A DNA stretch of 64,000 bases from Nitrospirota bacterium (GCA_963701855.1 CAVPBK010000002.1:1-64000), one strand, 5' to 3'; shown: positions 1 to 64,000, counted from the first letter of the stretch. Numbers and translations are program-made. Notes: generated by a model not told the origin, from the letters alone.

Positions 1-130
1 CTTTCATGGTCGAGAGCGGACAAGTCGATTTTTCTAGGGCATTGACGTATTCTTCTGCCAGTCCAAAAAATAAATGTTAATGCGCTACCGCAAAACAAAT
101 CGCTGAACGGGCAACCATCAGAGGTCAGCC

Positions 131-1193
131 ATGGGGAAAATGCGAGCCAACGTGTTCCACGGTGTCAATGATATACGCGTCGAAGAGGTCCAACGTCCGC
201 ACGCCGGTGTGGGCGAGGCTGTCATCCGGATCACGTTGACAACAATCTGTGGCACTGATCTCCATATCGTTCGGGTGAATACCCCGTGAAGCCGGGCCTT
301 ATCATTGGCCACGAACCTGTGGGCGTCATTGAGGAACTTGGCCCCGGCGTCACAGGGTATGAAATTGGTGAGCGGGTCTTGGTCGGGGCGATCACACCGT
401 GCGGCCAATGCCGTGCGTGCCTATCCGGACACCATTCACAATGCGGCCATGGCACGGGCTTTGAGGCCATCGGCGGTTGGCGCTTCGGCAATACTCTCAA
501 CGGAGCGCAAGCTGAATACTTGCTTGTGCCGTACGCGCAGGCGAATCTGGCGAAGATTCCCGATGACCTGTCAGACGATCAAGTTGTGTTGCTGGCCGAC
601 ATCGCCTCAACTGGCTTCAGCGGTGCAGAGTCCGGGGGGGTACGCATCGGGGATTCGGTAGCCGTGTTCGCTCAGGGTCCTATTGGCCTTTGCGCGACCG
701 CGGGTGCAAAGTTAATGGGTGCCTCGCTTGTGATCGGGATCGACGGCGACGAGACGAGGCTTGGATGGCAAAACGCATGGGAGCAGATGTGGTGCTTGAC
801 TATCGGGGTGTAGACATCGTGGCTGAAATAAAACGCTTAACAGATGGAGGTGTCGATGTAGCGATTGAGGCCCTGGGAACCCAGCAGACCTTTGAGAACG
901 CCCTGCGCTGTTTAAGGCCCGGCGGTACGCTCTCTAGCCTCGGTGTGTATTCGGGCAAGCTCCAGATGCCTTACGACGCGTTCGCGGCAGGGATCGGTGA
1001 TCACCGCATTGTGACGACTCTTTGTCCAGGCGGAAAAGAGCGAATGCGGCGACTTATGGAAACGGTGAGACGAGGGCGTGTTGATCTTCGGCCACTCCTC
1101 ACTGATACCTTTACGCTTGATCAAATTGCGGAAGGGTATGGGATTTTTGGTGATCGGCGCGATGGGGTGTTGAAAGTGGCTATTAGGCCATAA
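131..1193 (+). pseudogene. Zinc-dependent alcohol dehydrogenase (MDR family), interrupted by two single-base frameshifts (~272 and ~762)
   Basis: ATG at 131 reads MGKMRANVFHGVNDIRVEEV...TTICGTDLH. Frame 2 has GHE and the structural Zn cysteines CGQCRAC..C and QGPIG. Frame 3 has MGADVVLDY...VLKVAIRP. Indels sit in short G runs, so this may be an intact gene with sequencing errors. Confidence 0.85.
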
Positions 1194-1334
1194 AGTATTC
1201 CAGTGGAAGGCAGGTAGAGTCGTGCCCCCACGGTTCCAATCTTCATCCTCAAGGAACTCAGAAAGCTACCTGCTAAGAGCTTTTGGACAGGCGACATCTC
1301 CTCACATTCCAGGCCCTAACCTCTCGCCTCGTGC

Positions 1335-1761
1335 CTATGTCTCCACGCTGAGCAAGAGCAGTTCACCGGCCATGTTTGGATGGATTGAGCAGCGAAACTC
1401 AAGCCGTCCGGGTCGCGTCATGTTGAACCGAATGGAGGCATCCCGTTTGGGATCGAGAAATATCCCCGCCCACGCCTCGTCCATAGACGATCACCCCGTC
1501 CTTCTCGATCTGAGTGGGAATGCCCTCAAACATGGTCGTACCAAAGTCATGCCGTTCGGCATCCTCATTCTTGACCTTAATTACCGCAGAAGACCCGAGG
1601 CGGAGCAGCCCCTGCTTGGTCACAAACTTGAAATCCTTGATCGTGACCTCGACGACTTGATCCGATTGCGAGAACACCGGCCCCGCCGTCTCCCACCAGA
1701 AGCCGCATGTGATGGCAAGAACAAGAACCCATCCCCACTGCTGCACCTTCAGAGGTCTCAT
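1335..1761 (-). pseudogene. Secreted cupredoxin-domain protein, one frameshift (~1465)
   Basis: Signal-like N-terminus, then VKNEDAERHDF. Removing one G from GGGG gives IFLDPKRDASIRFNMTRPGRLEFRCSIHPNMAGELLLL*, a type-1 Cu C-x2-H-x2-M motif. Confidence 0.7.
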
Positions 1762-1976
1762 GCACACCTCCCTTTCAACCATTCACGAGTTATCGATTCG
1801 CCGTGGATGACAACAGAAGGGTGAGAGTCGGGCACCCCGCCGAAAAAGATCTTGTCCACGTTACCTGAGCGCCCGCCGTAACTTCCCATCATTACCAGAT
1901 CCACCCGCCCTTTCGACACGATACGCGGCACGGTCTCGCCCTTGAGTCGACTCGGATTAGGGTAAACCCGGACGAC
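1758..1976 (-). pseudogene. 3' fragment of a gene translationally coupled to the cupredoxin
   Basis: Open frame VVRVYPNPSRLKGETVPRIVSKGRVDLVMMGSYGG...KIFFGGVPDSHPSVVIHG...RCA* overlaps the cupredoxin start (ATGA). No start codon or 5' part is present. Confidence 0.35.
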
Positions 1977-1999
1977 CTACTCGCCCCAGCTCGAACGCC

Positions 2000-2212
2000 T
2001 TACTTCTTGCCGTGATGTTCGAGATGGGATTTGGTCGCCTCCGCAGAATGATGGGCGACATGCAGATGGTGGGCATGCGCGAGGTGGGCATAATGCGCAG
2101 CTTTCTCGTGATTGCCGGCTTCAAGGTACTTTGCCGCTTCTTTATGATTCTGCGCGGCGTGCTCGTGATGTTCGGCTGCTTTCTTGTGATGGGCTGCTGC
2201 TTGTTTTGACAT
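2000..2212 (-). CDS. Small His/Ala-rich protein (70 aa, 18 His), putative metal-binding
   Basis: MSKQAAAHHKKAAEHHEHAA...HLEHHGKK, with a strong AGGAGG RBS upstream. Confidence 0.8.
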   Translation of the reverse strand: MSKQAAAHHKKAAEHHEHAAQNHKEAAKYLEAGNHEKAAHYAHLAHAHHLHVAHHSAEATKSHLEHHGKK

Positions 2213-2560
2213 GGGACTCCTCCTGCGAATTGCCACTTGGAGTGTGCCTAGAAGACAACGTGCGGTCTGGTCATAATTGCTCACCTTTGAAATATTAGAA
2301 AGTAAGCAATTTTGACAACATCATTCCAAGTAGGTTCAAAATTAGTTCTTTTTGACCCCCTGTGACTTTCAATTCTTAGTCCTCAAAAAACAGATAGATA
2401 CCCGCTACGAAGTTACAAACTTTTTGGTACCCTCAGGTGCCTCTCAAACTCTCCTCCATTATTTGAGAAAATCGTCCTGTACTATCTTCCCTTGACGTCT
2501 CTCGCTTGAATTTCCGTTTCCTTTGACGGATAACCTCCTTGCGGCTACGTTTAGTTTCTG

Positions 2561-2926
2561 ATGGCTACCTCTGATGGAATCAGCACCGCAGATTGGGAAG
2601 TTGTTCATAATTTGGCGTTGAAGATCGCCAATGCTGAGGCCGAGTCCGACGCTAACGTCTATACGAAACAACTCATGCTGTATCTCGATGAGTTGGAAGC
2701 TAAGTATGGTGTATTGCCAAGCATTCTAGCCACTCGCGCTGACTACGTCGAAGATCGAGCCGAAGCAGGAGCACTGTTAAGGCAGGCATACACTGTCGCA
2801 GCGGCTGCGCGTGACACCTTCAACATGAAGGAGATTGCAGAGTCACTGAAAGAACTGCAGCTGGAAGATATGGATGGTGAACAGAAGTGGCTCTATTCGT
2901 TTGAACAACTCGCCCGAGTATTTTAA
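2561..2926 (+). CDS. Hypothetical helical protein; 3' end runs into the IS3 terminal repeat (likely truncated)
   Basis: 121-aa ORF whose last ~14 codons lie inside the IS end beginning at ~2882. Confidence 0.55.
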   Translation: MATSDGISTADWEVVHNLALKIANAEAESDANVYTKQLMLYLDELEAKYGVLPSILATRADYVEDRAEAGALLRQAYTVAAAARDTFNMKEIAESLKELQLEDMDGEQKWLYSFEQLARVF

Positions 2927-4166
2927 GTGGAATCTCTGCTGATTCTCACGCTGCCAGTTTAACCGTCGGCAGCATCACGGCATAAGCCTCATCGGGCGTT
3001 TTCCTGCCCAGACTTGAATGGGGTCTGGATCGGTTGTACCAGTCCATGTATTGCATGATTGATGCTCTGGCTTGCGTGACTGAGTCATAGGCATGCAAAT
3101 ACGCCCGCTCGTATTTCACTGATTTCCACAGACGCTCGACGAACACATTGTCCCTCCAGGCTCCGCGCCCGTCCATGCTGAGGTGGCAACCCCGTTCCTT
3201 GACGGCCTGCACGAACTCATGCGCGGTGAACTGGCTGCCCTGGTCGGTATTCACAATCTCCGGTCCTGCCATAGCGGGTGAATGCCTCTTGCAGCACATC
3301 GACGGCATGGCAGGCCTCCAGCGTGATGGCGACCTTTGCGGCCAATACCCTGCGCCAGGCCCAGTCCACGACGGCGGTAAGGTAGACAAAGCCTTTGGCC
3401 ATCGGAATGTAGGTCGTGTCCAGCGCCCAAACCTGGTTGGCCCGGTTGATGTTCAGACCGCGCAGCAGATAGGGGTGAATTTCATGGCCGGGGTGCTTCT
3501 TGCTGGTGCCCGGCTTTCTGTATAGCGCCTCCATGCCCATGCGCTTCATCAACGTGCCAACGTGTTTACGACCCACCTTGAAACCCTTACGATTAAGCTG
3601 GTCACGCAGCATCCGTGCACCCATGAAGGGATGCTCCAGATGCAATTCGTCAATACGGCGCATGAGCGCCAGATCAGCAGGGCTGACAGGTCTGGGCAGA
3701 TAGTACACGCTGCCCCGGCTGATGCCGGCCAACTGGGCCTGACGGCTGATCGAAAGTGCGTGGTGGCGTCTATCATCGCTTTGCGCTCAGCAATCCCACC
3801 TTGGTGAGCGCACTTTCTAAAAAATCATTCTCCAGCGTCAGTTGCCCAATCTTGGCATGCAGTACCTTCAGATCAACCGGCGGCTCAGCCACAGCGGTTC
3901 CACCAAATACGTCGGCCGCTCGCTCGCTGAGTTGCCGTTTCCACTCCGTAATCTGGTTGGGATGCACTTCAAACCGCTGTGCCAGTTCGGCCAGCGTCTT
4001 GTCTCCCCCCAAGGCCGCTAACGCCACTTTTGCTTTGAACGCCGCTGAGTGCGTCCGTCTCGTTCTTTTTGTCATCCTCTGCTCCATATCCAAGCCCTTC
4101 AAGGGCCATCAAAAGGTAGCAGATTCTCCACTTAGTGGCTTGTTCAAATTTCTGGGGCCACTTCTG
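2882..4166 (-). mobile_element. IS3-family insertion sequence (orfA ~3773-4075; orfB ~2946-3776 with two indels)
   Basis: OrfA is an HTH protein ([15 protein letters not shown]...HPNQITEWK). OrfB has the DDE core (WALDTTYI, NTDQGSQF, DNVFVERLWKSVKYE). Imperfect terminal IRs cagaagtggc-N7-tttgaacaa occur at both ends. Confidence 0.92.
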
Positions 4167-5110
4167 GTTGCCGAAGAAGCTCTGCGTATAGCCCTTCAGT
4201 AGCAAGAAACATGATTCCGAAGTCGGTAGTGCTGGGTGGGTTTATGTACTTGTCGTGGATGTCCTTTGCTGCGGTCCGAACTGTCCTGGATAAGGATTCA
4301 GTTGCCGCTTGAACGGCTTCAAGGTCGGCTTTCTCCGCAGCCTCTTGAAGGCGAAGATAGTCTTCCTGAGGAAATTTCGAGTCAATAGGGAGCCAAATGC
4401 AGGTGACGAGTTCATTCTTTGGTCCCGGCAATCGAATCGGCATACTCGACTCTCTCTGGCGAATCTGACCTCACCTGGACGTTCTTCTCATACTGTTCAG
4501 GTGTGAGGATTTGCTCCAAGATCGCTCCGAGTTGTACTTCAGCCCATGTGCCGCGGGCCTTAACGTTAGTTAGAACACGTTTGAGATCTCCTACGCCCGT
4601 GGCAAGGATCTGCATTTCCCCTAGACCCTTGTGCACGGCGTCTAATCTATCACTTACGAGCTTAAACGATTCTCCAAGTCGTTTTTCAAGTGTATCGTGA
4701 AGCTTCTCGTCTACCGTCTTGCGCATTTCTTCAAGCTTCTTCTCATTACCTTCCTGAAGTTCCTTGACGCGTGAATCAAAAGTGGTGCGGATGCGCTCCA
4801 GTGCTTCCTGGTTGAACTCGGTGAGTTCCTTAAGTTGCTTCGTCATTGCCTCGAGTTGGGCCTGCTGGACCTTCCCCATGCTTTCCAGAATCCTGGAAAG
4901 CGTCTCGTTGGTTGCCTTAAGACCGGCAGACACTTCTTCTCGAAGTTCCTTCCCTGAACTTCTGGCTTCTTCTCGTCCCGTTCGAAGTTCGTCGCGGACC
5001 TCTTTCCCGGTAGCCTCAAGTCCCTTTGACCCACGAAATAGCAATACAACAGCTGAGACGGCTGTTAGTGCGGTTCCGAACAAGATTAGCCAGAGGAGGA
5101 GGTCATTCAT
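4167..5110 (-). pseudogene. rmuC: DNA recombination protein RmuC, frameshifted (~4440) and truncated by IS3
   Basis: N-terminal TM helix and coiled coil, then VDEKLHDTLEKRLGESF...NVKARGTWAEVQL, WLPIDSKFPQEDY and TTDFGIMFLATEGLYAE, stopping at the IS end. Confidence 0.88.
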
Positions 5111-5168
5111 TGTTTACTCAAAACCATACCAAGCACAAGGAGAGATGCCCCTCTTGGAGGACAGGGGA

Positions 5169-6980
5169 CTACACGAAAATAGCTCCGATAATATCTTTCA
5201 CTTCTTGGGTAATCTTCGCCGAGTCTGAGAAGAAGACTTGTGCGGCGTATTGGTCGGGGAAATGAGCCGACAGGCCGAGTGAATGTTCTAGTTTGATTGG
5301 ATACTTGTGTACTGGGGCTCCCCGAGCAATCGATGCTATGGTTTCGTTTTCCTTTTGGTGCTTAGTTTTTTTGTCCTCTGCCATTCCCGCAATGACGTCT
5401 GTATCGTGAAGAACCGCATATGGGATCGCAAAGGCATTTAGTACGCGCTGAAAAAACGGGATCGATTGCTTCCCACCGCAGGCGATTATCGACCATTCCA
5501 ACTCCTCAGGACGTATAGTGATCCGACCGATTGCTTTCAAAACTGCCGTGACGGCTATGCTGTCCTCAGACCCTTCCACCAGCAATACACGTTTGGCAAA
5601 GAACAATTCGTTCATTGATGGATTCAACTTTGTGAACCCCTGGAACAGCTGCCGGTCATCCAGCCTGTCGAAGGCTGTTGTGTCACAACTCCGGATAACT
5701 GTTCCTGTTGTGGGATCAGGCTTGCTTACGATTGCGACGCGCTCTGCCTCATACGCGTCGATGAACAATGGAGAGTGTGTCGTGTATATAACCTGGTCTG
5801 TGTCGGCGAAAGACGCTAATACATCAAAGAACAGCTTTGACAGCTGAGGATGAATGTAAAGATCCGGCTCCTCAACCAACAGGATAATAGGGACGGAGGA
5901 CAGATGTGCTGCCTCGGCGGCGGCAATTAGCTGGTTACGTTCATTCAGGATGAGCGTCTGCAAGAGCGTGAAAACTATGCATCGCTGCAGACCATGGCCT
6001 TTTGCTAAAACATCGGTGTCGACGCCATCGTTCACCGATAACGATACACCAGTGGAAAAGAGATCTTTGACCTCTTCGATTTGAACGGCAAGTGAAACAC
6101 TTTTCACGGAGGGCATGACCTTTCGAAGGAGGTCCGTGATCTTACTCTCAACGGTGGCGAGGGATTCGATTCTTGGAGGGGCTCCCTCTACCGGAGTCGG
6201 ATTGAGCAGTCCTCTGATGGTCCCTAGTGCTTTTTGAAGCTCAAGGAATCGTGGGTCTTTCTCCAGGATTCTTTCGGACAGAGCAGACATTAGGCGACGA
6301 AAAGTTGAAGAGGATGAACGCCGATCAATCTCATCTGAGTAGTCAGTAATTGCGGAGAGTAGGTAAACGCGAGGAAGTGAAGCAACGACATTACTCTGAA
6401 GGCCTAGAGCTTGGGTGGTACTGAGATCCGGCGGATCAAAGGCAACGTCATTCTCTAGCATGTATCTCGCGAGAGCTTTGACGTATATGGTCTTGGATGA
6501 CTTCCCATCTTCGAGAAAGTAGTCGGGGAGCTTGTTATCCTTCGCGATATCGCTCCATTTAGGACGTTCGCTGAATTTCGCTTGGATCTTTGCAAGTGAC
6601 AAGTACCAACTTGTCGGTTCTGCCTGATAACCATGAAACTCCGCTTCTAGCTTTTCTTTTTCAGTCCGCTCATCTAGTACCAGAGAGATATGCTTCTCAA
6701 GGGAGAGGGTGTCGCCAACAAGATACGGCCTCCATCGTTTCTTTTCCAGGTGTGACAGATCACCAAATACGCCCTTGATGATTATCGGCGCGCTCGCCTC
6801 ATTGAAGTCATCTCGACCAAGCTTGCCTGAGCCTGCCGACAGTAAGACATCGACTGCGCGTAGGACATTCGACTTCCCAGTGTTGTTTTCACCAACCAAT
6901 GCGAATAAGGGCTTGACCGGAAATTCCTTGGAGTCCCGAATAGAACGGAAATTTTTGACCCACAACTGGGTAAGTCGCAT
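5169..6980 (-). CDS. OLD-family ATP-dependent nuclease (ABC ATPase + TOPRIM)
   Basis: KNFRSI, Walker A GENNTGKS, signature-like KGHGLQR, Walker B LLVEEPD, TTHSP, and TOPRIM motifs LVEGSED and HDTD. Confidence 0.88.
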   Translation of the reverse strand: MRLTQLWVKNFRSIRDSKEFPVKPLFALVGENNTGKSNVLRAVDVLLSAGSGKLGRDDFNEASAPIIIKGVFGDLSHLEKKRWRPYLVGDTLSLEKHISLVLDERTEKEKLEAEFHGYQAEPTSWYLSLAKIQAKFSERPKWSDIAKDNKLPDYFLEDGKSSKTIYVKALARYMLENDVAFDPPDLSTTQALGLQSNVVASLPRVYLLSAITDYSDEIDRRSSSSTFRRLMSALSERILEKDPRFLELQKALGTIRGLLNPTPVEGAPPRIESLATVESKITDLLRKVMPSVKSVSLAVQIEEVKDLFSTGVSLSVNDGVDTDVLAKGHGLQRCIVFTLLQTLILNERNQLIAAAEAAHLSSVPIILLVEEPDLYIHPQLSKLFFDVLASFADTDQVIYTTHSPLFIDAYEAERVAIVSKPDPTTGTVIRSCDTTAFDRLDDRQLFQGFTKLNPSMNELFFAKRVLLVEGSEDSIAVTAVLKAIGRITIRPEELEWSIIACGGKQSIPFFQRVLNAFAIPYAVLHDTDVIAGMAEDKKTKHQKENETIASIARGAPVHKYPIKLEHSLGLSAHFPDQYAAQVFFSDSAKITQEVKDIIGAIFV

Positions 6981-7442
6981 GACTGTTGATGTATCCGTGC
7001 TATAAACTTGCTATAGCTATGAACTTTCTCGGGGCTGACACACTCGTCGCCGCATCAGCCATCCTTGCAGCGCGAGTGTATGTCCTCGCCCTAATCGAGT
7101 GAATTAATGTCTATGCTCTGCTGTGTTTTCATCGGTTAGGAGTGGGCGTATACCCACAATAGATCACCTTCTCGGAGGTCTTCCTGCCACCACGGCAAGA
7201 CCGCTACTTCTCTCCCCATTGACTCCTATCGATAGTGACTGTGTTAATGAAATGGCCTAGGTGAATATATCCGAGCAGTTTTGATCAGATTTCCTCCGTC
7301 AAGTTGGGCATAGTTACTGCCCTATCTTGCGCGATGTGTATGGAGAGGTCTGACTGAACGGATCGTTGCGCCCTCCGTCCATGTCCCTAACACCAACTTG
7401 GCCCAGCGCCCTTAAGGGGAGCAGGCCGTGGGAGTCACACCG

Positions 7443-8081
7443 ATGGCGACGTTTAACCCTCAGACCCTCCTCAATCAAATCGGCAATGGTAAAACCACGC
7501 TGAAGATCCCTAGGAAGCAGGTTCTCTTCTCGCAAGGAGATACGGCAGATGCCGTATTCTATATCCAGGCGGGGAAAGTCATGTTGAGCGTGGTCTCGCC
7601 ACAGGGTAAAGAAGCTGTCATCGTAATACTGGAGCCCGGCAGTTTTTTCGGGGAAGGGTGTCTCGCCGGACAGCTGGTGCATTTGGCCACGGCGACTGCC
7701 GTCGATGACGCCCGTATCGTTCGCATCGACAAACAGTCGATGCTCCGATTGCTCCAAGACGACCGCACCTTCTCCGCGCTGTTCCTTACCTATATGCTGG
7801 CTCGGAACGTTCGCATCCAAGAGGACTTGGTGGATCAACTCTTCAATTCCAGCGAGAAGCGCTTGGCGCGAGCGTTATTGATCATGGCCCATTTCGGGAA
7901 AGAAGGTAAACAAGAACAGGTCATTCCGAAGATCAGTCAGGAAACTCTCGCCGAGATGGTCGGGACCACGCGCTCCCGCGTCAGTTTCTTCATGAATCGG
8001 TTCAAAAAAATGGGCTTGATTCACTACAATAGCGGGCTACACGTCCACAGCTCCCTCCTCAATGTTGTCCTGCACGATTAG
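7443..8081 (+). CDS. Crp/Fnr-family transcriptional regulator
   Basis: cNMP-binding fold (LFSQGD..DAVFYI, FFGEGCL) plus the C-terminal HTH SQETLAEMVGTTRSRVS. Confidence 0.92.
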   Translation: MATFNPQTLLNQIGNGKTTLKIPRKQVLFSQGDTADAVFYIQAGKVMLSVVSPQGKEAVIVILEPGSFFGEGCLAGQLVHLATATAVDDARIVRIDKQSMLRLLQDDRTFSALFLTYMLARNVRIQEDLVDQLFNSSEKRLARALLIMAHFGKEGKQEQVIPKISQETLAEMVGTTRSRVSFFMNRFKKMGLIHYNSGLHVHSSLLNVVLHD

Positions 8082-8243
8082 GTGCCCTTCTTCCTGCTGA
8101 ATCTTCGCGCAGGAATGTTTAGACATTTGATCGCTCATCATAAACCATCTGATTTAAGGACAGTGAAGAGTTCGTTTTGGCAGGCTGATATTTCGAGAGT
8201 ATGGAGGCTGACATTCGCGCAGGTTTTGTGGACAGCCGGCCAG

Positions 8244-8393
8244 CGGTTTAGGAAAGCGCTGTCACCACCCTACTCCAGCCCACTCAGGCTCATTCAGGCC
8301 CAGTCTAGCCAAGAGTTACGAAAAAATCGACTTTGGCTGGAGTAGGCCTGAGTGAGCTGGAATGAGTTGGAGCTGAGCACAAAATGAGCACAA
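8244..8393 (-). repeat. att-like element, copy 1 (homologous to 29212-29360)
   Basis: Minus strand reads ttgtgctcattttgtgc, then a hairpin of 10-nt periodic arms, then gcgctttcctaaaccgc, which resembles a tRNA-Arg(CCT) anticodon loop. Confidence 0.7.
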
Positions 8394-8419
8394 GCAAAGG
8401 GCCGTCGGACTCGACTTCT

Positions 8420-8896
8420 TCACTTCTCGGAAACCGTGGACTCAGATCCCCATCGGCGTGGGCCAGACTGACCATCCGGGGGAAGTTCAACGAACTCGTC
8501 GAAAATACCACGGGTGACATCGCGATTATCATAGGATAGGACCATCCGGCCCCTGATGCCATAGATATTAGGCAATGGGCGGCCGAGGCCGTCCATAATC
8601 TCCGGCATACCAAGGGTTAGAAGATCCAGAAAGACTATGGCCACAGCATCCGATGGACGCGGCGGAGTCCCCGCGTAGTACTCATAGGTCGCGTAACGGA
8701 TGCCAGCCGATGCCCAACTGCGCACCGGATGCCCCAAGATGGTTTCTGCTTTCGCTCGTGTCACGCCAGGCTGAAGGATGGTGACGTTAATCCCTTTTTC
8801 ACCCTTCGCCAATTTCATGGCATAGCAACCGCTCAGGGAACAGACCAGTAGAAGAATAAGCAGGGGCCGAAAAAGATTGCGCAACAGGAGAGGCAT
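8420..8896 (-). CDS. Lipoprotein with SmpA/OmlA(BamE/OsmE)-like domain
   Basis: Lipobox LSGC; GVTRAKAETILGHP...YEY motif. Confidence 0.75.
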   Translation of the reverse strand: MPLLLRNLFRPLLILLLVCSLSGCYAMKLAKGEKGINVTILQPGVTRAKAETILGHPVRSWASAGIRYATYEYYAGTPPRPSDAVAIVFLDLLTLGMPEIMDGLGRPLPNIYGIRGRMVLSYDNRDVTRGIFDEFVELPPDGQSGPRRWGSESTVSEK

Positions 8897-8907
8897 ACGA
8901 GTTTCCC

Positions 8908-9360
8908 TTACGGATGTGACGACTCGGACTTCTCGGCCATCCATTCCTCTAGTTTGGAATATTGATCAAAGAAAGCGAACGAGGGACCGAGCGCCTTGAC
9001 TCGCTTCACCCGGCCATCAGGCGTGAACTCCAGCCCCAGGTAATGAGGGCGAGGGATATAAGTATTCGGCTGCGGAAACATCGAAATGACATACCCGTGT
9101 ATTCGCTCCCACTGATACACAAAAATACGGTCCTCCTCTAGCCGTTTGGCAGGGTCTCCCAATCTCAGCAAGACGTCGGCGCGTGTCGTCTTGCCCGGCT
9201 CAAACGATTCAACGGTATCTTTCGTGATCACGCCCACCCCTCCGTGCGAAGGGGTGGGGATGATAATGCACCCACTGAGTCCGAGGCCCGTGAGGGCCAG
9301 CAGGGCCATCCCACAGTGCAGGATTATCCCGTTCAATCGCATAGACTTCGTTCGGATCAT
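8908..9360 (-). CDS. Lipoprotein with SmpA/OmlA-like domain
   Basis: Lipobox LSGC; GKTTRADVLLRLGDP motif; ATGA overlap with the upstream gene. Confidence 0.78.
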   Translation of the reverse strand: MIRTKSMRLNGIILHCGMALLALTGLGLSGCIIIPTPSHGGVGVITKDTVESFEPGKTTRADVLLRLGDPAKRLEEDRIFVYQWERIHGYVISMFPQPNTYIPRPHYLGLEFTPDGRVKRVKALGPSFAFFDQYSKLEEWMAEKSESSHP

Positions 9361-9743
9361 TCCACAACCACCAGGCTATGTCGCTCAACGAGATTGTCCG
9401 GCCCGAAAACAAGAATCAGGGTATTCGGGCTTGTCGGCCAACAGCGATCCGCTGCGCGACGCGCTTCGCTCTCCGTGTCCATTGGGCGCGCATCGCTGAA
9501 ACCCTGCCAGCCTTTCTGATCGGTGTCCCCGCACATCTGGTAGGTGAGGATTCGCCCCCCTTCATAGGCGTGATACGGCTTGCCCAGACGACGGAGTACC
9601 TCCTCTTTGGCTGTCTTACCATCTTGAAGGAACGGAAACCGCTTGCTGACGAGTTGAGGCTCCAACTGCATGACTGTCGAGCAGCCGGTAAAAAAGAGAA
9701 CGCACGCGAGGACTAATTGGATATTCAAACCGACGGTTCGCAT
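9357..9743 (-). CDS. Lipoprotein with SmpA/OmlA-like domain
   Basis: GGGAGG RBS; lipobox FTGC; GKTAKEEVLRRLGKP...LILVFGPDNLV motif. Confidence 0.78.
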   Translation of the reverse strand: MRTVGLNIQLVLACVLFFTGCSTVMQLEPQLVSKRFPFLQDGKTAKEEVLRRLGKPYHAYEGGRILTYQMCGDTDQKGWQGFSDARPMDTESEARRAADRCWPTSPNTLILVFGPDNLVERHSLVVVE

Positions 9744-9803
9744 CGTGGTCCTCCCGTATATAGAGCCGCTGACCATTAAGGCTGCGATCAAACCAAAAGA
9801 ACC

Positions 9804-9818
9804 GCAACCTCTGTGCCA
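9804..9818 (-). promoter_or_regulatory. Sigma54 (-24/-12) promoter of the lipoprotein operon
   Basis: Minus strand TGGCAC-agagg-TTGC matches the TGGCAC-N5-TTGC consensus ~60 nt before the ATG at 9743. Confidence 0.7.
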
Positions 9819-10511
9819 GAACAGGTGCTACTCGCCAGGACGTTGGTTATCCCGAGGATATTCAGTAGGAAAGCAGCGGGCACATCGGGAAGGAGGCTGG
9901 GGACACGAGGAGCGCAAGGGGCCTAACTATGAACGGGAATTCATGGGATCGGAATGGCTGTTCAGGGCAAGGAAAATTCTCTTACCCTAAGGCCCGGTGG
10001 CAAAAACCTTGTGAAATCTCTAGCAGACATCCTTGCGAATTCCCTCAGGATCAAGACCGGAAATCGTAGGGGCCAAAATCAACTGATTCTGGATTATGCT
10101 GGCTTCCTTCTCCTTGGACTTTTCCTTTTTGTACTCTTCTGACCTGATCCGCCATAGAGATCTAGGGAGAGGCTAATCTGCAACCTTGCTAAGTGTGCGA
10201 GTACTTCGGGAGAACACACTATCCCATGATTGCGATCTCCGTAGAGTCCGTTCCCAGTCACTTCTATCAGAATCAAAAAGAATGGGAGTACCGTTACGAG
10301 AGTTTTGATGGCTCAGAATTTCCCGCAAGTCAGCACATTTGAATTCACTGGATTCAAGGGGTTAGGAATCCTGCTGGCGGCCCCGACGTGGTCATTAGTG
10401 GTATGATGATGCCCAGGCACCGTGGGAGTATCGGAAAGCGAAGAAGCAACGGCATTACTATGAAGACGAACGGTGACGATTCACGGTGGGGTGCTAAGGT
10501 TGTAGGGTTCG

Positions 10512-10874
10512 ATGATGTTTAAATTCATTGTTTTTTTCGGCGTTGCTGTGGCCCTCGCCGCTGTCCTGTGGTGGTACTATCCCACCTTTCGAGGCCTTTC
10601 GGATGCCAGCCCTCAAGAAACCAAATGTACAGCCGTGAGGGAGCGTGCCGACATCCAAGAAGGACTATCGATGTTGCATGATATCGACAACTCATTGGCG
10701 AAGGTGAACGCTGAATATGCCAGGGTTAAAAAATTAAATGCGGACACTCCGAAGGATCTAGGGGGTCTGGCAAGAGGGGTTGAGGAACGACAACGCGATC
10801 TTTCCAACAAGAAGACCCAGCTCCTCGGTGGCGTCCCATGCTTGGCCGATGTATATAATGCAGAACAGCACTGA
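10512..10874 (+). CDS. Hypothetical membrane-anchored coiled-coil protein
   Basis: N-terminal hydrophobic helix, two Cys, helical heptads. Confidence 0.6.
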   Translation: MMFKFIVFFGVAVALAAVLWWYYPTFRGLSDASPQETKCTAVRERADIQEGLSMLHDIDNSLAKVNAEYARVKKLNADTPKDLGGLARGVEERQRDLSNKKTQLLGGVPCLADVYNAEQH

Positions 10875-11385
10875 GCAGCACCCTTGGGAGACGGTGAGCC
10901 TGGTTATGCAAGCAGTAGCAGAGAATCGGCGGGCGTATGTCCGTGTGAACCACCACGCCGAAGGCAAAGCTCCTCTCACCGTCGAAGCCTTGGTGGATCA
11001 GCTACAAGCCTAGTTTTCGGTGCATCTGTTTGCACCTGCGATCAAATTGATGGAAATATCTGTGCGAGTGTCCAACCAATCAGACTACGTGGGTGAGGTT
11101 CTGGTCCGTGGCGGGGAGGGCCATCATGGCACTGAGTTACAACCATAATGACTCGCCTCGAACAATAGGATATGTGCCCGCCAGGTCAAGTCCTAGCTAT
11201 GAAGCTGCCTTGCTTGAGACCGTAATCATTTGTTTTTGGGACAGGCAAAAGGATACGTCAAAGTCATTGAAAAATCGACTTCTCGGGTCATGGGTTGGAG
11301 AGAGGTTTTTGAACCTGTGTCGGAACGACTAGGCAGGCGGAATAAGCCTGAACGTTATTTTGAAGGTTCTGTCTATAGTCCTAAA

Positions 11386-11461
11386 TGGTGAGCCGGCTGG
11401 GACTCGAACCCAGGACCCTCGCCTTAAAAGGGCGATGCTCTACCAACTGAGCTACCGGCTC
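11386..11461 (-). tRNA. tRNA-Lys (TTT)
   Basis: 76-nt cloverleaf GAGCCGGTAGCTCAGTTGGTAGAGC...TTT...GGTTCGAGTCCCAGCCGGCTCACCA. Confidence 0.97.
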
Positions 11462-11518
11462 ACCGAGCGGAGAGCGCGGATTCTACCACCGACGCTCGGC
11501 CTGTGCCTAGCCCGCACA

Positions 11519-11675
11519 GTTTGGATATGCCCGGTCTGTCTGGTCGCTCTGGTTCATCTGGTTTATTTAGTTCATCGAGTTGGTCTGGTTCAACCAAATA
11601 AACAAGACAAATCAAAAAACCAATTAAACGAGATAGGCCGGACAGACCGAACAGACCAAATGAACAAGAATGGCT
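11519..11675. repeat. 9-nt-period palindromic repeat (family also at ~21100-21195, 32140-32185, 42139-42250, 49170-49268, 57115-57195, 63121-63178)
   Basis: Left arm of gtt(c/t)atctg-like units followed by a complementary arm of cagat(a/g)aac-like units. Confidence 0.8.
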
Positions 11676-11708
11676 AGCGAATCGTAGAGCATCTTGCCAA
11701 AAAGAAAT

Positions 11709-13097
<1,389 letters not shown>

Positions 13098-13347
13098 CTA
13101 GTGATTGTCAAGAACCGTGATGGCCGGTTTATTCTTAGATCTTTTCTCTCCCTCTCATCTTCACGGACAGGCCCAACCGTCTTTTATTGCGCGCGTCAAA
13201 CGAGGGAAATCTTCGACCGCGCGTTCCGGGAGCACATGAGACAGTTGGGGTCTGCCCGTTCCCATTTTCTTGACTGCCACGGGAGGGCCGTGTTAGCATG
13301 ACCGCTGTTTCACAAGGATTTTCGCGTATTTCTGAATCAACCGACAT

Positions 13348-13423
13348 GGGGCTGTAGCGCAGTTGGGAGCGCGCGTGAATGGCATTCACGAGGTCGCCGG
13401 TTCAATCCCGGCCAGCTCCACCA
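13348..13423 (+). tRNA. tRNA-Ala (GGC)
   Basis: GGGGCTGTAGCGCAGTTGGGAGCGCGCGTGAATGGCATTCACGAGGTCGCCGGTTCAATCCCGGCCAGCTCCACCA. Confidence 0.97.
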
Positions 13424-13527
13424 ACTTCATCGTGCAGGTTATGCAAACCTCAACACCCACATCTAATCACCGAGTGACTATCGGCTCCTCCCGATAAGAA
13501 CGATCCGCCTGGTTCACGAAACTTCTC

Positions 13528-15372
13528 ATGCTCCAAATCGAGTCGGTCTATAAACAATATTCCACGCGGGTTCTGCTTGAAGGCACGACGGCGCATCTTC
13601 GCCCAGGCTCACGGGTCGGCCTGGTAGGGCCCAACGGCGCCGGCAAGACCACACTCTTCCGGATGATCCTCGGTGAGGAATCGCCGGACAAGGGATCCAT
13701 CCGCAAGCGTCCTCGTCTTCGCATCGGCTACCTCCCGCAGGAACTCGAAACAATCACAGGCAAGACCGTGTTGGACGCCACCCATCGCGATCTGTACCCC
13801 GAACATGAAGCTGAGCGTATTCTCATGGGGTTGGGTTTCTCTGAGATCGACTTCAGCCGTCAGATCGAAAAGCTGTCCGGAGGCTATCGGATGCGTGTCG
13901 CCTTGGCACATCTGCTGCTGACCAATCCTGATGTGCTCCTGCTCGACGAGCCGACCAACCATTTAGACAAACCGACGCAACGCTGGTTCGAGCAATTCCT
14001 GTTGAACTCGGAGATGACCTTGTTGATCATCAGCCACGACACGGCGTTTCTCGATCGTGTTGTCACCCATATCTGGGATCTCCGGCATCATAAGATCGAA
14101 GAATATCGTGGCAACTATACCTCGTTCAAAAAGATCCGCGCAGAGCGGGATGCTCAGCGTGAGGCCGCCGCGGGGCGCCAGGCGAAAGAGGTTGCGCGGG
14201 TTCAAACCTTCGTAGATCGGTTCCGCTACCAGGCGAACAAAGCCAGCCAGGTCCAATCGCGCATCAAACAGCTTGAGAAGGTCAAGATGATTGAGATTAA
14301 GCGCGATCCCAAGCGGGTGAAGTTCAAGTTCCCCCTCCCTGCAGCGAGCGGCCGGCAGGTTCTTGAAATCCAGGGCGGGGCAAAACGCTATGGGGAAAAA
14401 GTGGTGTACGAGCGAGTCGATTGCTCGATCGAACGGGGCCAGCGAGTAGCGTTAGTAGGGGAAAACGGCGCAGGGAAAAGTACGCTGCTCAAGATGCTGG
14501 CCGGAATGTTGGAGCCAGACAAAGGCACCAGAACGGTCGGCCATGGTGTCACCCTGCACTACTTCGCCCAACACCAGGCAGAGACACTGAACCCCGAACA
14601 TACCATTCTCGAATCCCTCTCCGAGGTGTCCAGCCAAGCGGAAACAAACTTCCTTCGTGGCATTGCCGGCGCCTTCCTCTTCACTGGCGACGATCAAAAG
14701 AAACCGATCAAGGCGCTCAGCGGAGGGGAACGCAATCGCGTTGCGCTCGCACGGATGCTGGTCGAACCGGCCAACACCCTGTTGCTCGACGAGCCGACCA
14801 ACCATCTCGACCCGGCTTCGGTCGATATGCTCACCGATGCGCTCTCGGACTTCCCCGGCACGATCATCTTTATTTCCCACGACCCCACCTTTCTTACCAG
14901 AGTCTGCACGCGCGTCGTTGAAATCGAAGAAGGTAATGCCCGAAGCTTCTCCGGCGATTATGAGTATTATTTGTGGAAGAAAGCGCAGGAGGTTGAATCT
15001 ATCAAGGAAACGAGCGACGACTTGAAAGGAATGGATCGCGGGAAAGATGCCGGGCCTACCAGGGCTATGGCTTCGCAAGCCCCGTCCAAACCCTCAGCCG
15101 GAGATCGCCGCGATTTGAACAAGACCCAGGCCCGACTGGAGAAACAGGTCGCGCGGGTCGAGGCCGAGATCGCTGACTGTGAGACCAAGATCAAAGCTCG
15201 GGATCTCGAACTGGCAGACCCCGCACTCTACAAGGATGAATCCACCAAGTGGAGCGTTCTCCAAACGGAATACGACGGGTGGAAGAAGGATCTTGTGCGG
15301 CTCACTGCCAGATGGGAAACGCTCTCAGCCGAACTGGAAGAGGTGAAACAGAAACTTACGGCATTTGCGTAG
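13528..15372 (+). CDS. ABC-F family ATPase (YheS-like)
   Basis: Two ABC domains (GPNGAGKT/LSGG/LLLDEPTNHLD, twice), interdomain linker, C-terminal coiled coil, no TM segments. Confidence 0.95.
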   Translation: MLQIESVYKQYSTRVLLEGTTAHLRPGSRVGLVGPNGAGKTTLFRMILGEESPDKGSIRKRPRLRIGYLPQELETITGKTVLDATHRDLYPEHEAERILMGLGFSEIDFSRQIEKLSGGYRMRVALAHLLLTNPDVLLLDEPTNHLDKPTQRWFEQFLLNSEMTLLIISHDTAFLDRVVTHIWDLRHHKIEEYRGNYTSFKKIRAERDAQREAAAGRQAKEVARVQTFVDRFRYQANKASQVQSRIKQLEKVKMIEIKRDPKRVKFKFPLPAASGRQVLEIQGGAKRYGEKVVYERVDCSIERGQRVALVGENGAGKSTLLKMLAGMLEPDKGTRTVGHGVTLHYFAQHQAETLNPEHTILESLSEVSSQAETNFLRGIAGAFLFTGDDQKKPIKALSGGERNRVALARMLVEPANTLLLDEPTNHLDPASVDMLTDALSDFPGTIIFISHDPTFLTRVCTRVVEIEEGNARSFSGDYEYYLWKKAQEVESIKETSDDLKGMDRGKDAGPTRAMASQAPSKPSAGDRRDLNKTQARLEKQVARVEAEIADCETKIKARDLELADPALYKDESTKWSVLQTEYDGWKKDLVRLTARWETLSAELEEVKQKLTAFA

Positions 15373-15418
15373 CAGATTGCGGAAAAACTTATTGTGGTAC
15401 GACAGGAGAACACTCCAA

Positions 15419-15543
15419 CGGACAGCTCAAAACGATCATCCAACAAGGCCGCAGGAGAGAAATAACCGGTGGCGTACCCTCTCGGGTACATTGAGGATTA
15501 TTTCGATTCGAGAACGAAGTTGGGGATCGTTTTCAGCCGTCCG
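15419..15543. mobile_element. ~125-bp MITE-like element (family B)
   Basis: TIR cggacagctcaaaacgatc/gatcgttttcagccgtccg; internal ggccgcag..ggcgtac..gtac.ttgagga..cgagaac shared with 17517-17638. Confidence 0.7.
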
Positions 15544-15933
15544 CTAGATGGAGGACTTGACCGTTTCTTCAAGATAGTAATACAGCCAGCGGTTCTTCTC
15601 TTTCGTCACCAGCTCGTCCCAGACCACGCCGATCAGAAACCCCTTCTCCCATGATTTCACCCAGGCGACTTTCCCGTCGAGCTTTTCCATCTGTTCCGCG
15701 CGATCCGAATCGAGAAACGCCAACGACACGGTCACCGGCAGGGCCATCGCCAACTTCTCTTTCGTGTGCAACCCTGCGCCGACTCTATTGACATTGTCCA
15801 ACACCGCCGTAATCGCCTTGGCTCCGCTCTTTGGTGAAATCAGCGCGGAACCGACCAAGGTCGCCCGAACAAACTTGCGCCGTTCGTTCGTGGCAGCTAT
15901 CGACTCAGTTGACTTCGAACTCTGCCGTTTCAT
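15544..15933 (-). CDS. PilZ domain protein
   Basis: ERRKFVR (RxxxR) and NVNRVG (degenerate D/NxSxxG), GKVAWV. Confidence 0.8.
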   Translation of the reverse strand: MKRQSSKSTESIAATNERRKFVRATLVGSALISPKSGAKAITAVLDNVNRVGAGLHTKEKLAMALPVTVSLAFLDSDRAEQMEKLDGKVAWVKSWEKGFLIGVVWDELVTKEKNRWLYYYLEETVKSSI

Positions 15934-15989
15934 AAGCCTAAGTATAACCGATTAGAAATCTTTGTCCACCACTCTGTGGGACCCCCCGA

Positions 15990-17282
15990 TTAGGTGTCTT
16001 TAGGCCGGTAGTAGCGACGCCCCTTGAGCGACTCCGGAAGGTGCTCCTGCTGCGCCTTGGCCTGGGGATCGTCGTGGACATAGCGATACCCCTTCCCATA
16101 TCCAAGCCCCTTCATCATTGAAGTCACGGCATTCCGTAAATGGAGTGGAACACCGAGATTCCCATGGGCTCTTGTGTCTTCCATTGCCTCAAGAAGTCCA
16201 ACATAAGAAGCATTATCTTTCTGCCTGGTCGCAAGATAGGTCGTCCCTTGGGCCAAATTGATCTGCGCCTCGGGAAGTCCTACAAACTGCACGGCCTGAG
16301 CGACTGCAGCTGCGACCACCAACCCCATCGGATCGGCATTCCCCACATCCTCGGAGGCAAAAATAACCAGGCGCCGGGCGATAAACTTCGGATCCTCCCC
16401 CCCTTCCAACATCCGGGCAAGCCAGTAGAGAGCGCCATCTGGATCGGAGTCTCGCAGACTCTTAATATAAGCAGAAATGACATTGTAATGTTCTTCGCCG
16501 GACTTGTCATAGCGGATCGATTTCTTCATCAGCGCGGTTTCCAGCGCCGTTCCATCGATCAGGCGCACCCCGTCAGGCCCAGCCGGTTGCTGTGTGACCA
16601 CAAAATCCAGTGCCGTCAGGAGCGCCCTCGCATCGCCGTTTCCATAGGCAATCAGTCGTTGCCTGGCATCTGGTAACAGGCTGGCATTCAACTTCCCCAA
16701 CCCGATCGCAGGATCAACGAGCGCCCGATCAAGAATATGCCCCAAAGCCTTGTCCGAAAGAGGCTTGAGCACAATGACCAAGGAGCGAGACAAGAGCGGT
16801 GAAATCACTTCAAATGAGGGATTTTCCGTCGTCGCCCCAACCAAGATGACCGTCCCCCGCTCGACATGAGGCAAAAAGGCATCCTGCTGCGCCTTGTTGA
16901 ACCGATGGATCTCATCGACAAAGAGAATGGTCCGTTGACCGTTGATCAACTGGCGTTGCTCGGCTGTCTTGACGAGGGCACGCAGTTCTGAGACACCCCC
17001 TGTAACCGCCGAGAAGGGCACGAACTGCGCCTTGGTGTGGCGCGCAATGAGATGCGCCAATGTGGTCTTGCCCGATCCGGGCGGCCCCCAGAAGATGACG
17101 GAGGAGAGCTGGTCTGCCTCAATGGCCCGCCGCAAGGGCCGATCCGGCGCTGTGATTTCATCTTGCCCGACAAAGTCCGCAAACTCTCGCGGACGCAGAC
17201 GCTCAGCCAACGGAGCCTCAACGGATGTCTCTCCCTCGGGAGTACCAAATAAATCGGGAGCCTGATCGCGTGAAGTAGTCAT
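15990..17282 (-). CDS. rarA: Replication-associated recombination protein A (MgsA/RarA)
   Basis: PLAERLRP, GPPGSGKT, DEIHRFNKAQQD, SEDVGNADP. Confidence 0.96.
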   Translation of the reverse strand: MTTSRDQAPDLFGTPEGETSVEAPLAERLRPREFADFVGQDEITAPDRPLRRAIEADQLSSVIFWGPPGSGKTTLAHLIARHTKAQFVPFSAVTGGVSELRALVKTAEQRQLINGQRTILFVDEIHRFNKAQQDAFLPHVERGTVILVGATTENPSFEVISPLLSRSLVIVLKPLSDKALGHILDRALVDPAIGLGKLNASLLPDARQRLIAYGNGDARALLTALDFVVTQQPAGPDGVRLIDGTALETALMKKSIRYDKSGEEHYNVISAYIKSLRDSDPDGALYWLARMLEGGEDPKFIARRLVIFASEDVGNADPMGLVVAAAVAQAVQFVGLPEAQINLAQGTTYLATRQKDNASYVGLLEAMEDTRAHGNLGVPLHLRNAVTSMMKGLGYGKGYRYVHDDPQAKAQQEHLPESLKGRRYYRPKDT

Positions 17283-17516
17283 CCCAATCCTCAACAACGG
17301 CGTGAATTGTATACGCCGGTCGGCACGATCGCAAACGGACCCTTGTCCTGAGAAGCCTATCCGCCATTGACCGTTCTGCTACGGCAAACGCAGGTAATGG
17401 GGTCATTGCTTGGAGAATGGCGAAAAAGCCCTTCCGGCAAAGTCGTAGCGAGCGAATATCCGAGGCTAAGTTTTCCGGATAATTGAGGACTAGAATGGCA
17501 GAGCTGCAGAAGTAGT

Positions 17517-17638
17517 AGGGTGTTCAAAACGGTTGTCCAGCGCGGCCGCAGCGAGTGAAGGTCCGAGGCGTACTCTCTGGAGTACGTTGAGGATCTGAAC
17601 GACGCGAGAACAAAGCTGGAAACCGTTTTCAACACCCT
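17517..17638. mobile_element. ~122-bp MITE-like element (family B)
   Basis: TIR agggtgttcaaaacggtt/aaccgttttcaacaccct; internal homology to 15419-15543. Confidence 0.7.
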
Positions 17639-17640
17639 GC

Positions 17641-18288
17641 CTAGTCGGAGTCGCCTACGCTGCCTCGTCGTATGAGCTTCAAAAACTCCAGCCTGGTTTG
17701 CGGCTGACTGCGGAAGGCACCTAACATAGAGCTGCTGACCGCAACGGTATTCTGCTTTTCGACGCCCCGCATCATCATGCAAAGATGTCGCGCTTCGACG
17801 ACCACGCCCACTCCACGCGCGTTGAGCTTGGATTTCAGGGTTTCGGCGATCTGGACGGTCAGCCGTTCCTGGACTTGAAGCCGTCGCGCATAGGTATCCA
17901 CAATGCGCGGAATCTTGCTGAGCCCCACCACTTTCTTATTGGGCAAGTACCCGACATGAACTCTACCGTAGAACGGCAGCAGGTGATGTTCGCACATACT
18001 GAAAAAATCGATGTCCTTCACGATGACCATCTCGTCGTATTCGATCGGGAAGAGGGCGCCGTTCAAAAGCTGATCGATGTTACGGTGATAGCCCTGAGTC
18101 ATAAAGGCAAGGGCCTTGGCCACTCGCTCGGGAGTCTTGAGGAGCCCGTTCCGGCCTGGTTTTTCACCAAGGGCCAGCAGCATCTCTGTGACCAGGGATT
18201 GCAGGACGTTCACATCCGCAGCTCTCCTGCCCCTACTGACGTCTTCAACCTCCTGCCTGCCCCGCCGTTTGACTCCTTGCTTAGCCAT
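17641..18288 (-). CDS. folE: GTP cyclohydrolase I
   Basis: [42 protein letters not shown]. Confidence 0.97.
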
Positions 18289-18730
18289 GCCGCCCCCCTG
18301 TAAGCGCCGGAACCTGACTCATCGACCCCGCATACTCGAAGTAGTTATCGCGCGTTTCAATTAGTCCGACCTTTTCCAATTGTCCGGCAGGGAGGCACTT
18401 CACTAACAAATCCCAGATTAGCAGCACCAGATTTTCTCCTGTCGTGGTGCGATCGGCAAACTCAGGGTCTAGATTGAGATCGTGATGATCGAATCGCGTG
18501 ATTACTTGTTGTCCCACGGTCCGGTCAAGCCAACCAAGGTCCACGCTTCCACCGGTCTCTGCCGACACCGTGCTCTTTACGGTCACCAACACCACATAGT
18601 TATGGCCGTGTCCATTGGGATTATTGCACTTCCCAAATACAGCCAGGTTTTCATCGGGTGACAGATGATCCGTGTGCAGTCGATGTGCTGCACAGAACCG
18701 ATACCGTCTTGTGACGCTCACCTGTACCAT
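18281..18730 (-). CDS. queD: 6-carboxytetrahydropterin synthase / PTPS family
   Basis: [24 protein letters not shown]. Confidence 0.88.
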
Positions 18731-18852
18731 CGTGAATTCAGCTTATATTCCGAGAAAAACAGAGAAGCCAGGACCGGCCGCTGTACTCGGACAATCCTGG
18801 CTCTCTCTGCATTCGTTCGACTGATCAACTTGCGCCACGCAGCGCCAATGTC

Positions 18853-19173
18853 TTAGGCGCTGAAGGAGCTGCCGCAACCACAGGTGGTCTTCGCTTGCGG
18901 GTTCTTGATCGAGAACCCAGACCCTTGGAGGCTGTCCACGTAATCGACTTCGGCTCCCTGCAAGAGAGGAGCGCTCTGCGAATCCATAATGACCTTGACG
19001 ATACCCTTTTCGACCACGGTGTCGTCATCGCCCATCTTCGACTCGAAGGCCATCCCGTATTGATACCCGTGGCATCCGCCGCCCTTGACATAGACCCGCA
19101 GGCCAACGATGTCCTTCTCTTCCACCATCAATTCCTTGATCTTCTGTTCTGCAATCGCTGTAATCGTCAACAT
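18853..19173 (-). CDS. erpA: A-type Fe-S carrier (ErpA/IscA)
   Basis: GGGCHG and TTCGCGSSF motifs. Confidence 0.93.
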   Translation of the reverse strand: MLTITAIAEQKIKELMVEEKDIVGLRVYVKGGGCHGYQYGMAFESKMGDDDTVVEKGIVKVIMDSQSAPLLQGAEVDYVDSLQGSGFSIKNPQAKTTCGCGSSFSA

Positions 19174-19245
19174 TGTGTTCCTCCTCGTGTGACCGGGCCG
19201 TCCTTCGAAGACTTGCCTGGAATGATTTAGTGTAACATCTCTTTG

Positions 19246-19590
19246 CTAGATTTCAATACCCTGCGACTCTGACTGCGGCATTGTGGATGCAACCCACTTG
19301 CCCTCCGGGACCCGAACAACCACGTCTCCAAGCACTTTGGCCTGGCATCCAAGACGATGCCACGGTTCACTGAGGGCTTCCCGATCGAGGAGATCTTGCT
19401 CATCGAAGTCGATCTCCGACAGGTTCTCGGCGCCCATCTGCACTTCGATCCGACAGGTGGTGCAGGAGGCGTTCCCACCACAATCGTGGTTCAACCTGCA
19501 CCCGAGCAGCTTCGACGCTTCCAACAGCGACGTATTGACCTCAACCTCGCCACTCCTGCTCTCAGGAAGAAGAAACGTCACACGCGGCAT
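19246..19590 (-). CDS. [2Fe-2S] ferredoxin (adrenodoxin/ISC type)
   Basis: CGGNASCTTC...RLGCQ. Confidence 0.93.
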   Translation of the reverse strand: MPRVTFLLPESRSGEVEVNTSLLEASKLLGCRLNHDCGGNASCTTCRIEVQMGAENLSEIDFDEQDLLDREALSEPWHRLGCQAKVLGDVVVRVPEGKWVASTMPQSESQGIEI

Positions 19591-19603
19591 TGCAAATCTC
19601 TCC

Positions 19604-20905
19604 TCAATGCACCATGGCGCCGACTACCATCGGCTGATAGGGACAGCGCTGCAATCGGACATGTTCTTCAAACTCGTGACGGAACAATTTCATACTGCTC
19701 TGAACCAACACAGCAGCCCCGGTCACCAGCGTGCAATAGCCCGTCCCCTTCACAAATCCACAGAGCTGGAGGAGACTCTCCATATCTTTCTCCGTCCCCT
19801 CTCCCTGTTCGACCTTGGTCATCAGCGCGGCAAGATTGATGGTCCCCATTCGACAAGGTGGGCACTGCCCGCAACTCTCGGCTTTGAAGAAATTGGAAAA
19901 CTTGAGTGTCAGCGCCACCATGCACGTCGCATCGTCGACCACGATCACGCCGGCCGACCCAAGCCCCGTGCCGGCTTTCTTCAACGAATCGAAATCCATC
20001 ATCAGGTCGAGCTGATCGGCAGTGACCATCGAAAATGCCGGTCCACCAGGAAATACCGCCTTGATCTTGCGCCCACCTGGTACTCCCCCTCCGCACTTGT
20101 CCACAAGATCCCGGATTGTCGTACCCATCGGCATCTCGTACACGCCGGGCCGATTCACGGCGCCGCTCAGGGAGAACATCATCGTGCCCGGACACTTTTC
20201 TGTACCGACCTGCGTGAACCAGGTTCCGCCTTTCAAAAGGATCCGAGGAATGTTACACAACGTTTCGACATTGTTGACCAACGTCGGCTTTCCGTAGAGG
20301 CCGAAGTCCGTCGGATAGAAAGGCGGCTTCTGTCTCGGCATCGCAGGACGCCCTTGCATGGATTCGAGCATCGCAGTTTCTTCACCTGCCACGTAACTCC
20401 CGTGGCCTTCAAAGATTTGCAGATCGAGATCCACGCCACTCCCCAGAATATTGTTGCCCAAGAAGCCTTGAGCCTTCGCCTGTGCCAATGCCTTTTTTAG
20501 ATTCTCGCGTTCTTCGTGATACTCATGATTCACATAGATAAACGCCGCCTTCGCTTGCACCGTGTAGGCTCCAATGAGGCAACCTTCGATGAGCTGGTGG
20601 GGCGCATGCTTGAGCAAATACCGGTCCTTAAATGTCCCTGGCTCATGTTCCCCGGCGTTACAGACAAAATAGTGTTCCTTCACCCGATGATTGAGAACCT
20701 TCTCCCACTTAATGCCGGTAGGAAAGCCCGCGCCTCCTCGCCCGCGAAGCCCGGCTTTCTTCAATTCATTGACAATATCGTTCGCGCTCAGCTCTTTGAT
20801 GCACTTCTTCCAGGCCTCGTAGCCTCCGATTTTCCGATAGGCCTGGATATCCCAGGGAGCCCCATCGAGCGTTTGGAGAACTCGTGGTTCAGTCGCAGCT
20901 GTCAT
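19604..20905 (-). CDS. nuoF: NuoF-like FMN/[4Fe-4S] NAD(P)H oxidoreductase subunit, outside a nuo operon
   Basis: GLRGRGGAGFPTG, EPGTFKDR, GEETA, ESCGQCPPCRMG...C. Confidence 0.9.
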   Translation of the reverse strand: MTAATEPRVLQTLDGAPWDIQAYRKIGGYEAWKKCIKELSANDIVNELKKAGLRGRGGAGFPTGIKWEKVLNHRVKEHYFVCNAGEHEPGTFKDRYLLKHAPHQLIEGCLIGAYTVQAKAAFIYVNHEYHEERENLKKALAQAKAQGFLGNNILGSGVDLDLQIFEGHGSYVAGEETAMLESMQGRPAMPRQKPPFYPTDFGLYGKPTLVNNVETLCNIPRILLKGGTWFTQVGTEKCPGTMMFSLSGAVNRPGVYEMPMGTTIRDLVDKCGGGVPGGRKIKAVFPGGPAFSMVTADQLDLMMDFDSLKKAGTGLGSAGVIVVDDATCMVALTLKFSNFFKAESCGQCPPCRMGTINLAALMTKVEQGEGTEKDMESLLQLCGFVKGTGYCTLVTGAAVLVQSSMKLFRHEFEEHVRLQRCPYQPMVVGAMVH

Positions 20906-21267
20906 GCACCCTTCCTGACTCGTTTGGCTCAATAAAATGAATAGAGTGATACTATAAGGTGCCGGGTCGGTATACGTCAAGGCAATGCCGCGATAATAGG
21001 CCTGAATCTCAACGACTTAGGGCCACTGCCCTATAGGGGACTGGGCATATTGGCCATCGAACAGGATGCTGAAAAAGTCTATCGGCATAAAAAGACCGGC
21101 TTTTGTTTATTTTGGTTGTCTCGTTTGTTTGGTGATTTGGTTCATCTGGTTAGTTTCGATCAACCCGAAAAACCAGATAGAGCAGATAAACCAGGCTCTT
21201 CTCAGATGTGAGGGCTAAGCCTGTTGGGAAAATTCAGGAGGATAACAGCACCAGTGGGCGATGGGCT

Positions 21268-21297
21268 GACTACCGGCGGGCTTTCCCGCTGGTAGTC
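21268..21297 (-). terminator. Hairpin downstream of the PuuD-like gene
   Basis: gactaccggcggg-cttt-cccgctggtagtc inverted repeat. Confidence 0.5.
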
Positions 21298-21310
21298 GTA
21301 CATCATGATC

Positions 21311-21898
21311 CTACCTGAGGTGGCTGCCAGCTCCCATGAATAGCAACATGGGAATCGACAACATAAAGTTGACGCGAGAAGCGAGGAGCGCGGTCCGACC
21401 CCACTGAGCCATTTCCGGCGGCGCAGGAGTCCCCTGGGCTGCCGCCGTCACCGCCGCAATAATCCTCCGTTGGTTCGGCCAAATAACTGCGTGGACGTTA
21501 GCCATCATGATGATGCCCAATAACCCGCCGATTCCCAACGCAATCGCGCCGGTTCCACCTCTTTGATACATGTAGAGGTACAACACAATCCCGGCAAGCA
21601 CCGTGACCGTCGCGCCATGACGGAACCAATTCAGCGCGGCGGGCATCAACTTGGGAATCACGATATTCTTGGTGGGTCCATCCAGGCTCTTCAAGAACGC
21701 CGCGTTGATCAGGTTGAAAAAGTACAACAATCCGATCCAGACGATTCCAGCCAAGAAATGGGTCCAGCGTAACAGCAAACCAAACCAATCGGCATCGCCG
21801 ACCGCCACGCCGGTCATAGCGAGATACCCCATGATCAACACCACCGTAAGCGCAAATCCTACGCCCATCGTCTGCATCGGACTCTCAAGAAATTTCAT
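21311..21898 (-). CDS. PuuD/urate-oxidase N-terminal family membrane protein
   Basis: RWTHFLAGIVWIGLLYFFN, NVHAVIWPNQRR, SRVNFMLSIPML; several TM helices. Confidence 0.75.
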   Translation of the reverse strand: MKFLESPMQTMGVGFALTVVLIMGYLAMTGVAVGDADWFGLLLRWTHFLAGIVWIGLLYFFNLINAAFLKSLDGPTKNIVIPKLMPAALNWFRHGATVTVLAGIVLYLYMYQRGGTGAIALGIGGLLGIIMMANVHAVIWPNQRRIIAAVTAAAQGTPAPPEMAQWGRTALLASRVNFMLSIPMLLFMGAGSHLR

Positions 21899-22057
21899 CG
21901 CATCTCCTCGTTCAATGTATTACTACGTCGCTCTCTGTACTGTAGCCCTGCGCAGAATGTCAAGCAACCAAGGGCCGCCGCTCGTCAATGGTCATCCGTC
22001 AACAGAGATACACTTTCCCCATTCAGGTCGATTAACGTATGACGCTTGACGGTTTGC

Positions 22058-22999
22058 TTACATCATGAGGCGATCGACTGACTCGCAAAGCTCTCGCACC
22101 GCGCCGGCCGAAGTCACCAATGCCGCCCGCTCCTCCGCTGTCAGCTCATATTCGACCACCTCTTCCGCCCCGCCTCGGCCCAACTTGACCGGCACACCAA
22201 CAATAACATCCTGCAATCCATATTCGCCCTCACAGAGCACCGCACAGGGCAACACCCGCTTCTGGTCCTTCACAATCGCCTCGATCATATCGACCACCGA
22301 GGCCGACGGGGCATAGAATGCGCTGCCCGTTTTCAACAGATCCACGATTTCGGCGCCCCCCTCGCGTGTCCGCCTCACAATCGCTTCCAGCCGGTCCTTC
22401 GACATCATCTCCAAGACCGGCTTCCCCTTCACCGTCGTATATCGTAACAGCGGCACCATCGTATCTCCATGCCCGCCCAACACCATCGCAGCCACGTCGG
22501 GACCTGGCACACTCAATTCAGCGGCAATAAAGGCCCGCATGCGAGCAGAATCGAGCACGCCCGCCATACCCATGACCCGCGACTTCGGCAGCCCGCTCAC
22601 ACGACGCGCCACATGGACCATGGCATCCAGCGGGTTGGTGACAAGAACCAGAATGACGTTCGGCGATCGCGACACCAACTCGGAGACGACCGATTTCACG
22701 ATCTTCGCGTTCGTGGTCAACAACTCGTCACGGCTCATCCCCGGCTTGCGAGGAATTCCTGACGTGATCACCGCCACCGACGAACCGGCCGTTTCATCAT
22801 AGCCGTTGGTGCCCACCACGCGAGTGCTATAGCCGCAGACCGGCCCTGCCTGTGTGATATCGAGGGCCTTGCCTTGCGGTACACCCTTGACTATATCGAC
22901 CAGCACCACCTCGTACTCATCCTTCTCGGCCAGCCGCTGCGCGGTCGTGCCTCCGACATTCCCCGCGCCCACCACCGTTATTTTCGGTCTGCCCATCAT
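22058..22999 (-). CDS. mdh: Malate dehydrogenase (LDH-like)
   Basis: [32 protein letters not shown]. Confidence 0.96.
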
Positions 23000-23010
23000 C
23001 GGCTCCTCAT

Positions 23011-23072
23011 GAAGCGTGAAACGTGAAACGTAAAGCGCAAATCCCCTTACGCCTCACGCCTTACCTTTCACG
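23011..23072. repeat. 7-nt-period palindromic repeat
   Basis: tgaagcg tgaaacg tgaaacg taaagcg ... ttacgcc tcacgcc ttacctt tcacg; supplies the stop codon of the upstream gene. Confidence 0.7.
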
Positions 23073-23478
23073 TATGTTCGTGTTCCGTCCAGCCCGCGAC
23101 TTTAAAATTGATCGTGCAAACGAAATTGTCCCCGTCATAGAAGTTGACCTTAATCTTCTTCTTGCCATAGGTCTTGGCCAGAAAGGCGTCCGGATCATCG
23201 ACCAATTCCTGATACCCTCCTGCCGGATACTCGCCGAGGTCATGAAATACCACGATCATCCCCACTTTAACTTCTTGAAGAATCTTGGCCCAACAACGGG
23301 GATAGACCTCCCAAAACTTGGCCTCGATCAGATCCTTCGTCGGCTCCTGGCGATCCTCTCCCGGCTTCATGGGCTGCGCAAACTTCGCCAACCGCCGGAC
23401 ATAGGGATACTGATGTCCAGTAAACAGCTTGTGCAGCCAAGGCGGCACTGTCGGTCTCTCTGCTGAATTCGTCATCAA
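23068..23478 (-). CDS. Conserved hypothetical protein
   Basis: 136-aa ORF co-oriented between the VWA gene and mdh. Confidence 0.75.
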   Translation of the reverse strand: MMTNSAERPTVPPWLHKLFTGHQYPYVRRLAKFAQPMKPGEDRQEPTKDLIEAKFWEVYPRCWAKILQEVKVGMIVVFHDLGEYPAGGYQELVDDPDAFLAKTYGKKKIKVNFYDGDNFVCTINFKVAGWTEHEHT

Positions 23479-23521
23479 TTCTCCGTACCCTTTACGCCGT
23501 CCCCATCACGCCTCACATCTT

Positions 23522-26500
23522 CTAGGCGGTCAAATGTTGATAGATCCGTGGCAATCGCATCGGCAATGCTTCGAGATGATCGATCACCGCGAACTGCACG
23601 TCGCCGTACATTCTCCGGACATAGCCATCGGCCTCCCGATCGATCGTGATACAAAACGGATGCAACCCTCGTTGACGCGCCTCTCGTAACGCAGCCTTGG
23701 TGTCCTCCAGCGAATACTCGTCTTTATAGCCGTCGTCGAGCGGACGCCCATCGCTGATGAGGACGAGCAGCCGTGTCCTCGCCTCCCGCGCCAGCAATTT
23801 GACAGTAGCATGGCGAATGGCCGCCCCATCACGGTTTTGTTGCATAGGAGTCAGCCCGCCTAAACGCTGCGCCGCTTTCCCACCCAACTGATCGTCAAAG
23901 TCCTTAATCACAAGAAAGTCTACTTGTCCGCGGCCCTGGCCCGAATAGCCGTAGAGCGCGTATTGGTCTCCGACCGCTTCTAGCGCTTCGCACAAGAGCA
24001 CCAGTCCCTCTTTCTCCAGATCGATCACGCGGCGGCCGCTATCCAATTGGCGACTGGTTGAGCCGCTCACGTTGACCAGAAACAGGGCTGCGACATCCCG
24101 CTCTTTTCTTTCCCGCCTCACGTAGATCCGGTCCGATAGGTCTGCTCCCGCTGCCCGCTCAGCGCACATACGAACCGCCGCATCCACATCGAGATCGTCG
24201 CCCTCAGCTTGGCCCGATACACGCCGCAACCCTGGGGGTCGCAGACTCTCGAAAAATCGTCGAAGGGCCGAGACCTCGCTCCCGTGCGCGCTCAATGTGG
24301 CGCCCACGATGTCACCGCTCCCCTCCTCCGCAGCACGCTCGACGACGCGACACCAGCTGAGGCGATAGTCATTGATCTCCTGATCCCATTCCGGATAGCG
24401 CACCACATGATCGCCCGGCCCGGCATGATCAAGCGGTGCCGGCTGTTCGACATTCAAGGTCAAGAGTTCTTCCACATGGGAGGGCAACTGCCTTCCTCCG
24501 GCAAGCCTGTCACTCTCAGTTTCCGTACGCATGCCTTCTCGATTCCGTTGCCCCTGCGCTGACGACTCCTGCGCTCCGCCGGCGGCGCCCGCCATTCGCT
24601 CGATATCCTTTGACTGTTTTTGATCGTCCGATGCTTGTCCGTCCTGATCATGCTGACGAATGAATTCAGGATTCATCGCCCCACGATAGACCCAGTTGGT
24701 AACAGGGCGATAGTCTTCTCCCGTCTGTTCGGATGCGGAGGGACCAACCCCTAGCTCTCCTGACACATCGTCAGCCTGATGGGCCTGTATCATCGTCCCC
24801 TTCGGAGCCAACAGTTCTTCGAGCCGCACATAGAGCGCATGGGCTACGCGCACGGCCTCTTCTGCCGTCGCCGTTGGAGCAAGAATTGTCTGGCACATCG
24901 GCCAGAGTATGGCGATCTCGTCCTTGATGGCCTCGTGAATGGCGACAGACTGCGATGCAGCGGTCGACAGTTGGAGCAGTTGATCGACAACGAGTTCTTT
25001 GACGGTCAGCCCGTGCGTCAGCGACCGCGTTGTGACTGCCTCCCGCGCGAATTCTTGCAGATCGCGCTGGAGCCCCGGGTACTCCCGCTGCAGTAGAAAC
25101 TCTACCCGCGCATCCTCCGCAAGCATCCATAAGTCCTGGATCAGTCCTGGATGGGGATACAGACGAAATAGCGCCGCCAAGGTATCCGGCACAGCCTGTT
25201 TCATACGACCATATTTCTGGCGCACAGACATGACTAAGTCCGCAAGCGACTCCAGGGTCAACCGGTACGTTCCAAACTCCACGTGCCCCGCTTCGTGAGC
25301 CGCCATCACCAGATACAAACGCGTGTTCTCTTCGGCAGTGGGATAGCGACGAAGGAGCGCCGGCAGTGAGATAGTGCGCCCGTCCTGACTCACCATGGCC
25401 CGCGCAGATGTCTCCTGGCTCAGCGAATCGGGAAGCGCCTTAATCGTCAGATCCGTTCCACAGAGCCCTTGCACGAAGAGCTTCACGGTACGGGCTACCT
25501 GCCGAAGCGGCACACCGCTTAGGGCCGCTTCCACCGAAGTCAGCGCCTTCTGCGACTCCAGCGCAAAATAGGCCCTGGCTCCTTCGACACTGTAGGCCAG
25601 GACTTCCATCCCCGCTGTGAACCAAACCTCAAAGCGAGCAATAGCCTCAGCAGGCTCACCAATTACGCTCACCAATTCAGGCGCGCGCCGCAAATAGGCC
25701 AGCGCCGTGTTCGCGTCACGCTCTGCCACCAAAGCTCCATACTGCAATATTCTTAACCGCCATCCCTCATTCGGCACGGCACGCAACAGGCGCGGCGATT
25801 CCGATAACCAGGCAATGCCAGACCCTGGGTCACGTTCGGCCAGCAATGACCCAACCGTGATAACCTTGGCCCGCACTGACGGGTCTTCGTGATCGCCGAG
25901 AATGAGCGGACTGGTACGGAGGAATTCAATGGTTCCGAAATAGTCTGTCTTCCCTAAACTATTCTGGGAAATGAGTTTCAGCCCAAACGTCGCCCAGGCC
26001 CTGGCATCGTGGATAGGCAACACACGGACGACTGCGGGAATTTGACGGATGTACTCCAGCGCAACGACAAAATCGACCTGTGTCAGTTCGAGCCCGATCT
26101 CCAACCAGGCCCCCAGCTGATCCGGCGAGATGACCGTCACCACTTCCGGTGATACACGGAGAAATTCCAGCGCAATATTCGCATCCCGCTCGGCCAGCTC
26201 CAACGCGGTTTTCAGCACCAACGACCGGAGCGATGGTGGCTCGATCAAACCCAAAACCAGCGGGCTCTCCTTAAAGTACTTCAGCCCAATCGCACCGGAA
26301 GATTCGGCCAATGTAATCCCCAGATCCAACCAGGCCACCGCATCGCTGAGCCGACCCCGCTGTTGCAAATTAGGGAACGACTCGATTGCGGCGCAAGAAA
26401 CCTTCGGCGAGACCCCGTGCAACTCGTCGAGCAACAGCAAGACACCTTCCACTTGATTCGGTATTGCAACAGCCTCGACGAGGAGGGAAACCAGATGCTG

Positions 26501-26569
26501 AGCTGTAGCCGGCCCCAGCTCCTCCGCCAATTTGGCAATCAATAATTTATGGGTATCCGACATCTCCAT
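23522..26569 (-). CDS. NorD/CbbO-like VWA-domain protein with N-terminal helical repeats and an HExxH motif
   Basis: YPEWD..DY, GDDLDVDA, C-terminal VWA (NVSGS, NRDGAAIRHA, ISDGRP), AAHEAGH. Confidence 0.88.
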   Translation of the reverse strand: MEMSDTHKLLIAKLAEELGPATAQHLVSLLVEAVAIPNQVEGVLLLLDELHGVSPKVSCAAIESFPNLQQRGRLSDAVAWLDLGITLAESSGAIGLKYFKESPLVLGLIEPPSLRSLVLKTALELAERDANIALEFLRVSPEVVTVISPDQLGAWLEIGLELTQVDFVVALEYIRQIPAVVRVLPIHDARAWATFGLKLISQNSLGKTDYFGTIEFLRTSPLILGDHEDPSVRAKVITVGSLLAERDPGSGIAWLSESPRLLRAVPNEGWRLRILQYGALVAERDANTALAYLRRAPELVSVIGEPAEAIARFEVWFTAGMEVLAYSVEGARAYFALESQKALTSVEAALSGVPLRQVARTVKLFVQGLCGTDLTIKALPDSLSQETSARAMVSQDGRTISLPALLRRYPTAEENTRLYLVMAAHEAGHVEFGTYRLTLESLADLVMSVRQKYGRMKQAVPDTLAALFRLYPHPGLIQDLWMLAEDARVEFLLQREYPGLQRDLQEFAREAVTTRSLTHGLTVKELVVDQLLQLSTAASQSVAIHEAIKDEIAILWPMCQTILAPTATAEEAVRVAHALYVRLEELLAPKGTMIQAHQADDVSGELGVGPSASEQTGEDYRPVTNWVYRGAMNPEFIRQHDQDGQASDDQKQSKDIERMAGAAGGAQESSAQGQRNREGMRTETESDRLAGGRQLPSHVEELLTLNVEQPAPLDHAGPGDHVVRYPEWDQEINDYRLSWCRVVERAAEEGSGDIVGATLSAHGSEVSALRRFFESLRPPGLRRVSGQAEGDDLDVDAAVRMCAERAAGADLSDRIYVRRERKERDVAALFLVNVSGSTSRQLDSGRRVIDLEKEGLVLLCEALEAVGDQYALYGYSGQGRGQVDFLVIKDFDDQLGGKAAQRLGGLTPMQQNRDGAAIRHATVKLLAREARTRLLVLISDGRPLDDGYKDEYSLEDTKAALREARQRGLHPFCITIDREADGYVRRMYGDVQFAVIDHLEALPMRLPRIYQHLTA

Positions 26570-26713
26570 TCTCGATCAAAGTCTTACAGAATTTGCAGGA
26601 AGTGTTGGGAAGTGTTGGATTGTAAAGGACGCCCTAGCGCTTGTAAACTATGCCCCTGCGGCGCAGGTCCCTCTTCTAACCCTCGCCCAGCACCTTTTGC
26701 CAAAGGAGTTGCG

Positions 26714-27154
26714 ATGGCTGAGCCCAAGCAAGAGAGTCTCGAAAAAATGTGGAAGTATGTGAAGGGATTCGCGGAGAAGAGCGGAACTGCTATGCATCCC
26801 ATGCCCGCGGTCACCGAAGCCGTGGTCAAAGGCCTCGCGATGCACATGGACGAGCTTGGCAAACCCCTCTGCCCCTGTAACTTCTACAAGGATAAAGCAG
26901 CAGAGGCCAAGCTCCGCCGCTGGATGTGCGCCTGCGATGAGATGCAGATCTACAAATACTGCCACTGCCTGTTATTTGTGCGGGAAGACGGCCTGCCGAT
27001 CACTGAATATCTCCCGGAAGGCCACGAAGGCAGGGAAGTTTATGGGATCGTCACCGATCCAACACCCGACAAGGGCCGGGCGCTCAAGCACAAAGCCGCT
27101 ACAACACCGATACCCTTAAACGACACACCGGAACCATCCTCACCCGCCTCGTAA
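26714..27154 (+). CDS. Ferredoxin:thioredoxin reductase catalytic subunit
   Basis: GKPLCPC...WMCAC...YCHCLLF; AGGAG RBS. Confidence 0.85.
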   Translation: MAEPKQESLEKMWKYVKGFAEKSGTAMHPMPAVTEAVVKGLAMHMDELGKPLCPCNFYKDKAAEAKLRRWMCACDEMQIYKYCHCLLFVREDGLPITEYLPEGHEGREVYGIVTDPTPDKGRALKHKAATTPIPLNDTPEPSSPAS

Positions 27155-27159
27155 CGACC

Positions 27160-27792
27160 ATGCCACGGCGCAACCGACTTCTGTGTGCCGCAGTCATCCT
27201 ATTCATAGTAGGAAGCCTATGCTCCAACCAGGCACGAGCCATCGAACCTGGCAACACGTCTCCTGCCAAGACAGCACAGCCTCCAATCCTGAACGAAAAA
27301 GACCTCTTCCCCTACAAGCAAAAGGGACGAAGCACTCTGGCCGGACAAGCATTTCTTGTCTCCCCGTCCGGGAAAGCCATCACCCAAGCCGGCGCTCCAG
27401 TCCATCTCATCCCCGTCACTCCCTACACACGTTATTGGTTTGATCACAGCGTCAGAAACACTTCCTGTTCAGCGACAGAAACCCTTGCCTCCCCTGAAAG
27501 CACCACAACTCCACGCACTCAGACCGACTGCCCGCATGAAGCACTGACCAGGCTCCAGACAGAAAAACGCCTAGCTCCCTATCTCCGCACAACCAGGGCC
27601 AACCCCACCGGACATTTCTGGTTCACAAAAGTTCCCGCCGGGCGCTACTACCTCGTCAGCCTCATCGAAGAAGGATCGGGACCCCACAAAGAAGACCAGA
27701 TATCTGGGCTAGCCTGGCTGACCATCGAACTCGACGCGAGCGAAAAACTCACAAATCTCGTAGTGACCGACTGCAAAGCCAGCCTCTGCTGA
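27160..27792 (+). CDS. Secreted protein with carboxypeptidase-regulatory-like beta-sandwich
   Basis: Signal peptide; GRSTLAGQAFL, VHLIPVTPYT, GHFWFTKVPAGRYYL. Confidence 0.7.
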   Translation: MPRRNRLLCAAVILFIVGSLCSNQARAIEPGNTSPAKTAQPPILNEKDLFPYKQKGRSTLAGQAFLVSPSGKAITQAGAPVHLIPVTPYTRYWFDHSVRNTSCSATETLASPESTTTPRTQTDCPHEALTRLQTEKRLAPYLRTTRANPTGHFWFTKVPAGRYYLVSLIEEGSGPHKEDQISGLAWLTIELDASEKLTNLVVTDCKASLC

Positions 27793-28010
27793 GCGTCTCA
27801 AGCAGCGAGCATGTCTACGTTCTCTTTCCCGTACCTCTCGAACATCGTATGCGCAGGTCCATAAACTACTCTTTGAACTCGAAGGGGGTGCGGCTCGATT
27901 TCCTAGGTGATTTGAATTATCCTATCGCCTGTTCAAAAACAAACCTTTTTGCGCCTGGGTTCCTCCTGGCTCTGACGTTCACTTTGCGGTTTCATAATCT
28001 GAGGCACTGA

Positions 28011-28397
28011 ATGATAGACAGCCCAAGATTACATGACGGTTACTTTGAAGGGCTTCGAGTCAAGGATAATAAGTCCGCTAGACTGTTCTTTCGTGATCTA
28101 AACGATAAGCAATATGAATTAGATCTTGGTTCGGTGGAATATCTTCTCGCAAACGAGTTTAGGGAAGGAAATATTATTCTCGACCTGACGATAGATCAGG
28201 GGAAAGATTGTGACGTAACACGTCTGGAGAGATTGTTTGATGCTGAGTATCTTAAAAAGAATCCTGATTTCTTAACCAAGTTGCAGCGTAGAATTGAGAC
28301 TGAAGGGCTAACACTCGTGTCCATCGATCCTTCATATGGGTGTTCCTTTGTCGCACTTTGCAAGACTGCCACTTGGCGCAGAGCTATGTCAGTCTGA
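28011..28397 (+). CDS. Hypothetical protein (visibly AT-richer insert)
   Basis: 128-aa ORF LHDG...FREGNIILD...SIDPSYG. Confidence 0.7.
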   Translation: MIDSPRLHDGYFEGLRVKDNKSARLFFRDLNDKQYELDLGSVEYLLANEFREGNIILDLTIDQGKDCDVTRLERLFDAEYLKKNPDFLTKLQRRIETEGLTLVSIDPSYGCSFVALCKTATWRRAMSV

Positions 28398-28639
28398 ATG
28401 TTTCACAATCAGTTGATTTTGAACCTTACAGATGGCCATAGATATCCCGTTAGTTTCAAGGCCGAGCTTGCTTTCGTTGACCAAGGTTTTTGACCTGAGA
28501 CTCAGGGATCGTAGGAACAGGTATGATGATGGAACATGGGGAAGAGAGCCGGGATTCTGACGGCTTTCGGCGCGGGATTTCCTTCCTTGCAACCGTATGG
28601 GCAAACCGCCTATGTCCCCTCTCCAAAAAGCGAGGAAAT

Positions 28640-29204
28640 ATGTGTTGGAGGACAACAGTGGTGGCAATCAGTGTAGTCATCGGGCTCACGATCGAGCTCC
28701 AAGGATGCCGTTTGGGCATTCAACCCTCCATGCCAGATATCGGTGCAACCACAATCGCACATACGGCGGAGATCCAAGCAGACGATCAGACCATAAAGGA
28801 CATCATGTCCACATTTAAACGCGCCGACGAAGCTCTCAGACGAATGGATCTGAACGCACTTATGGACCTGTATTCGGAGGACTACACGCACAATGGCTAC
28901 ACGAAAGAGCTCATAAGAAGAAATTGGGAGGTCCTATTTCAGAGCTATTACGATTTCTCCAGTACCCATGTCTTCTCAAAAATCAAAGTGGAAGTTCGAC
29001 AAAGTTTCCAAGACTGAAATCACCTGCACAGGAAGTCTCTGGGCAACCTCCACCCGCACTGGCGAGCGAGTCAATATTGACAGTTAGTTTGGTGCCGTTC
29101 ATCTTCTAGCGTACGAAGATGGGGCATGGCGGATACGAGGCCATGCAGGGGAGATCCCCCGCATGGAGACACGCTATACGCTTCCACCTCACCCATTGTT
29201 CTGA
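28640..29204 (+). pseudogene. NTF2/SnoaL-like lipoprotein pseudogene
   Basis: LQGC lipobox, DLNALMDLYSEDYTHNG. Frameshift at ~28995, then DKVSKTEITCTGSLW...NIDS*(TAG 29085)FGAVH...GAWRIRGHAG...PPHPLF. Confidence 0.75.
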
Positions 29205-29211
29205 GCCTGCG

Positions 29212-29360
29212 TTGTGCATTTTGTGCTCAACTCCACCTCACTCCAGCCTACTCCAGCCAAAGTTCACTATCTAAGCTAAACCTTGGTTGGAGTGGGCCTG
29301 AGTGAGTCTGAATAGGCTGGAGTAGGGTCGTGAAAGCGCTTTCCTAAACCGTTTGTCGGG
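29212..29360 (+). repeat. att-like element, copy 2
   Basis: ttgtgcattttgtgctca...10-nt periodic hairpin...gcgctttcctaaaccgtttgtcggg; aligns with the reverse complement of 8244-8393. Confidence 0.7.
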
Positions 29361-29487
29361 CATTTAGACCGCCAGAGCAACCCCTTGAACTTCAGAGCGA
29401 AGGAGGGGGCTCAATGACGGTTGGATCGCTTGCGCACGTCCACCAAGCACTCTGAGCATTTTCGATTCTTATCCTTTCACTCTCTCA

Positions 29488-29880
29488 GGTCTCACAGCCA
29501 GGGGAATCCCGACTGCGGCCGTCGAACGAGCACTGATTCATCGTGCGCGTTCCGGGAGCAAAGGGATGCCCTGGCTGCGAGACCCTCCCTTCACTGCCAC
29601 CCCGACAAAATCTTTTCAGTCTCCTTCTCCCTTTCCCAACTCGTGGCGAGGTGGCGGGATGGGCGGATCAGCTTCTACTGCGCGCATCGACCGAGCACAT
29701 TCTGATCGTGCGCGGTCTGCGAGCAAAGAAGCTGGCCGCCTGACTCACGCGCTTGCATCGCACGACCATCTTTCAGCTTTTGCCTCTTTCACCCTCCCAG
29801 GCCGGCAGGGAGGAGCAGCCCTCAAGTGCGCGCGTCGGACGAGCGCCTTCTGAGCGTGCGCGTTCCGCGAGCAAGGAGGT
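29488..29880 (+). repeat. Cluster of three family-A bulged-hairpin elements (cores 29514-29560, 29679-29725, 29827-29873)
   Basis: Core TGC-G-NNNN-TC-NNNCG-A-stem-loop-G-CGNNN-NNNN-A-GCA with compensatory changes. Confidence 0.85.
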
Positions 29881-29891
29881 CCCCCTCTCCC

Positions 29892-30275
29892 TCACTGCCA
29901 CCCCGTCACCTCATATCCCTTCTCAATCAAACATCGCACCACCGCATCGGCGTATGGAGGATCTGGCTCAAGCGGCCTGTAGGCGCCGCCAACTGAACCG
30001 ATGATGACTCCGAGTGCGCCACCGACTGCCGCCCCAATCGTCACGCCCGCCACTCCACCGATGAGTCCGCTCGATGCCCCTACTGCGGCGCCACTAATCA
30101 GACCCAGCCCGGCTCCAGCCGCCACGTTACCACTTCGGCTTTCGACGTCAGGCTTCAACCCGGCCGCTTCGGCCTTCTGCTGACACATGATCACTTCAAG
30201 TTTCGCCGCCTCCCGCCCCTGCAGTTGAAACTTCGCATTCGACCGCAACATCGGTTCCGGCCCCGCACAGGCCAC
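29892..30275 (-). CDS. Glycine-zipper lipoprotein (5' end possibly frameshifted)
   Basis: LVAC lipobox region, GxxxG-rich segment, C-terminus CLIEKGYEVTGWQ shared with the next gene. Confidence 0.75.
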   Translation of the reverse strand: MACAGPEPMLRSNAKFQLQGREAAKLEVIMCQQKAEAAGLKPDVESRSGNVAAGAGLGLISGAAVGASSGLIGGVAGVTIGAAVGGALGVIIGSVGGAYRPLEPDPPYADAVVRCLIEKGYEVTGWQ

Positions 30276-30472
30276 AAGACTGAAAACTAAACCAGCCGTA
30301 ACGATGGCCTGAAACTATCCTCAGATCTCTCCACTCCCATCTAGTCAGCAGGAGCGGCTACTCCGCTTCAATCGCAAGGATAGTGGGGTTGGGCTCCACT
30401 GCGTGCCCCATTCTCACTTACCCACTCCTTCTCCCACCTCATGACGGTGGCGGGAAGGGCGGAGACTTCTAC

Positions 30473-30519
30473 TGCGCGCGTCGAACGAGCACATTCTGAT
30501 CGTGCGCGTTCCGCGAGCA
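30473..30519 (+). repeat. Family-A hairpin core
   Basis: tgcgcgcgtcgaacgagcacattctgatcgtgcgcgttccgcgagca. Confidence 0.85.
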
Positions 30520-30544
30520 AGGAAGCTGGCCGCCCGTCTCGCCT

Positions 30545-30976
30545 TCATTGCCAGCCCGTCACCTCATACCCCTTTTCTTGCAAGCATCGATTCACGAAGT
30601 TCGTGTAGGCCTGATTCGGTTGCGACGGACCAGCGACGGCGTGGTACAACCCGATCAGCAATCCCCATACCGCCCCAGTCGCTGCCCCGATCATGGAACC
30701 GCGGCCTACTGAGCCTGAGATGGCTCCACCGACCGCCCCAGCTGCCGCGCCGATTCCGCCACCCACTACGGTGCCAGTCGCAACACGACCGGCCTTTCCA
30801 CTGCCTTCTTCAGCCCCTGCCGATTCTGCCAACTTTTTACAGTCTTCGATATCCTGCCCCGCTGCCTCTTTCCCCACCGACTGCATATGCGCATTGGGAT
30901 ACAGAATAGGATGTGCCGTCGAACAGGCGGTGAGCAAGAGCAATCCCCCGACGATGGAAAGACCCCTGTGCCTCAT
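30545..30976 (-). CDS. Glycine-zipper lipoprotein
   Basis: LTAC lipobox, GGGIGAAAGAVGG, CLQEKGYEVTGWQ. Confidence 0.85.
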   Translation of the reverse strand: MRHRGLSIVGGLLLLTACSTAHPILYPNAHMQSVGKEAAGQDIEDCKKLAESAGAEEGSGKAGRVATGTVVGGGIGAAAGAVGGAISGSVGRGSMIGAATGAVWGLLIGLYHAVAGPSQPNQAYTNFVNRCLQEKGYEVTGWQ

Positions 30977-31293
30977 GATTTCGCCGATCTCTTTTCATCT
31001 CCAAGGTTCAAGCGAGTCATGACCAGCTGCGCGGTGGCCCCTTTTACGAGCACACGTTTATGTCGTCCGCCTGCACCGGAATGAATCTGCACCGATGAAG
31101 AAGGAATTGATAATCGGCGGGCTAGAAATCGGATCAATTCGTCGTTGGCCGCGCCATCAACCGGTGGAGCGGCCACTCTGATTTTGATCGCATCGCCGTG
31201 AAGGCCCACGCACTCTGTGGAGGAGGCTTTCGGTTGGACGTGAACGGTCAGGATCGCTCCGTCTTCGGTATCCTGCACGATCAGCGCATTCAT
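30973..31293 (-). CDS. DUF167 / YggU family protein
   Basis: LTVHVQPKAS, KIRVAAPPVDGAANDELIRFLA, G..GRHKRV. Confidence 0.9.
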   Translation of the reverse strand: MNALIVQDTEDGAILTVHVQPKASSTECVGLHGDAIKIRVAAPPVDGAANDELIRFLARRLSIPSSSVQIHSGAGGRHKRVLVKGATAQLVMTRLNLGDEKRSAKS

Positions 31294-31321
31294 CCGCGAC
31301 AGGGGACTCCCAGCCATAGGA

Positions 31322-32137
31322 TCAAAAAATGGCCTTCACCAATTCCAGAATGCTGCGCTGCATATCGGGGTCGTCGGTGATCGGGCGGGCAATCGCAACA
31401 TCACAGGCCCGGTCGGTCGCCACGCCTTGCCGAATAAGTGTCCCGGCATAGATCAGCAATCTGGTGCTGACGCCTTCTTCCAAACCATGATTCTTGAGGT
31501 TCCGCACCTTTCCACCGAGCTTCACCAAGCTGGCAGCAAGATCACGGCTGACCCCTGCTTCCCGCTCGACTACGGTGGTTTCGACGTCAGGTGCCGGATA
31601 GTTAAACTCAATCGCCATGAAGCGTTGCTTCGTGCTTTGCTTCAAATCCTTGAGTACGCTCTGGTACCCGGGGTTATAGGAAATCACCAGAAGGAAGTCG
31701 TCGGCCGCTTCGAGAATCTGGCCTTTCTTTTCAATCGGCAGGAAGCGGCGATCATCGCTCAGGGGATGGATGATGACCGTCGTGTCCTTCCGCGCCTCAA
31801 CGATTTCGTCCAAATAGACGATCGCGCCATGCTTCACGCCGAGTGTCAGCGGCCCATCGACCCAGACCGTCTCTTGCCCTTTGAGCAGATACCGCCCCAC
31901 AAGATCGGATGCAGTGAGATCTTCGTGGCAGGCCACCGTGATCAAAGGACGACCAAGCCGGTAGGCCATATGCTGAACAAATCGGGTCTTGCCGCAACCG
32001 GTCGGCCCCTTGAGCATAACCGGCATCTTGCTATTCGCGGCGATCGTGAACAAACCGATCTCGCCACGGACCTCCGCATAAAACGGCTCTCGCTCGATCC
32101 GATACTGTCCAACGTCAACTTCGCGTCCTTGCTGCAT
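31322..32137 (-). CDS. CbbQ/NirQ/NorQ family AAA+ ATPase
   Basis: [49 protein letters not shown]. Confidence 0.95.
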
Positions 32138-32373
32138 CGCTGTGTCTCTCTGGTCTATTTCGTCTAATTAGTTTAGTTGGTTCAGTGCGGCCACGATAAA
32201 CGGAACCGAGGTTGAAGATCAAGCGATGCGGCCTGGATATCAAAACACTGACAAGCAGGCGGCCTTCCGATTTCTCATGCCTGTCTTGGAGGGAGTGGCC
32301 AAGGCTGCCCTTTACTGTGCACATCGAACGAGCACCTTTTGAGTATTTACTCTTTTCTCCTGTCACCCTCTCA

Positions 32374-32470
32374 GGTCTCGCAGCCAGGGCAATCCCGACT
32401 GCGGCCGTCGAACGAGCACTACTTCATCGTGCGCGTTCCGGGAGCAAAGGGATGCCCTGGCTGTGAGACC
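32374..32470 (+). repeat. Family-A hairpin (core 32400-32446) with outer stem nearly identical to that at 29488
   Basis: ggtctcgcagccagggcaatccc ... gggatgccctggctgtgagacc. Confidence 0.85.
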
Positions 32471-32480
32471 GCCCCCCCTG

Positions 32481-35400
32481 TTAGGCGGCGGCCTTCACAC
32501 TGTCCAGCACTTCGCGCACCTTTTGCGCCAGCGCGGGTGGTGAAAAGGGCTTCGGCAGAAACCCGATCTGACGATTTATACCACCTTGGTCGAACACCGG
32601 ATGATCCGGGTACCCCGACATGTAGAGCACTTTAATCTCTGGCCGGACGGTCAGGATCTTCTCCGCGACCTCAGGCCCGCTCATCTGTGGCATAACGACA
32701 TCCGTCAACAACAGATGGATGGGCCCCATGTATTTTGCGCTGGCGAGGAGGGCTTCGATGCCATGACGCGCCTCCAGCACCGTATAGCCTTGAAGCCGCA
32801 ACGTCTCGTGCACGAGACCGCGAACCGCCGGCTCATCCTCGACCAAAAGAATCGTTTCTCTGCCATGTGCCGGATCAATCGCTTCGACCGCCCCGGTCGG
32901 CCCCAGTACCTCTTGTTCGACCCGTGGAAAGTAGATCCGGAACGTCGTGCCTCGATCGGGAGCACTTTCCACAAAGATGCTCCCTCCGCTCTGCTTGACG
33001 ATGCCATAGACGGTCGAGAGTCCCAGTCCCGTCCCTTTTCCTTTTTCCTTCGTCGTGAAGAACGGCTCGAACAGATGCGACCGGGTCTCAGCATCCATCC
33101 CATGACCGTTATCACGAACCGCCAATAACACATACGACCCCGGCGCCAGCCCCACAGCGTCCAGGCTTGCATCATTCTCAATCGTCACATTCGTGGTTTC
33201 AATCGTCAGGCGCCCGCCCTTGGGCATCGCATCACGCGCATTGACCACCAGGTTCATAATGACCTGCTCGATCTGTCCAGGATCCGCCTTGATGGCGCCA
33301 GCCGACGCATCAAGTTCGGCGCTGAGTTCGACGATATCTTCACCGATGAGGCGCCGCAACATGCCGTCCATATTGGTCACAAGGGCATTGAGATCGAGAA
33401 CTTTCGCCGCGATGAACTGACGTTGGCTGAACGCCAATAATTGACGGGTTAGCCCGGAGGCCCGATCCGCAGCTTTCTTCACCTCCTCCATGTCCTTCCG
33501 CATGGCGTCGGTGGGGCCCAAACGACCCAAGAGCAACTCGCTGTACCCTCGAATCACCGTGAGGAGATTATTGAAATCGTGCGCCATGCCGCCGGCCAAT
33601 CGCCCCACCGCCTCCATCTTCTGCGCCTGTCGCAATTGCGCCTCGGTTTCCCGTAACACCCCTTCCGTTCTAGCCCGCTCGCAAAATTGGCCGATCTTGA
33701 GACCGATGTCTTCCACCATCCTCAACAACTCGTCATCGGGCTGCCTTACCGAATGACTGAAGAGTTCGATGACTCCCTCAATCTCATGCCCTACTAGAAC
33801 AGGAAATCCAACGGCCCCGTGAAGCCCGACTTGTCGAGCCAGCGCTCCGCGAGTGAAATGAGCATCCATCGTGACGTCCGTCACCCAAGCCGACTTGCCG
33901 CTGCTCCAAATACGTCCGGGCAAATCTTCGCCGCGTGTAAACCCACGTTGCAAGGTGTCCAGGGTAAATGGATCGGCCTGCACTGACGGCGCCTTCCACT
34001 GATCGAAGCAACGCAGTACCCCGGTCGCCTTATCCACCCGCCAGAACACGCCCAGGTCCCACTCCAGGCTCTCCCCGATGGCCTGAATGATTTTCGGGAC
34101 AGCTTCTTCCAGGGTCGTCGCCTCGGCGAGAACTCGGGTCACTGCATACTGAGAGGCGAGACGCCGTTCAGCCCGGCGGCGGTCGGTGATGTCCCGGATA
34201 AAGGCGCTGAAGATGTACGCATCCCCTATTTTTGCCGGTGACACCGCAAGTTCAGCGGGAAGCTCCCGTCCGTTTCTATGTTGGGCAACAATTTCAATCC
34301 GGCGGTTCAAAATTGTTCCATCTCCCGTACGAAGGAATTCACGGATGCCATGTTCAAACGCCTGACGATCCCGCTCAGGAATAATAGTTTTAGTAAGGGC
34401 CCGCCCCAGCGCTTCCTCGCGGGACCATCCAAAGATCGCCGTGGCCTGTGCATTCCAATCGGTCACCATCCCCGTCGAATCGATAGTGATCACCCCGTCA
34501 AGCGCGGTATCGACGATGGCCCGATTTCGTTCCTGGCTCTGGAGCAACGCGGCTTCAGCGGCTTTTGCCCAGGCACTTTCCTGTTGTGCCTGTCGATGCT
34601 CTGCGCGCAATCGTGTCGTGGCCCAGAACAACAGCCCCAGCATGGGAATCAAGACCACCCCGCCGGCAATCCCAACTTTCCATAAAAAGGCATGAATAGG
34701 CGCCAGGATGTCCTGTCGATCCATTCGCACCAAGACCGACCAGCCCAGCCCAGCAAATTCTCCAAAGCCCCTGGTCTGCGCGTAGCCAGTCACCACCTGA
34801 ACGTGCCGTTGCAGGTGCTCTTCCTCGATAAACCCCGGCACACCGGTCTCGCTCAGCAGCACCGAAGGGAGTCTAAGCTCTTTGAGACTGATGGCACCTT
34901 TGTGGAGCAGATCTGAGTCGACAAACACCCTGCCCTGCTTCGTCAACATTTGGTACTCGATTCGTTCCCCCGCTTCTGCTCCTGGTCGAGACTCAAGTGA
35001 GCGAATAGTTCTGGTAGTAACTTCCTCCAAAAATGGGACTCCCACTTGCAAATTCACTACACCCAGGAACGTGTCATGCGAGTCGAGAATCGGCGCCGTA
35101 AACGCGATGATGTCTACACTACTCTCCCCGGTATCCTGTACCGCAACATCGGCAATGTCGAGTCGTCGCGTCGCACGCGCAGCGATAAACGATGTGGCAC
35201 GGCTATAGTCACGCCCTACCAGCGCGGGCTCCGTCGACGCCACGACCGTACCTTGAACGTCCATAACCGCTAACGACAGGTAACCCGGGGCATATGTCGT
35301 CTTCATCCATTTCAGATATTCGGAAAGATATGTCGGATCGGAAGTGCGCAACGAAACGGCTCGAGCCAGCATGAGAGCGTCACCCTGGCGTTCGAATAGC

Positions 35401-35597
35401 ATCCGGTCGAGTTTCTCGGCCACTTCCGCCGCGGCCAGTGTGAGTTCTCCTCCTGTCGTCTCCACGAGGCGAGATTCGACAAACCGAATCAGCCCGATAC
35501 CGACGAGGACCGCGAATAGGGTCATGGCGATCAGGAGATGAGGCAACCACCGATAGCGGCGACGGTCGAGAAATGATACGGCCATTGCGGTCTTCAT
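32481..35597 (-). CDS. Hybrid sensor histidine kinase (TM-Cache-TM-PAS-GAF-HisKA-HATPase-REC)
   Basis: AHDFNNLL, NLVVNARDAM, FEPFFTTK, GTGLGL; REC ILLVEDE/TDVVMP. Confidence 0.95.
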   Translation of the reverse strand: MKTAMAVSFLDRRRYRWLPHLLIAMTLFAVLVGIGLIRFVESRLVETTGGELTLAAAEVAEKLDRMLFERQGDALMLARAVSLRTSDPTYLSEYLKWMKTTYAPGYLSLAVMDVQGTVVASTEPALVGRDYSRATSFIAARATRRLDIADVAVQDTGESSVDIIAFTAPILDSHDTFLGVVNLQVGVPFLEEVTTRTIRSLESRPGAEAGERIEYQMLTKQGRVFVDSDLLHKGAISLKELRLPSVLLSETGVPGFIEEEHLQRHVQVVTGYAQTRGFGEFAGLGWSVLVRMDRQDILAPIHAFLWKVGIAGGVVLIPMLGLLFWATTRLRAEHRQAQQESAWAKAAEAALLQSQERNRAIVDTALDGVITIDSTGMVTDWNAQATAIFGWSREEALGRALTKTIIPERDRQAFEHGIREFLRTGDGTILNRRIEIVAQHRNGRELPAELAVSPAKIGDAYIFSAFIRDITDRRRAERRLASQYAVTRVLAEATTLEEAVPKIIQAIGESLEWDLGVFWRVDKATGVLRCFDQWKAPSVQADPFTLDTLQRGFTRGEDLPGRIWSSGKSAWVTDVTMDAHFTRGALARQVGLHGAVGFPVLVGHEIEGVIELFSHSVRQPDDELLRMVEDIGLKIGQFCERARTEGVLRETEAQLRQAQKMEAVGRLAGGMAHDFNNLLTVIRGYSELLLGRLGPTDAMRKDMEEVKKAADRASGLTRQLLAFSQRQFIAAKVLDLNALVTNMDGMLRRLIGEDIVELSAELDASAGAIKADPGQIEQVIMNLVVNARDAMPKGGRLTIETTNVTIENDASLDAVGLAPGSYVLLAVRDNGHGMDAETRSHLFEPFFTTKEKGKGTGLGLSTVYGIVKQSGGSIFVESAPDRGTTFRIYFPRVEQEVLGPTGAVEAIDPAHGRETILLVEDEPAVRGLVHETLRLQGYTVLEARHGIEALLASAKYMGPIHLLLTDVVMPQMSGPEVAEKILTVRPEIKVLYMSGYPDHPVFDQGGINRQIGFLPKPFSPPALAQKVREVLDSVKAAA

Positions 35598-37162
35598 GAT
35601 TCACGCATCGGGAAGGCCACGAAGTTGGAAATCAGCATGGTGGGATGATAGGCCTGTTTCGATGCACGCAACCCGGGAAGACCTGCATCGTCCATTGCAT
35701 TGATGTATTCGGCCCCTTCCGTCATGGCAGTCCGACAGGTCTCCCGAAATAAATACTGCGCCAGACCCGGAAGAGCCCGATCCGTCACCTCTAAGAGGAC
35801 ACAGAATGTTGTGCTCGTCAACCAATAGCCGAATGTATAGGCACACAGCCGGCCCTGAATCCGGATGATCCTCGCCGTGACACGAAGGTCCGACGCCTGC
35901 GACCAGAGAACTTCATGGGCCGACGACGCATCGGCCAACAGCATGCCCCCAAACAATTCGAGCCCTTTCGCTTGCTTCTGCCGCGACCAATCCCCTAGGA
36001 GGGCACGACAGTCCTGACGATCACCAATCTGATAGGAGTTCATCTCAAAGGACTGCTCTCGTTCGAATCGATTGCATAGGGCGCGTTGAGACTTATATCG
36101 ATCGCCTGCCAAGGCTGCGAGGTCCGTCACACGATACAAGTAGTCCGGCTCCTTGGGCATCACACGATACCCCAGCCGCTCCAACTCCGGTACCAACTGG
36201 GAAGACACGTTCTCAACTCGGCTGACTGCCGAGTCACCATTCCATCGCCGCAGCAGTCCCATCGCGTCAAACAGGGGTGCGTCGATCGAGTGGGCTCCGA
36301 TCGGAGGCAGGGGCATGAACCAGCCGTCCGGCGATTGCGCGAAGAGGCAAAAAGCTCCATGAAGCTCCATCCACCAATAGGCCAATAATCCATTCCACAT
36401 GTAGTGATAGGCTGGCGAATAGGCCGCGAGCGACTGAGGGCCGCATAACTCAGACCGATCCAATGCCGTCGTCATGCGTGGGATATCGTCCAGTGTAAGC
36501 CGACGCAGCGGCGCAGGCCCCCACTGACCAGCCACGGCTTCGGTGAGGCGCGGAAGAAGGGTGAGCACCACCACGTCCTCTTGAAACCGCCCGATAAGAC
36601 GAGGATGCGCGACAACATGGTCCCGGATGTCCGGTCGATCAAGCAAGGCCCTCACCCGATCGGCATGACGCTGAATCTCCGATGGAATCTCCTCTCGCAT
36701 GAACGGACATTTCGTATCCCACCCCAGCAACACCTGCTCCTGCGGCTCATCCCACATCAGCGCCAAAGGATAGAGCTGACAATCAAACGGACGCTGCTCA
36801 TATATACGACAGGTTGAGGTCGCTGTTTCGAATGCCGGACAGAGATACCCGCCTCCGTGAGGCTCGGGAGCCAGGATTACCTGTGCCCCCCGCCGATTGG
36901 GAAAGGCCGTTTCCTCAACGCCCCCGGCCAGGGCCCAGGCGATTTCGTTCTCGGTAAAATACGGACGAAGGGCGCTGTCGGGGTCCGGAAATCGGCAACA
37001 GACATCGCACTGGAGACAGGTGCGGCTCGGCACGAGTTGTGGCAGTACAATCGGTGATGTCACGGAATCGCCTACCCGCTCATCAGTATGTGATATGCAG
37101 ACATAAAAAGGAATCCAATTGGTGTGCGCCCATACTAGCATCCTTCCATAAGAAGTGCCCAA
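35594..37162 (-). CDS. Fusion of a YkgJ-type Cys-cluster domain and a DUF2156 (MprF-C-like GNAT) domain; true start probably ~37063
   Basis: CLQCDVCC...CPAF...CRIYEQRPFDCQLYP...CP, then DYLYRVTDLAALAGDRY...YINAMDDAGLPGLRASKQAYHP. Confidence 0.8.
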   Translation of the reverse strand: MGTSYGRMLVWAHTNWIPFYVCISHTDERVGDSVTSPIVLPQLVPSRTCLQCDVCCRFPDPDSALRPYFTENEIAWALAGGVEETAFPNRRGAQVILAPEPHGGGYLCPAFETATSTCRIYEQRPFDCQLYPLALMWDEPQEQVLLGWDTKCPFMREEIPSEIQRHADRVRALLDRPDIRDHVVAHPRLIGRFQEDVVVLTLLPRLTEAVAGQWGPAPLRRLTLDDIPRMTTALDRSELCGPQSLAAYSPAYHYMWNGLLAYWWMELHGAFCLFAQSPDGWFMPLPPIGAHSIDAPLFDAMGLLRRWNGDSAVSRVENVSSQLVPELERLGYRVMPKEPDYLYRVTDLAALAGDRYKSQRALCNRFEREQSFEMNSYQIGDRQDCRALLGDWSRQKQAKGLELFGGMLLADASSAHEVLWSQASDLRVTARIIRIQGRLCAYTFGYWLTSTTFCVLLEVTDRALPGLAQYLFRETCRTAMTEGAEYINAMDDAGLPGLRASKQAYHPTMLISNFVAFPMRES

Positions 37163-37230
37163 GGCATGTCACTTTTTACACCGCTCCTCTCGCCCCTTGT
37201 ACGGTCCTAAAGCCCGTGTTACAGTTCTCA

Positions 37231-37414
37231 GTCCGCATTATTCATGACGCTTCGTCGCAAAATCATGCAGCCGCACGGGACAAGCGCGAAGAGCAAAACT
37301 CGCGTGACGTATCAGCCCCTGTCCATGCAGTCGCGCTTTTCTCCCAACGCTCGCCCGTCTCGCTTAAGTCAGGGATCGGCGATTGCGGCAGAAGCGTTCA
37401 CGAATAATGCGGGT
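37231..37414. mobile_element. ~185-bp MITE (family M)
   Basis: TIR ccgcattattcatga/tcacgaataatgcggg; homologous to 47744-47933. Confidence 0.75.
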
Positions 37415-37438
37415 TAGGCCTCGAATGAGGGGCTCTCT

Positions 37439-38920
37439 TTGACACGGATACCGCCTCTGTCTGACTTGGCTACTTCCGACCTCTTATATCGTTGCGCAGT
37501 CATCCGTGACCAGCTGAGCCAAGCTGGGCTCTTTCCATCTCTGCCCGGACAGGCTTCAGCCCCGGAAATGGCCACAACCACGACGACCTGGCGCATTGCC
37601 ACCGCACCCTTTCCTCTCACGAAAGGCCAGTTAGACTTTTTCCACCGACTTGGACCGCAGCTTTTTTCTTTTTATCGAGCCCTGAACCGCCTTTATAACG
37701 ACAGTGTACGCGGCCTCCAGCCAACCTGGGTCGCAGGATACCTTGACCAAGGAAAGCCGGAAGGTCTGCTGACGTACAGCCGGATGAAACGGTTTCGCGA
37801 CCGGCTTCCTGCGGTCATCCGACCGGATATCATCCCCACCCAAGACGGCATGCTGATCACCGAGCTCGACTCAGTCCCCGGAGGAATCGGTATGACCGCA
37901 TGCCTCTCGTCGCTCTATGCCGATGGAGAGGTTGGCGGCCTCTCACTCGTGGGAGGCCCCGAGGGGATGGTGCGTGGATTTGCAGCCATGCTGAGAGCCC
38001 AGCTTGCCCAGCATACCGGATGCGTCGCGATTCTGATTTCGGAGGAAGCCAAAGACTATCGGCCTGAGATGACGTGGCTCGCGGCCCGGCTTCGAGCGAT
38101 CGGCCTCGACGCCTACTGCGCGGAACCTCGTCACATTCGATTCACCGAAGAGGGCCTCAGGATAATACGCGATGGCATGGATCAGCCAATCGCCTTGATT
38201 TACCGTTTCTATGAGTTATTCGACCTCTTAAACATTCCAAAGTCCGAACTCGTCCAATATGCGATCAAGAAAGACCGGGTCGCCGTCACGCCACCGTACA
38301 AGCCGGCGCTGGAAGAAAAGCTCGCCTTTGCCCTCCTCCATCACCCGACTTTGCAACCCTTCTGGGAACAGGCATTGGGCCGGGAGGTCTTCCTGCGCCT
38401 AACCACCATCATGCCGCATACCTGGATTCTGGATCCTGCGCCGATTCCTCCGTCCGCCACAATTCCTGGTTTGGCGATCGGCGAACGAGCCGTAATGGAC
38501 TGGCGCGAACTGGCTACGGCAACCCAGAAAGAACGGCATTTTGTGATCAAGCCATCGGGGTTTTCCGAACTCGCCTGGGGCAGTCGCGGTGTATCGGTCG
38601 GACACGATATGCCGCAAAGCGAGTGGGCCGGCGCCATCGACAAGGCTCTGGCCTCCTTTCCCCAAACGCCCTATATCCTTCAGGAGTTTCACAAGGGCCG
38701 CCTGTATGAACTCGACTACTTCGATCCGGTGACTGGTGAGATGAACCGAATGTCCGGCCGGGCCAGGCTCTCGCCCTATTATTTCGTGAGTGGCGAAAAG
38801 ACCGAACTGGCTGGTATCCTGGCCACCGTCTGCCCGGCGGATAAGAAAGTAATCCACGGGATGAAAGATGCTGTCATGGTGCCGTGCGCAGTTATAGGGA
38901 ACGCGAGTGCTGAGTGCTGA
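37439..38920 (+). CDS. Circularly permuted ATP-grasp / glutathionylspermidine-synthase-like ligase
   Basis: IRPDII...ITELDSVPGGIG, FVIKPSGFS..WGSRGV, YILQEF. Confidence 0.7.
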   Translation: MTRIPPLSDLATSDLLYRCAVIRDQLSQAGLFPSLPGQASAPEMATTTTTWRIATAPFPLTKGQLDFFHRLGPQLFSFYRALNRLYNDSVRGLQPTWVAGYLDQGKPEGLLTYSRMKRFRDRLPAVIRPDIIPTQDGMLITELDSVPGGIGMTACLSSLYADGEVGGLSLVGGPEGMVRGFAAMLRAQLAQHTGCVAILISEEAKDYRPEMTWLAARLRAIGLDAYCAEPRHIRFTEEGLRIIRDGMDQPIALIYRFYELFDLLNIPKSELVQYAIKKDRVAVTPPYKPALEEKLAFALLHHPTLQPFWEQALGREVFLRLTTIMPHTWILDPAPIPPSATIPGLAIGERAVMDWRELATATQKERHFVIKPSGFSELAWGSRGVSVGHDMPQSEWAGAIDKALASFPQTPYILQEFHKGRLYELDYFDPVTGEMNRMSGRARLSPYYFVSGEKTELAGILATVCPADKKVIHGMKDAVMVPCAVIGNASAEC

Positions 38921-38993
38921 GTGCTATGTCTCGAATCTCAGACTCGGAAGGCGTACTTCAGAATTCAACACTCAGCACTCAGAACGTAGCACT
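38905..38993. repeat. 7-nt-period palindromic repeat
   Basis: gagtgct gagtgct gagtgct ... ttcaaca ctcagca ctcagaa cgtagcact. Confidence 0.75.
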
Positions 38994-39248
38994 ATGTCAT
39001 TAACGCTCTATCACGTTGCCTGGTGTCCCGACTGTGAGGTGGTGCGCCGGAAACTGGCTGACCTCCATCTCGCATACGAGCATGTGGTCGTACCCGACTT
39101 TCGCCCGATGCGCAAAGTGGTCCAAGAAGTCTCAGGCCAATATTATGTTCCAGTCCTCACGGATGGAGACATCGTGCTGACGGAAACCAGCGACATCCTC
39201 GATCATCTGGATAAGACATACGGTCAAGAACGGATCACGAACGACTAA
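38994..39248 (+). CDS. Dithiol glutaredoxin-like protein
   Basis: WCPDC, SGQYYVPVL.DG. Confidence 0.88.
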   Translation: MSLTLYHVAWCPDCEVVRRKLADLHLAYEHVVVPDFRPMRKVVQEVSGQYYVPVLTDGDIVLTETSDILDHLDKTYGQERITND

Positions 39249-39307
39249 CAGGCTGCGGGGAAACCACTGCAGGATGGTTGACCCACTCGACTGCAAAGGA
39301 GACCGGC

Positions 39308-40432
39308 ATGGAAGCATGGAGACGCATACTCGCCGACAGTATTGTGAAGCCAAAAGACTTGGCGAACCGGCTCGGTATCGATGCGAAAGAAATCGAAGCC
39401 ATCGTGGGCGACTATCCGATGCGCATTACCCCCACGGTAATGGCGACGATCAAAGAAAAGGGCGACGCCATTTGGAAACAGGTAGTCCCGGACATCGCCG
39501 AGATGGACGACTTCGAGGCAGAAGACGATCCGCTCGAAGAAGACCTCATGAGTCCGGTCCCGCATCTAGTCCATCGCTATCCAGATCGTGTCCTATTGAT
39601 GGTGACAAATCAGTGCCCGATCTATTGCCGATTCTGCACAAGAAAACGGCTGGTCGGGAAACCGGGATTCCTCAAGAAGGGTGAACTCGACCAAGCCATC
39701 GCCTACCTGCGCGAGCATACGGAAGTGCGCGACGTCATTCTCTCCGGCGGCGACCCCCTGCTCCTGCCGGATCATTTATTGGACAGGATCCTCAAGGCCC
39801 TGCGCACGATCCCGCATCTCGAACTCATTCGCCTCGGGTCCCGGGTGCCCGGCACATTACCGGAACGGATCACCCCGGAACTCTGCGCGATCGTGAAGAA
39901 GTACCATCCGATCTATATGAACCTGCACTTCAATCACCCGGACGAGCTGACCCCGGAAGTCAAAGAGGCCTGCGGGATGTTGGCCGACGCCGGCGTGCCG
40001 CTCGGCGCGCAAACCGTGCTGCTCAAAGGCGTCAACGACGATCCTGAGACTATGAAACAATTGATGCATCAGCTGCTGCTCGCTCGCATCAAACCCTACT
40101 ATCTCTACCAGGCGGATCTGACCAAAGGCACGAATCACTTCCGCACTACGGTCGAAACGGGGCTGAATATCATTAAGTCGTTGCAGGGCCACACCAGCGG
40201 GATGGCGGTCCCGCACTTTGTGATCGATGCCCCTGGCGGAGGTGGCAAGATTCCCTTGCTCCCCGGCGACTATATGGTGCACATGGATGCCACGGGGGTT
40301 CTCTTGAAGAACTATGAGAACAAGGCATTCCACTATCCGCAACCACAACAAGGGTCTGCGCGGGAGCTGCCGATGGTCAGCGCAGCGCCTGCGCTGGGGT
40401 CGTGCGGGCCTGGAACGCACGACGACCTATGA
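39308..40432 (+). CDS. KamA-family radical SAM enzyme (lysine 2,3-aminomutase-like)
   Basis: LVHRYPDR, CPIYCRFCTRK, LSGGDPL, HFNHP, PYYLYQAD, DAPGGGGKIP. Confidence 0.93.
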   Translation: MEAWRRILADSIVKPKDLANRLGIDAKEIEAIVGDYPMRITPTVMATIKEKGDAIWKQVVPDIAEMDDFEAEDDPLEEDLMSPVPHLVHRYPDRVLLMVTNQCPIYCRFCTRKRLVGKPGFLKKGELDQAIAYLREHTEVRDVILSGGDPLLLPDHLLDRILKALRTIPHLELIRLGSRVPGTLPERITPELCAIVKKYHPIYMNLHFNHPDELTPEVKEACGMLADAGVPLGAQTVLLKGVNDDPETMKQLMHQLLLARIKPYYLYQADLTKGTNHFRTTVETGLNIIKSLQGHTSGMAVPHFVIDAPGGGGKIPLLPGDYMVHMDATGVLLKNYENKAFHYPQPQQGSARELPMVSAAPALGSCGPGTHDDL

Positions 40433-41580
40433 GCACCGGGGCCACCCAGGGCATTTTGCCCTATCAACAGATTAAGCGGTTAATCGAGAGCCGTGCCATC
40501 CATGCTGACGTGCCGATCGAAGACCGGCAGATCCAGCCTGCCAGCCTCGATCTACGGCTAGGACGTAAGGCCTACCGATTGATCAGCAGCTTTCTGCCAG
40601 AGCTGTCCGAGATCACGAGCCGGCTCAATGTCCTGGACTTCTACCAGTCCGACCTCGTGATGTACGAGATGGACCTGACCGAGGGGGCCATTCTCGAAAA
40701 AGGCCACGTCTATCTCGTGCCGCTGTTGGAACGTGTGGCGCTACCCAAGACCCTCCGGGCGCGGACCAATCCCAAGAGTACGACTGGACGGCTGGACGTT
40801 TTTACCCGCGTTGTGACAGATCTCAATACCGGATTCGATGAAATCCGAGCCGGCTATTCCGGGCCTCTCTATCTGGAAATCGTCCCGCGCTCATTTGCGA
40901 TCAAGGTGAAGACCGGATACTCCCTCAATCAAATTCGCTTCGTCCGTGGCAACGTTACCGTGTCGGACCGGTCGCTTCAAACACTCCACAAGCGAGAACC
41001 CTTGCTCTATCATAACCTCCCCTCGAAGCACTCACTGGGCGCCCGCGATCTCAGGACAGATCGTGGCCTGTTTCTCCGCATCGACCTGAAGGGGGACGAC
41101 CAAAACGGCTCGCCCATTATCGGCTATCGGGCGAAGAAAAATAGCCACGTCATCGATCTGTCGAAGGTTGGCCACTACGCAGCGCTCGATTTTTGGGAAC
41201 CTCTATACCGCCACCGCCAGGACAGTCTTCTCTTGGAACCGGAAGAGTTTTACATTCTTGCATCGAAAGAACGGATACGCGTACCCGCCGGCTACGCGGC
41301 CGAGATGGTCGCCTTCGAAGCAGCTTGTGGCGAGTTACGGACCCACTATGCCGGGTTTTTCGATCCGGGATTTGGGTACGGCCGCGGCGAGCTGCACGGC
41401 ACCCAAGTGGTCCTGGAAGTCCGCCCTCACGACGTGCCTTTCCTGATCCACGATGGACAAACATTTTTTAAGGTTGTGTACGACAGGATGTCCGCACTCC
41501 CCAGTCAGCTCTATGGCACGGCCCTCGGATCCTCATATCAACGCCAAGGCCTGACCCTGAGCAAACATTTCAAGGTCTAG
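40429..41580 (+). CDS. dcd: dCTP deaminase (long DCD type)
   Basis: IQPASLDLRLG, NPKSTTGRLDVFTR, THYAGFFDPGFG, LEVR; ATGA overlap with kamA. Confidence 0.9.
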   Translation: MSTGATQGILPYQQIKRLIESRAIHADVPIEDRQIQPASLDLRLGRKAYRLISSFLPELSEITSRLNVLDFYQSDLVMYEMDLTEGAILEKGHVYLVPLLERVALPKTLRARTNPKSTTGRLDVFTRVVTDLNTGFDEIRAGYSGPLYLEIVPRSFAIKVKTGYSLNQIRFVRGNVTVSDRSLQTLHKREPLLYHNLPSKHSLGARDLRTDRGLFLRIDLKGDDQNGSPIIGYRAKKNSHVIDLSKVGHYAALDFWEPLYRHRQDSLLLEPEEFYILASKERIRVPAGYAAEMVAFEAACGELRTHYAGFFDPGFGYGRGELHGTQVVLEVRPHDVPFLIHDGQTFFKVVYDRMSALPSQLYGTALGSSYQRQGLTLSKHFKV

Positions 41581-41745
41581 CCCGATGCTGACACAAACCT
41601 CCAGCACGGAAAAGGCCGAGTTTCAGGCTAAGGGCGAGGCGAAGATAAAGAACGTCGAGTCCTCGCTCAACCTTGACCTCGACCTCAGCCTACCTCGTTC
41701 GCTCAGGATTCGAACGTTTCACGAACAGTTAGGAACCAGCTGACC

Positions 41746-42129
41746 ATGCCGCCAGAACCAACCAACGAGCCGGAGCGACGCGAGCCGGAGGAAGACTCCG
41801 GGGGTGACAACCAGTTGCGTGTCGCCGGAATGATCGTGGGCATTGCCCTCATTTTTCTCGGGTTCCTCGACATATTTCTCTCGATCAGCGGAGGATTCGA
41901 GATCGACGTCATTCCTTTCATGATTTATTTCGCGGGCGTCGCCGTGTGGGCAAACTCGGTCGTCGAAAATGTGACTTTCCGCTACAGCCTTATCGGCGGG
42001 GCCCTCCTACTTGCAGCCCTCTTCTACCACTTTGGGGAAGTCCTCTTCTGGCACAAGCAAGTGTTGTTTTGGTCCACCGTGGTGGTCGTGATGTATTTCA
42101 TGTTCAACGAACCGAAAAAACACAGCTGA
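41746..42129 (+). CDS. Small integral membrane protein
   Basis: Four hydrophobic segments. Confidence 0.75.
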   Translation: MPPEPTNEPERREPEEDSGGDNQLRVAGMIVGIALIFLGFLDIFLSISGGFEIDVIPFMIYFAGVAVWANSVVENVTFRYSLIGGALLLAALFYHFGEVLFWHKQVLFWSTVVVVMYFMFNEPKKHS

Positions 42130-42264
42130 TTGAAGCCCGGTCTGTCTGGTTCATTTGGTCTATCTGGTTTGTCTGATTCATCTGGCTAGGTTCGTTTAAC
42201 CAAACACACGAGACAGACCGAATAGACGAGAGAGACCGAACAGACCAATTACGGCTAATGAGTC

Positions 42265-42978
42265 ATGGCGATGCCGATCTCGGTCATCATCCCCACACTG
42301 AACGAAGAACGGACAATCATTGCGACACTTGCGCACACCGCCACGCTCGGCTTCGATGAACTCATCGTCATAGATGGAGGAAGCACCGATGAAACTCCCT
42401 CACTCGTCGAATCATACCGACACAGGTCTCAGTCCTCAGCACTCAGTCCTATACAATGGGTGACCGCTCCACCCGGACGCGCCCAGCAAATGAACGAAGG
42501 CGCAAAGAACAGTCGCGGAGAAATTTTATTATTTCTCCATGCCGACACACAACTTCCAAGCGATGCGAAAACGATAATCGAGACGACATTAGCCGATCAA
42601 CAGACGGTTGGCGGGCGGTTCGATGTCCGATTCGATTCCCCATCGATGTGGGGAGCCATCATCAGCAGGATGATGAACTGGCGATCGAGGCTGAGCGGCC
42701 TCGCCACCGGCGATCAGGCCCTGTTCGTGCGCCGTCTCATCTTCGAACAGATGGGAGGCTTCGCCGATATGCCGTTGATGGAGGATATCGAGTTTTCCCG
42801 CAGACTCAAACGGAAGGGAGCGACTGCTACCCTCACCGCAACCGTCACTACCTCTTTTCGTCGATGGGAACAGCACGGTCCCGTGCGGACGATCCTCTTG
42901 ATGTGGGCCTTACGGTTCCTGTATTGGGTCGGCATGAGCCCTCATACACTGAATCGGTGGTATGGATTGGTGCGATAA
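42265..42978 (+). CDS. GT2 glycosyltransferase, TIGR04283-type
   Basis: ISVIIPTLNEE, IDGGSTD, GRAQQMN.GA, FLHADT, GDQALFV, LMEDIE, TSFRRW. Confidence 0.9.
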   Translation: MAMPISVIIPTLNEERTIIATLAHTATLGFDELIVIDGGSTDETPSLVESYRHRSQSSALSPIQWVTAPPGRAQQMNEGAKNSRGEILLFLHADTQLPSDAKTIIETTLADQQTVGGRFDVRFDSPSMWGAIISRMMNWRSRLSGLATGDQALFVRRLIFEQMGGFADMPLMEDIEFSRRLKRKGATATLTATVTTSFRRWEQHGPVRTILLMWALRFLYWVGMSPHTLNRWYGLVR

Positions 42979-42981
42979 CCC

Positions 42982-43740
42982 ATGAAGCAGCCTTCCTCTC
43001 CATCATCTGAAACCTCGCGCCTGGCGCCTCACACGGCTCTCGTGATCTTCGCTAAGGCTCCGATCCCTGGCGAGGTGAAGACGCGGCTCTGCCCGCCGCT
43101 GACGCCTGACGAGGCAGCCACCCTGCACGGTAGCTTCGTCCTCGACATGTTGGAACGGACCAAACTCGCTGTTGCAAAACTTCAACTCCCCTTTCATCGG
43201 TACCTGGCCTGTGCGCCTTCTTCCGAGCTGGTGTTTTTCAAAATTATGGAAGAACGACAGGGCGTCCGCCTGTTGGATCAAGTAGGAGAGAATCTGGGCC
43301 AGCGGATGCACCGCACTTTTGTCGACTTATTCGCCAAAGGCTATACGCAAGTGATCATCGTGGGGACCGATGTCCCAACCTTGCCCATGACGGTCTATCA
43401 AGAGGCGTTCGCGATATTGGGCCGCTCAGGTGTGGTCTTGGGGCCAGCCCTTGATGGAGGGTACTACCTGATTGGCCTCACGCAGCCAGCAGAACAACTC
43501 TTTACCGGGGTACCCTGGTCCACCGATCAAGTCCTCGCCGTCACACAACAACAGGCCAAGATGCTGGGTTTGTCTATCGAACTCACCACCGCATGGCGCG
43601 ACGTGGATACGATCGCAGACTTGCAGGCGCTCATCACAGAGTGCCGAGAAGACGACAAGAAGCCCAGGCAAGACCGGACCTTCTCCATGCGAACAGCCGG
43701 CACATTGCAGCTGCTCGAGACTAGACTCAAAACTCGATAA
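42982..43740 (+). CDS. TIGR04282/DUF2064-type transferase (CofC-like fold)
   Basis: IFAKAPIPGEVKTRL, NLGQRM, IVGTDVP, LGPALDGGYYLIG, WST, DVDT..DL. Confidence 0.9.
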   Translation: MKQPSSPSSETSRLAPHTALVIFAKAPIPGEVKTRLCPPLTPDEAATLHGSFVLDMLERTKLAVAKLQLPFHRYLACAPSSELVFFKIMEERQGVRLLDQVGENLGQRMHRTFVDLFAKGYTQVIIVGTDVPTLPMTVYQEAFAILGRSGVVLGPALDGGYYLIGLTQPAEQLFTGVPWSTDQVLAVTQQQAKMLGLSIELTTAWRDVDTIADLQALITECREDDKKPRQDRTFSMRTAGTLQLLETRLKTR

Positions 43741-43780
43741 GATAGACAATCAATTACACCAACCACGGAAGGGATCATCT

Positions 43781-44515
43781 ATGGCAGAGCGAGTGGCCCT
43801 CATTACTGGTGGGGCCAGAGGTATCGGACGTGGGATCGCACTCGACCTGGCGGCACAACAGTGGTCGGTCGCCATCTGCTACCGAACGAGCGAAGCAGAA
43901 GCAAGAGCCACAGCCGACGCCATCACCAGCCATGGAGGTCGTGCGCTCTCGATTCGCTGTGACGTGTCGGACCCCCTAGCGGCCAAAGGCCTCGTGGCCC
44001 AAGTCGAACAGCAGTGGGGACGGATCGATGCGCTGATCAACGGCGCAGGACCATACCATCGCGTGAACCTGTTCGACGAAACGGTCGAGGGCTGGAACGA
44101 GATGTTCAACGGCAACCTCCATCCCATTTTCTATCTCGCCAAAGCAGTGGCACCGGGAATGAAAGCTCGCAAATCCGGGCGCATCATCAGCTTCAGCATG
44201 GCCAACGCCGATCAAATGGTATCTCAGCCGGACGTCACGGCCCATTACATCGCCAAGGCCGGCGTCTTGATTTTGACTCGCACGCTGGCCAAACTCCTGG
44301 CGCCTCATGGCATTACCGTCAATGCGATCTCGCCCGGCTTCATCGATTCAGGCAGCGCGCCGCCGGGAGAATTAGCCGGCATGACTAAGCGCATCCCCGC
44401 CGGGTACATCGGAACCGTAGACGATACCGTAGCTGCCGTACGCTATCTTCTCAGCGACGAAGCCCGATACGTAAATGGAGCAAACATCCAAGTCAGCGGT
44501 GGCTGGGGAATATGA
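43781..44515 (+). CDS. Short-chain dehydrogenase/reductase
   Basis: TGGARGIG, NGAG, HYIAK (YxxxK-like), VNAISPG. Confidence 0.92.
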   Translation: MAERVALITGGARGIGRGIALDLAAQQWSVAICYRTSEAEARATADAITSHGGRALSIRCDVSDPLAAKGLVAQVEQQWGRIDALINGAGPYHRVNLFDETVEGWNEMFNGNLHPIFYLAKAVAPGMKARKSGRIISFSMANADQMVSQPDVTAHYIAKAGVLILTRTLAKLLAPHGITVNAISPGFIDSGSAPPGELAGMTKRIPAGYIGTVDDTVAAVRYLLSDEARYVNGANIQVSGGWGI

Positions 44516-44521
44516 AGGGTA

Positions 44522-44605
44522 GCCTGAGGTGCCCTTCTTGCTCGCAGAACGCGCACATTCAGAAAGTGCTCGTTCGATGCGCGCAGTCAAAGGGCACTTC
44601 AGGCC
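44522..44605 (-). repeat. Family-A hairpin (core 44539-44585, reverse)
   Basis: Outer stem gcctgaggtgccctt/aagggcacttcaggc around the core. Confidence 0.85.
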
Positions 44606-44660
44606 ACTCTCTGGATGGAGTAAGGAGAAGCGACAAAGAGAAAGACTTGAAGGAGGCATC

Positions 44661-45065
44661 ATGAAAACAGAACAGGAACGGACTGCACACGCTCGGTTTG
44701 TCCAGGCCTTACAGCACGAACATCTGACGTGTGCCAAGCCTGGATGCGGCGGAGCGATGGACATCACCGACCACACCCCCCACCTCGCCCATATCAAGAC
44801 TTACGAAGCGGAATGCAAACAATGTCATACGAAGGAGCAGATTACCGGCAAAGAACAGCCGACCCCACCATGGGACAGCGCCTCGATCACGATGATGGCT
44901 GAAGTCCATCTCCTCCACGATCAACCCACATGCCCATTCGACGACACCCCCATCACCTTCACCTCCATGCCGAATCCCCGACGCAAAGCCCGTTACCGCC
45001 TCTCCTGCTTCTACTGCGGCCGCCACGCTGAACTGAATTGGCCGCCGGCGGAAGCAAAGAGGTGA
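44661..45065 (+). CDS. Hypothetical double zinc-ribbon protein
   Basis: CAKPGC, CKQC, CPFD, CFYC; AGGAGG RBS. Confidence 0.8.
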   Translation: MKTEQERTAHARFVQALQHEHLTCAKPGCGGAMDITDHTPHLAHIKTYEAECKQCHTKEQITGKEQPTPPWDSASITMMAEVHLLHDQPTCPFDDTPITFTSMPNPRRKARYRLSCFYCGRHAELNWPPAEAKR

Positions 45066-45094
45066 GGGGAGGCGGGGCAAGCATGTTGATTCTT

Positions 45095-45141
45095 TGCTCC
45101 AGGAACGCGCGCCCTGAGAAGGGCCGCGTTCGACGGCCGCA
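45095..45141 (-). repeat. Family-A hairpin core (reverse)
   Basis: tgctccaggaacgcgc...gcgttcgacggccgca. Confidence 0.75.
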
Positions 45142-45233
45142 GTAGAACCAATCATGGGTGTCGTTCCGAGAGAGAAAACACAAGCGAGCTTGGAGGGAGC
45201 ACTAACATTTTCTCGACACCCGATTTTTGCAAA

Positions 45234-45638
45234 CTACCGGACATTGGTGATCACAGCCCGATCATTGCGTCGTTCGAGATCGATAGTCAGGCCCGTCCCA
45301 GCCGGCTTTTCCACTATGAATGTTTGAGGAGTCTCGACAAAGCGCGCATGGTACGACGTGCTGTGGCTGGATACGGTATTGCCGGTAGCATTGTCACACC
45401 AGATAATCAGCGCTCCCACCTTATCAAGCTGTACTTTATATGGTCCAATACATTCGCCAGATTTCGACGGCTGGTTATGCTGAACACTGTACGTGGCACC
45501 GGCCTCACGACCCAAGCGCTCCGTGCCTGCCTCAAGATCGTAGGCTAACCGCGTCGCAGGATCGGTAGCAACATCACAGCCTGTCAAAGTAATGAATGAA
45601 ATGAAAAGCAGCAGCCAATGTGAACTAAGTCTATTCAT
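45234..45638 (-). CDS. Hypothetical lipoprotein (inserted single gene)
   Basis: LTGC lipobox; 134 aa. Confidence 0.75.
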   Translation of the reverse strand: MNRLSSHWLLLFISFITLTGCDVATDPATRLAYDLEAGTERLGREAGATYSVQHNQPSKSGECIGPYKVQLDKVGALIIWCDNATGNTVSSHSTSYHARFVETPQTFIVEKPAGTGLTIDLERRNDRAVITNVR

Positions 45639-45834
45639 GTGCTATTCCGGGTCTGCTATGAGGGATTAATGTAGATGTCTGTGACGAATGCGGCCGTCTA
45701 ATCTGATCCGGGCCGTCGATGGTTTCTAGCAATTAAATGGAAGTGTCACGTCAAGCAACGACCCCGTCTCACAATCGTTCCTCCATAATAGTGTGCTGCA
45801 CTCAGCTCAGATATTGGTTCCTGACATATTTTTC

Positions 45835-46208
45835 CTCGGTTTGTGCAAGCCTTGCAACATGAACATCTAACCTGTGCCCAGCCCGGATGTGGCGGGGCAC
45901 AGGACGTCACCGACCACACCCCCCATCTCGCTCGTATCAAGACTTACGAAGCGGAGTGCAAACAATGTCATACGAAGGAGCAAATTACCGGCAAAGAACA
46001 GCCGACCCCGCCATGGGACAGCGCCTCGATCACGATGATGGCCGAAGTCCATCTCCTCCACGATCAACCCACTTGCCCCTTCGCTGACACCACCCATCGC
46101 CTTTACCTCCATGCCAAACCCCAGACACAAGGCCCGCTATCGCCTCTCCTGCTTCTACTGCGGCCGTCACCCTGAACTGAATTGGCCGCCGGCGGAAGCA
46201 AAAAGTAG
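45835..46208 (+). pseudogene. 5'-truncated, frameshifted second copy of the zinc-ribbon gene at 44661
   Basis: Colinear with ~44692-45065; +1 indel near 46090; lacks the first ~11 codons. Confidence 0.9.
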
Positions 46209-46234
46209 AGGGGATGGAGCCTGATGATCTCCTG

Positions 46235-46281
46235 TGCTCGCGCAACGCGCGGCCTCAGAAGGCCCTCGTTGGACGCGCGCA
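46235..46281 (-). repeat. Family-A hairpin core (reverse, CAACG variant)
   Basis: tgctcgcgcaacgcgcggcctcagaaggccctcgttggacgcgcgca. Confidence 0.8.
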
Positions 46282-46480
46282 GTGAGAGAATGACCAGACC
46301 GGCCCTGAGAAAAAGTAGAATGTCCTTGTGTTTTCACCCAAGTGCGGAATACCTCCGTGCAGTAAGTTCTGCTGAGAAGTATCTACTTCTTGCAAGAATC
46401 CCCAAATCCCATACACTCGGGTCTGTGCCCTCCTCAGGAATCTTCACTTTACGCGTAAAATACAGATTGGAGCGTTCATC

Positions 46481-47026
46481 ATGAGCACCCAGTTTTCTGT
46501 AGTGCCGAACACCATCAAGGGCCTCACGCAAGCAATCACAGAGGAGTGGCAGCGTCTTCTGGTTATAACCATACTGGCGCTTGTAGTTACCGGTTGTGCG
46601 ACTGGTCACGTAACTCAAGTATCTGACGCAAAGGTTAGTGGTCCCAAAGTCATCGCCCTTGATGCCCCAAGTGCACCCTGGGTAATAGAAATTCAGAATC
46701 GGCTTAAGCAGTCTGGGTTCAAAGTATTACGATGGAGTTCGCGGGTACGCGTAACAGAACAGACTGAGAAAGATCGTCTTGAGCAGTACAACAAGGCTGA
46801 GGCTAGATATGTTTTGGTAATAAATGGGTTTGCCCCATATGACTGGGCTAATCGGTGTTTTGGTGGAGGCTACAGGTTCAGCACCATCAGTGTTGACTTG
46901 GTTGATGTTCAGACCAACGAAACAATACTCAATATAAATGGCTCTGGGTACTCTGAGCATTGCCCGCCATTGAGTGGGTCTATATTTCAAGATATCACTG
47001 ATGCTGTACAACGTGCATGGCAGTAA
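46481..47026 (+). CDS. Hypothetical lipoprotein (AT-richer insert; start uncertain)
   Basis: VTGC lipobox; SVDLVDVQTNETI; followed by a strong hairpin. Confidence 0.7.
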   Translation: MSTQFSVVPNTIKGLTQAITEEWQRLLVITILALVVTGCATGHVTQVSDAKVSGPKVIALDAPSAPWVIEIQNRLKQSGFKVLRWSSRVRVTEQTEKDRLEQYNKAEARYVLVINGFAPYDWANRCFGGGYRFSTISVDLVDVQTNETILNINGSGYSEHCPPLSGSIFQDITDAVQRAWQ

Positions 47027-47057
47027 CTGCTGCCTGAGTTAGAACTCAAGCAGCAGT
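47026..47057 (+). terminator. Hairpin after the lipoprotein gene
   Basis: actgctgcctgagt-taga-actcaagcagcagt. Confidence 0.6.
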
Positions 47058-47253
47058 ACAGAAGCCATTTCCAGCGTTTGGGCTCAATAATCGCGCCTAC
47101 TGCACCACATCCACCTGAAGGCTCGACGTGTCTGTCGTACTCACGCATGATCATTTTAGGAGAAAACACACTCATGGGAATTAAAGAAGACCGAGAAGAT
47201 TTTAACCAATCGGGACTCCGGGGCCTATTGAGACGACTCATGCGGCAGGAAAC

Positions 47254-47318
47254 GGGGACATTCTGAATTTTTTCTCGTAGCAGCTCACGTCACATGTCAA
47301 GAAAACCAGAATGTCCCC
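47254..47318. repeat. REP-like inverted pair GGGGACATTCT...AGAATGTCCCC (half copy at ~46317-46325)
   Basis: Perfect 11-bp inverted repeat; abuts the truncated antitoxin remnant. Confidence 0.6.
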
Positions 47319-47325
47319 TTAATTT

Positions 47326-47424
47326 ATCCCGCGCAACCTGGGCCATGCCCTTAGCGCGGGCAATATCGCCCAGTGCTTTAGCGATAAAAGCGGCATCGCC
47401 ATTGGCTTCCTCCAGGCACGCCTC
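47326..47424 (-). pseudogene. Internal fragment of an HI1420-type addiction-module antidote gene
   Basis: Translates EACLEEANGDAAFIAKALGDIARAKGMAQVARD, typical of this HTH antitoxin family. Confidence 0.7.
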
Positions 47425-47452
47425 CTAACCAAAATTATTCATGAGCGAGGAC

Positions 47453-47740
47453 CTAGCCCCGCTCACTGAGTCTCTGTAGGATGTCTTCGTACACTGTTTT
47501 GCGGTGCCGAATTCCTAGAATCCACACCGCATTCTCTTCGATCTTGTACACGACCCGATAGTCCCTTACGCGAAGCTTCCAGTAGCCTCTCAGGGTTTTT
47601 CGGAGCGGGGCCCCGTACTGGTGGGGAGCGTGAGTCAGTCGCGACTCGATTGCACCAGCTATTCTCCGATGGAGATTTTTTGGAATGCGAGGAATGTCTT
47701 CATCGGCAATGGCGGGATGGTATCGAAGCTCGAAGGGCAC
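47453..47740 (-). CDS. Type II toxin, RelE/ParE family
   Basis: YGAPLRKTLRGYWKLRVRDYRVVYKI...ILGIRHRKTVY. Confidence 0.9.
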   Translation of the reverse strand: MPFELRYHPAIADEDIPRIPKNLHRRIAGAIESRLTHAPHQYGAPLRKTLRGYWKLRVRDYRVVYKIEENAVWILGIRHRKTVYEDILQRLSERG

Positions 47741-47743
47741 TTA

Positions 47744-47933
47744 ACCCTCATTGTTCATGAAAGTTTCTGCTGCAATCGCCGATCCGCTGCTACAACGAAC
47801 CTCCGGCCGGCGGGCTCGCCCCTCGGATTCTCACCGTACTGCACAAGTACGCATCGGATCCTCACGGCTCCGCGCGCCGGTCTCGCGACGCGGCTCAGCG
47901 ATTTCGCGACGAACCGTCATGAATAATGCGGGT
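47744..47933. mobile_element. 190-bp MITE (family M) with TA target duplication between antitoxin and toxin
   Basis: TA|accctcattgttcatga...tcatgaataatgcgggt|TA; removal restores TAA-GTG juxtaposition. Confidence 0.82.
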
Positions 47934-48181
47934 TAACGTCTCGATCGCTTGAGATGCGCCCATGTTTGCGAATGCGTCATGGCCTTGCTACGGTCGAGCG
48001 TCTGCTCTCGATCTTTTGCCAAATCGGCAAGCGACCGGTCCTCTTCTGCTTCCAGCGCATCTTTGACGAGATCCCTCACTTTGAGCGACAGCGAGACGCC
48101 ATCTCGCTTAGCCCAGCGGCGGAGCCCTTCGTAGACCGGCTCTTCCAGGACGACATTGACGCGAGGATTGGTGGTAGGCAT
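47933..48181 (-). CDS. Ribbon-helix-helix antitoxin (RelB/CopG-like)
   Basis: MPTTNPRVNVVLE...AKRDGVSLSLKVRDLVKDALEAEED; directly upstream of relE. Confidence 0.85.
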   Translation of the reverse strand: MPTTNPRVNVVLEEPVYEGLRRWAKRDGVSLSLKVRDLVKDALEAEEDRSLADLAKDREQTLDRSKAMTHSQTWAHLKRSRR

Positions 48182-48283
48182 GGTGTTCTCACCTCGGGTT
48201 TTACGTGCCGGAAGAAGTGTACCACATGTGATGGACCTCGCCAAGACAGAAGTGTGGGACAAGCTTGCCAGATTTCTCGCCTT

Positions 48284-48507
48284 GGAAGGGCACCTATGTT
48301 GGTCTACATGCGGCCGTCGAACAAGCACATTCTTATCGTGCGCGTCGGGAGCACAGGACCAACGTGGGTGCCTTCCCTTCCCTCCCCTCTCCCAAGCCGC
48401 TGAGTGATAAAATAACGAGGGCGTCTGTCGAGCTCTCGATTGCGCGCGTCCAACGAGGGCCTTCGGAGGCCGCGCGTTGCGCGAGCAGGAGAGTTTGGCA
48501 GACGCCC
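48284..48507 (+). repeat. Two family-A hairpins (cores ~48309-48353 and 48441-48487)
   Basis: Each core is enclosed by its own unrelated outer stem. Confidence 0.82.
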
Positions 48508-48532
48508 TTCTTACTCTTTCTTTTCGACTGCT

Positions 48533-48856
48533 CTATTTCCCGAATGCTTTTTTCAGCAGCGGCTCTATCTCCCCTTTGGCCGCCATTGGATCGAGGATGT
48601 CGGTATCGCCGTAGAACTGTCCGTCGATGAACACCTTGGGGAGGGTCGGCCAGTTAGTCATTTTTGCGAGCGCCTCTCGCTTGGTGGGTTGAGACAGGAC
48701 GTCAATAAGTTCATACGGGTACCCATACTTGTCGAAAAACTGCATCGTCTCTCTCGTGAACCCACACATCGGCATCAGTTTGGTGCCCTTGCCGTAGATC
48801 AAAATCTTGTGCGCGGCGACTTCCTTGTTAATTTCTTCTTGAATGGGATCTGCCAT
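48533..48856 (-). CDS. grxD: Monothiol glutaredoxin
   Basis: KGT..PMCGFT, NWPTLPKVFIDG.F.G..D. Confidence 0.9.
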   Translation of the reverse strand: MADPIQEEINKEVAAHKILIYGKGTKLMPMCGFTRETMQFFDKYGYPYELIDVLSQPTKREALAKMTNWPTLPKVFIDGQFYGDTDILDPMAAKGEIEPLLKKAFGK

Positions 48857-48867
48857 GGGTTGGCCTC

Positions 48868-49107
48868 CTAGGTTTCATCTGTGGTTTTAGCTGTAATTTC
48901 AAGCGCGTGAATCCGCCCATCTTTTAATGGGCCATCCAACGCCTGATAGACCAGGCGATGCCGATCCAGCAGATTCTTCCCTACGAAGGCTGCCGAGATC
49001 ACCACCACTTTGAGATGATTCATCGTACCGGTCCGATCCGAGACCGTGACTGCGGCATCCGGCATCATCTGGCGCACATATTCTGTCAGTACATCCGGCG
49101 TAATCAT
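48868..49107 (-). CDS. BolA family protein
   Basis: HLKVVVISAAFVGKNLLDRHRLVY...IHALEI. Confidence 0.92.
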   Translation of the reverse strand: MITPDVLTEYVRQMMPDAAVTVSDRTGTMNHLKVVVISAAFVGKNLLDRHRLVYQALDGPLKDGRIHALEITAKTTDET

Positions 49108-49415
49108 ACCCCCTCCGATCTCATTTCATTATCAGAATACTCCAGCCTCAGACCCAAAGGCAATTCGCAGTTTGTCTGGTCTATCTGGTCTGTTTGGTCT
49201 GACTGGTCAATCTGGTTGGACGAGATTAACCAGATAAACCAGACAAACGAGATAGCCCAGATAGACCGCCGGTTCTGCGCATCACCCACACGGCCTCCGT
49301 CGCTGGTGGTGGATTTCAGCCCAGGCTGGTGGATAGCCACCACGCCTGCCTTCATCGCGTCACGTCAAAACACCGGTTTGCTGGGAAACTTCAGCCATTA
49401 TCTTATTAGCCATGC

Positions 49416-49430
49416 TGGCACAAGCATTGC
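49416..49430 (+). promoter_or_regulatory. Sigma54 (-24/-12) promoter
   Basis: TGGCAC-aagca-TTGC, ~70 nt upstream of the response regulator ATG. Confidence 0.72.
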
Positions 49431-49502
49431 GCTTAGTTAGGACAAGAAAAGGGGAGCCGATCATGATGCAACTATATCTACCTATCAACCAAGGAGGGTG
49501 CC

Positions 49503-49937
49503 ATGGATGAGTTCAAGTCTGGGTTTTTTGTCGGGGGAGAGGCCTGCGAAGGACGGGTGCTCGTGGTAGACGACGAGCCCGATATTCGGAAAGTCGTGAA
49601 GATGACTCTGCAGAAGGCCGGCTATGAAGTCCTTGAAGCGGAAAACGGTGAGAAGGCGATTGAGGTTATCAATTCTGGCGAAAACCGGCTCCTGCTCGAC
49701 GTCGTTATCTGCGATATTCGTATGCCAAAAATCAATGGAGCCGAAGCCGTCGCCTACTTCCGAAGTAATTACCCTCGCGTCCCGCTCATCGTGCTGACCG
49801 GCTTCCCGGATACCGATATGGCGACCTCCTTCCTCCGGCAGGGCGTGGTGGATTATCTCGTTAAGCCGGTCGAAGGAGAGAAGTTGAGAGCAGCCGTCTC
49901 GCGAGCGATAGAGCAGCGGGAGCTGGCACGGCTGTGA
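49503..49937 (+). CDS. Single-domain response regulator
   Basis: VLVVDDE, CDIRMP, LTG, YLVKP. Confidence 0.93.
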   Translation: MDEFKSGFFVGGEACEGRVLVVDDEPDIRKVVKMTLQKAGYEVLEAENGEKAIEVINSGENRLLLDVVICDIRMPKINGAEAVAYFRSNYPRVPLIVLTGFPDTDMATSFLRQGVVDYLVKPVEGEKLRAAVSRAIEQRELARL

Positions 49938-50035
49938 CTACGGACCTCAACCCTCTCTGTGCCGGGGAGAGGCAGGTTCCCCCCTGCCCTCATCGGCACA
50001 GAGAGCCACAACCCTGCAACACTGAGGTCGTCTGA

Positions 50036-51088
50036 ATGGAACGTTCCGACCATACCAAGGTCGCCATTCTGGGAGCAGGTCGCGGCGGCTGCGCGCTGTT
50101 AGATCTGCTGCACCACATCCCGTCGATTAAGATCGTCGGCATTGCAGACCGTAATCCTGCTGCCCCAGGACTGCAACGCGCGCGTGAGCTTCAGATTCCC
50201 GTCACCACTGATATGCCGGACCTGATCGGCAACCATGGCGCGAGCCTGATTATGGATGTCACGGGCGATCCGGAGATGGAGACGTATCTGCATGCCAATA
50301 AACCTCCTACCGCAAACATCCTCAGCGGATCAGCCTCCCGGCTGATGTGGAACCTGATTCAGCATGAGTCAAAGCTCGAAGCCGAGCTCCTCCAGTCGGA
50401 AAAGCTTGCGGGAATCGGCTCATTTGCTGCGGGAATCGCGCATGATATCAACAACCCCCTGCAACTCATTTTGGGCCTGGCAGAAAACCTGGCGGAGGAA
50501 TGCGACTTAGCCGTTGTCCACGAACAAGCCCGGGACATTATTGAAGCCGTCAAACGGACCAGTGCCATCTGTCGGGATCTCACCCGCTACTCACGGCGCG
50601 CATCCCCTCACGAGGATGTGCTCGTGTCTATCAACGAAAAGCTGGACGAGGCGCTGAAAATCGCACGTTACGCGGTAAGTTTCCATGATATTGAGATGAT
50701 CAAACAGTACCAGCCGGGCGCCGCTGTCAAAGGCAACCCGGATGAGTTACTGCACGTTCTCGTCAACCTCATCACCAATGCGGTCCATGCCATGGAGCTC
50801 GTTGGCGGCACACTGACGCTTGAGACCGCACTTCGTGACGGACATGTCGACATCCGAATCTCCGATACGGGATCCGGTATCCCCCCGGACAAAATCCAGG
50901 AGATTTTCGACCCATTCTTCACGACGAAGGCTCCAGGAAAAGGTACCGGGCTGGGACTCTATAACGTCAAAACCATCGTCAACAATATGCACGGCACGAT
51001 TGCTGTCGACAGTCAGGTCGATAAGGGAACGACCTTTACCTTGACGTTTTCGAACGCCGAGCCCGCCGGGCAAGGATGTCTGTCATGA
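50036..51088 (+). CDS. Cytoplasmic histidine kinase with N-terminal Rossmann-fold domain
   Basis: [39 protein letters not shown]. Confidence 0.9.
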
Positions 51089-53604
51089 ATCCCGCGCGCC
51101 CCTCATCCCGCGCTGAAACGAGGTGGGGGCTCCAACCCAAACTGATTCTATCCATGTTGCTCGTGGGGGTGGTGCCCCTCATGGTGGGACTCGGTCTCGC
51201 CTTTTGGCAAGGCTCTCGCGAAATCCAGGTCGTGAACGGCGGAAGCTTCAAGGCCCTTGCCGAGGAGACCGCACGAAAAATCGATCTCTTGATGTCTGAT
51301 GAAATCGCCCGAACTTCACGGATCGCGGCAGACCCTTCGATTGTCCGTGAGCTTGAGCAGCGGCGCGATGCCTTCCTGGACATGACGGAAGATGAGCGCC
51401 GCCGGACAACGGACAAGCTCAAGAGCGGCTGGGAGGCGAAAGACCCCTCGACAGTCCAGTCCATCACGGGAAGCAAAATGGCCGGCGTGATTCAGGAATA
51501 TCTCTCGGGAGCCAAGAGCGAAGCCGATCAACTGGTACCACAAGTGGTCCGGTCTGCCACCAAGATGCTGTACATCACCGACAGTGAGGGCAACTTGGTT
51601 GCCACGTTGACCACGCTGCCTCCCTTTGCCAATAAAGAGACGGCCTGGTGGAAAGGCGCCACCCATCGCGGAGTCGGCCAGATCTTCATCGAAAATGTGC
51701 ATTTCGACGAACGTACCCAGACCTATGTCATCAGCATCTCGCTTCCCATTATGGATCGCATTCAGTATGGAACAGTCGGCATGCTCCATCGCGTGATCGA
51801 CGCCAAAGAGTTGATCTCGCCCTCGATCTCTCCCATTCGCTTCGGCAAAACCGGGCATGTGATGCTGATCGACCATCGAGGGATCGTCATGAGCTGCCCC
51901 ATTCTGCCGACTGGCGTCCCGCTCTCCGATGCACAGCTCATTCCCCTCGTCACGCCTCTTCAGCCAGGCTGGGTCAGTGCGCCGAGCGATGGCCATGGTG
52001 GACAATCGACTTCCATTATCGGATTCGCCCCGGTGCCGGAAACCAGCAGAGCCACGAATAGCGACCTAGGCAATGGCTCCTGGCACACCTTCGTGTGGCA
52101 ATCCTCCGATGAACTCTTTGCCCCGATTCGTCACTTCCTCACCTGGATGGCCATATTCAGTCTCATCGCCGTGGGTTTGATGACGTCTCTCGGTTACCTT
52201 GCGGCCAATCGTATTGTCAAGCCAGTGCGCCGATTACAGGCAGCGGCACAATTGATCGGGCGCGGTGAGCTTCGACAGCCCATCGACATTCAGACCGGCG
52301 ATGAGCTCCAGGATTTGGCCGACGAATTCAATCGTATGAATCGCCAATTAGAGGCAGCCTTTGCAGGCTTGACTGATCAAGTGACCATCAAAACGCAACA
52401 AGTGGAGTCCCTGCTTCACTCGACGGACCAGATTCTGGATGCAGTCCCAACCCCGATCATCATGGTCAATCACGACGAACAAGTACAATACATCAACCGG
52501 GTTGGACGCGAGTCCTTTCAGCCCATACTCGATTCGACCCAATCAATCCCCTTGTTTGATATACTCCCCGTCGATGCTGCTGTTCGAGAGCACCTGCGAA
52601 AAGAATTCAGACGTGCGGGGAACGGAGAACATGTCGCGCCGGCATCCGAGGCAGAGGATGCCGCTGTCGTCAACCGCGCCCGTGACCCGTTGGCCCCTGC
52701 AATAGGAACGGCAGAACCAAGCATTCGACAGGAGATCCAGATTGGTCCCCGGCGGTATCACTATCAGTGGTTCCACATGGCGGGAAGAAACCAGGGAGAG
52801 GATCGGATCGGCCTTGTCTTCAGGGACACGACTGACGACAGCCTCCTCCAAGACCAGCTCATCCAGGCCGAGAAATCAGGCAGCCTTGGAACCCTCACCG
52901 CCGGAATCGGACATGAGTTGAACAATCCGCTCTTCGGAATTCTCGGACTGGGAGAAGCCATCGAAGAAGAAGCCAACCTCGACCGCGTCAGATCCTATGC
53001 CCGTGACATCGTCCAGCACGGTCGTCGAATGGCCGCCATTATTCGAGACTTCACCGGCGTCACGGCTCGCGAGACATCGAACCAACGGCAACCGGTCCAC
53101 CTTGAGCGAGAGCTCGATCAGGCCATCGAAACACTCACGAGCAGCATGGACTCCTCAGGACTCGCAATCCAGAGAGCCTATGCGGGAGACACCTGTGTGC
53201 TGGCTCTCCCCGACCAACTCAGACAGGCGTTCACAAATTTGTTGATCAACGCCATTCAAGCAATAAAGGGCCGAGGCACCTTGCGTCTCTCGACCTCCCT
53301 GGTCGATACATCCGTCGTGACCACGATCGCGGATTCAGGCCCCGGCATTCCGAAACAACATCTGTCAAAGATTTTCGATCCATTCTTTACCACAAGGGGA
53401 CAGGGCGAAGGATCCGGACTCGGCCTGACCGTTGCGCGCCGCATCATCAAGAAATTTGGAGGGGACATCAGAATTGAGAGCCAGGAGGGGAGCGGCACCT
53501 CGTGCATCGTCACCCTCCCGGTAATTTCTATTTCGCCGCCCACACAGGAGGCTTCATGCATCGAGTCAGCGTCTCGCTCTACGCCGCGGCCCTCACCATC
53601 CTGA
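51076..53604 (+). CDS. Membrane sensor histidine kinase (Cache-HAMP-PAS-HisKA-HATPase)
   Basis: Two TM helices, HAMP (GDELQDLADEFNRM), GHELNNPL, GSGLGL. Confidence 0.92.
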   Translation: MSVMNPARPSSRAETRWGLQPKLILSMLLVGVVPLMVGLGLAFWQGSREIQVVNGGSFKALAEETARKIDLLMSDEIARTSRIAADPSIVRELEQRRDAFLDMTEDERRRTTDKLKSGWEAKDPSTVQSITGSKMAGVIQEYLSGAKSEADQLVPQVVRSATKMLYITDSEGNLVATLTTLPPFANKETAWWKGATHRGVGQIFIENVHFDERTQTYVISISLPIMDRIQYGTVGMLHRVIDAKELISPSISPIRFGKTGHVMLIDHRGIVMSCPILPTGVPLSDAQLIPLVTPLQPGWVSAPSDGHGGQSTSIIGFAPVPETSRATNSDLGNGSWHTFVWQSSDELFAPIRHFLTWMAIFSLIAVGLMTSLGYLAANRIVKPVRRLQAAAQLIGRGELRQPIDIQTGDELQDLADEFNRMNRQLEAAFAGLTDQVTIKTQQVESLLHSTDQILDAVPTPIIMVNHDEQVQYINRVGRESFQPILDSTQSIPLFDILPVDAAVREHLRKEFRRAGNGEHVAPASEAEDAAVVNRARDPLAPAIGTAEPSIRQEIQIGPRRYHYQWFHMAGRNQGEDRIGLVFRDTTDDSLLQDQLIQAEKSGSLGTLTAGIGHELNNPLFGILGLGEAIEEEANLDRVRSYARDIVQHGRRMAAIIRDFTGVTARETSNQRQPVHLERELDQAIETLTSSMDSSGLAIQRAYAGDTCVLALPDQLRQAFTNLLINAIQAIKGRGTLRLSTSLVDTSVVTTIADSGPGIPKQHLSKIFDPFFTTRGQGEGSGLGLTVARRIIKKFGGDIRIESQEGSGTSCIVTLPVISISPPTQEASCIESASRSTPRPSPS

Positions 53605-54149
53605 TCTCCGGACTCTGGTGGGGGCCCTACGCCCTATCCGCCAAGGAACGATCTGGATCGTCCGGCATCCCGCCGGAAAAAGCGGCGGCCTATGTCTATG
53701 CCGTCATCAAGGCCGATCGCACGCTGTACACGACGGAAATCGTCAATCGACTCCAAGCGAAAGGCGTCACCACGGCGTCTGAGCATTGGGAGCAGGAAAA
53801 CACCCTCATGTTGCCGGCTCAATTTCTCCAGCACTCGGGGAAGCTGGCGGCCGAGAACGGAGGCGGAGTCCGGTATCGTCTGATCGGTCTCTGGCCTATT
53901 TATCGACGCAACGCGCCGGCGAGCGACCTGGAGCGCAACGCGTTGGAGTCTCTTCGGAAGAATCCCGACCTGCCGTTCACCGGAATCGTGACCAGTGGGC
54001 GCCAACAATACTTTCAGGCGATCTATCCAGACCTCGCCGTGTCACAGGTCTGTGTCGACTGTCACAACGGTCACCTGCTCAGCCCAAAACGGGACTTTAA
54101 GCTCAACGATGTGATGGGCGGGATCGCCATCACCATCCCGCTGGAATAG
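53556..54149 (+). CDS. DUF3365/Tll0287-like periplasmic c-type heme protein
   Basis: Signal/TM segment, NAPASDLER, CVDCH, FKLNDVMGG. Confidence 0.85.
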   Translation: MHRVSVSLYAAALTILISGLWWGPYALSAKERSGSSGIPPEKAAAYVYAVIKADRTLYTTEIVNRLQAKGVTTASEHWEQENTLMLPAQFLQHSGKLAAENGGGVRYRLIGLWPIYRRNAPASDLERNALESLRKNPDLPFTGIVTSGRQQYFQAIYPDLAVSQVCVDCHNGHLLSPKRDFKLNDVMGGIAITIPLE

Positions 54150-54275
54150 AGATGGCAATGGCCGCGCAAAACAGGGGGAGCAAAACGAGGAAAGAAAAAA
54201 CACGGCGTGATGCGCTACCGCTTCGTCATGGATTTGGATACCCACAGGGAAGAAGCGGAGGACCTGTGACTGCGC

Positions 54276-54719
54276 TTAGTCGAGAGATTCTTTCTCGACG
54301 GCCACAATCTGCTTGGCCCGGTGTGCGGAAAGATCACTGATGCTGCCCGGCAACTTCGGAAGCTCGTCGGACCAAGGGGTCACTCCCATGTCCGTCGCAC
54401 CTTGGAGTTTGGCGCCTTCTTCCATGATGAGTATCGGCGTCAGGATTTCTCCAATGAGCGTCGCCGTCTTCAGCAACTGGACTCGCTCGTTTGCGGTCAC
54501 CTTCGCCTTGATGCGACCGCTGCTGACCACCGTGCCGGCCGTAATCATTCCCTGCACCAATCCATCCTCGCCGATGATGACATGTCCCTTGGTCTGAATT
54601 TCTCCATCGAGGCGGCCATCGATCCGCACCGTTCCCTCAACATGGATCTGGCCTTTCAATACCACCCCTTTGGCCAAAAGGGTAATGTTGTCATCTCCTG
54701 CAAAGCTATTACTTTTCAT
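54276..54719 (-). CDS. Bactofilin (polymer-forming cytoskeletal protein)
   Basis: LKGQIHVEGTVRIDGRLDGEI...MEEGAKLQG. Confidence 0.9.
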   Translation of the reverse strand: MKSNSFAGDDNITLLAKGVVLKGQIHVEGTVRIDGRLDGEIQTKGHVIIGEDGLVQGMITAGTVVSSGRIKAKVTANERVQLLKTATLIGEILTPILIMEEGAKLQGATDMGVTPWSDELPKLPGSISDLSAHRAKQIVAVEKESLD

Positions 54720-54781
54720 GCGTCGTCCCCCCTTCACACCCGATCGTTGACGCCAGCTTACACCATTCCCTGTAGCGAGGC

Positions 54782-57079
54782 CTAGGAGAATCCAAAAGTA
54801 TGCCTGAGCCGTTCCCATATTCCCTCTCCATGCACCTCACAGTAGACACTGGGCTCCGTACCCTCGATGAACACTTCCGACACCTGTTCGGGACACTGTG
54901 ACGTGGCCAACTGCCCGGTCTTCGGATCGATGTCGCGGGCGACGACACCAGGCGGCATTACGAATGCGGGAGCAGTGGGTGGAATGATCCGGCGCGCGAG
55001 ATCCATCCAGATCGGCAAGGCTGCCTGCGATCCTGTGAGACGCAGCGGCCGTTCGTCATCGAATCCCACCCAGACTCCGATCACCACGTCGGACGTATAG
55101 CCTACAAACCAGGCGTCGCGATAGCCGTCGGTTGTACCGGTTTTCCCGGCGACCGAGCCTTGGAGTCCGATCGCTCTGGCTTTGCTCGCAGTACCCCGCT
55201 GGATAACGCCTTCGAGAAGAGACGTCAACACATAGGCCCCTTGCGGCGAGACCGCCTGTTGCCGATCCGGCAGGTTATTCCACACGATATCCCCCTGTCG
55301 GTCCCTGGTCGATCGCACCGCCGTAGGCTTGACGGCGATTCCTCCGTTGGCGACCGCTCCATACGCCGATGTGATCTCCATCAACGACACCGATGAACTG
55401 CCCAAGGCCACCGACGACAAGTCATCACCGATAGCGCTCGTCACACCAAGACGATGCAGCAGCTGCACGATCGGCTTAGCTCCCAAGGTCTTGGCTGCCC
55501 GCACCGCCGGCACATTGAACGACTGTTCCAACGCACTCCGCACGGTGACAAGCCCATGGAATTGTTTGTCGTAGTTCTGCGGAGACCAGGGACCGGTCTC
55601 CGATTCAAAAGTTACCGGCTCGTCCTCCAGCAAGCTCGCTGCGGTCAACTGACCGGCCTGACCCTCACGGGCCGCTTCCAGCGCCGCAAGATAGACGAAG
55701 GGTTTGAAGAGTGAGCCCGGTTGCCTCCGTGCCTGAATTGCACGATTGAATTGACTCCGCCGATAATCCCGCCCCCCGACCAACGCCAGTACCGACCCGG
55801 TCTTGGGATCGAGCACCACTACCGCCCCTTGCACCGGTTCTAACGTACTCTTGAGATGGGGATGTGCAGTCTCTATCTTGGCCAGTCCCTTCTCCAACGA
55901 TTCGGTGGCCGCCTGCTGGATCATGGGATCGAGCGTGCTATCGATCCGTAAGCCCTCCGGCAAGGGAACCACGCCGACTTCCTCTACCTGACGAAGCACC
56001 GAATCGACGAAATAGGGCGCATCGGTCAAGCCGTCCTCTGACGGAGTCACGCGCAACGGTGCATCCATAGCACGTTGCCAAACCTCTTCCGTCAGAAGAC
56101 CCGTCTCCCGCAGCCGCCGCAACACGACAGCACGCCGTTGCTTTGCCGACTCAGGATGTTTTGTCGGCGCGTAACTATTAGGCCCCTTGATCAGACCGGC
56201 GATCATCGCGACCTCTTCGACCGTCAATTCCTGAAGAGTCTTGCCGAAATAGCGGTAGGCTGCCTCGCGCACCCCAAATATCGAGACGAATCCAGCCTGA
56301 CCAAGATAGATTTCATTCAGATAGCTTTCGAGGATGTCCTGTTTCGTATACTTCACTTCCAATACCAGCGCCGCCAGAGCTTCTTTGAGTTTTCGTCCCA
56401 TCGTCCGCTGCGGTGAGTAAAACAAATTCTTCGCTAATTGCTGCGTGATCGTGCTGCCGCCCTGCACCACCCCACCCTTCGTGACATTGGTCCAGAGCGC
56501 CCGTCCTACGGCAATGGGATCGATGCCGAAATGGGAATAGAACCGGCGATCTTCGATGGTCAAGACCGCCTCAATAATCCGCGGAGGAATCTGTGCCAGT
56601 GGAACCCATTCGCGCACCTGGCGCGACTCACCCCGCACACCACTCAGGAGTTCCGGTTCCAGAAAGATGGGGAAGAGCGGCATCCCATCAAGCGGAGAGA
56701 CGACATCCACTACTCGCCCCTGATCCAACGACAACGTCACCACGATTGCGCCGACATGGCCCTCCGGCTGCGGATGGAGATAGACCGTCAAGGCCTCTCC
56801 GGTCAGCTGATAATCGCCAGGAGACTGCACCGGCACAGACACTCGTCGATAACCCAACCGTTGCAGCCGCTCAAGCAGGTGACTGTGTGCAAGCGAAAGA
56901 TCGGGTTGCAGCAGGAAGGGCCCACTGTACAAACGCAGCGGAGGATGCTCGTCGCTCTTGGGCAGGGCCAGAAAGGTTGCCAAGTACGCGCCATAGGCCA
57001 CAACGGCGAGGCCAAGCACGACAATGAAGCCTGCCAGGGCCATGCTCGCATATGTCACCCATCGCGCAGGTCTATTCAC
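54782..57079 (-). CDS. mrcB: Class A penicillin-binding protein (PBP1B-like)
   Basis: TM anchor, UB2H-like region, EDRRFYSHFG, GGSTITQQLAKN, SLFK, SFN, KTG. Confidence 0.88.
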   Translation of the reverse strand: MNRPARWVTYASMALAGFIVVLGLAVVAYGAYLATFLALPKSDEHPPLRLYSGPFLLQPDLSLAHSHLLERLQRLGYRRVSVPVQSPGDYQLTGEALTVYLHPQPEGHVGAIVVTLSLDQGRVVDVVSPLDGMPLFPIFLEPELLSGVRGESRQVREWVPLAQIPPRIIEAVLTIEDRRFYSHFGIDPIAVGRALWTNVTKGGVVQGGSTITQQLAKNLFYSPQRTMGRKLKEALAALVLEVKYTKQDILESYLNEIYLGQAGFVSIFGVREAAYRYFGKTLQELTVEEVAMIAGLIKGPNSYAPTKHPESAKQRRAVVLRRLRETGLLTEEVWQRAMDAPLRVTPSEDGLTDAPYFVDSVLRQVEEVGVVPLPEGLRIDSTLDPMIQQAATESLEKGLAKIETAHPHLKSTLEPVQGAVVVLDPKTGSVLALVGGRDYRRSQFNRAIQARRQPGSLFKPFVYLAALEAAREGQAGQLTAASLLEDEPVTFESETGPWSPQNYDKQFHGLVTVRSALEQSFNVPAVRAAKTLGAKPIVQLLHRLGVTSAIGDDLSSVALGSSSVSLMEITSAYGAVANGGIAVKPTAVRSTRDRQGDIVWNNLPDRQQAVSPQGAYVLTSLLEGVIQRGTASKARAIGLQGSVAGKTGTTDGYRDAWFVGYTSDVVIGVWVGFDDERPLRLTGSQAALPIWMDLARRIIPPTAPAFVMPPGVVARDIDPKTGQLATSQCPEQVSEVFIEGTEPSVYCEVHGEGIWERLRHTFGFS

Positions 57080-57199
57080 GGTTCTTAACCCTCACCACAG
57101 CATAACCGAAAAACAGACAGGTTCATCTGATTTATCTGGTTAGTCGGTCCAACCAAATAAACGAGACAAACCAAACAAACCAGAAGAGCCAATTGGATT

Positions 57200-58621
57200 T
57201 TACGCCTTACTCGTTCCGATCTTCTTCTGAGGCAGAAGCGAGCCAGCAATCATCCCTATCGCCGCCATGAGAAAACCGACCAGTTGTGGAGGCCACATTG
57301 AACCGGAGGGACCGAACAGTTCCAGCCCCAACCAGGTTATCAGCCCAGCGGCAAAGGCGCACAAGGCTCCTTGTGTCGTCGCTCGGGACCAAAAGAGCCC
57401 GGCACAGAGTGGAACAAAGGCCGACACCAGCGTCACCTTGTAGGTGTTCACGACCAGCTGGTAGATGCTAGAGCTGGAGATGAGTGCGACGGTCAGGACC
57501 AGGGCGGCAAAGATCACCACTACCAGCCGCATGACCCGAAGAAACTCTCGGTCAGTGAGGTGCGGCAGCGCTCCCTTGATCACGTTCTCGCTCAGTATCA
57601 CCGACGGGGCCAACAGCGTCGCGCTTGCACAGCTCATCACCGCTGAGAGGACGGCCCCGAAAAACAGGATCTGCGCGAAAACCGGTGTGTGATGCAGGAT
57701 CAAGGTCGGCAACACCAGCTGAGAATCCTGATCGAGAAGGGCAGTGAACAGAGCCGGATCGATCAGCGTCGCCGCATAGGCTAGAAACATCGGCACAAAA
57801 CAGAAACAGAAATAGAGCGTGCCCCCCAGCAGCGATCCGCGCACAGCCGTGCGTTCGTCCTTCGCCGAGGTGATGCGTTGAAACACGTCTTGCTGGGGAA
57901 TTGACCCCAACATCATCGTCATCCAGGCCCCGACAAAGGGAATCCAAGCCGCGAACGTAGCCGGAGGAAACAGTTCCAGCTTGCCGGCTTGGGCTGCATG
58001 GCTGATGACCACGTCCACGCCTCCGGCCAACCCACTCACCACGGAGGCGATATAGAGCAGCCCTCCCATAATCACGGAGATTTGGACAAAGTCCAGAATG
58101 GCGACGGAAAACATGCCGCCGAATGTCGTATAGGCCAGGACAATCACTGCGCCAATGATCATCCCGACTGGCTGACTCACTGCGCCTCCCGTGACTGAGT
58201 TCAGCACTAATCCAAACACTTTGAACTGCGCAGCCACCCATCCGAGGTAGGACGCTGCAATACATACGGCACAGAGGACTTCGACGACGCGATTGTACCG
58301 TAGACGATAGAAGTCGCCGATGGTCAAGAGATTCAGCCGATAGAAACGGGGAGCAAAGAATAATCCGACCAGGATCAAGCAGAGGCTCGACCCAAAGGGA
58401 TCGGCGATGACGCCTCGCAACCCTTCCTTCACGAACGTGGCCGAGATCCCGAGTACGGCCTCTGCTCCGAACCAGGTCGCAAAAACTGTGGCGATCACGA
58501 TCGGCAGCGGCAAGCTCCGACCGGCCACCGCAAAATCTTTGGTGGTATGGACTCGCCTGGCAGCAGCCAGTCCAATCCCAACCGACACAAGTAAATAGAG
58601 GGTAACGAATCCAAGAATCAT
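57200..58621 (-). CDS. Sodium:solute symporter family protein
   Basis: DFAVAGRSL, ATWFG, QQDVFQR, many TM helices. Confidence 0.92.
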   Translation of the reverse strand: MILGFVTLYLLVSVGIGLAAARRVHTTKDFAVAGRSLPLPIVIATVFATWFGAEAVLGISATFVKEGLRGVIADPFGSSLCLILVGLFFAPRFYRLNLLTIGDFYRLRYNRVVEVLCAVCIAASYLGWVAAQFKVFGLVLNSVTGGAVSQPVGMIIGAVIVLAYTTFGGMFSVAILDFVQISVIMGGLLYIASVVSGLAGGVDVVISHAAQAGKLELFPPATFAAWIPFVGAWMTMMLGSIPQQDVFQRITSAKDERTAVRGSLLGGTLYFCFCFVPMFLAYAATLIDPALFTALLDQDSQLVLPTLILHHTPVFAQILFFGAVLSAVMSCASATLLAPSVILSENVIKGALPHLTDREFLRVMRLVVVIFAALVLTVALISSSSIYQLVVNTYKVTLVSAFVPLCAGLFWSRATTQGALCAFAAGLITWLGLELFGPSGSMWPPQLVGFLMAAIGMIAGSLLPQKKIGTSKA

Positions 58622-58794
58622 GAAGGCAGTTTAGGCCCAGGTGTGAACGGATTCTAGCAGGATGCTGAAAAAGTCCGCCAGCATTCTGCAAGCATAATTG
58701 TCTTGAGCCCCACCGCGACATCGCATACCCTATGCAAGTCTAGGACTTGCGATATCAGGTCCGACGCAGTCACACATAAAAGAAAGGACAGCTC

Positions 58795-59478
58795 ATGCGC
58801 GTCATTGTCTCTTGTTTGGTAACCCTGCTCTGCCTTGGGACCACCTCGGCATTCGCTGCGGCGTCAGAGCCCACGACCGATGACCAAAAAACTCTCTATG
58901 CCTTGGGATTGGCCATCAGCCAATCGCTCGGGACCTTCAACCTGAACGAGTCCGAGCTCGATCTCGTAAAATCCGGCATCGCCGATGGGGTCTTCAAAAA
59001 GACTCCCAAGGTAGACCTCCAGACGTTCGGCCCCAAGATTCAGCAACTGCAACAGGCCCGTGCCTTGGTCGTTGCAGAAGCGGAGAAAAAAGCGGGGGCC
59101 GCGTTCCTCGCGAAAGCCGCAGCAGAATCCGGCGCCAAGAAAACTGAGTCCGGCGCAATCATCACGACGATCAAGGAAGGGACAGGCCCAACCCCGAAAG
59201 TCACGGACACGGTGAAGGTGCACTATCACGGAACTCTGACCGATGGAACCGTGTTCGATAGTTCCGTCAAGCGGGGCGAGCCGGCCACGTTCGGATTGAA
59301 TCAAGTGATCAAGTGTTGGACGGAAGGGGTCCAGCAGATGAAGGTCGGCAGCAAAAGCAAGTTGGTCTGCCCGTCCGCTATCGCCTATGGCGACAAAGGC
59401 GCGCCCCCCCAGATCAAGCCCGGCGCGACGTTAGTGTTCGAGGTCGAACTCCTCGAAATTGTCGCGGCTGCTAAGTAA
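58795..59478 (+). CDS. FKBP-type peptidyl-prolyl isomerase (FkpA/Mip-like)
   Basis: Signal peptide, [36 protein letters not shown]. Confidence 0.95.
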
Positions 59479-59500
59479 GTCCACACTGTCGTTCTCATGA

Positions 59501-59529
59501 GGTCGAGCGGGAGCATGTCCCGCTCGACC
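59501..59529 (+). terminator. Hairpin after FKBP copy 1 (homologous hairpin at ~60418-60444)
   Basis: ggtcgagcggga-gcatg-tcccgctcgacc. Confidence 0.65.
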
Positions 59530-59716
59530 TCACGTACTCACCCATTCCACGAAAAGCTGGGCCGTTAGCGCAATGAAGGAAACTTTCCTGTGAGATGAAC
59601 TCAGGCAGGCAAATTTGTCTTGATCCCCATCGCGACATCGCATAGTTTACAGAGTTTCGAGCCTTGTGATATCGATATCAAGTCCGCCGCAGCCACACAT
59701 AAAGAAAGGGCAGCTC

Positions 59717-60394
59717 ATGCGTTTCGTTGTCTCCTGCTTGGTGACCGTACTCAGCCTTGGAACCACTGCATCATTCGCAGCGACCCCAGAGCCCACAACC
59801 GATGAACAAAAAACCCTCTATGCCATGGGATTAACCATCAGTCAATCGATCGGCACCTTCAGCCTGAGCGAGGCCGAACTCGAGCTCGTGAAAGCCGGCA
59901 TCACCGATGGAGTATTCAAACGCCCCTCTAAAGTGGACCTCCAGACGTTCGGCCCGAAGATTCAACAACTGCAACAGGCCCGCGCCTCGGTCATCGCAGA
60001 ACCCGAGAAGAAAGCAGGCGCCGCGTTCCTTGCAAAAGTCGCAGCAGAACCCGGCGCCAAGAAAACCGAGTCCGGCGCGATCCTCAAGACCATCAAGGAA
60101 GGGAACGGTGCCACCCCGAAAATCACGGATATGGTGAAGGTGCACTATCAAGGAACCTTGATCGACGGGACAGTATTCGATAGTTCCACCAAGCTGGGTG
60201 AGCCGGCCATGATGAGAGTGAATGAAATGAGCAAGTGTTGGGTGGAAGGGATGCAGCAGATAAATGTCGGCAGCAAGAGCAAGTTGGTCTGCCCGTCGAG
60301 TCTCGCCTATCGAGACAAGGGCCGACCCCCCCTTATCAAGCCTGGTGCGACATTAGTGTTCGAGATCGAACTCCTCGAGATCGTAGCCAAGTAA
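59717..60394 (+). CDS. FKBP-type PPIase, tandem paralog with divergent active-site region
   Basis: Colinear with 58795-59478; EPAMMRVNEMSKCW and AYR replace [14 protein letters not shown] and AYG. Confidence 0.92.
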   Translation: MRFVVSCLVTVLSLGTTASFAATPEPTTDEQKTLYAMGLTISQSIGTFSLSEAELELVKAGITDGVFKRPSKVDLQTFGPKIQQLQQARASVIAEPEKKAGAAFLAKVAAEPGAKKTESGAILKTIKEGNGATPKITDMVKVHYQGTLIDGTVFDSSTKLGEPAMMRVNEMSKCWVEGMQQINVGSKSKLVCPSSLAYRDKGRPPLIKPGATLVFEIELLEIVAK

Positions 60395-60504
60395 CCCCTC
60401 ACCGAATCCTCAGTACGGTCGAGCGGGATATTCCCCCGCTCGACTTCGCATCCTTTTCTTCGCGCATCGAACGATCGATTCCCCCACTCTTTACCTGTAT
60501 CCAG

Positions 60505-61150
60505 TGAGGCGGCTGGTGTGGTCTCCATTGCGCACATTGAGCGGCCACTACTCTTTCATCTCTCCCTTGAGGACGGGCTAGATTGGTCTCCCACTGCGCG
60601 TGTCCAACGAGGGTCTTCCGAGACCGCGCGTTGCACGAGCACAGGAGACCATCTAGCCTGCCCTCTCATACTCCCTCCAAGCTCGCTCGTTCTCTCTTTA
60701 GGAATGGGGGCCGATTGAGCATCTACTGCGCGCTACTTTCTCACCCGCCCTGCCCTCCGATTACTTCGCAATCGATTTCCCAGGACGTGCCTTAGCCCGG
60801 GCGAGGGCCTTCAAATCCTCTTCATCTCTCGTTAAGGGAGTGGCCTAGGCTGCCCTTTACTACGCGCCACATTCTCACCCGCCCAACCACGAGTGCGCCG
60901 AGACGCGCTCTTCTCCCTGCCGAGCACAGTTTCACCGTGCGCGTTCTGCGAGCAAGAAGGGCACCTAACCGCTCTTTCCCGCTTTCTTTTGATCTCACGC
61001 ATTACACAAATACAACTATCTATCCTCCTGCCAAGCTCACTCGTATCCTCTCAGGGATGAGGGCTGATTGATCTTCTACTGCGCGCGTTCAACGAGGGCT
61101 TTCTTAAGCCGCGCGTTGCGCGAGCACGGAAGATCATCAGCCCCCATCCC
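60505..61150 (+). repeat. Cluster of family-A hairpins (full cores 60595-60641 and 61080-61126 plus partial copies)
   Basis: Same core with cgtg/cacg and caacg/cgttg compensatory pairs. Confidence 0.8.
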
Positions 61151-61279
61151 CTCCCCTCCCTCTTGCAGTTCTCCCCTCCAACCCGTACACTAGTACCCTT
61201 GCGATCCAGCCTGGCCTGAACAGTCCTGCCCGATCGTTTATCAGCTGATCAATCATTGCGTCATCCATGCAGTAGAGCT

Positions 61280-63118
61280 ATGCCACCGACAATTCTCTTG
61301 AGCTGCGAGTCCATCAGCAAAAGCTACGGCGTGAAACCGCTGTTTGCCGATTTGTCGATTTGGTTGGCCGAGGGCGACCATGTCGGATTGGTCGGACCTA
61401 ACGGCTCCGGTAAATCAACCTTGCTGAAGATCATGGCAGGGATCGAAGAACCGGATGAGGGTACCAGATCGATGCGCCGACAACTCCGCATCGGCTATGT
61501 ACCGCAAGACCCGTCATTTCACGGAACGCATACGATCGAAGAAGTCCTCGCACAGGTCCTGATCGATGAAGGTCATGACCCCCACGACCATAGCAGTCGC
61601 ACCTCCGCGGCGCTCAGCCTGGGAGAGTTTCCCACAACCGATCAATCCACGGCCACGCTCTCCGGAGGATGGAAAAAGCGCCTGGCCATCGTCCGGTCGC
61701 TGATGCTGGAGCCGGATGTCCTGTTGATGGACGAGCCGACCAACCATTTGGATGTTGAAGGCATCCTGTGGCTGGAGCGATTGTTACGGGCTGAAGCACG
61801 CGCCTTTCTCGTCGTGAGCCACGATCGGCGTTTTCTAGAAGCGGTGACGTCGCGGATGATCGAACTGAATCGCAGTTACCCCACCGGGGTATTCGAGGCC
61901 AAAGGAAACTACAGCGATTTCCTGGAGCAGCGAGATGCCGCGTTGCATGCGCAAGCCAACTATGAAGCGTCATTAGCCAACCGTGTCCGCCGCGAAGTAG
62001 AGTGGCTCCGGCGCGGGCCCAAAGCCCGCACGACGAAAGCCAAATCGCGAATCGATTCGGCCGGCCGCTTGATCGAGGAACTGAATAGCGCCGACGCTCG
62101 AAAAGACCAAGGCACGGCGGGCATCAATTTCACCTCATCAGGGCGCAGGTCGAAACAGTTGATCGAGGCCACTCAACTCTGTAAATCGCTCGGCGGCCAG
62201 CCGATCATAAAGGATCTTGACCTCCTGCTCGGACCGGGACAGCGGCTTGGATTACTGGGTCCGAATGGAAGCGGGAAGAGCACACTTCTAAAATTGGTGG
62301 CGGGCATACTCAAGCCAGATGCAGGCACCATCATCCGTGCAGACAAGCTGCGCGTGGTCACGTTCGAACAACACCGTGAATCGCTGGACCAATCTTCTTC
62401 GCTCCGTCGATCCCTCACCCCGCACGGCGATTCGGTCGTCTATCAAGATCGTTCAATACATCTCGTTTCCTGGGCAAAACGGTTCCTTTTCAGACCTGAG
62501 CAGTTGGATCTCCCGGTCTCCCGCCTCTCCGGAGGCGAACAGGCGCGCCTCCTCATCGCACGGCTCATGCTGCAACCAGCCGACCTCTTGATCCTGGACG
62601 AACCGACGAACGACTTGGACATTCCGACGCTCGATGTATTGGAAGATAGTCTGCTGGAATTCCCCGGTGCGTTGATGCTGGTTACACACGACCGGTGGCT
62701 CTTAGACCGCGTATCTACCATGCTGCTCGCGCTGGACGGCACAGGCAAGACCGAATGGTTCGCCGACTATGCACAATGGGAGTCCGCACAAGAACGAAAG
62801 ACAGCAGAACAGACTCGTGCCTCGACGTCGCGCCCCTCCAAGGCATCCCGGTCGGAATCGGCTCCGAAGGCCAAGCGAACAGGCCTGTCCTACCGTGAGC
62901 AAAAGGAGTGGGCAAAGATGGAGCAGCGAATACTCCAGGCCGAGGAGACCATCGCCGCCTGTCAAGCCGCAGTGGAAGATCCTGCCATAGCCTCCAACGC
63001 GACAGCGTTGCAAGAAAGATCCGAAGCGCTGGACGCAGCCCGCACGGCCGCGGAGAGGCTCTATAACCGCTGGACCGAACTCGAGGGAAAACAGACAGAG
63101 TCTGCCGGCCAGCCCTAG
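61280..63118 (+). CDS. uup: ABC-F family ATPase (Uup-like)
   Basis: Two ABC domains, WLRRGPKARTTK linker, LSYREQKE C-terminal coiled coil. Confidence 0.88.
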   Translation: MPPTILLSCESISKSYGVKPLFADLSIWLAEGDHVGLVGPNGSGKSTLLKIMAGIEEPDEGTRSMRRQLRIGYVPQDPSFHGTHTIEEVLAQVLIDEGHDPHDHSSRTSAALSLGEFPTTDQSTATLSGGWKKRLAIVRSLMLEPDVLLMDEPTNHLDVEGILWLERLLRAEARAFLVVSHDRRFLEAVTSRMIELNRSYPTGVFEAKGNYSDFLEQRDAALHAQANYEASLANRVRREVEWLRRGPKARTTKAKSRIDSAGRLIEELNSADARKDQGTAGINFTSSGRRSKQLIEATQLCKSLGGQPIIKDLDLLLGPGQRLGLLGPNGSGKSTLLKLVAGILKPDAGTIIRADKLRVVTFEQHRESLDQSSSLRRSLTPHGDSVVYQDRSIHLVSWAKRFLFRPEQLDLPVSRLSGGEQARLLIARLMLQPADLLILDEPTNDLDIPTLDVLEDSLLEFPGALMLVTHDRWLLDRVSTMLLALDGTGKTEWFADYAQWESAQERKTAEQTRASTSRPSKASRSESAPKAKRTGLSYREQKEWAKMEQRILQAEETIAACQAAVEDPAIASNATALQERSEALDAARTAAERLYNRWTELEGKQTESAGQP

Positions 63119-63178
63119 CATCTCTGGTTCATACGGTTTGTCTTATTTATTTGGTTTGCTTGGTTGAACGAGACGGAC

Positions 63179-64000
63179 TAGAGCGTTTTTGGTTTACGTC
63201 TTTACATAGCCTGAGGATGCAAAGTAGCGCGTGCATTCGTCGGGTGTGAAGCGGTCAAGCAGCCTCCCGATTTCATTCCAGAGCGCGTCCACGGTGCGCA
63301 TGGCGGCTTTGCGGAGCAGCGCTTTGAGTTTGGCGAACAGTTTTTCGATGGGATTCAGATCGGGGGAATACGGCGGGAGATAGCGGATGTGTGCCCCCAC
63401 CGCCTCAAGCGCCTCTTTGACGCCCGCCACTTTGTGACTCCGTAAGTTGTCGGCGATGACGATGTCGCCCGAGTGCAGCGTCGGGCATAAGCACTCCTGG
63501 ACATATTTTAGAAAGAGGGCTCCCGTCATGGCGCCATCCGCCACCATCGGCGCGGAGATGTCATCATGACGCAGCCCAGCAACGAAGGTGGTGGTGTGCC
63601 AATGTCCGTGCGGTACAGAGGCAACGCACCGTTCGCCGCGTGGGGCGCGTCCGTAGCGCCGCGCCATGTTCGTCGATGCCCCCGTTTCATCTAGAAAGAC
63701 CAGTTTCGTGATGTCCAGAGCGGGTTGGGATGCCTGCCACTCACGCCGTGCGGCTTGCACGTCGGCGCGATCTCGCTCGCTGGCGTGTAGGGTTTTTTTT
63801 AAGCGTGAGCTTCCATTTGTCGAGTTGATGCCACAAGGCGGGTACCTTAATCGCAATCCCGTGTGCTGCCAATCGGGCACACATCTCCGCGAGTGTCAGA
63901 TCTCCTGTTTCCTTCAGCCAAGCCCGCAGGGTCGGCTCCATCCCAGCCAACCGGGACTGCCGATGGCCTCCAATTGGTCGCTTGCCGTCAGCGAGACATT
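63179..64000 (-). mobile_element. IS630-family element (runs off the window); orfA/orfB joined at an A8 slippery site (63793-63800)
   Basis: DDE_3 core VFLDETG, IADNL..HK, LPPYSPDLNPIE; HTH orfA DLTLAEM...KLTLKK; end next to TA. Confidence 0.93.

Follow-up and report, generated by a model that had tools for sequence, protein, structure and literature searches.

The genome of this Nitrospira bacterium contains a real and apparently undescribed REP/MITE-like hairpin element, the copies of which lie mostly directly behind stop codons. A profile built from 12 copies in a 64-kb window (the whole stretch of DNA under analysis, 64,000 nucleotides) yielded 165 non-overlapping matches in a whole-genome scan (4,297,576 bases), of which 131 covered the whole profile (136 at a slightly looser cut); this nested hairpin repeat was spread across 13 of the 15 contigs. 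The window itself yielded 14 profile matches, namely the 12 cores listed in the initial annotation, all of which were present (the minus-strand positions 44539, 45095 and 46235 being the low ends of 47-nt cores), one further match at 13186 and, at 60921, a partial match. For the exact 47-mer at 30473, the chance expectation was 0.00 (100 shuffles of the window), and the mean MFE of the repeat was -60 kcal/mol, compared with -39.7 kcal/mol for shuffled sequence. Regarding Rfam, two tRNAs were the sole gathering-score matches in the window and at E <= 1 no match was found within 29300-32600; the repeat matches no described Rfam family. Its many dispersed non-coding hairpin copies with unrelated flanks, mostly intergenic, are REP-like or MITE-like in the broad sense, and what had been put forward as a candidate for a new system is rather a new repeat family of an already familiar type. 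We consider it probable that this family forms a Nitrospiraceae-specific superfamily of non-coding palindromic repeats, in which the whole hairpin is the unit, copies are spread and replaced within genomes, and the folded tip is read by a protein.

Three tandem copies lie behind the gene 29892-30275(-): a full copy at 29488..29584 (+; 97-nt hairpin, arms 26/24 nt, core 29514-29560), a full copy at 29646..29756 (+; 111-nt hairpin, arms 33/31 nt, core 29679-29725) and a full core at 29827-29873 (29820..29879, +), whose clean outer helix is just 7/6 nt long and whose 3' side extends to the stop codon of that gene. The highest-scoring copy, 30449..30543 (+; full, 95-nt hairpin, core 30473-30519), ends 2 nt short of the stop codon of the Gly-zipper gene 30545-30976(-), and the full copy 32374..32470 (+; 97-nt hairpin, core 32400-32446) lies 10 nt from the stop of the histidine-kinase gene 32481-35597(-). 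Just upstream of the latter is the orphan left half of an older copy (32268..32345, +), made up of leader, left outer arm and left core arm, with a partial profile match at 32314-32343. The minus strand carries the full copy 44515..44611 (97-nt hairpin, core 44539-44585), the foot of which touches the stop codon of the SDR gene 43472-44515(+), the full copy 45082..45156 (75-nt hairpin, arms 15/13, core 45095-45141) behind the ORF ~44652-45065(+), and a full core at 46235-46281 (46228..46287) behind the ORF 45843-46175(+); the last of these is chimeric, its left and right outer arms belonging to different subfamilies, and its outer pairing is poor. A copy whose 3' core arm has a small deletion (48284..48377, +; 94-nt hairpin, core from 48309) is followed by the full copy 48413..48513 (+; 101-nt hairpin, core 48441-48487); the stop of the glutaredoxin gene 48533-48856(-) is 20 nt away from the latter. 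The full copy 60569..60665 (+; 97-nt hairpin, core 60595-60641) is sense to the FKBP gene 59666-60394(+). It is followed by a composite at 60676..60976 (+), which consists of the orphan left half of one copy with small TTCTCACCCGCCC hairpin modules and then a second copy, the left core arm of which is split by a TTCTCACCCGCCC module (partial profile match 60921-60956), and by the full copy 61054..61150 (+; 97-nt hairpin, core 61080-61126). A lower-scoring copy at 13186..13237 (+), outside the range first described, adjoins a tRNA gene.

The complete repeat unit is about 95-140 nt long. It opens with a pyrimidine-rich leader of ~20 nt, followed by a variable but self-complementary outer stem of ~25 bp; this stem carries a conserved tip of 47-52 nt, which has a TTCNNA-like loop, a 2-nt bulge and two purine-purine mismatches, and the unit closes with a short trailer that is likewise rich in pyrimidines. 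The outer arms measured at least 13 nt in 10 of the 13 full copies of the window, and both were at least 12 nt long in 109 of the 136 full copies of the genome (medians 25 and 23 nt); over 109 copies the leader was 72% pyrimidine and 10% G, the trailer 82% pyrimidine and 7% G. At 88% identity, the 136 full copies fell into 88 clusters (sizes 19, 15, 7, 4, 3, 3, 2, 2 and 2, plus 79 singletons). The outer stems had been described as variable yet complementary, which holds, and as unrelated between copies, which does not hold for all of them, since the 136 copies include these multi-member clusters. Nor are they unrelated surroundings of the core: subfamily arms adjoined it in 32/32, 35/35, 32/33, 30/34, 21/22 and 20/22 occurrences, so that they are part of the element. 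The flanks of the most similar copy pairs were 20-56% identical, near-identical hairpins being found within unrelated flanks. Judged from these sequences, the copied unit would be the whole hairpin, outer stem included, and not the core alone.

The tip keeps its shape with covarying pairs and with mismatches, bulge and length almost fixed, as proposed from the 12 window copies and borne out by a covariance-model alignment of 68 copies of the genome, in which counts are per copy and not per independent event. Of the 68 copies, 65 retained the G.A mismatch, 64 the A.G mismatch and 60 the TC bulge, and 59 had a model length of 52 nt. Standard pairs filled 96.2% of the pair cells, as against 87.7% after shuffling; six of the 13 core pairs varied on both sides, and the covariation score was reached by none of 500 shuffles, much of this covariation separating subfamilies. 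Among 32 copies drawn from four further genera, 95.8% of the cells were paired (85.6% shuffled), and both-side changes were again found in six of 13 pairs. The tip is asymmetric, the two purine-purine mismatches and the TC bulge being near-invariant and the unpaired bases its most conserved letters; invariant unpaired bases next to freely covarying stems suggest that a protein reads the folded tip. G-U pairs were equally frequent on either folded strand (355 vs 415), which leaves no RNA-strand signature.

Copies nest within the apical loops of other copies and also occur in head-to-tail arrays. Among 14 nested cases read by eye, TTC flanked both sides in ten and an identical TTCY 4-mer in six; either a 3-4-bp duplication of the target or an element whose start resembles its target would account for this. 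Left halves outnumbered right halves (199 vs 173), and many orphan left halves are followed by a full copy. No clean pair of filled and empty sites fixing the exact ends of the repeat was found. Internal insertion at fixed sites, imperfect palindromes of 100-150 nt and a place in transcribed intergenic DNA are shared with ERIC/IRU, Correia, BOX and RUP, which are hairpin-shaped, MITE-like repeats with variants that arise in this manner; for several of them no transposase is known. Unlike these, the Nitrospira repeat has no terminal inverted repeats beyond the stem, its pyrimidine-rich leader and trailer are asymmetric, and the mismatches of its tip are fixed. Regarding classical MITEs, the TTC on both sides of ten of the 14 nested copies would fit a 3-4-bp target-site duplication without proving it, and the search for an IS in the genome sharing its ends with the repeat found none.

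Six orthologous spacers differ in content between congeners, which have a different subfamily, a different hairpin family, a chimera or nothing at all there. The copy 32374..32470 is missing from the orthologous spacer in seven congeners; at the site of 44515..44611, three congeners have the same left half with a copy of another subfamily next to the stop codon; the left outer arm of 48413..48513 is preserved in the orthologous copies of two congeners, one of these copies having a different, still paired apical stem; and in one congener a single chimeric copy (left arm 60595-like, right arm 61080-like) stands in place of the 700-nt array that includes 61054..61150. Presence/absence polymorphism, named in the initial annotation as a check, thus exists between congeners, together with replacement. 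Some copies are vertically inherited across species, which, with the strong polarity towards stop codons, fits host selection as well as mobility. None of 9,180 pairs of copies was at least 99% identical over the hairpin (only three pairs reached 97%), so that there is no sign of a recent burst. The repeat was present in 56 of 62 genomes of Nitrospiraceae, compared with 1/62, 7/21 and 0/5 in the sister families, and in a phylum-wide draw in 16 of 18 Nitrospiraceae genomes and none of 132 others. In a scan of public genomes, among the matches listed, all but one of 80 titles name Nitrospira, Nitrospiraceae, the enclosing order or the phylum.

Y1 transposases recognise bulged imperfect hairpins with conserved unpaired bases, and the conserved unpaired bases of the repeat match such targets. 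The initial annotation had pointed to RAYT/HUH-bound REPs. On such a reading the copies would be REP/REPIN-type or IS200/IS605-derived elements mobilised by the RAYT-like protein or the IS200 TnpA of this genome, which would bind the bulged ssDNA hairpin. The genome does encode a RAYT-like protein of 229 aa (NCBIfam REP_Tyr_transpos, 73.6 bits vs an 80-bit cut-off) and three IS200 copies; the copies of the hairpin repeat show a mild replication-strand bias (92 vs 40), and their unequal leader and trailer lengths would be reminiscent of IS608 geometry. The RAYT-like gene (G000:C11:87040-87726), however, is 28 kb from the nearest copy, with no hairpin or inverted repeat within 1.5 kb on either side, and the end hairpins of the three IS200 copies are unrelated to the repeat. 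Across 150 genomes of the order (E <= 1e-10), the RAYT-like family was not found in the copy-rich genomes G001, G082 and G140 (at least 39 scored copies each), G142 (32) and G039 (20), whereas a genus with no repeat match in any of 16 genomes had it in 12 of them. PF01797 (Y1_Tnp) was absent from four of four copy-rich genomes of 99-100% completeness, and a fifth had a weak fragment. With Y1 genes neither adjoining copies nor co-occurring with them across genomes, this mechanism is very improbable.

The REP/BIME/REPIN-RAYT repeats of Enterobacteria, Pseudomonas and Stenotrophomonas resemble the Nitrospira repeat in that each genome carries hundreds of them as short imperfect palindromes outside genes, and in their variable self-complementary hairpin part, their clusters and mosaics, lineage restriction, long vertical inheritance and position at 3' gene ends; hairpin recognition by REPIN/RAYT and the variable yet self-complementary hairpin part of REPIN spacers are described in PMC3337134. 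In the Nitrospira repeat, however, the tip is conserved and the base variable, the reverse of REPINs, which have inverted REPs at the base and the spacer at the tip; no copy-flanked RAYT and no abundant identical 'master' sequence accompany it, and it nests in itself at the loop TTC. The ends of IS200/IS605 and PATEs share subterminal imperfect hairpins, extrahelical bases, unequal hairpin-to-end distances and replication-strand bias, as well as a 5' flank similar to the 3' end of the element itself (..YCC); the repeat differs in being one long hairpin instead of separate left-end and right-end hairpins and in the lack of a Y1 transposase from most copy-rich genomes, and a search for TnpB found none.

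Integron attC sites, or other tyrosine-recombinase sites marking gene cassettes, had also been considered, attC being likewise shape-defined hairpins with extrahelical bases 3' of genes. The imperfect hairpins stand behind genes in fixed orientation, and the 5' arm of one subfamily matches RYYYAAC, one of the attC core-site consensuses (RYYYAAC and GTTRRRY); the 3' arm deviates from GTTRRRY, so that the consensus is half present. The best match to an integron integrase (TIGR02249) reached 80.8 bits, far from the 265-bit cut-off, and the copies, instead of forming cassette arrays, are scattered behind ordinary housekeeping genes on 13 of the 15 contigs and are conserved in sequence, not in shape alone. 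Such an origin can practically be dismissed. In searches that included Y1, IntI and TnpB, no autonomous partner or cognate enzyme for the repeat was found.

Ten of the 12 window copies, as initially reported, lie just 3' of a gene in the same relative orientation, the ACTGCG... strand being antisense to the gene, unlike copies 60595 and 61080, which are sense to theirs. Across the family, the trailer side usually adjoins the stop codon of an opposite-strand gene. A 3'-UTR RNA motif, also raised in the initial annotation, is a possible reading; for most copies the transcript would carry the reverse complement of the strand first drawn. On crude longest-ORF gene calls, which temper these counts, the stop codon of a converging ORF was at most 50 nt from the core 3' end in 56 of 136 full copies, a same-strand stop was at most 50 nt from the core 5' end in just six, and the hairpin foot overlapped a stop codon or lay within 15 nt of it in 33. 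Co-directional spacers held 49 antisense and 16 sense copies, 40 of 125 occupied spacers were convergent (653 of 3,818 overall), and unrelated hairpin families occupy the same orthologous stop codon in different species. These figures speak for a host that would keep the hairpins mainly as 3'-end elements directly behind stop codons, as candidate factor-assisted terminators, 3'-end mRNA stabilisers or ribosome-stalling hairpins, mobility then being only the route of arrival. Canonical terminator-like sites were not enriched (17 vs 16.9 +/- 4.7 in shuffles of 20 kb of the window); none of the 17 spans a whole copy, and one, 32295-32308(+), falls in the orphan half 32268-32345. A metatranscriptome contig (32422-32594) joins copy 32400 to the kinase gene's 3' end, this being a strandless contig for which DNA carry-over is possible. 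Against this reading, divergent spacers also contain copies (24/125), some copies are sense, nested or fragmentary, the replication-strand bias (92 vs 40) confounds the orientation bias, and the G-U frequencies (355 vs 415) do not differ between strands. The U-tract next to the hairpin is absent on both strands; an intrinsic (Rho-independent) terminator was rejected, as the flanks contain no T runs and are rich in C/T on one strand and in G/A on the other.

Printed parallels to a 3'-end role are the TRIT of Mycobacterium and the stop-codon-proximal REPs of E. coli; according to PMC12306157, REPs at most 15 nt from a stop codon stall ribosomes. For TRIT (Tuberculosis Rho-independent terminator), Gardner et al. 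2011 (PMC3152330) describe 147 copies of a conserved palindrome, which stand at gene termini within a narrow range of distances from stop codons, and they too propose a binding factor. TRIT and the Nitrospira repeat share ~150 sequence-conserved palindromic hairpins per genome, confinement to a single lineage, tightness to gene termini and stop codons and the lack of a classical U-tract, and the close spacing to stop codons expected of a TRIT-like factor-dependent terminator was observed here. By description, TRIT differs in being presented as a terminator without nesting, variable-outer-stem subfamilies or leader and trailer tails. Retention mainly as a 3'-end element is a tentative reading, clearly the less probable one, which overlaps the preferred explanation without excluding it.

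Under the preferred explanation, a Nitrospiraceae-specific superfamily copied as whole hairpins, the folded tip would be read by a protein other than a Y1/HUH transposase. Other copies would serve as landing sites, at TTC in their loops and at their ends. Spread and replacement may proceed by transposition in trans, by recombination and gene conversion among copies, or by both, and copies would accumulate with the trailer side facing stop codons, where the hairpins are possibly retained as a 3'-end element.

The twelve 47-nt cores of the initial annotation (29488-61150), each the conserved tip of a hairpin repeat of about 100 nt, were all found at the same coordinates and on the same strands. 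A profile made from these cores gave 165 non-overlapping matches in the 4.30-Mb, 15-contig source genome, 131 of which covered the whole profile; a slightly looser cut yielded 136 full copies. Fourteen of the matches fall in the window: besides the original twelve, there is a further match at 13186 and a partial match at 60921. A comparison with Rfam returned no match to the element, as the gathering-score matches in the window were two tRNAs only and none reached E ≤ 1 in 29300-32600.

The 52-nt core, with its 13 base pairs, was turned into a covariance model, which recovered 68 copies from 464 kb of the source genome. Standard pairs occupied 96.2% of the pair cells in this alignment, as compared with 87.7% after shuffling; the observed covariation score was reached by none of 500 shuffles, and pairing was destroyed when the partners were slid. 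Two-sided changes were found at 6 of the 13 pairs (e.g., G-C 31 vs. C-G 25 at one pair; another pair showed G-C 44 vs. A-U 15), although these counts are per copy and much of the covariation separates subfamilies, so that independent compensatory events are fewer than the cell counts suggest. Among 32 copies from four other genera, 95.8% of the cells were paired (85.6% shuffled) and 6 of 13 pairs again changed on both sides; the proposed covariation of the paired positions thus exceeds shuffled controls in the source genome and in these four genera. The most constant letters of the core were the unpaired ones, namely the G.A mismatch (65/68 copies), the TC bulge (60/68) and the A.G mismatch (64/68), and the core length was 52 nt in 59 of the 68 copies. 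Since mismatches and bulge survive while the stems covary, the best-supported account is that the tip is constrained as a folded structure.

The outer stems had been taken as unrelated sequences closing a common core. Their sequence does differ between most copies, but they are not foreign: they are part of the element, and the arms group into subfamilies. In the three largest subfamilies the left and right arms adjoined a core in 32/32, 35/35, 32/33, 30/34, 21/22 and 20/22 occurrences, the exceptions being truncated copies or chance matches; there is hence no stock of 'empty' outer hairpins that a core might have entered. Insertion of the core into pre-existing, unrelated hairpins was rejected, because no subfamily arm occurs without a core. 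The 136 full copies fell into 88 clusters at 88% identity (sizes 19, 15, 7, 4, 3, 3, 2, 2, 2 and 79 singletons), which explains why twelve copies seemed unrelated. In 109 of the 136 copies both arms of the outer helix reach at least 12 nt (medians 25 and 23 nt), and the mean folding energy was -60 kcal/mol vs. -39.7 for shuffled sequence. No pair of hairpins was at least 99% identical, and 97% was reached by 3 of 9,180 pairs. A feature absent from the initial annotation lies outside the hairpin. On the strand on which the core reads ACTGCG (the ACTGCG strand), pyrimidines make up 72% of the 20 nt preceding the hairpin (G 10%) and 82% of the 12 nt following it (G 7%), so that the unit consists of leader, stem, tip, stem and trailer.

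Copies also occur inside and next to one another. In the clearest nest (G000:C3, a contig of the source genome, about 121336-121512), a complete copy with leader and trailer lies in the apical loop of another copy. Fourteen copies were flanked by both halves of a host tip; read by eye, TTC stood on both sides in 10 of these and the same TTCY 4-mer in 6, while the uninterrupted loop carries a single TTCNNA. This pattern is as compatible with a target duplication of 3-4 bp as with an element that begins with target-like letters. Head-to-tail copies were joined as ..YCC|TTCC.. or ..YCC|AAGC... Left halves outnumbered right halves (199 vs. 173), and a complete copy was found 3' of many orphan left halves. 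Chimeric copies, with outer arms from two subfamilies, were seen at 46235 in the window and in one congener at the 60.6-61.1-kb locus. A small hairpin module, which starts with TTCTCACCCGCCC followed by a GC hairpin of about 20 nt, was detected at 87 sites genome-wide, including 60737 and 60871 in the window. Left arms of cores contain 26 of these modules, and most others are located within another palindromic element with ends of the type CAGGATGCT(C/G)AAAAAG; the module also nests in itself. No convincing kilobase-scale insertion between left and right halves, as expected of an autonomous version, was seen in the source genome.

Two duplications were recorded separately. The segments at 44692-45146 and 45835-46287, each about 455 nt long with a small ORF and a hairpin copy, are at least 85% identical and represent a local duplication of gene plus element, not transposition. 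The first 68 kb of a source-genome contig (G000:C3:1-68395) match themselves in blocks separated by gaps of 116-295 nt, a pattern that could reflect a large inverted duplication or, alternatively, faulty assembly.

An exact-pattern scan of one genome per species returned at least 125 stretches; among the matches listed, 79 of 80 titles were Nitrospira, Nitrospiraceae or the enclosing order or phylum, and the remaining one was labelled simply as an uncultured bacterium. With the covariance model, the element was found in 56 of 62 genomes of its own family and in all 8 of its own genus, 7 of them with at least 39 scored copies. The three sister families gave 1/62, 7/21 and 0/5 genomes, and a phylum-wide draw gave 16/18 vs. 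0/132. The sister-family matches are few and lie in fragmented MAGs; two of them (loci L187 and L192 in the G061 MAGs) are near-identical, arms included, to subfamilies of the source genome, which suggests possible contig contamination in place of true presence. Plasmids and phages gave no blastn match, and IMG/VR gave no exact pattern match.

Six orthologous spacers were compared with congeners. The copy downstream of the histidine-kinase gene (32481) is missing in seven congeners, where other hairpin elements or a MITE occur instead. Downstream of the SDR gene (44515), three congeners keep the left half, each with a copy of a different subfamily at the stop codon and an identical boundary. 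The 60.4-61.2-kb locus is represented in one congener by a lone chimeric copy and in another by different copies, the distal boundary again being shared. The orthologous left arm of copy 48441 is kept in two congeners, one of which shows a compensated inner pair and an apical stem that differs but remains paired. At the remaining two loci, which lie on other contigs, the stop codon is directly followed in each species by another hairpin family or by none. Presence/absence variation is therefore borne out in that copies are replaced or absent between congeners, but none of the six spacers was cleanly empty; as all were replaced or rearranged, exact ends and a target duplication are not fixed by them. 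The comparison indicates that copies are partly inherited vertically and partly replaced, and that gene ends in the genus are hot spots for several hairpin families.

Several other features were recorded. A palindromic, MITE-like element at locus L157 (L157:3985-4400, i.e., G000:C4:83985-84400) and in its orthologues has an end, CTAGCAGGATGCTGAAAAA, which overlaps the TAG stop of the upstream gene in the source genome and one congener; two other congeners have a TAA stop and no element there. A long hairpin at 42130-42250, with arms of tandem, GGTCTGT-like units of about 7 nt, lies directly behind the gene at 41746-42129. Contigs from many other loci end there, which marks it as another dispersed family, and hairpins like it stand in place of the studied element at orthologous sites of congeners. 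A 192-nt MITE with terminal inverted repeats and TTAA on both sides (47741-47932) has many copies of about 85-90% identity in each of five congeners searched, and its insertion is polymorphic in natural populations, since contigs from the RNA libraries of three runs connect 47740 directly with 47933. A 36-nt stretch (32192-32227) upstream of a CbbQ/NirQ/NorQ-like AAA gene (31322-32137, minus strand) is near-invariant in 8 of 8 congeners compared, the remaining spacer not being alignable, and may be a regulatory site or leader RNA.

The initial annotation had pointed to recognition of the folded strand as in HUH/RAYT-bound REPs or integron attC sites, or to a 3'-UTR RNA motif. The source genome contains four Y1_Tnp matches. 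Three are 149-aa IS200 transposases in 550-bp elements; the hairpins at the ends of these elements bear no relation to the core, and IS200 was rejected as the source. The remaining match, a 229-aa RAYT-like protein (REP_Tyr_transpos 73.6 bits, cut-off 80 bits), has no copy within 28 kb and no adjoining hairpin repeat. Across 150 genomes of the order, a search for its family at E ≤ 1e-10 gave no match in genomes in which 20 to at least 39 copies were scored, and 12 of the 16 genomes of a copy-free genus carried it; being neither adjacent to nor co-occurring with the element, the RAYT-like gene was rejected as a partner. The Pfam Y1 model matched none of four copy-rich genomes of 99-100% completeness and gave a weak fragment in a fifth. 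The Y1/HUH proposal is accordingly not supported, and the attC proposal fared no better, as no integron integrase reached the cut-off. No TnpB was found; IS110 copies do not lie near the elements, and 3 of 5 copy-rich genomes have no IS110. The remaining multi-copy DNA of 400 bp or more, comprising an IS3-family element in 8 copies and various gene repeats, shares no ends with the hairpin. This IS3-family insertion sequence of about 1,255 bp (G000:C14:28576-29827 and seven further sites, two copies adjoining IS200 copies) is unrelated to the hairpin family. A Pfam scan of 21 ORFs between neighbouring copies detected no recombinase; 10 had no match and 11 had ordinary functions, including AlgH, GFA, MFS, FGE-sulfatase, peptidase, Ppx and UvrD.

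Gene context was assessed with crude longest-ORF calls, repeats masked. Convergent gene pairs are over-represented at occupied spacers (40 of 125 vs. 653 of all 3,818 spacers). Where neighbouring genes are co-directional, 49 full copies have the ACTGCG strand antisense to the genes and 16 have it in sense orientation. The polarity is more pronounced at short distances. The stop codon of an opposite-strand ORF lies within 50 nt of the core 3' end in 56 of 136 copies and a same-strand stop within 50 nt of the core 5' end in only 6 of 136; 33 of the 136 copies have a hairpin foot that overlaps a stop codon or is no more than 15 nt away from one. The window conforms to its earlier description, with ten of the twelve copies just 3' of a gene and antisense to it, and those at 60595 and 61080 in sense orientation. 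This strong stop-codon polarity speaks for the strongest rival explanation, that the host uses the copies as 3'-end hairpins, which may be complementary to mobility. The presence of unrelated hairpin families at the same gene ends in sister species also argues for it, as does the lack of enrichment of canonical terminator-like sites in a 20-kb part of the window (17 vs. 16.9 ± 4.7 in shuffles). A copy and its gene are also spanned by a single metatranscriptome contig; this is weak support, as the four runs consist of contigs of mixed Nitrospira populations in which depth over repeats sums all copies. Published parallels for such a role are the TRIT motif of Mycobacterium (PMC3152330) and the stop-codon-proximal REPs of E. 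coli (PMC12306157). The ACTGCG strand is on the C-rich (lagging-sequence) strand in 92 copies vs. 40; for genes on the lagging strand the orientation is even (9 antisense vs. 11 sense), so that gene-orientation and replication biases are inseparable in these data. A search for G-U vs. A-C asymmetry as a sign of the folding strand found none: G-U pairs are equal in share whichever strand is folded (355 vs. 415), and nothing marks one RNA strand as functional.

The best-supported reading is that the element is a lineage-specific, REP/MITE-like hairpin in which the whole hairpin is the copied unit. Nesting, unrelated flanks and replacement at orthologous sites suggest, on comparative grounds, that it is mobile; spread and exchange would take place through insertion at TTC and through recombination among copies. 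The candidate 'new system' of the initial annotation is thus a real, tidy family of REP/MITE-like kind and not a new kind of system. A joint reading, which we regard as unlikely in its entirety, would place the family as the most conserved member of a Nitrospiraceae hairpin guild. A putative structure-specific, non-Y1 enzyme would read the mismatched tip of a folded strand, and copies co-opted by the host, in a lineage where classical terminators may be scarce, would act in termination or transcript stabilisation as the main 3'-end signal next to stop codons. Under such co-option, different hairpin families would replace one another at the same gene ends. No description of the element was found in the openly accessible main texts of the literature on Nitrospira repeats; one tool paper names a Nitrospira genome only in a count table.

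The genus Nitrospira includes key nitrite oxidisers and comammox organisms, of whose gene-end signals and mobile DNA, to our knowledge, little has been learned. With about 10² copies per genome, a family-wide repeat breaks short-read assemblies, causes chimeric contigs, as in the joints of the metatranscriptome contigs, creates false ORF extensions and drives deletions and chimeras between copies. The element is worth a short description. As its unpaired tip bases are kept while the stems covary, and unrelated families occupy the same stop-adjacent sites in sister species, it lends itself to the search for a new hairpin-reading protein and to tests of the recruitment of mobile hairpins as terminators.
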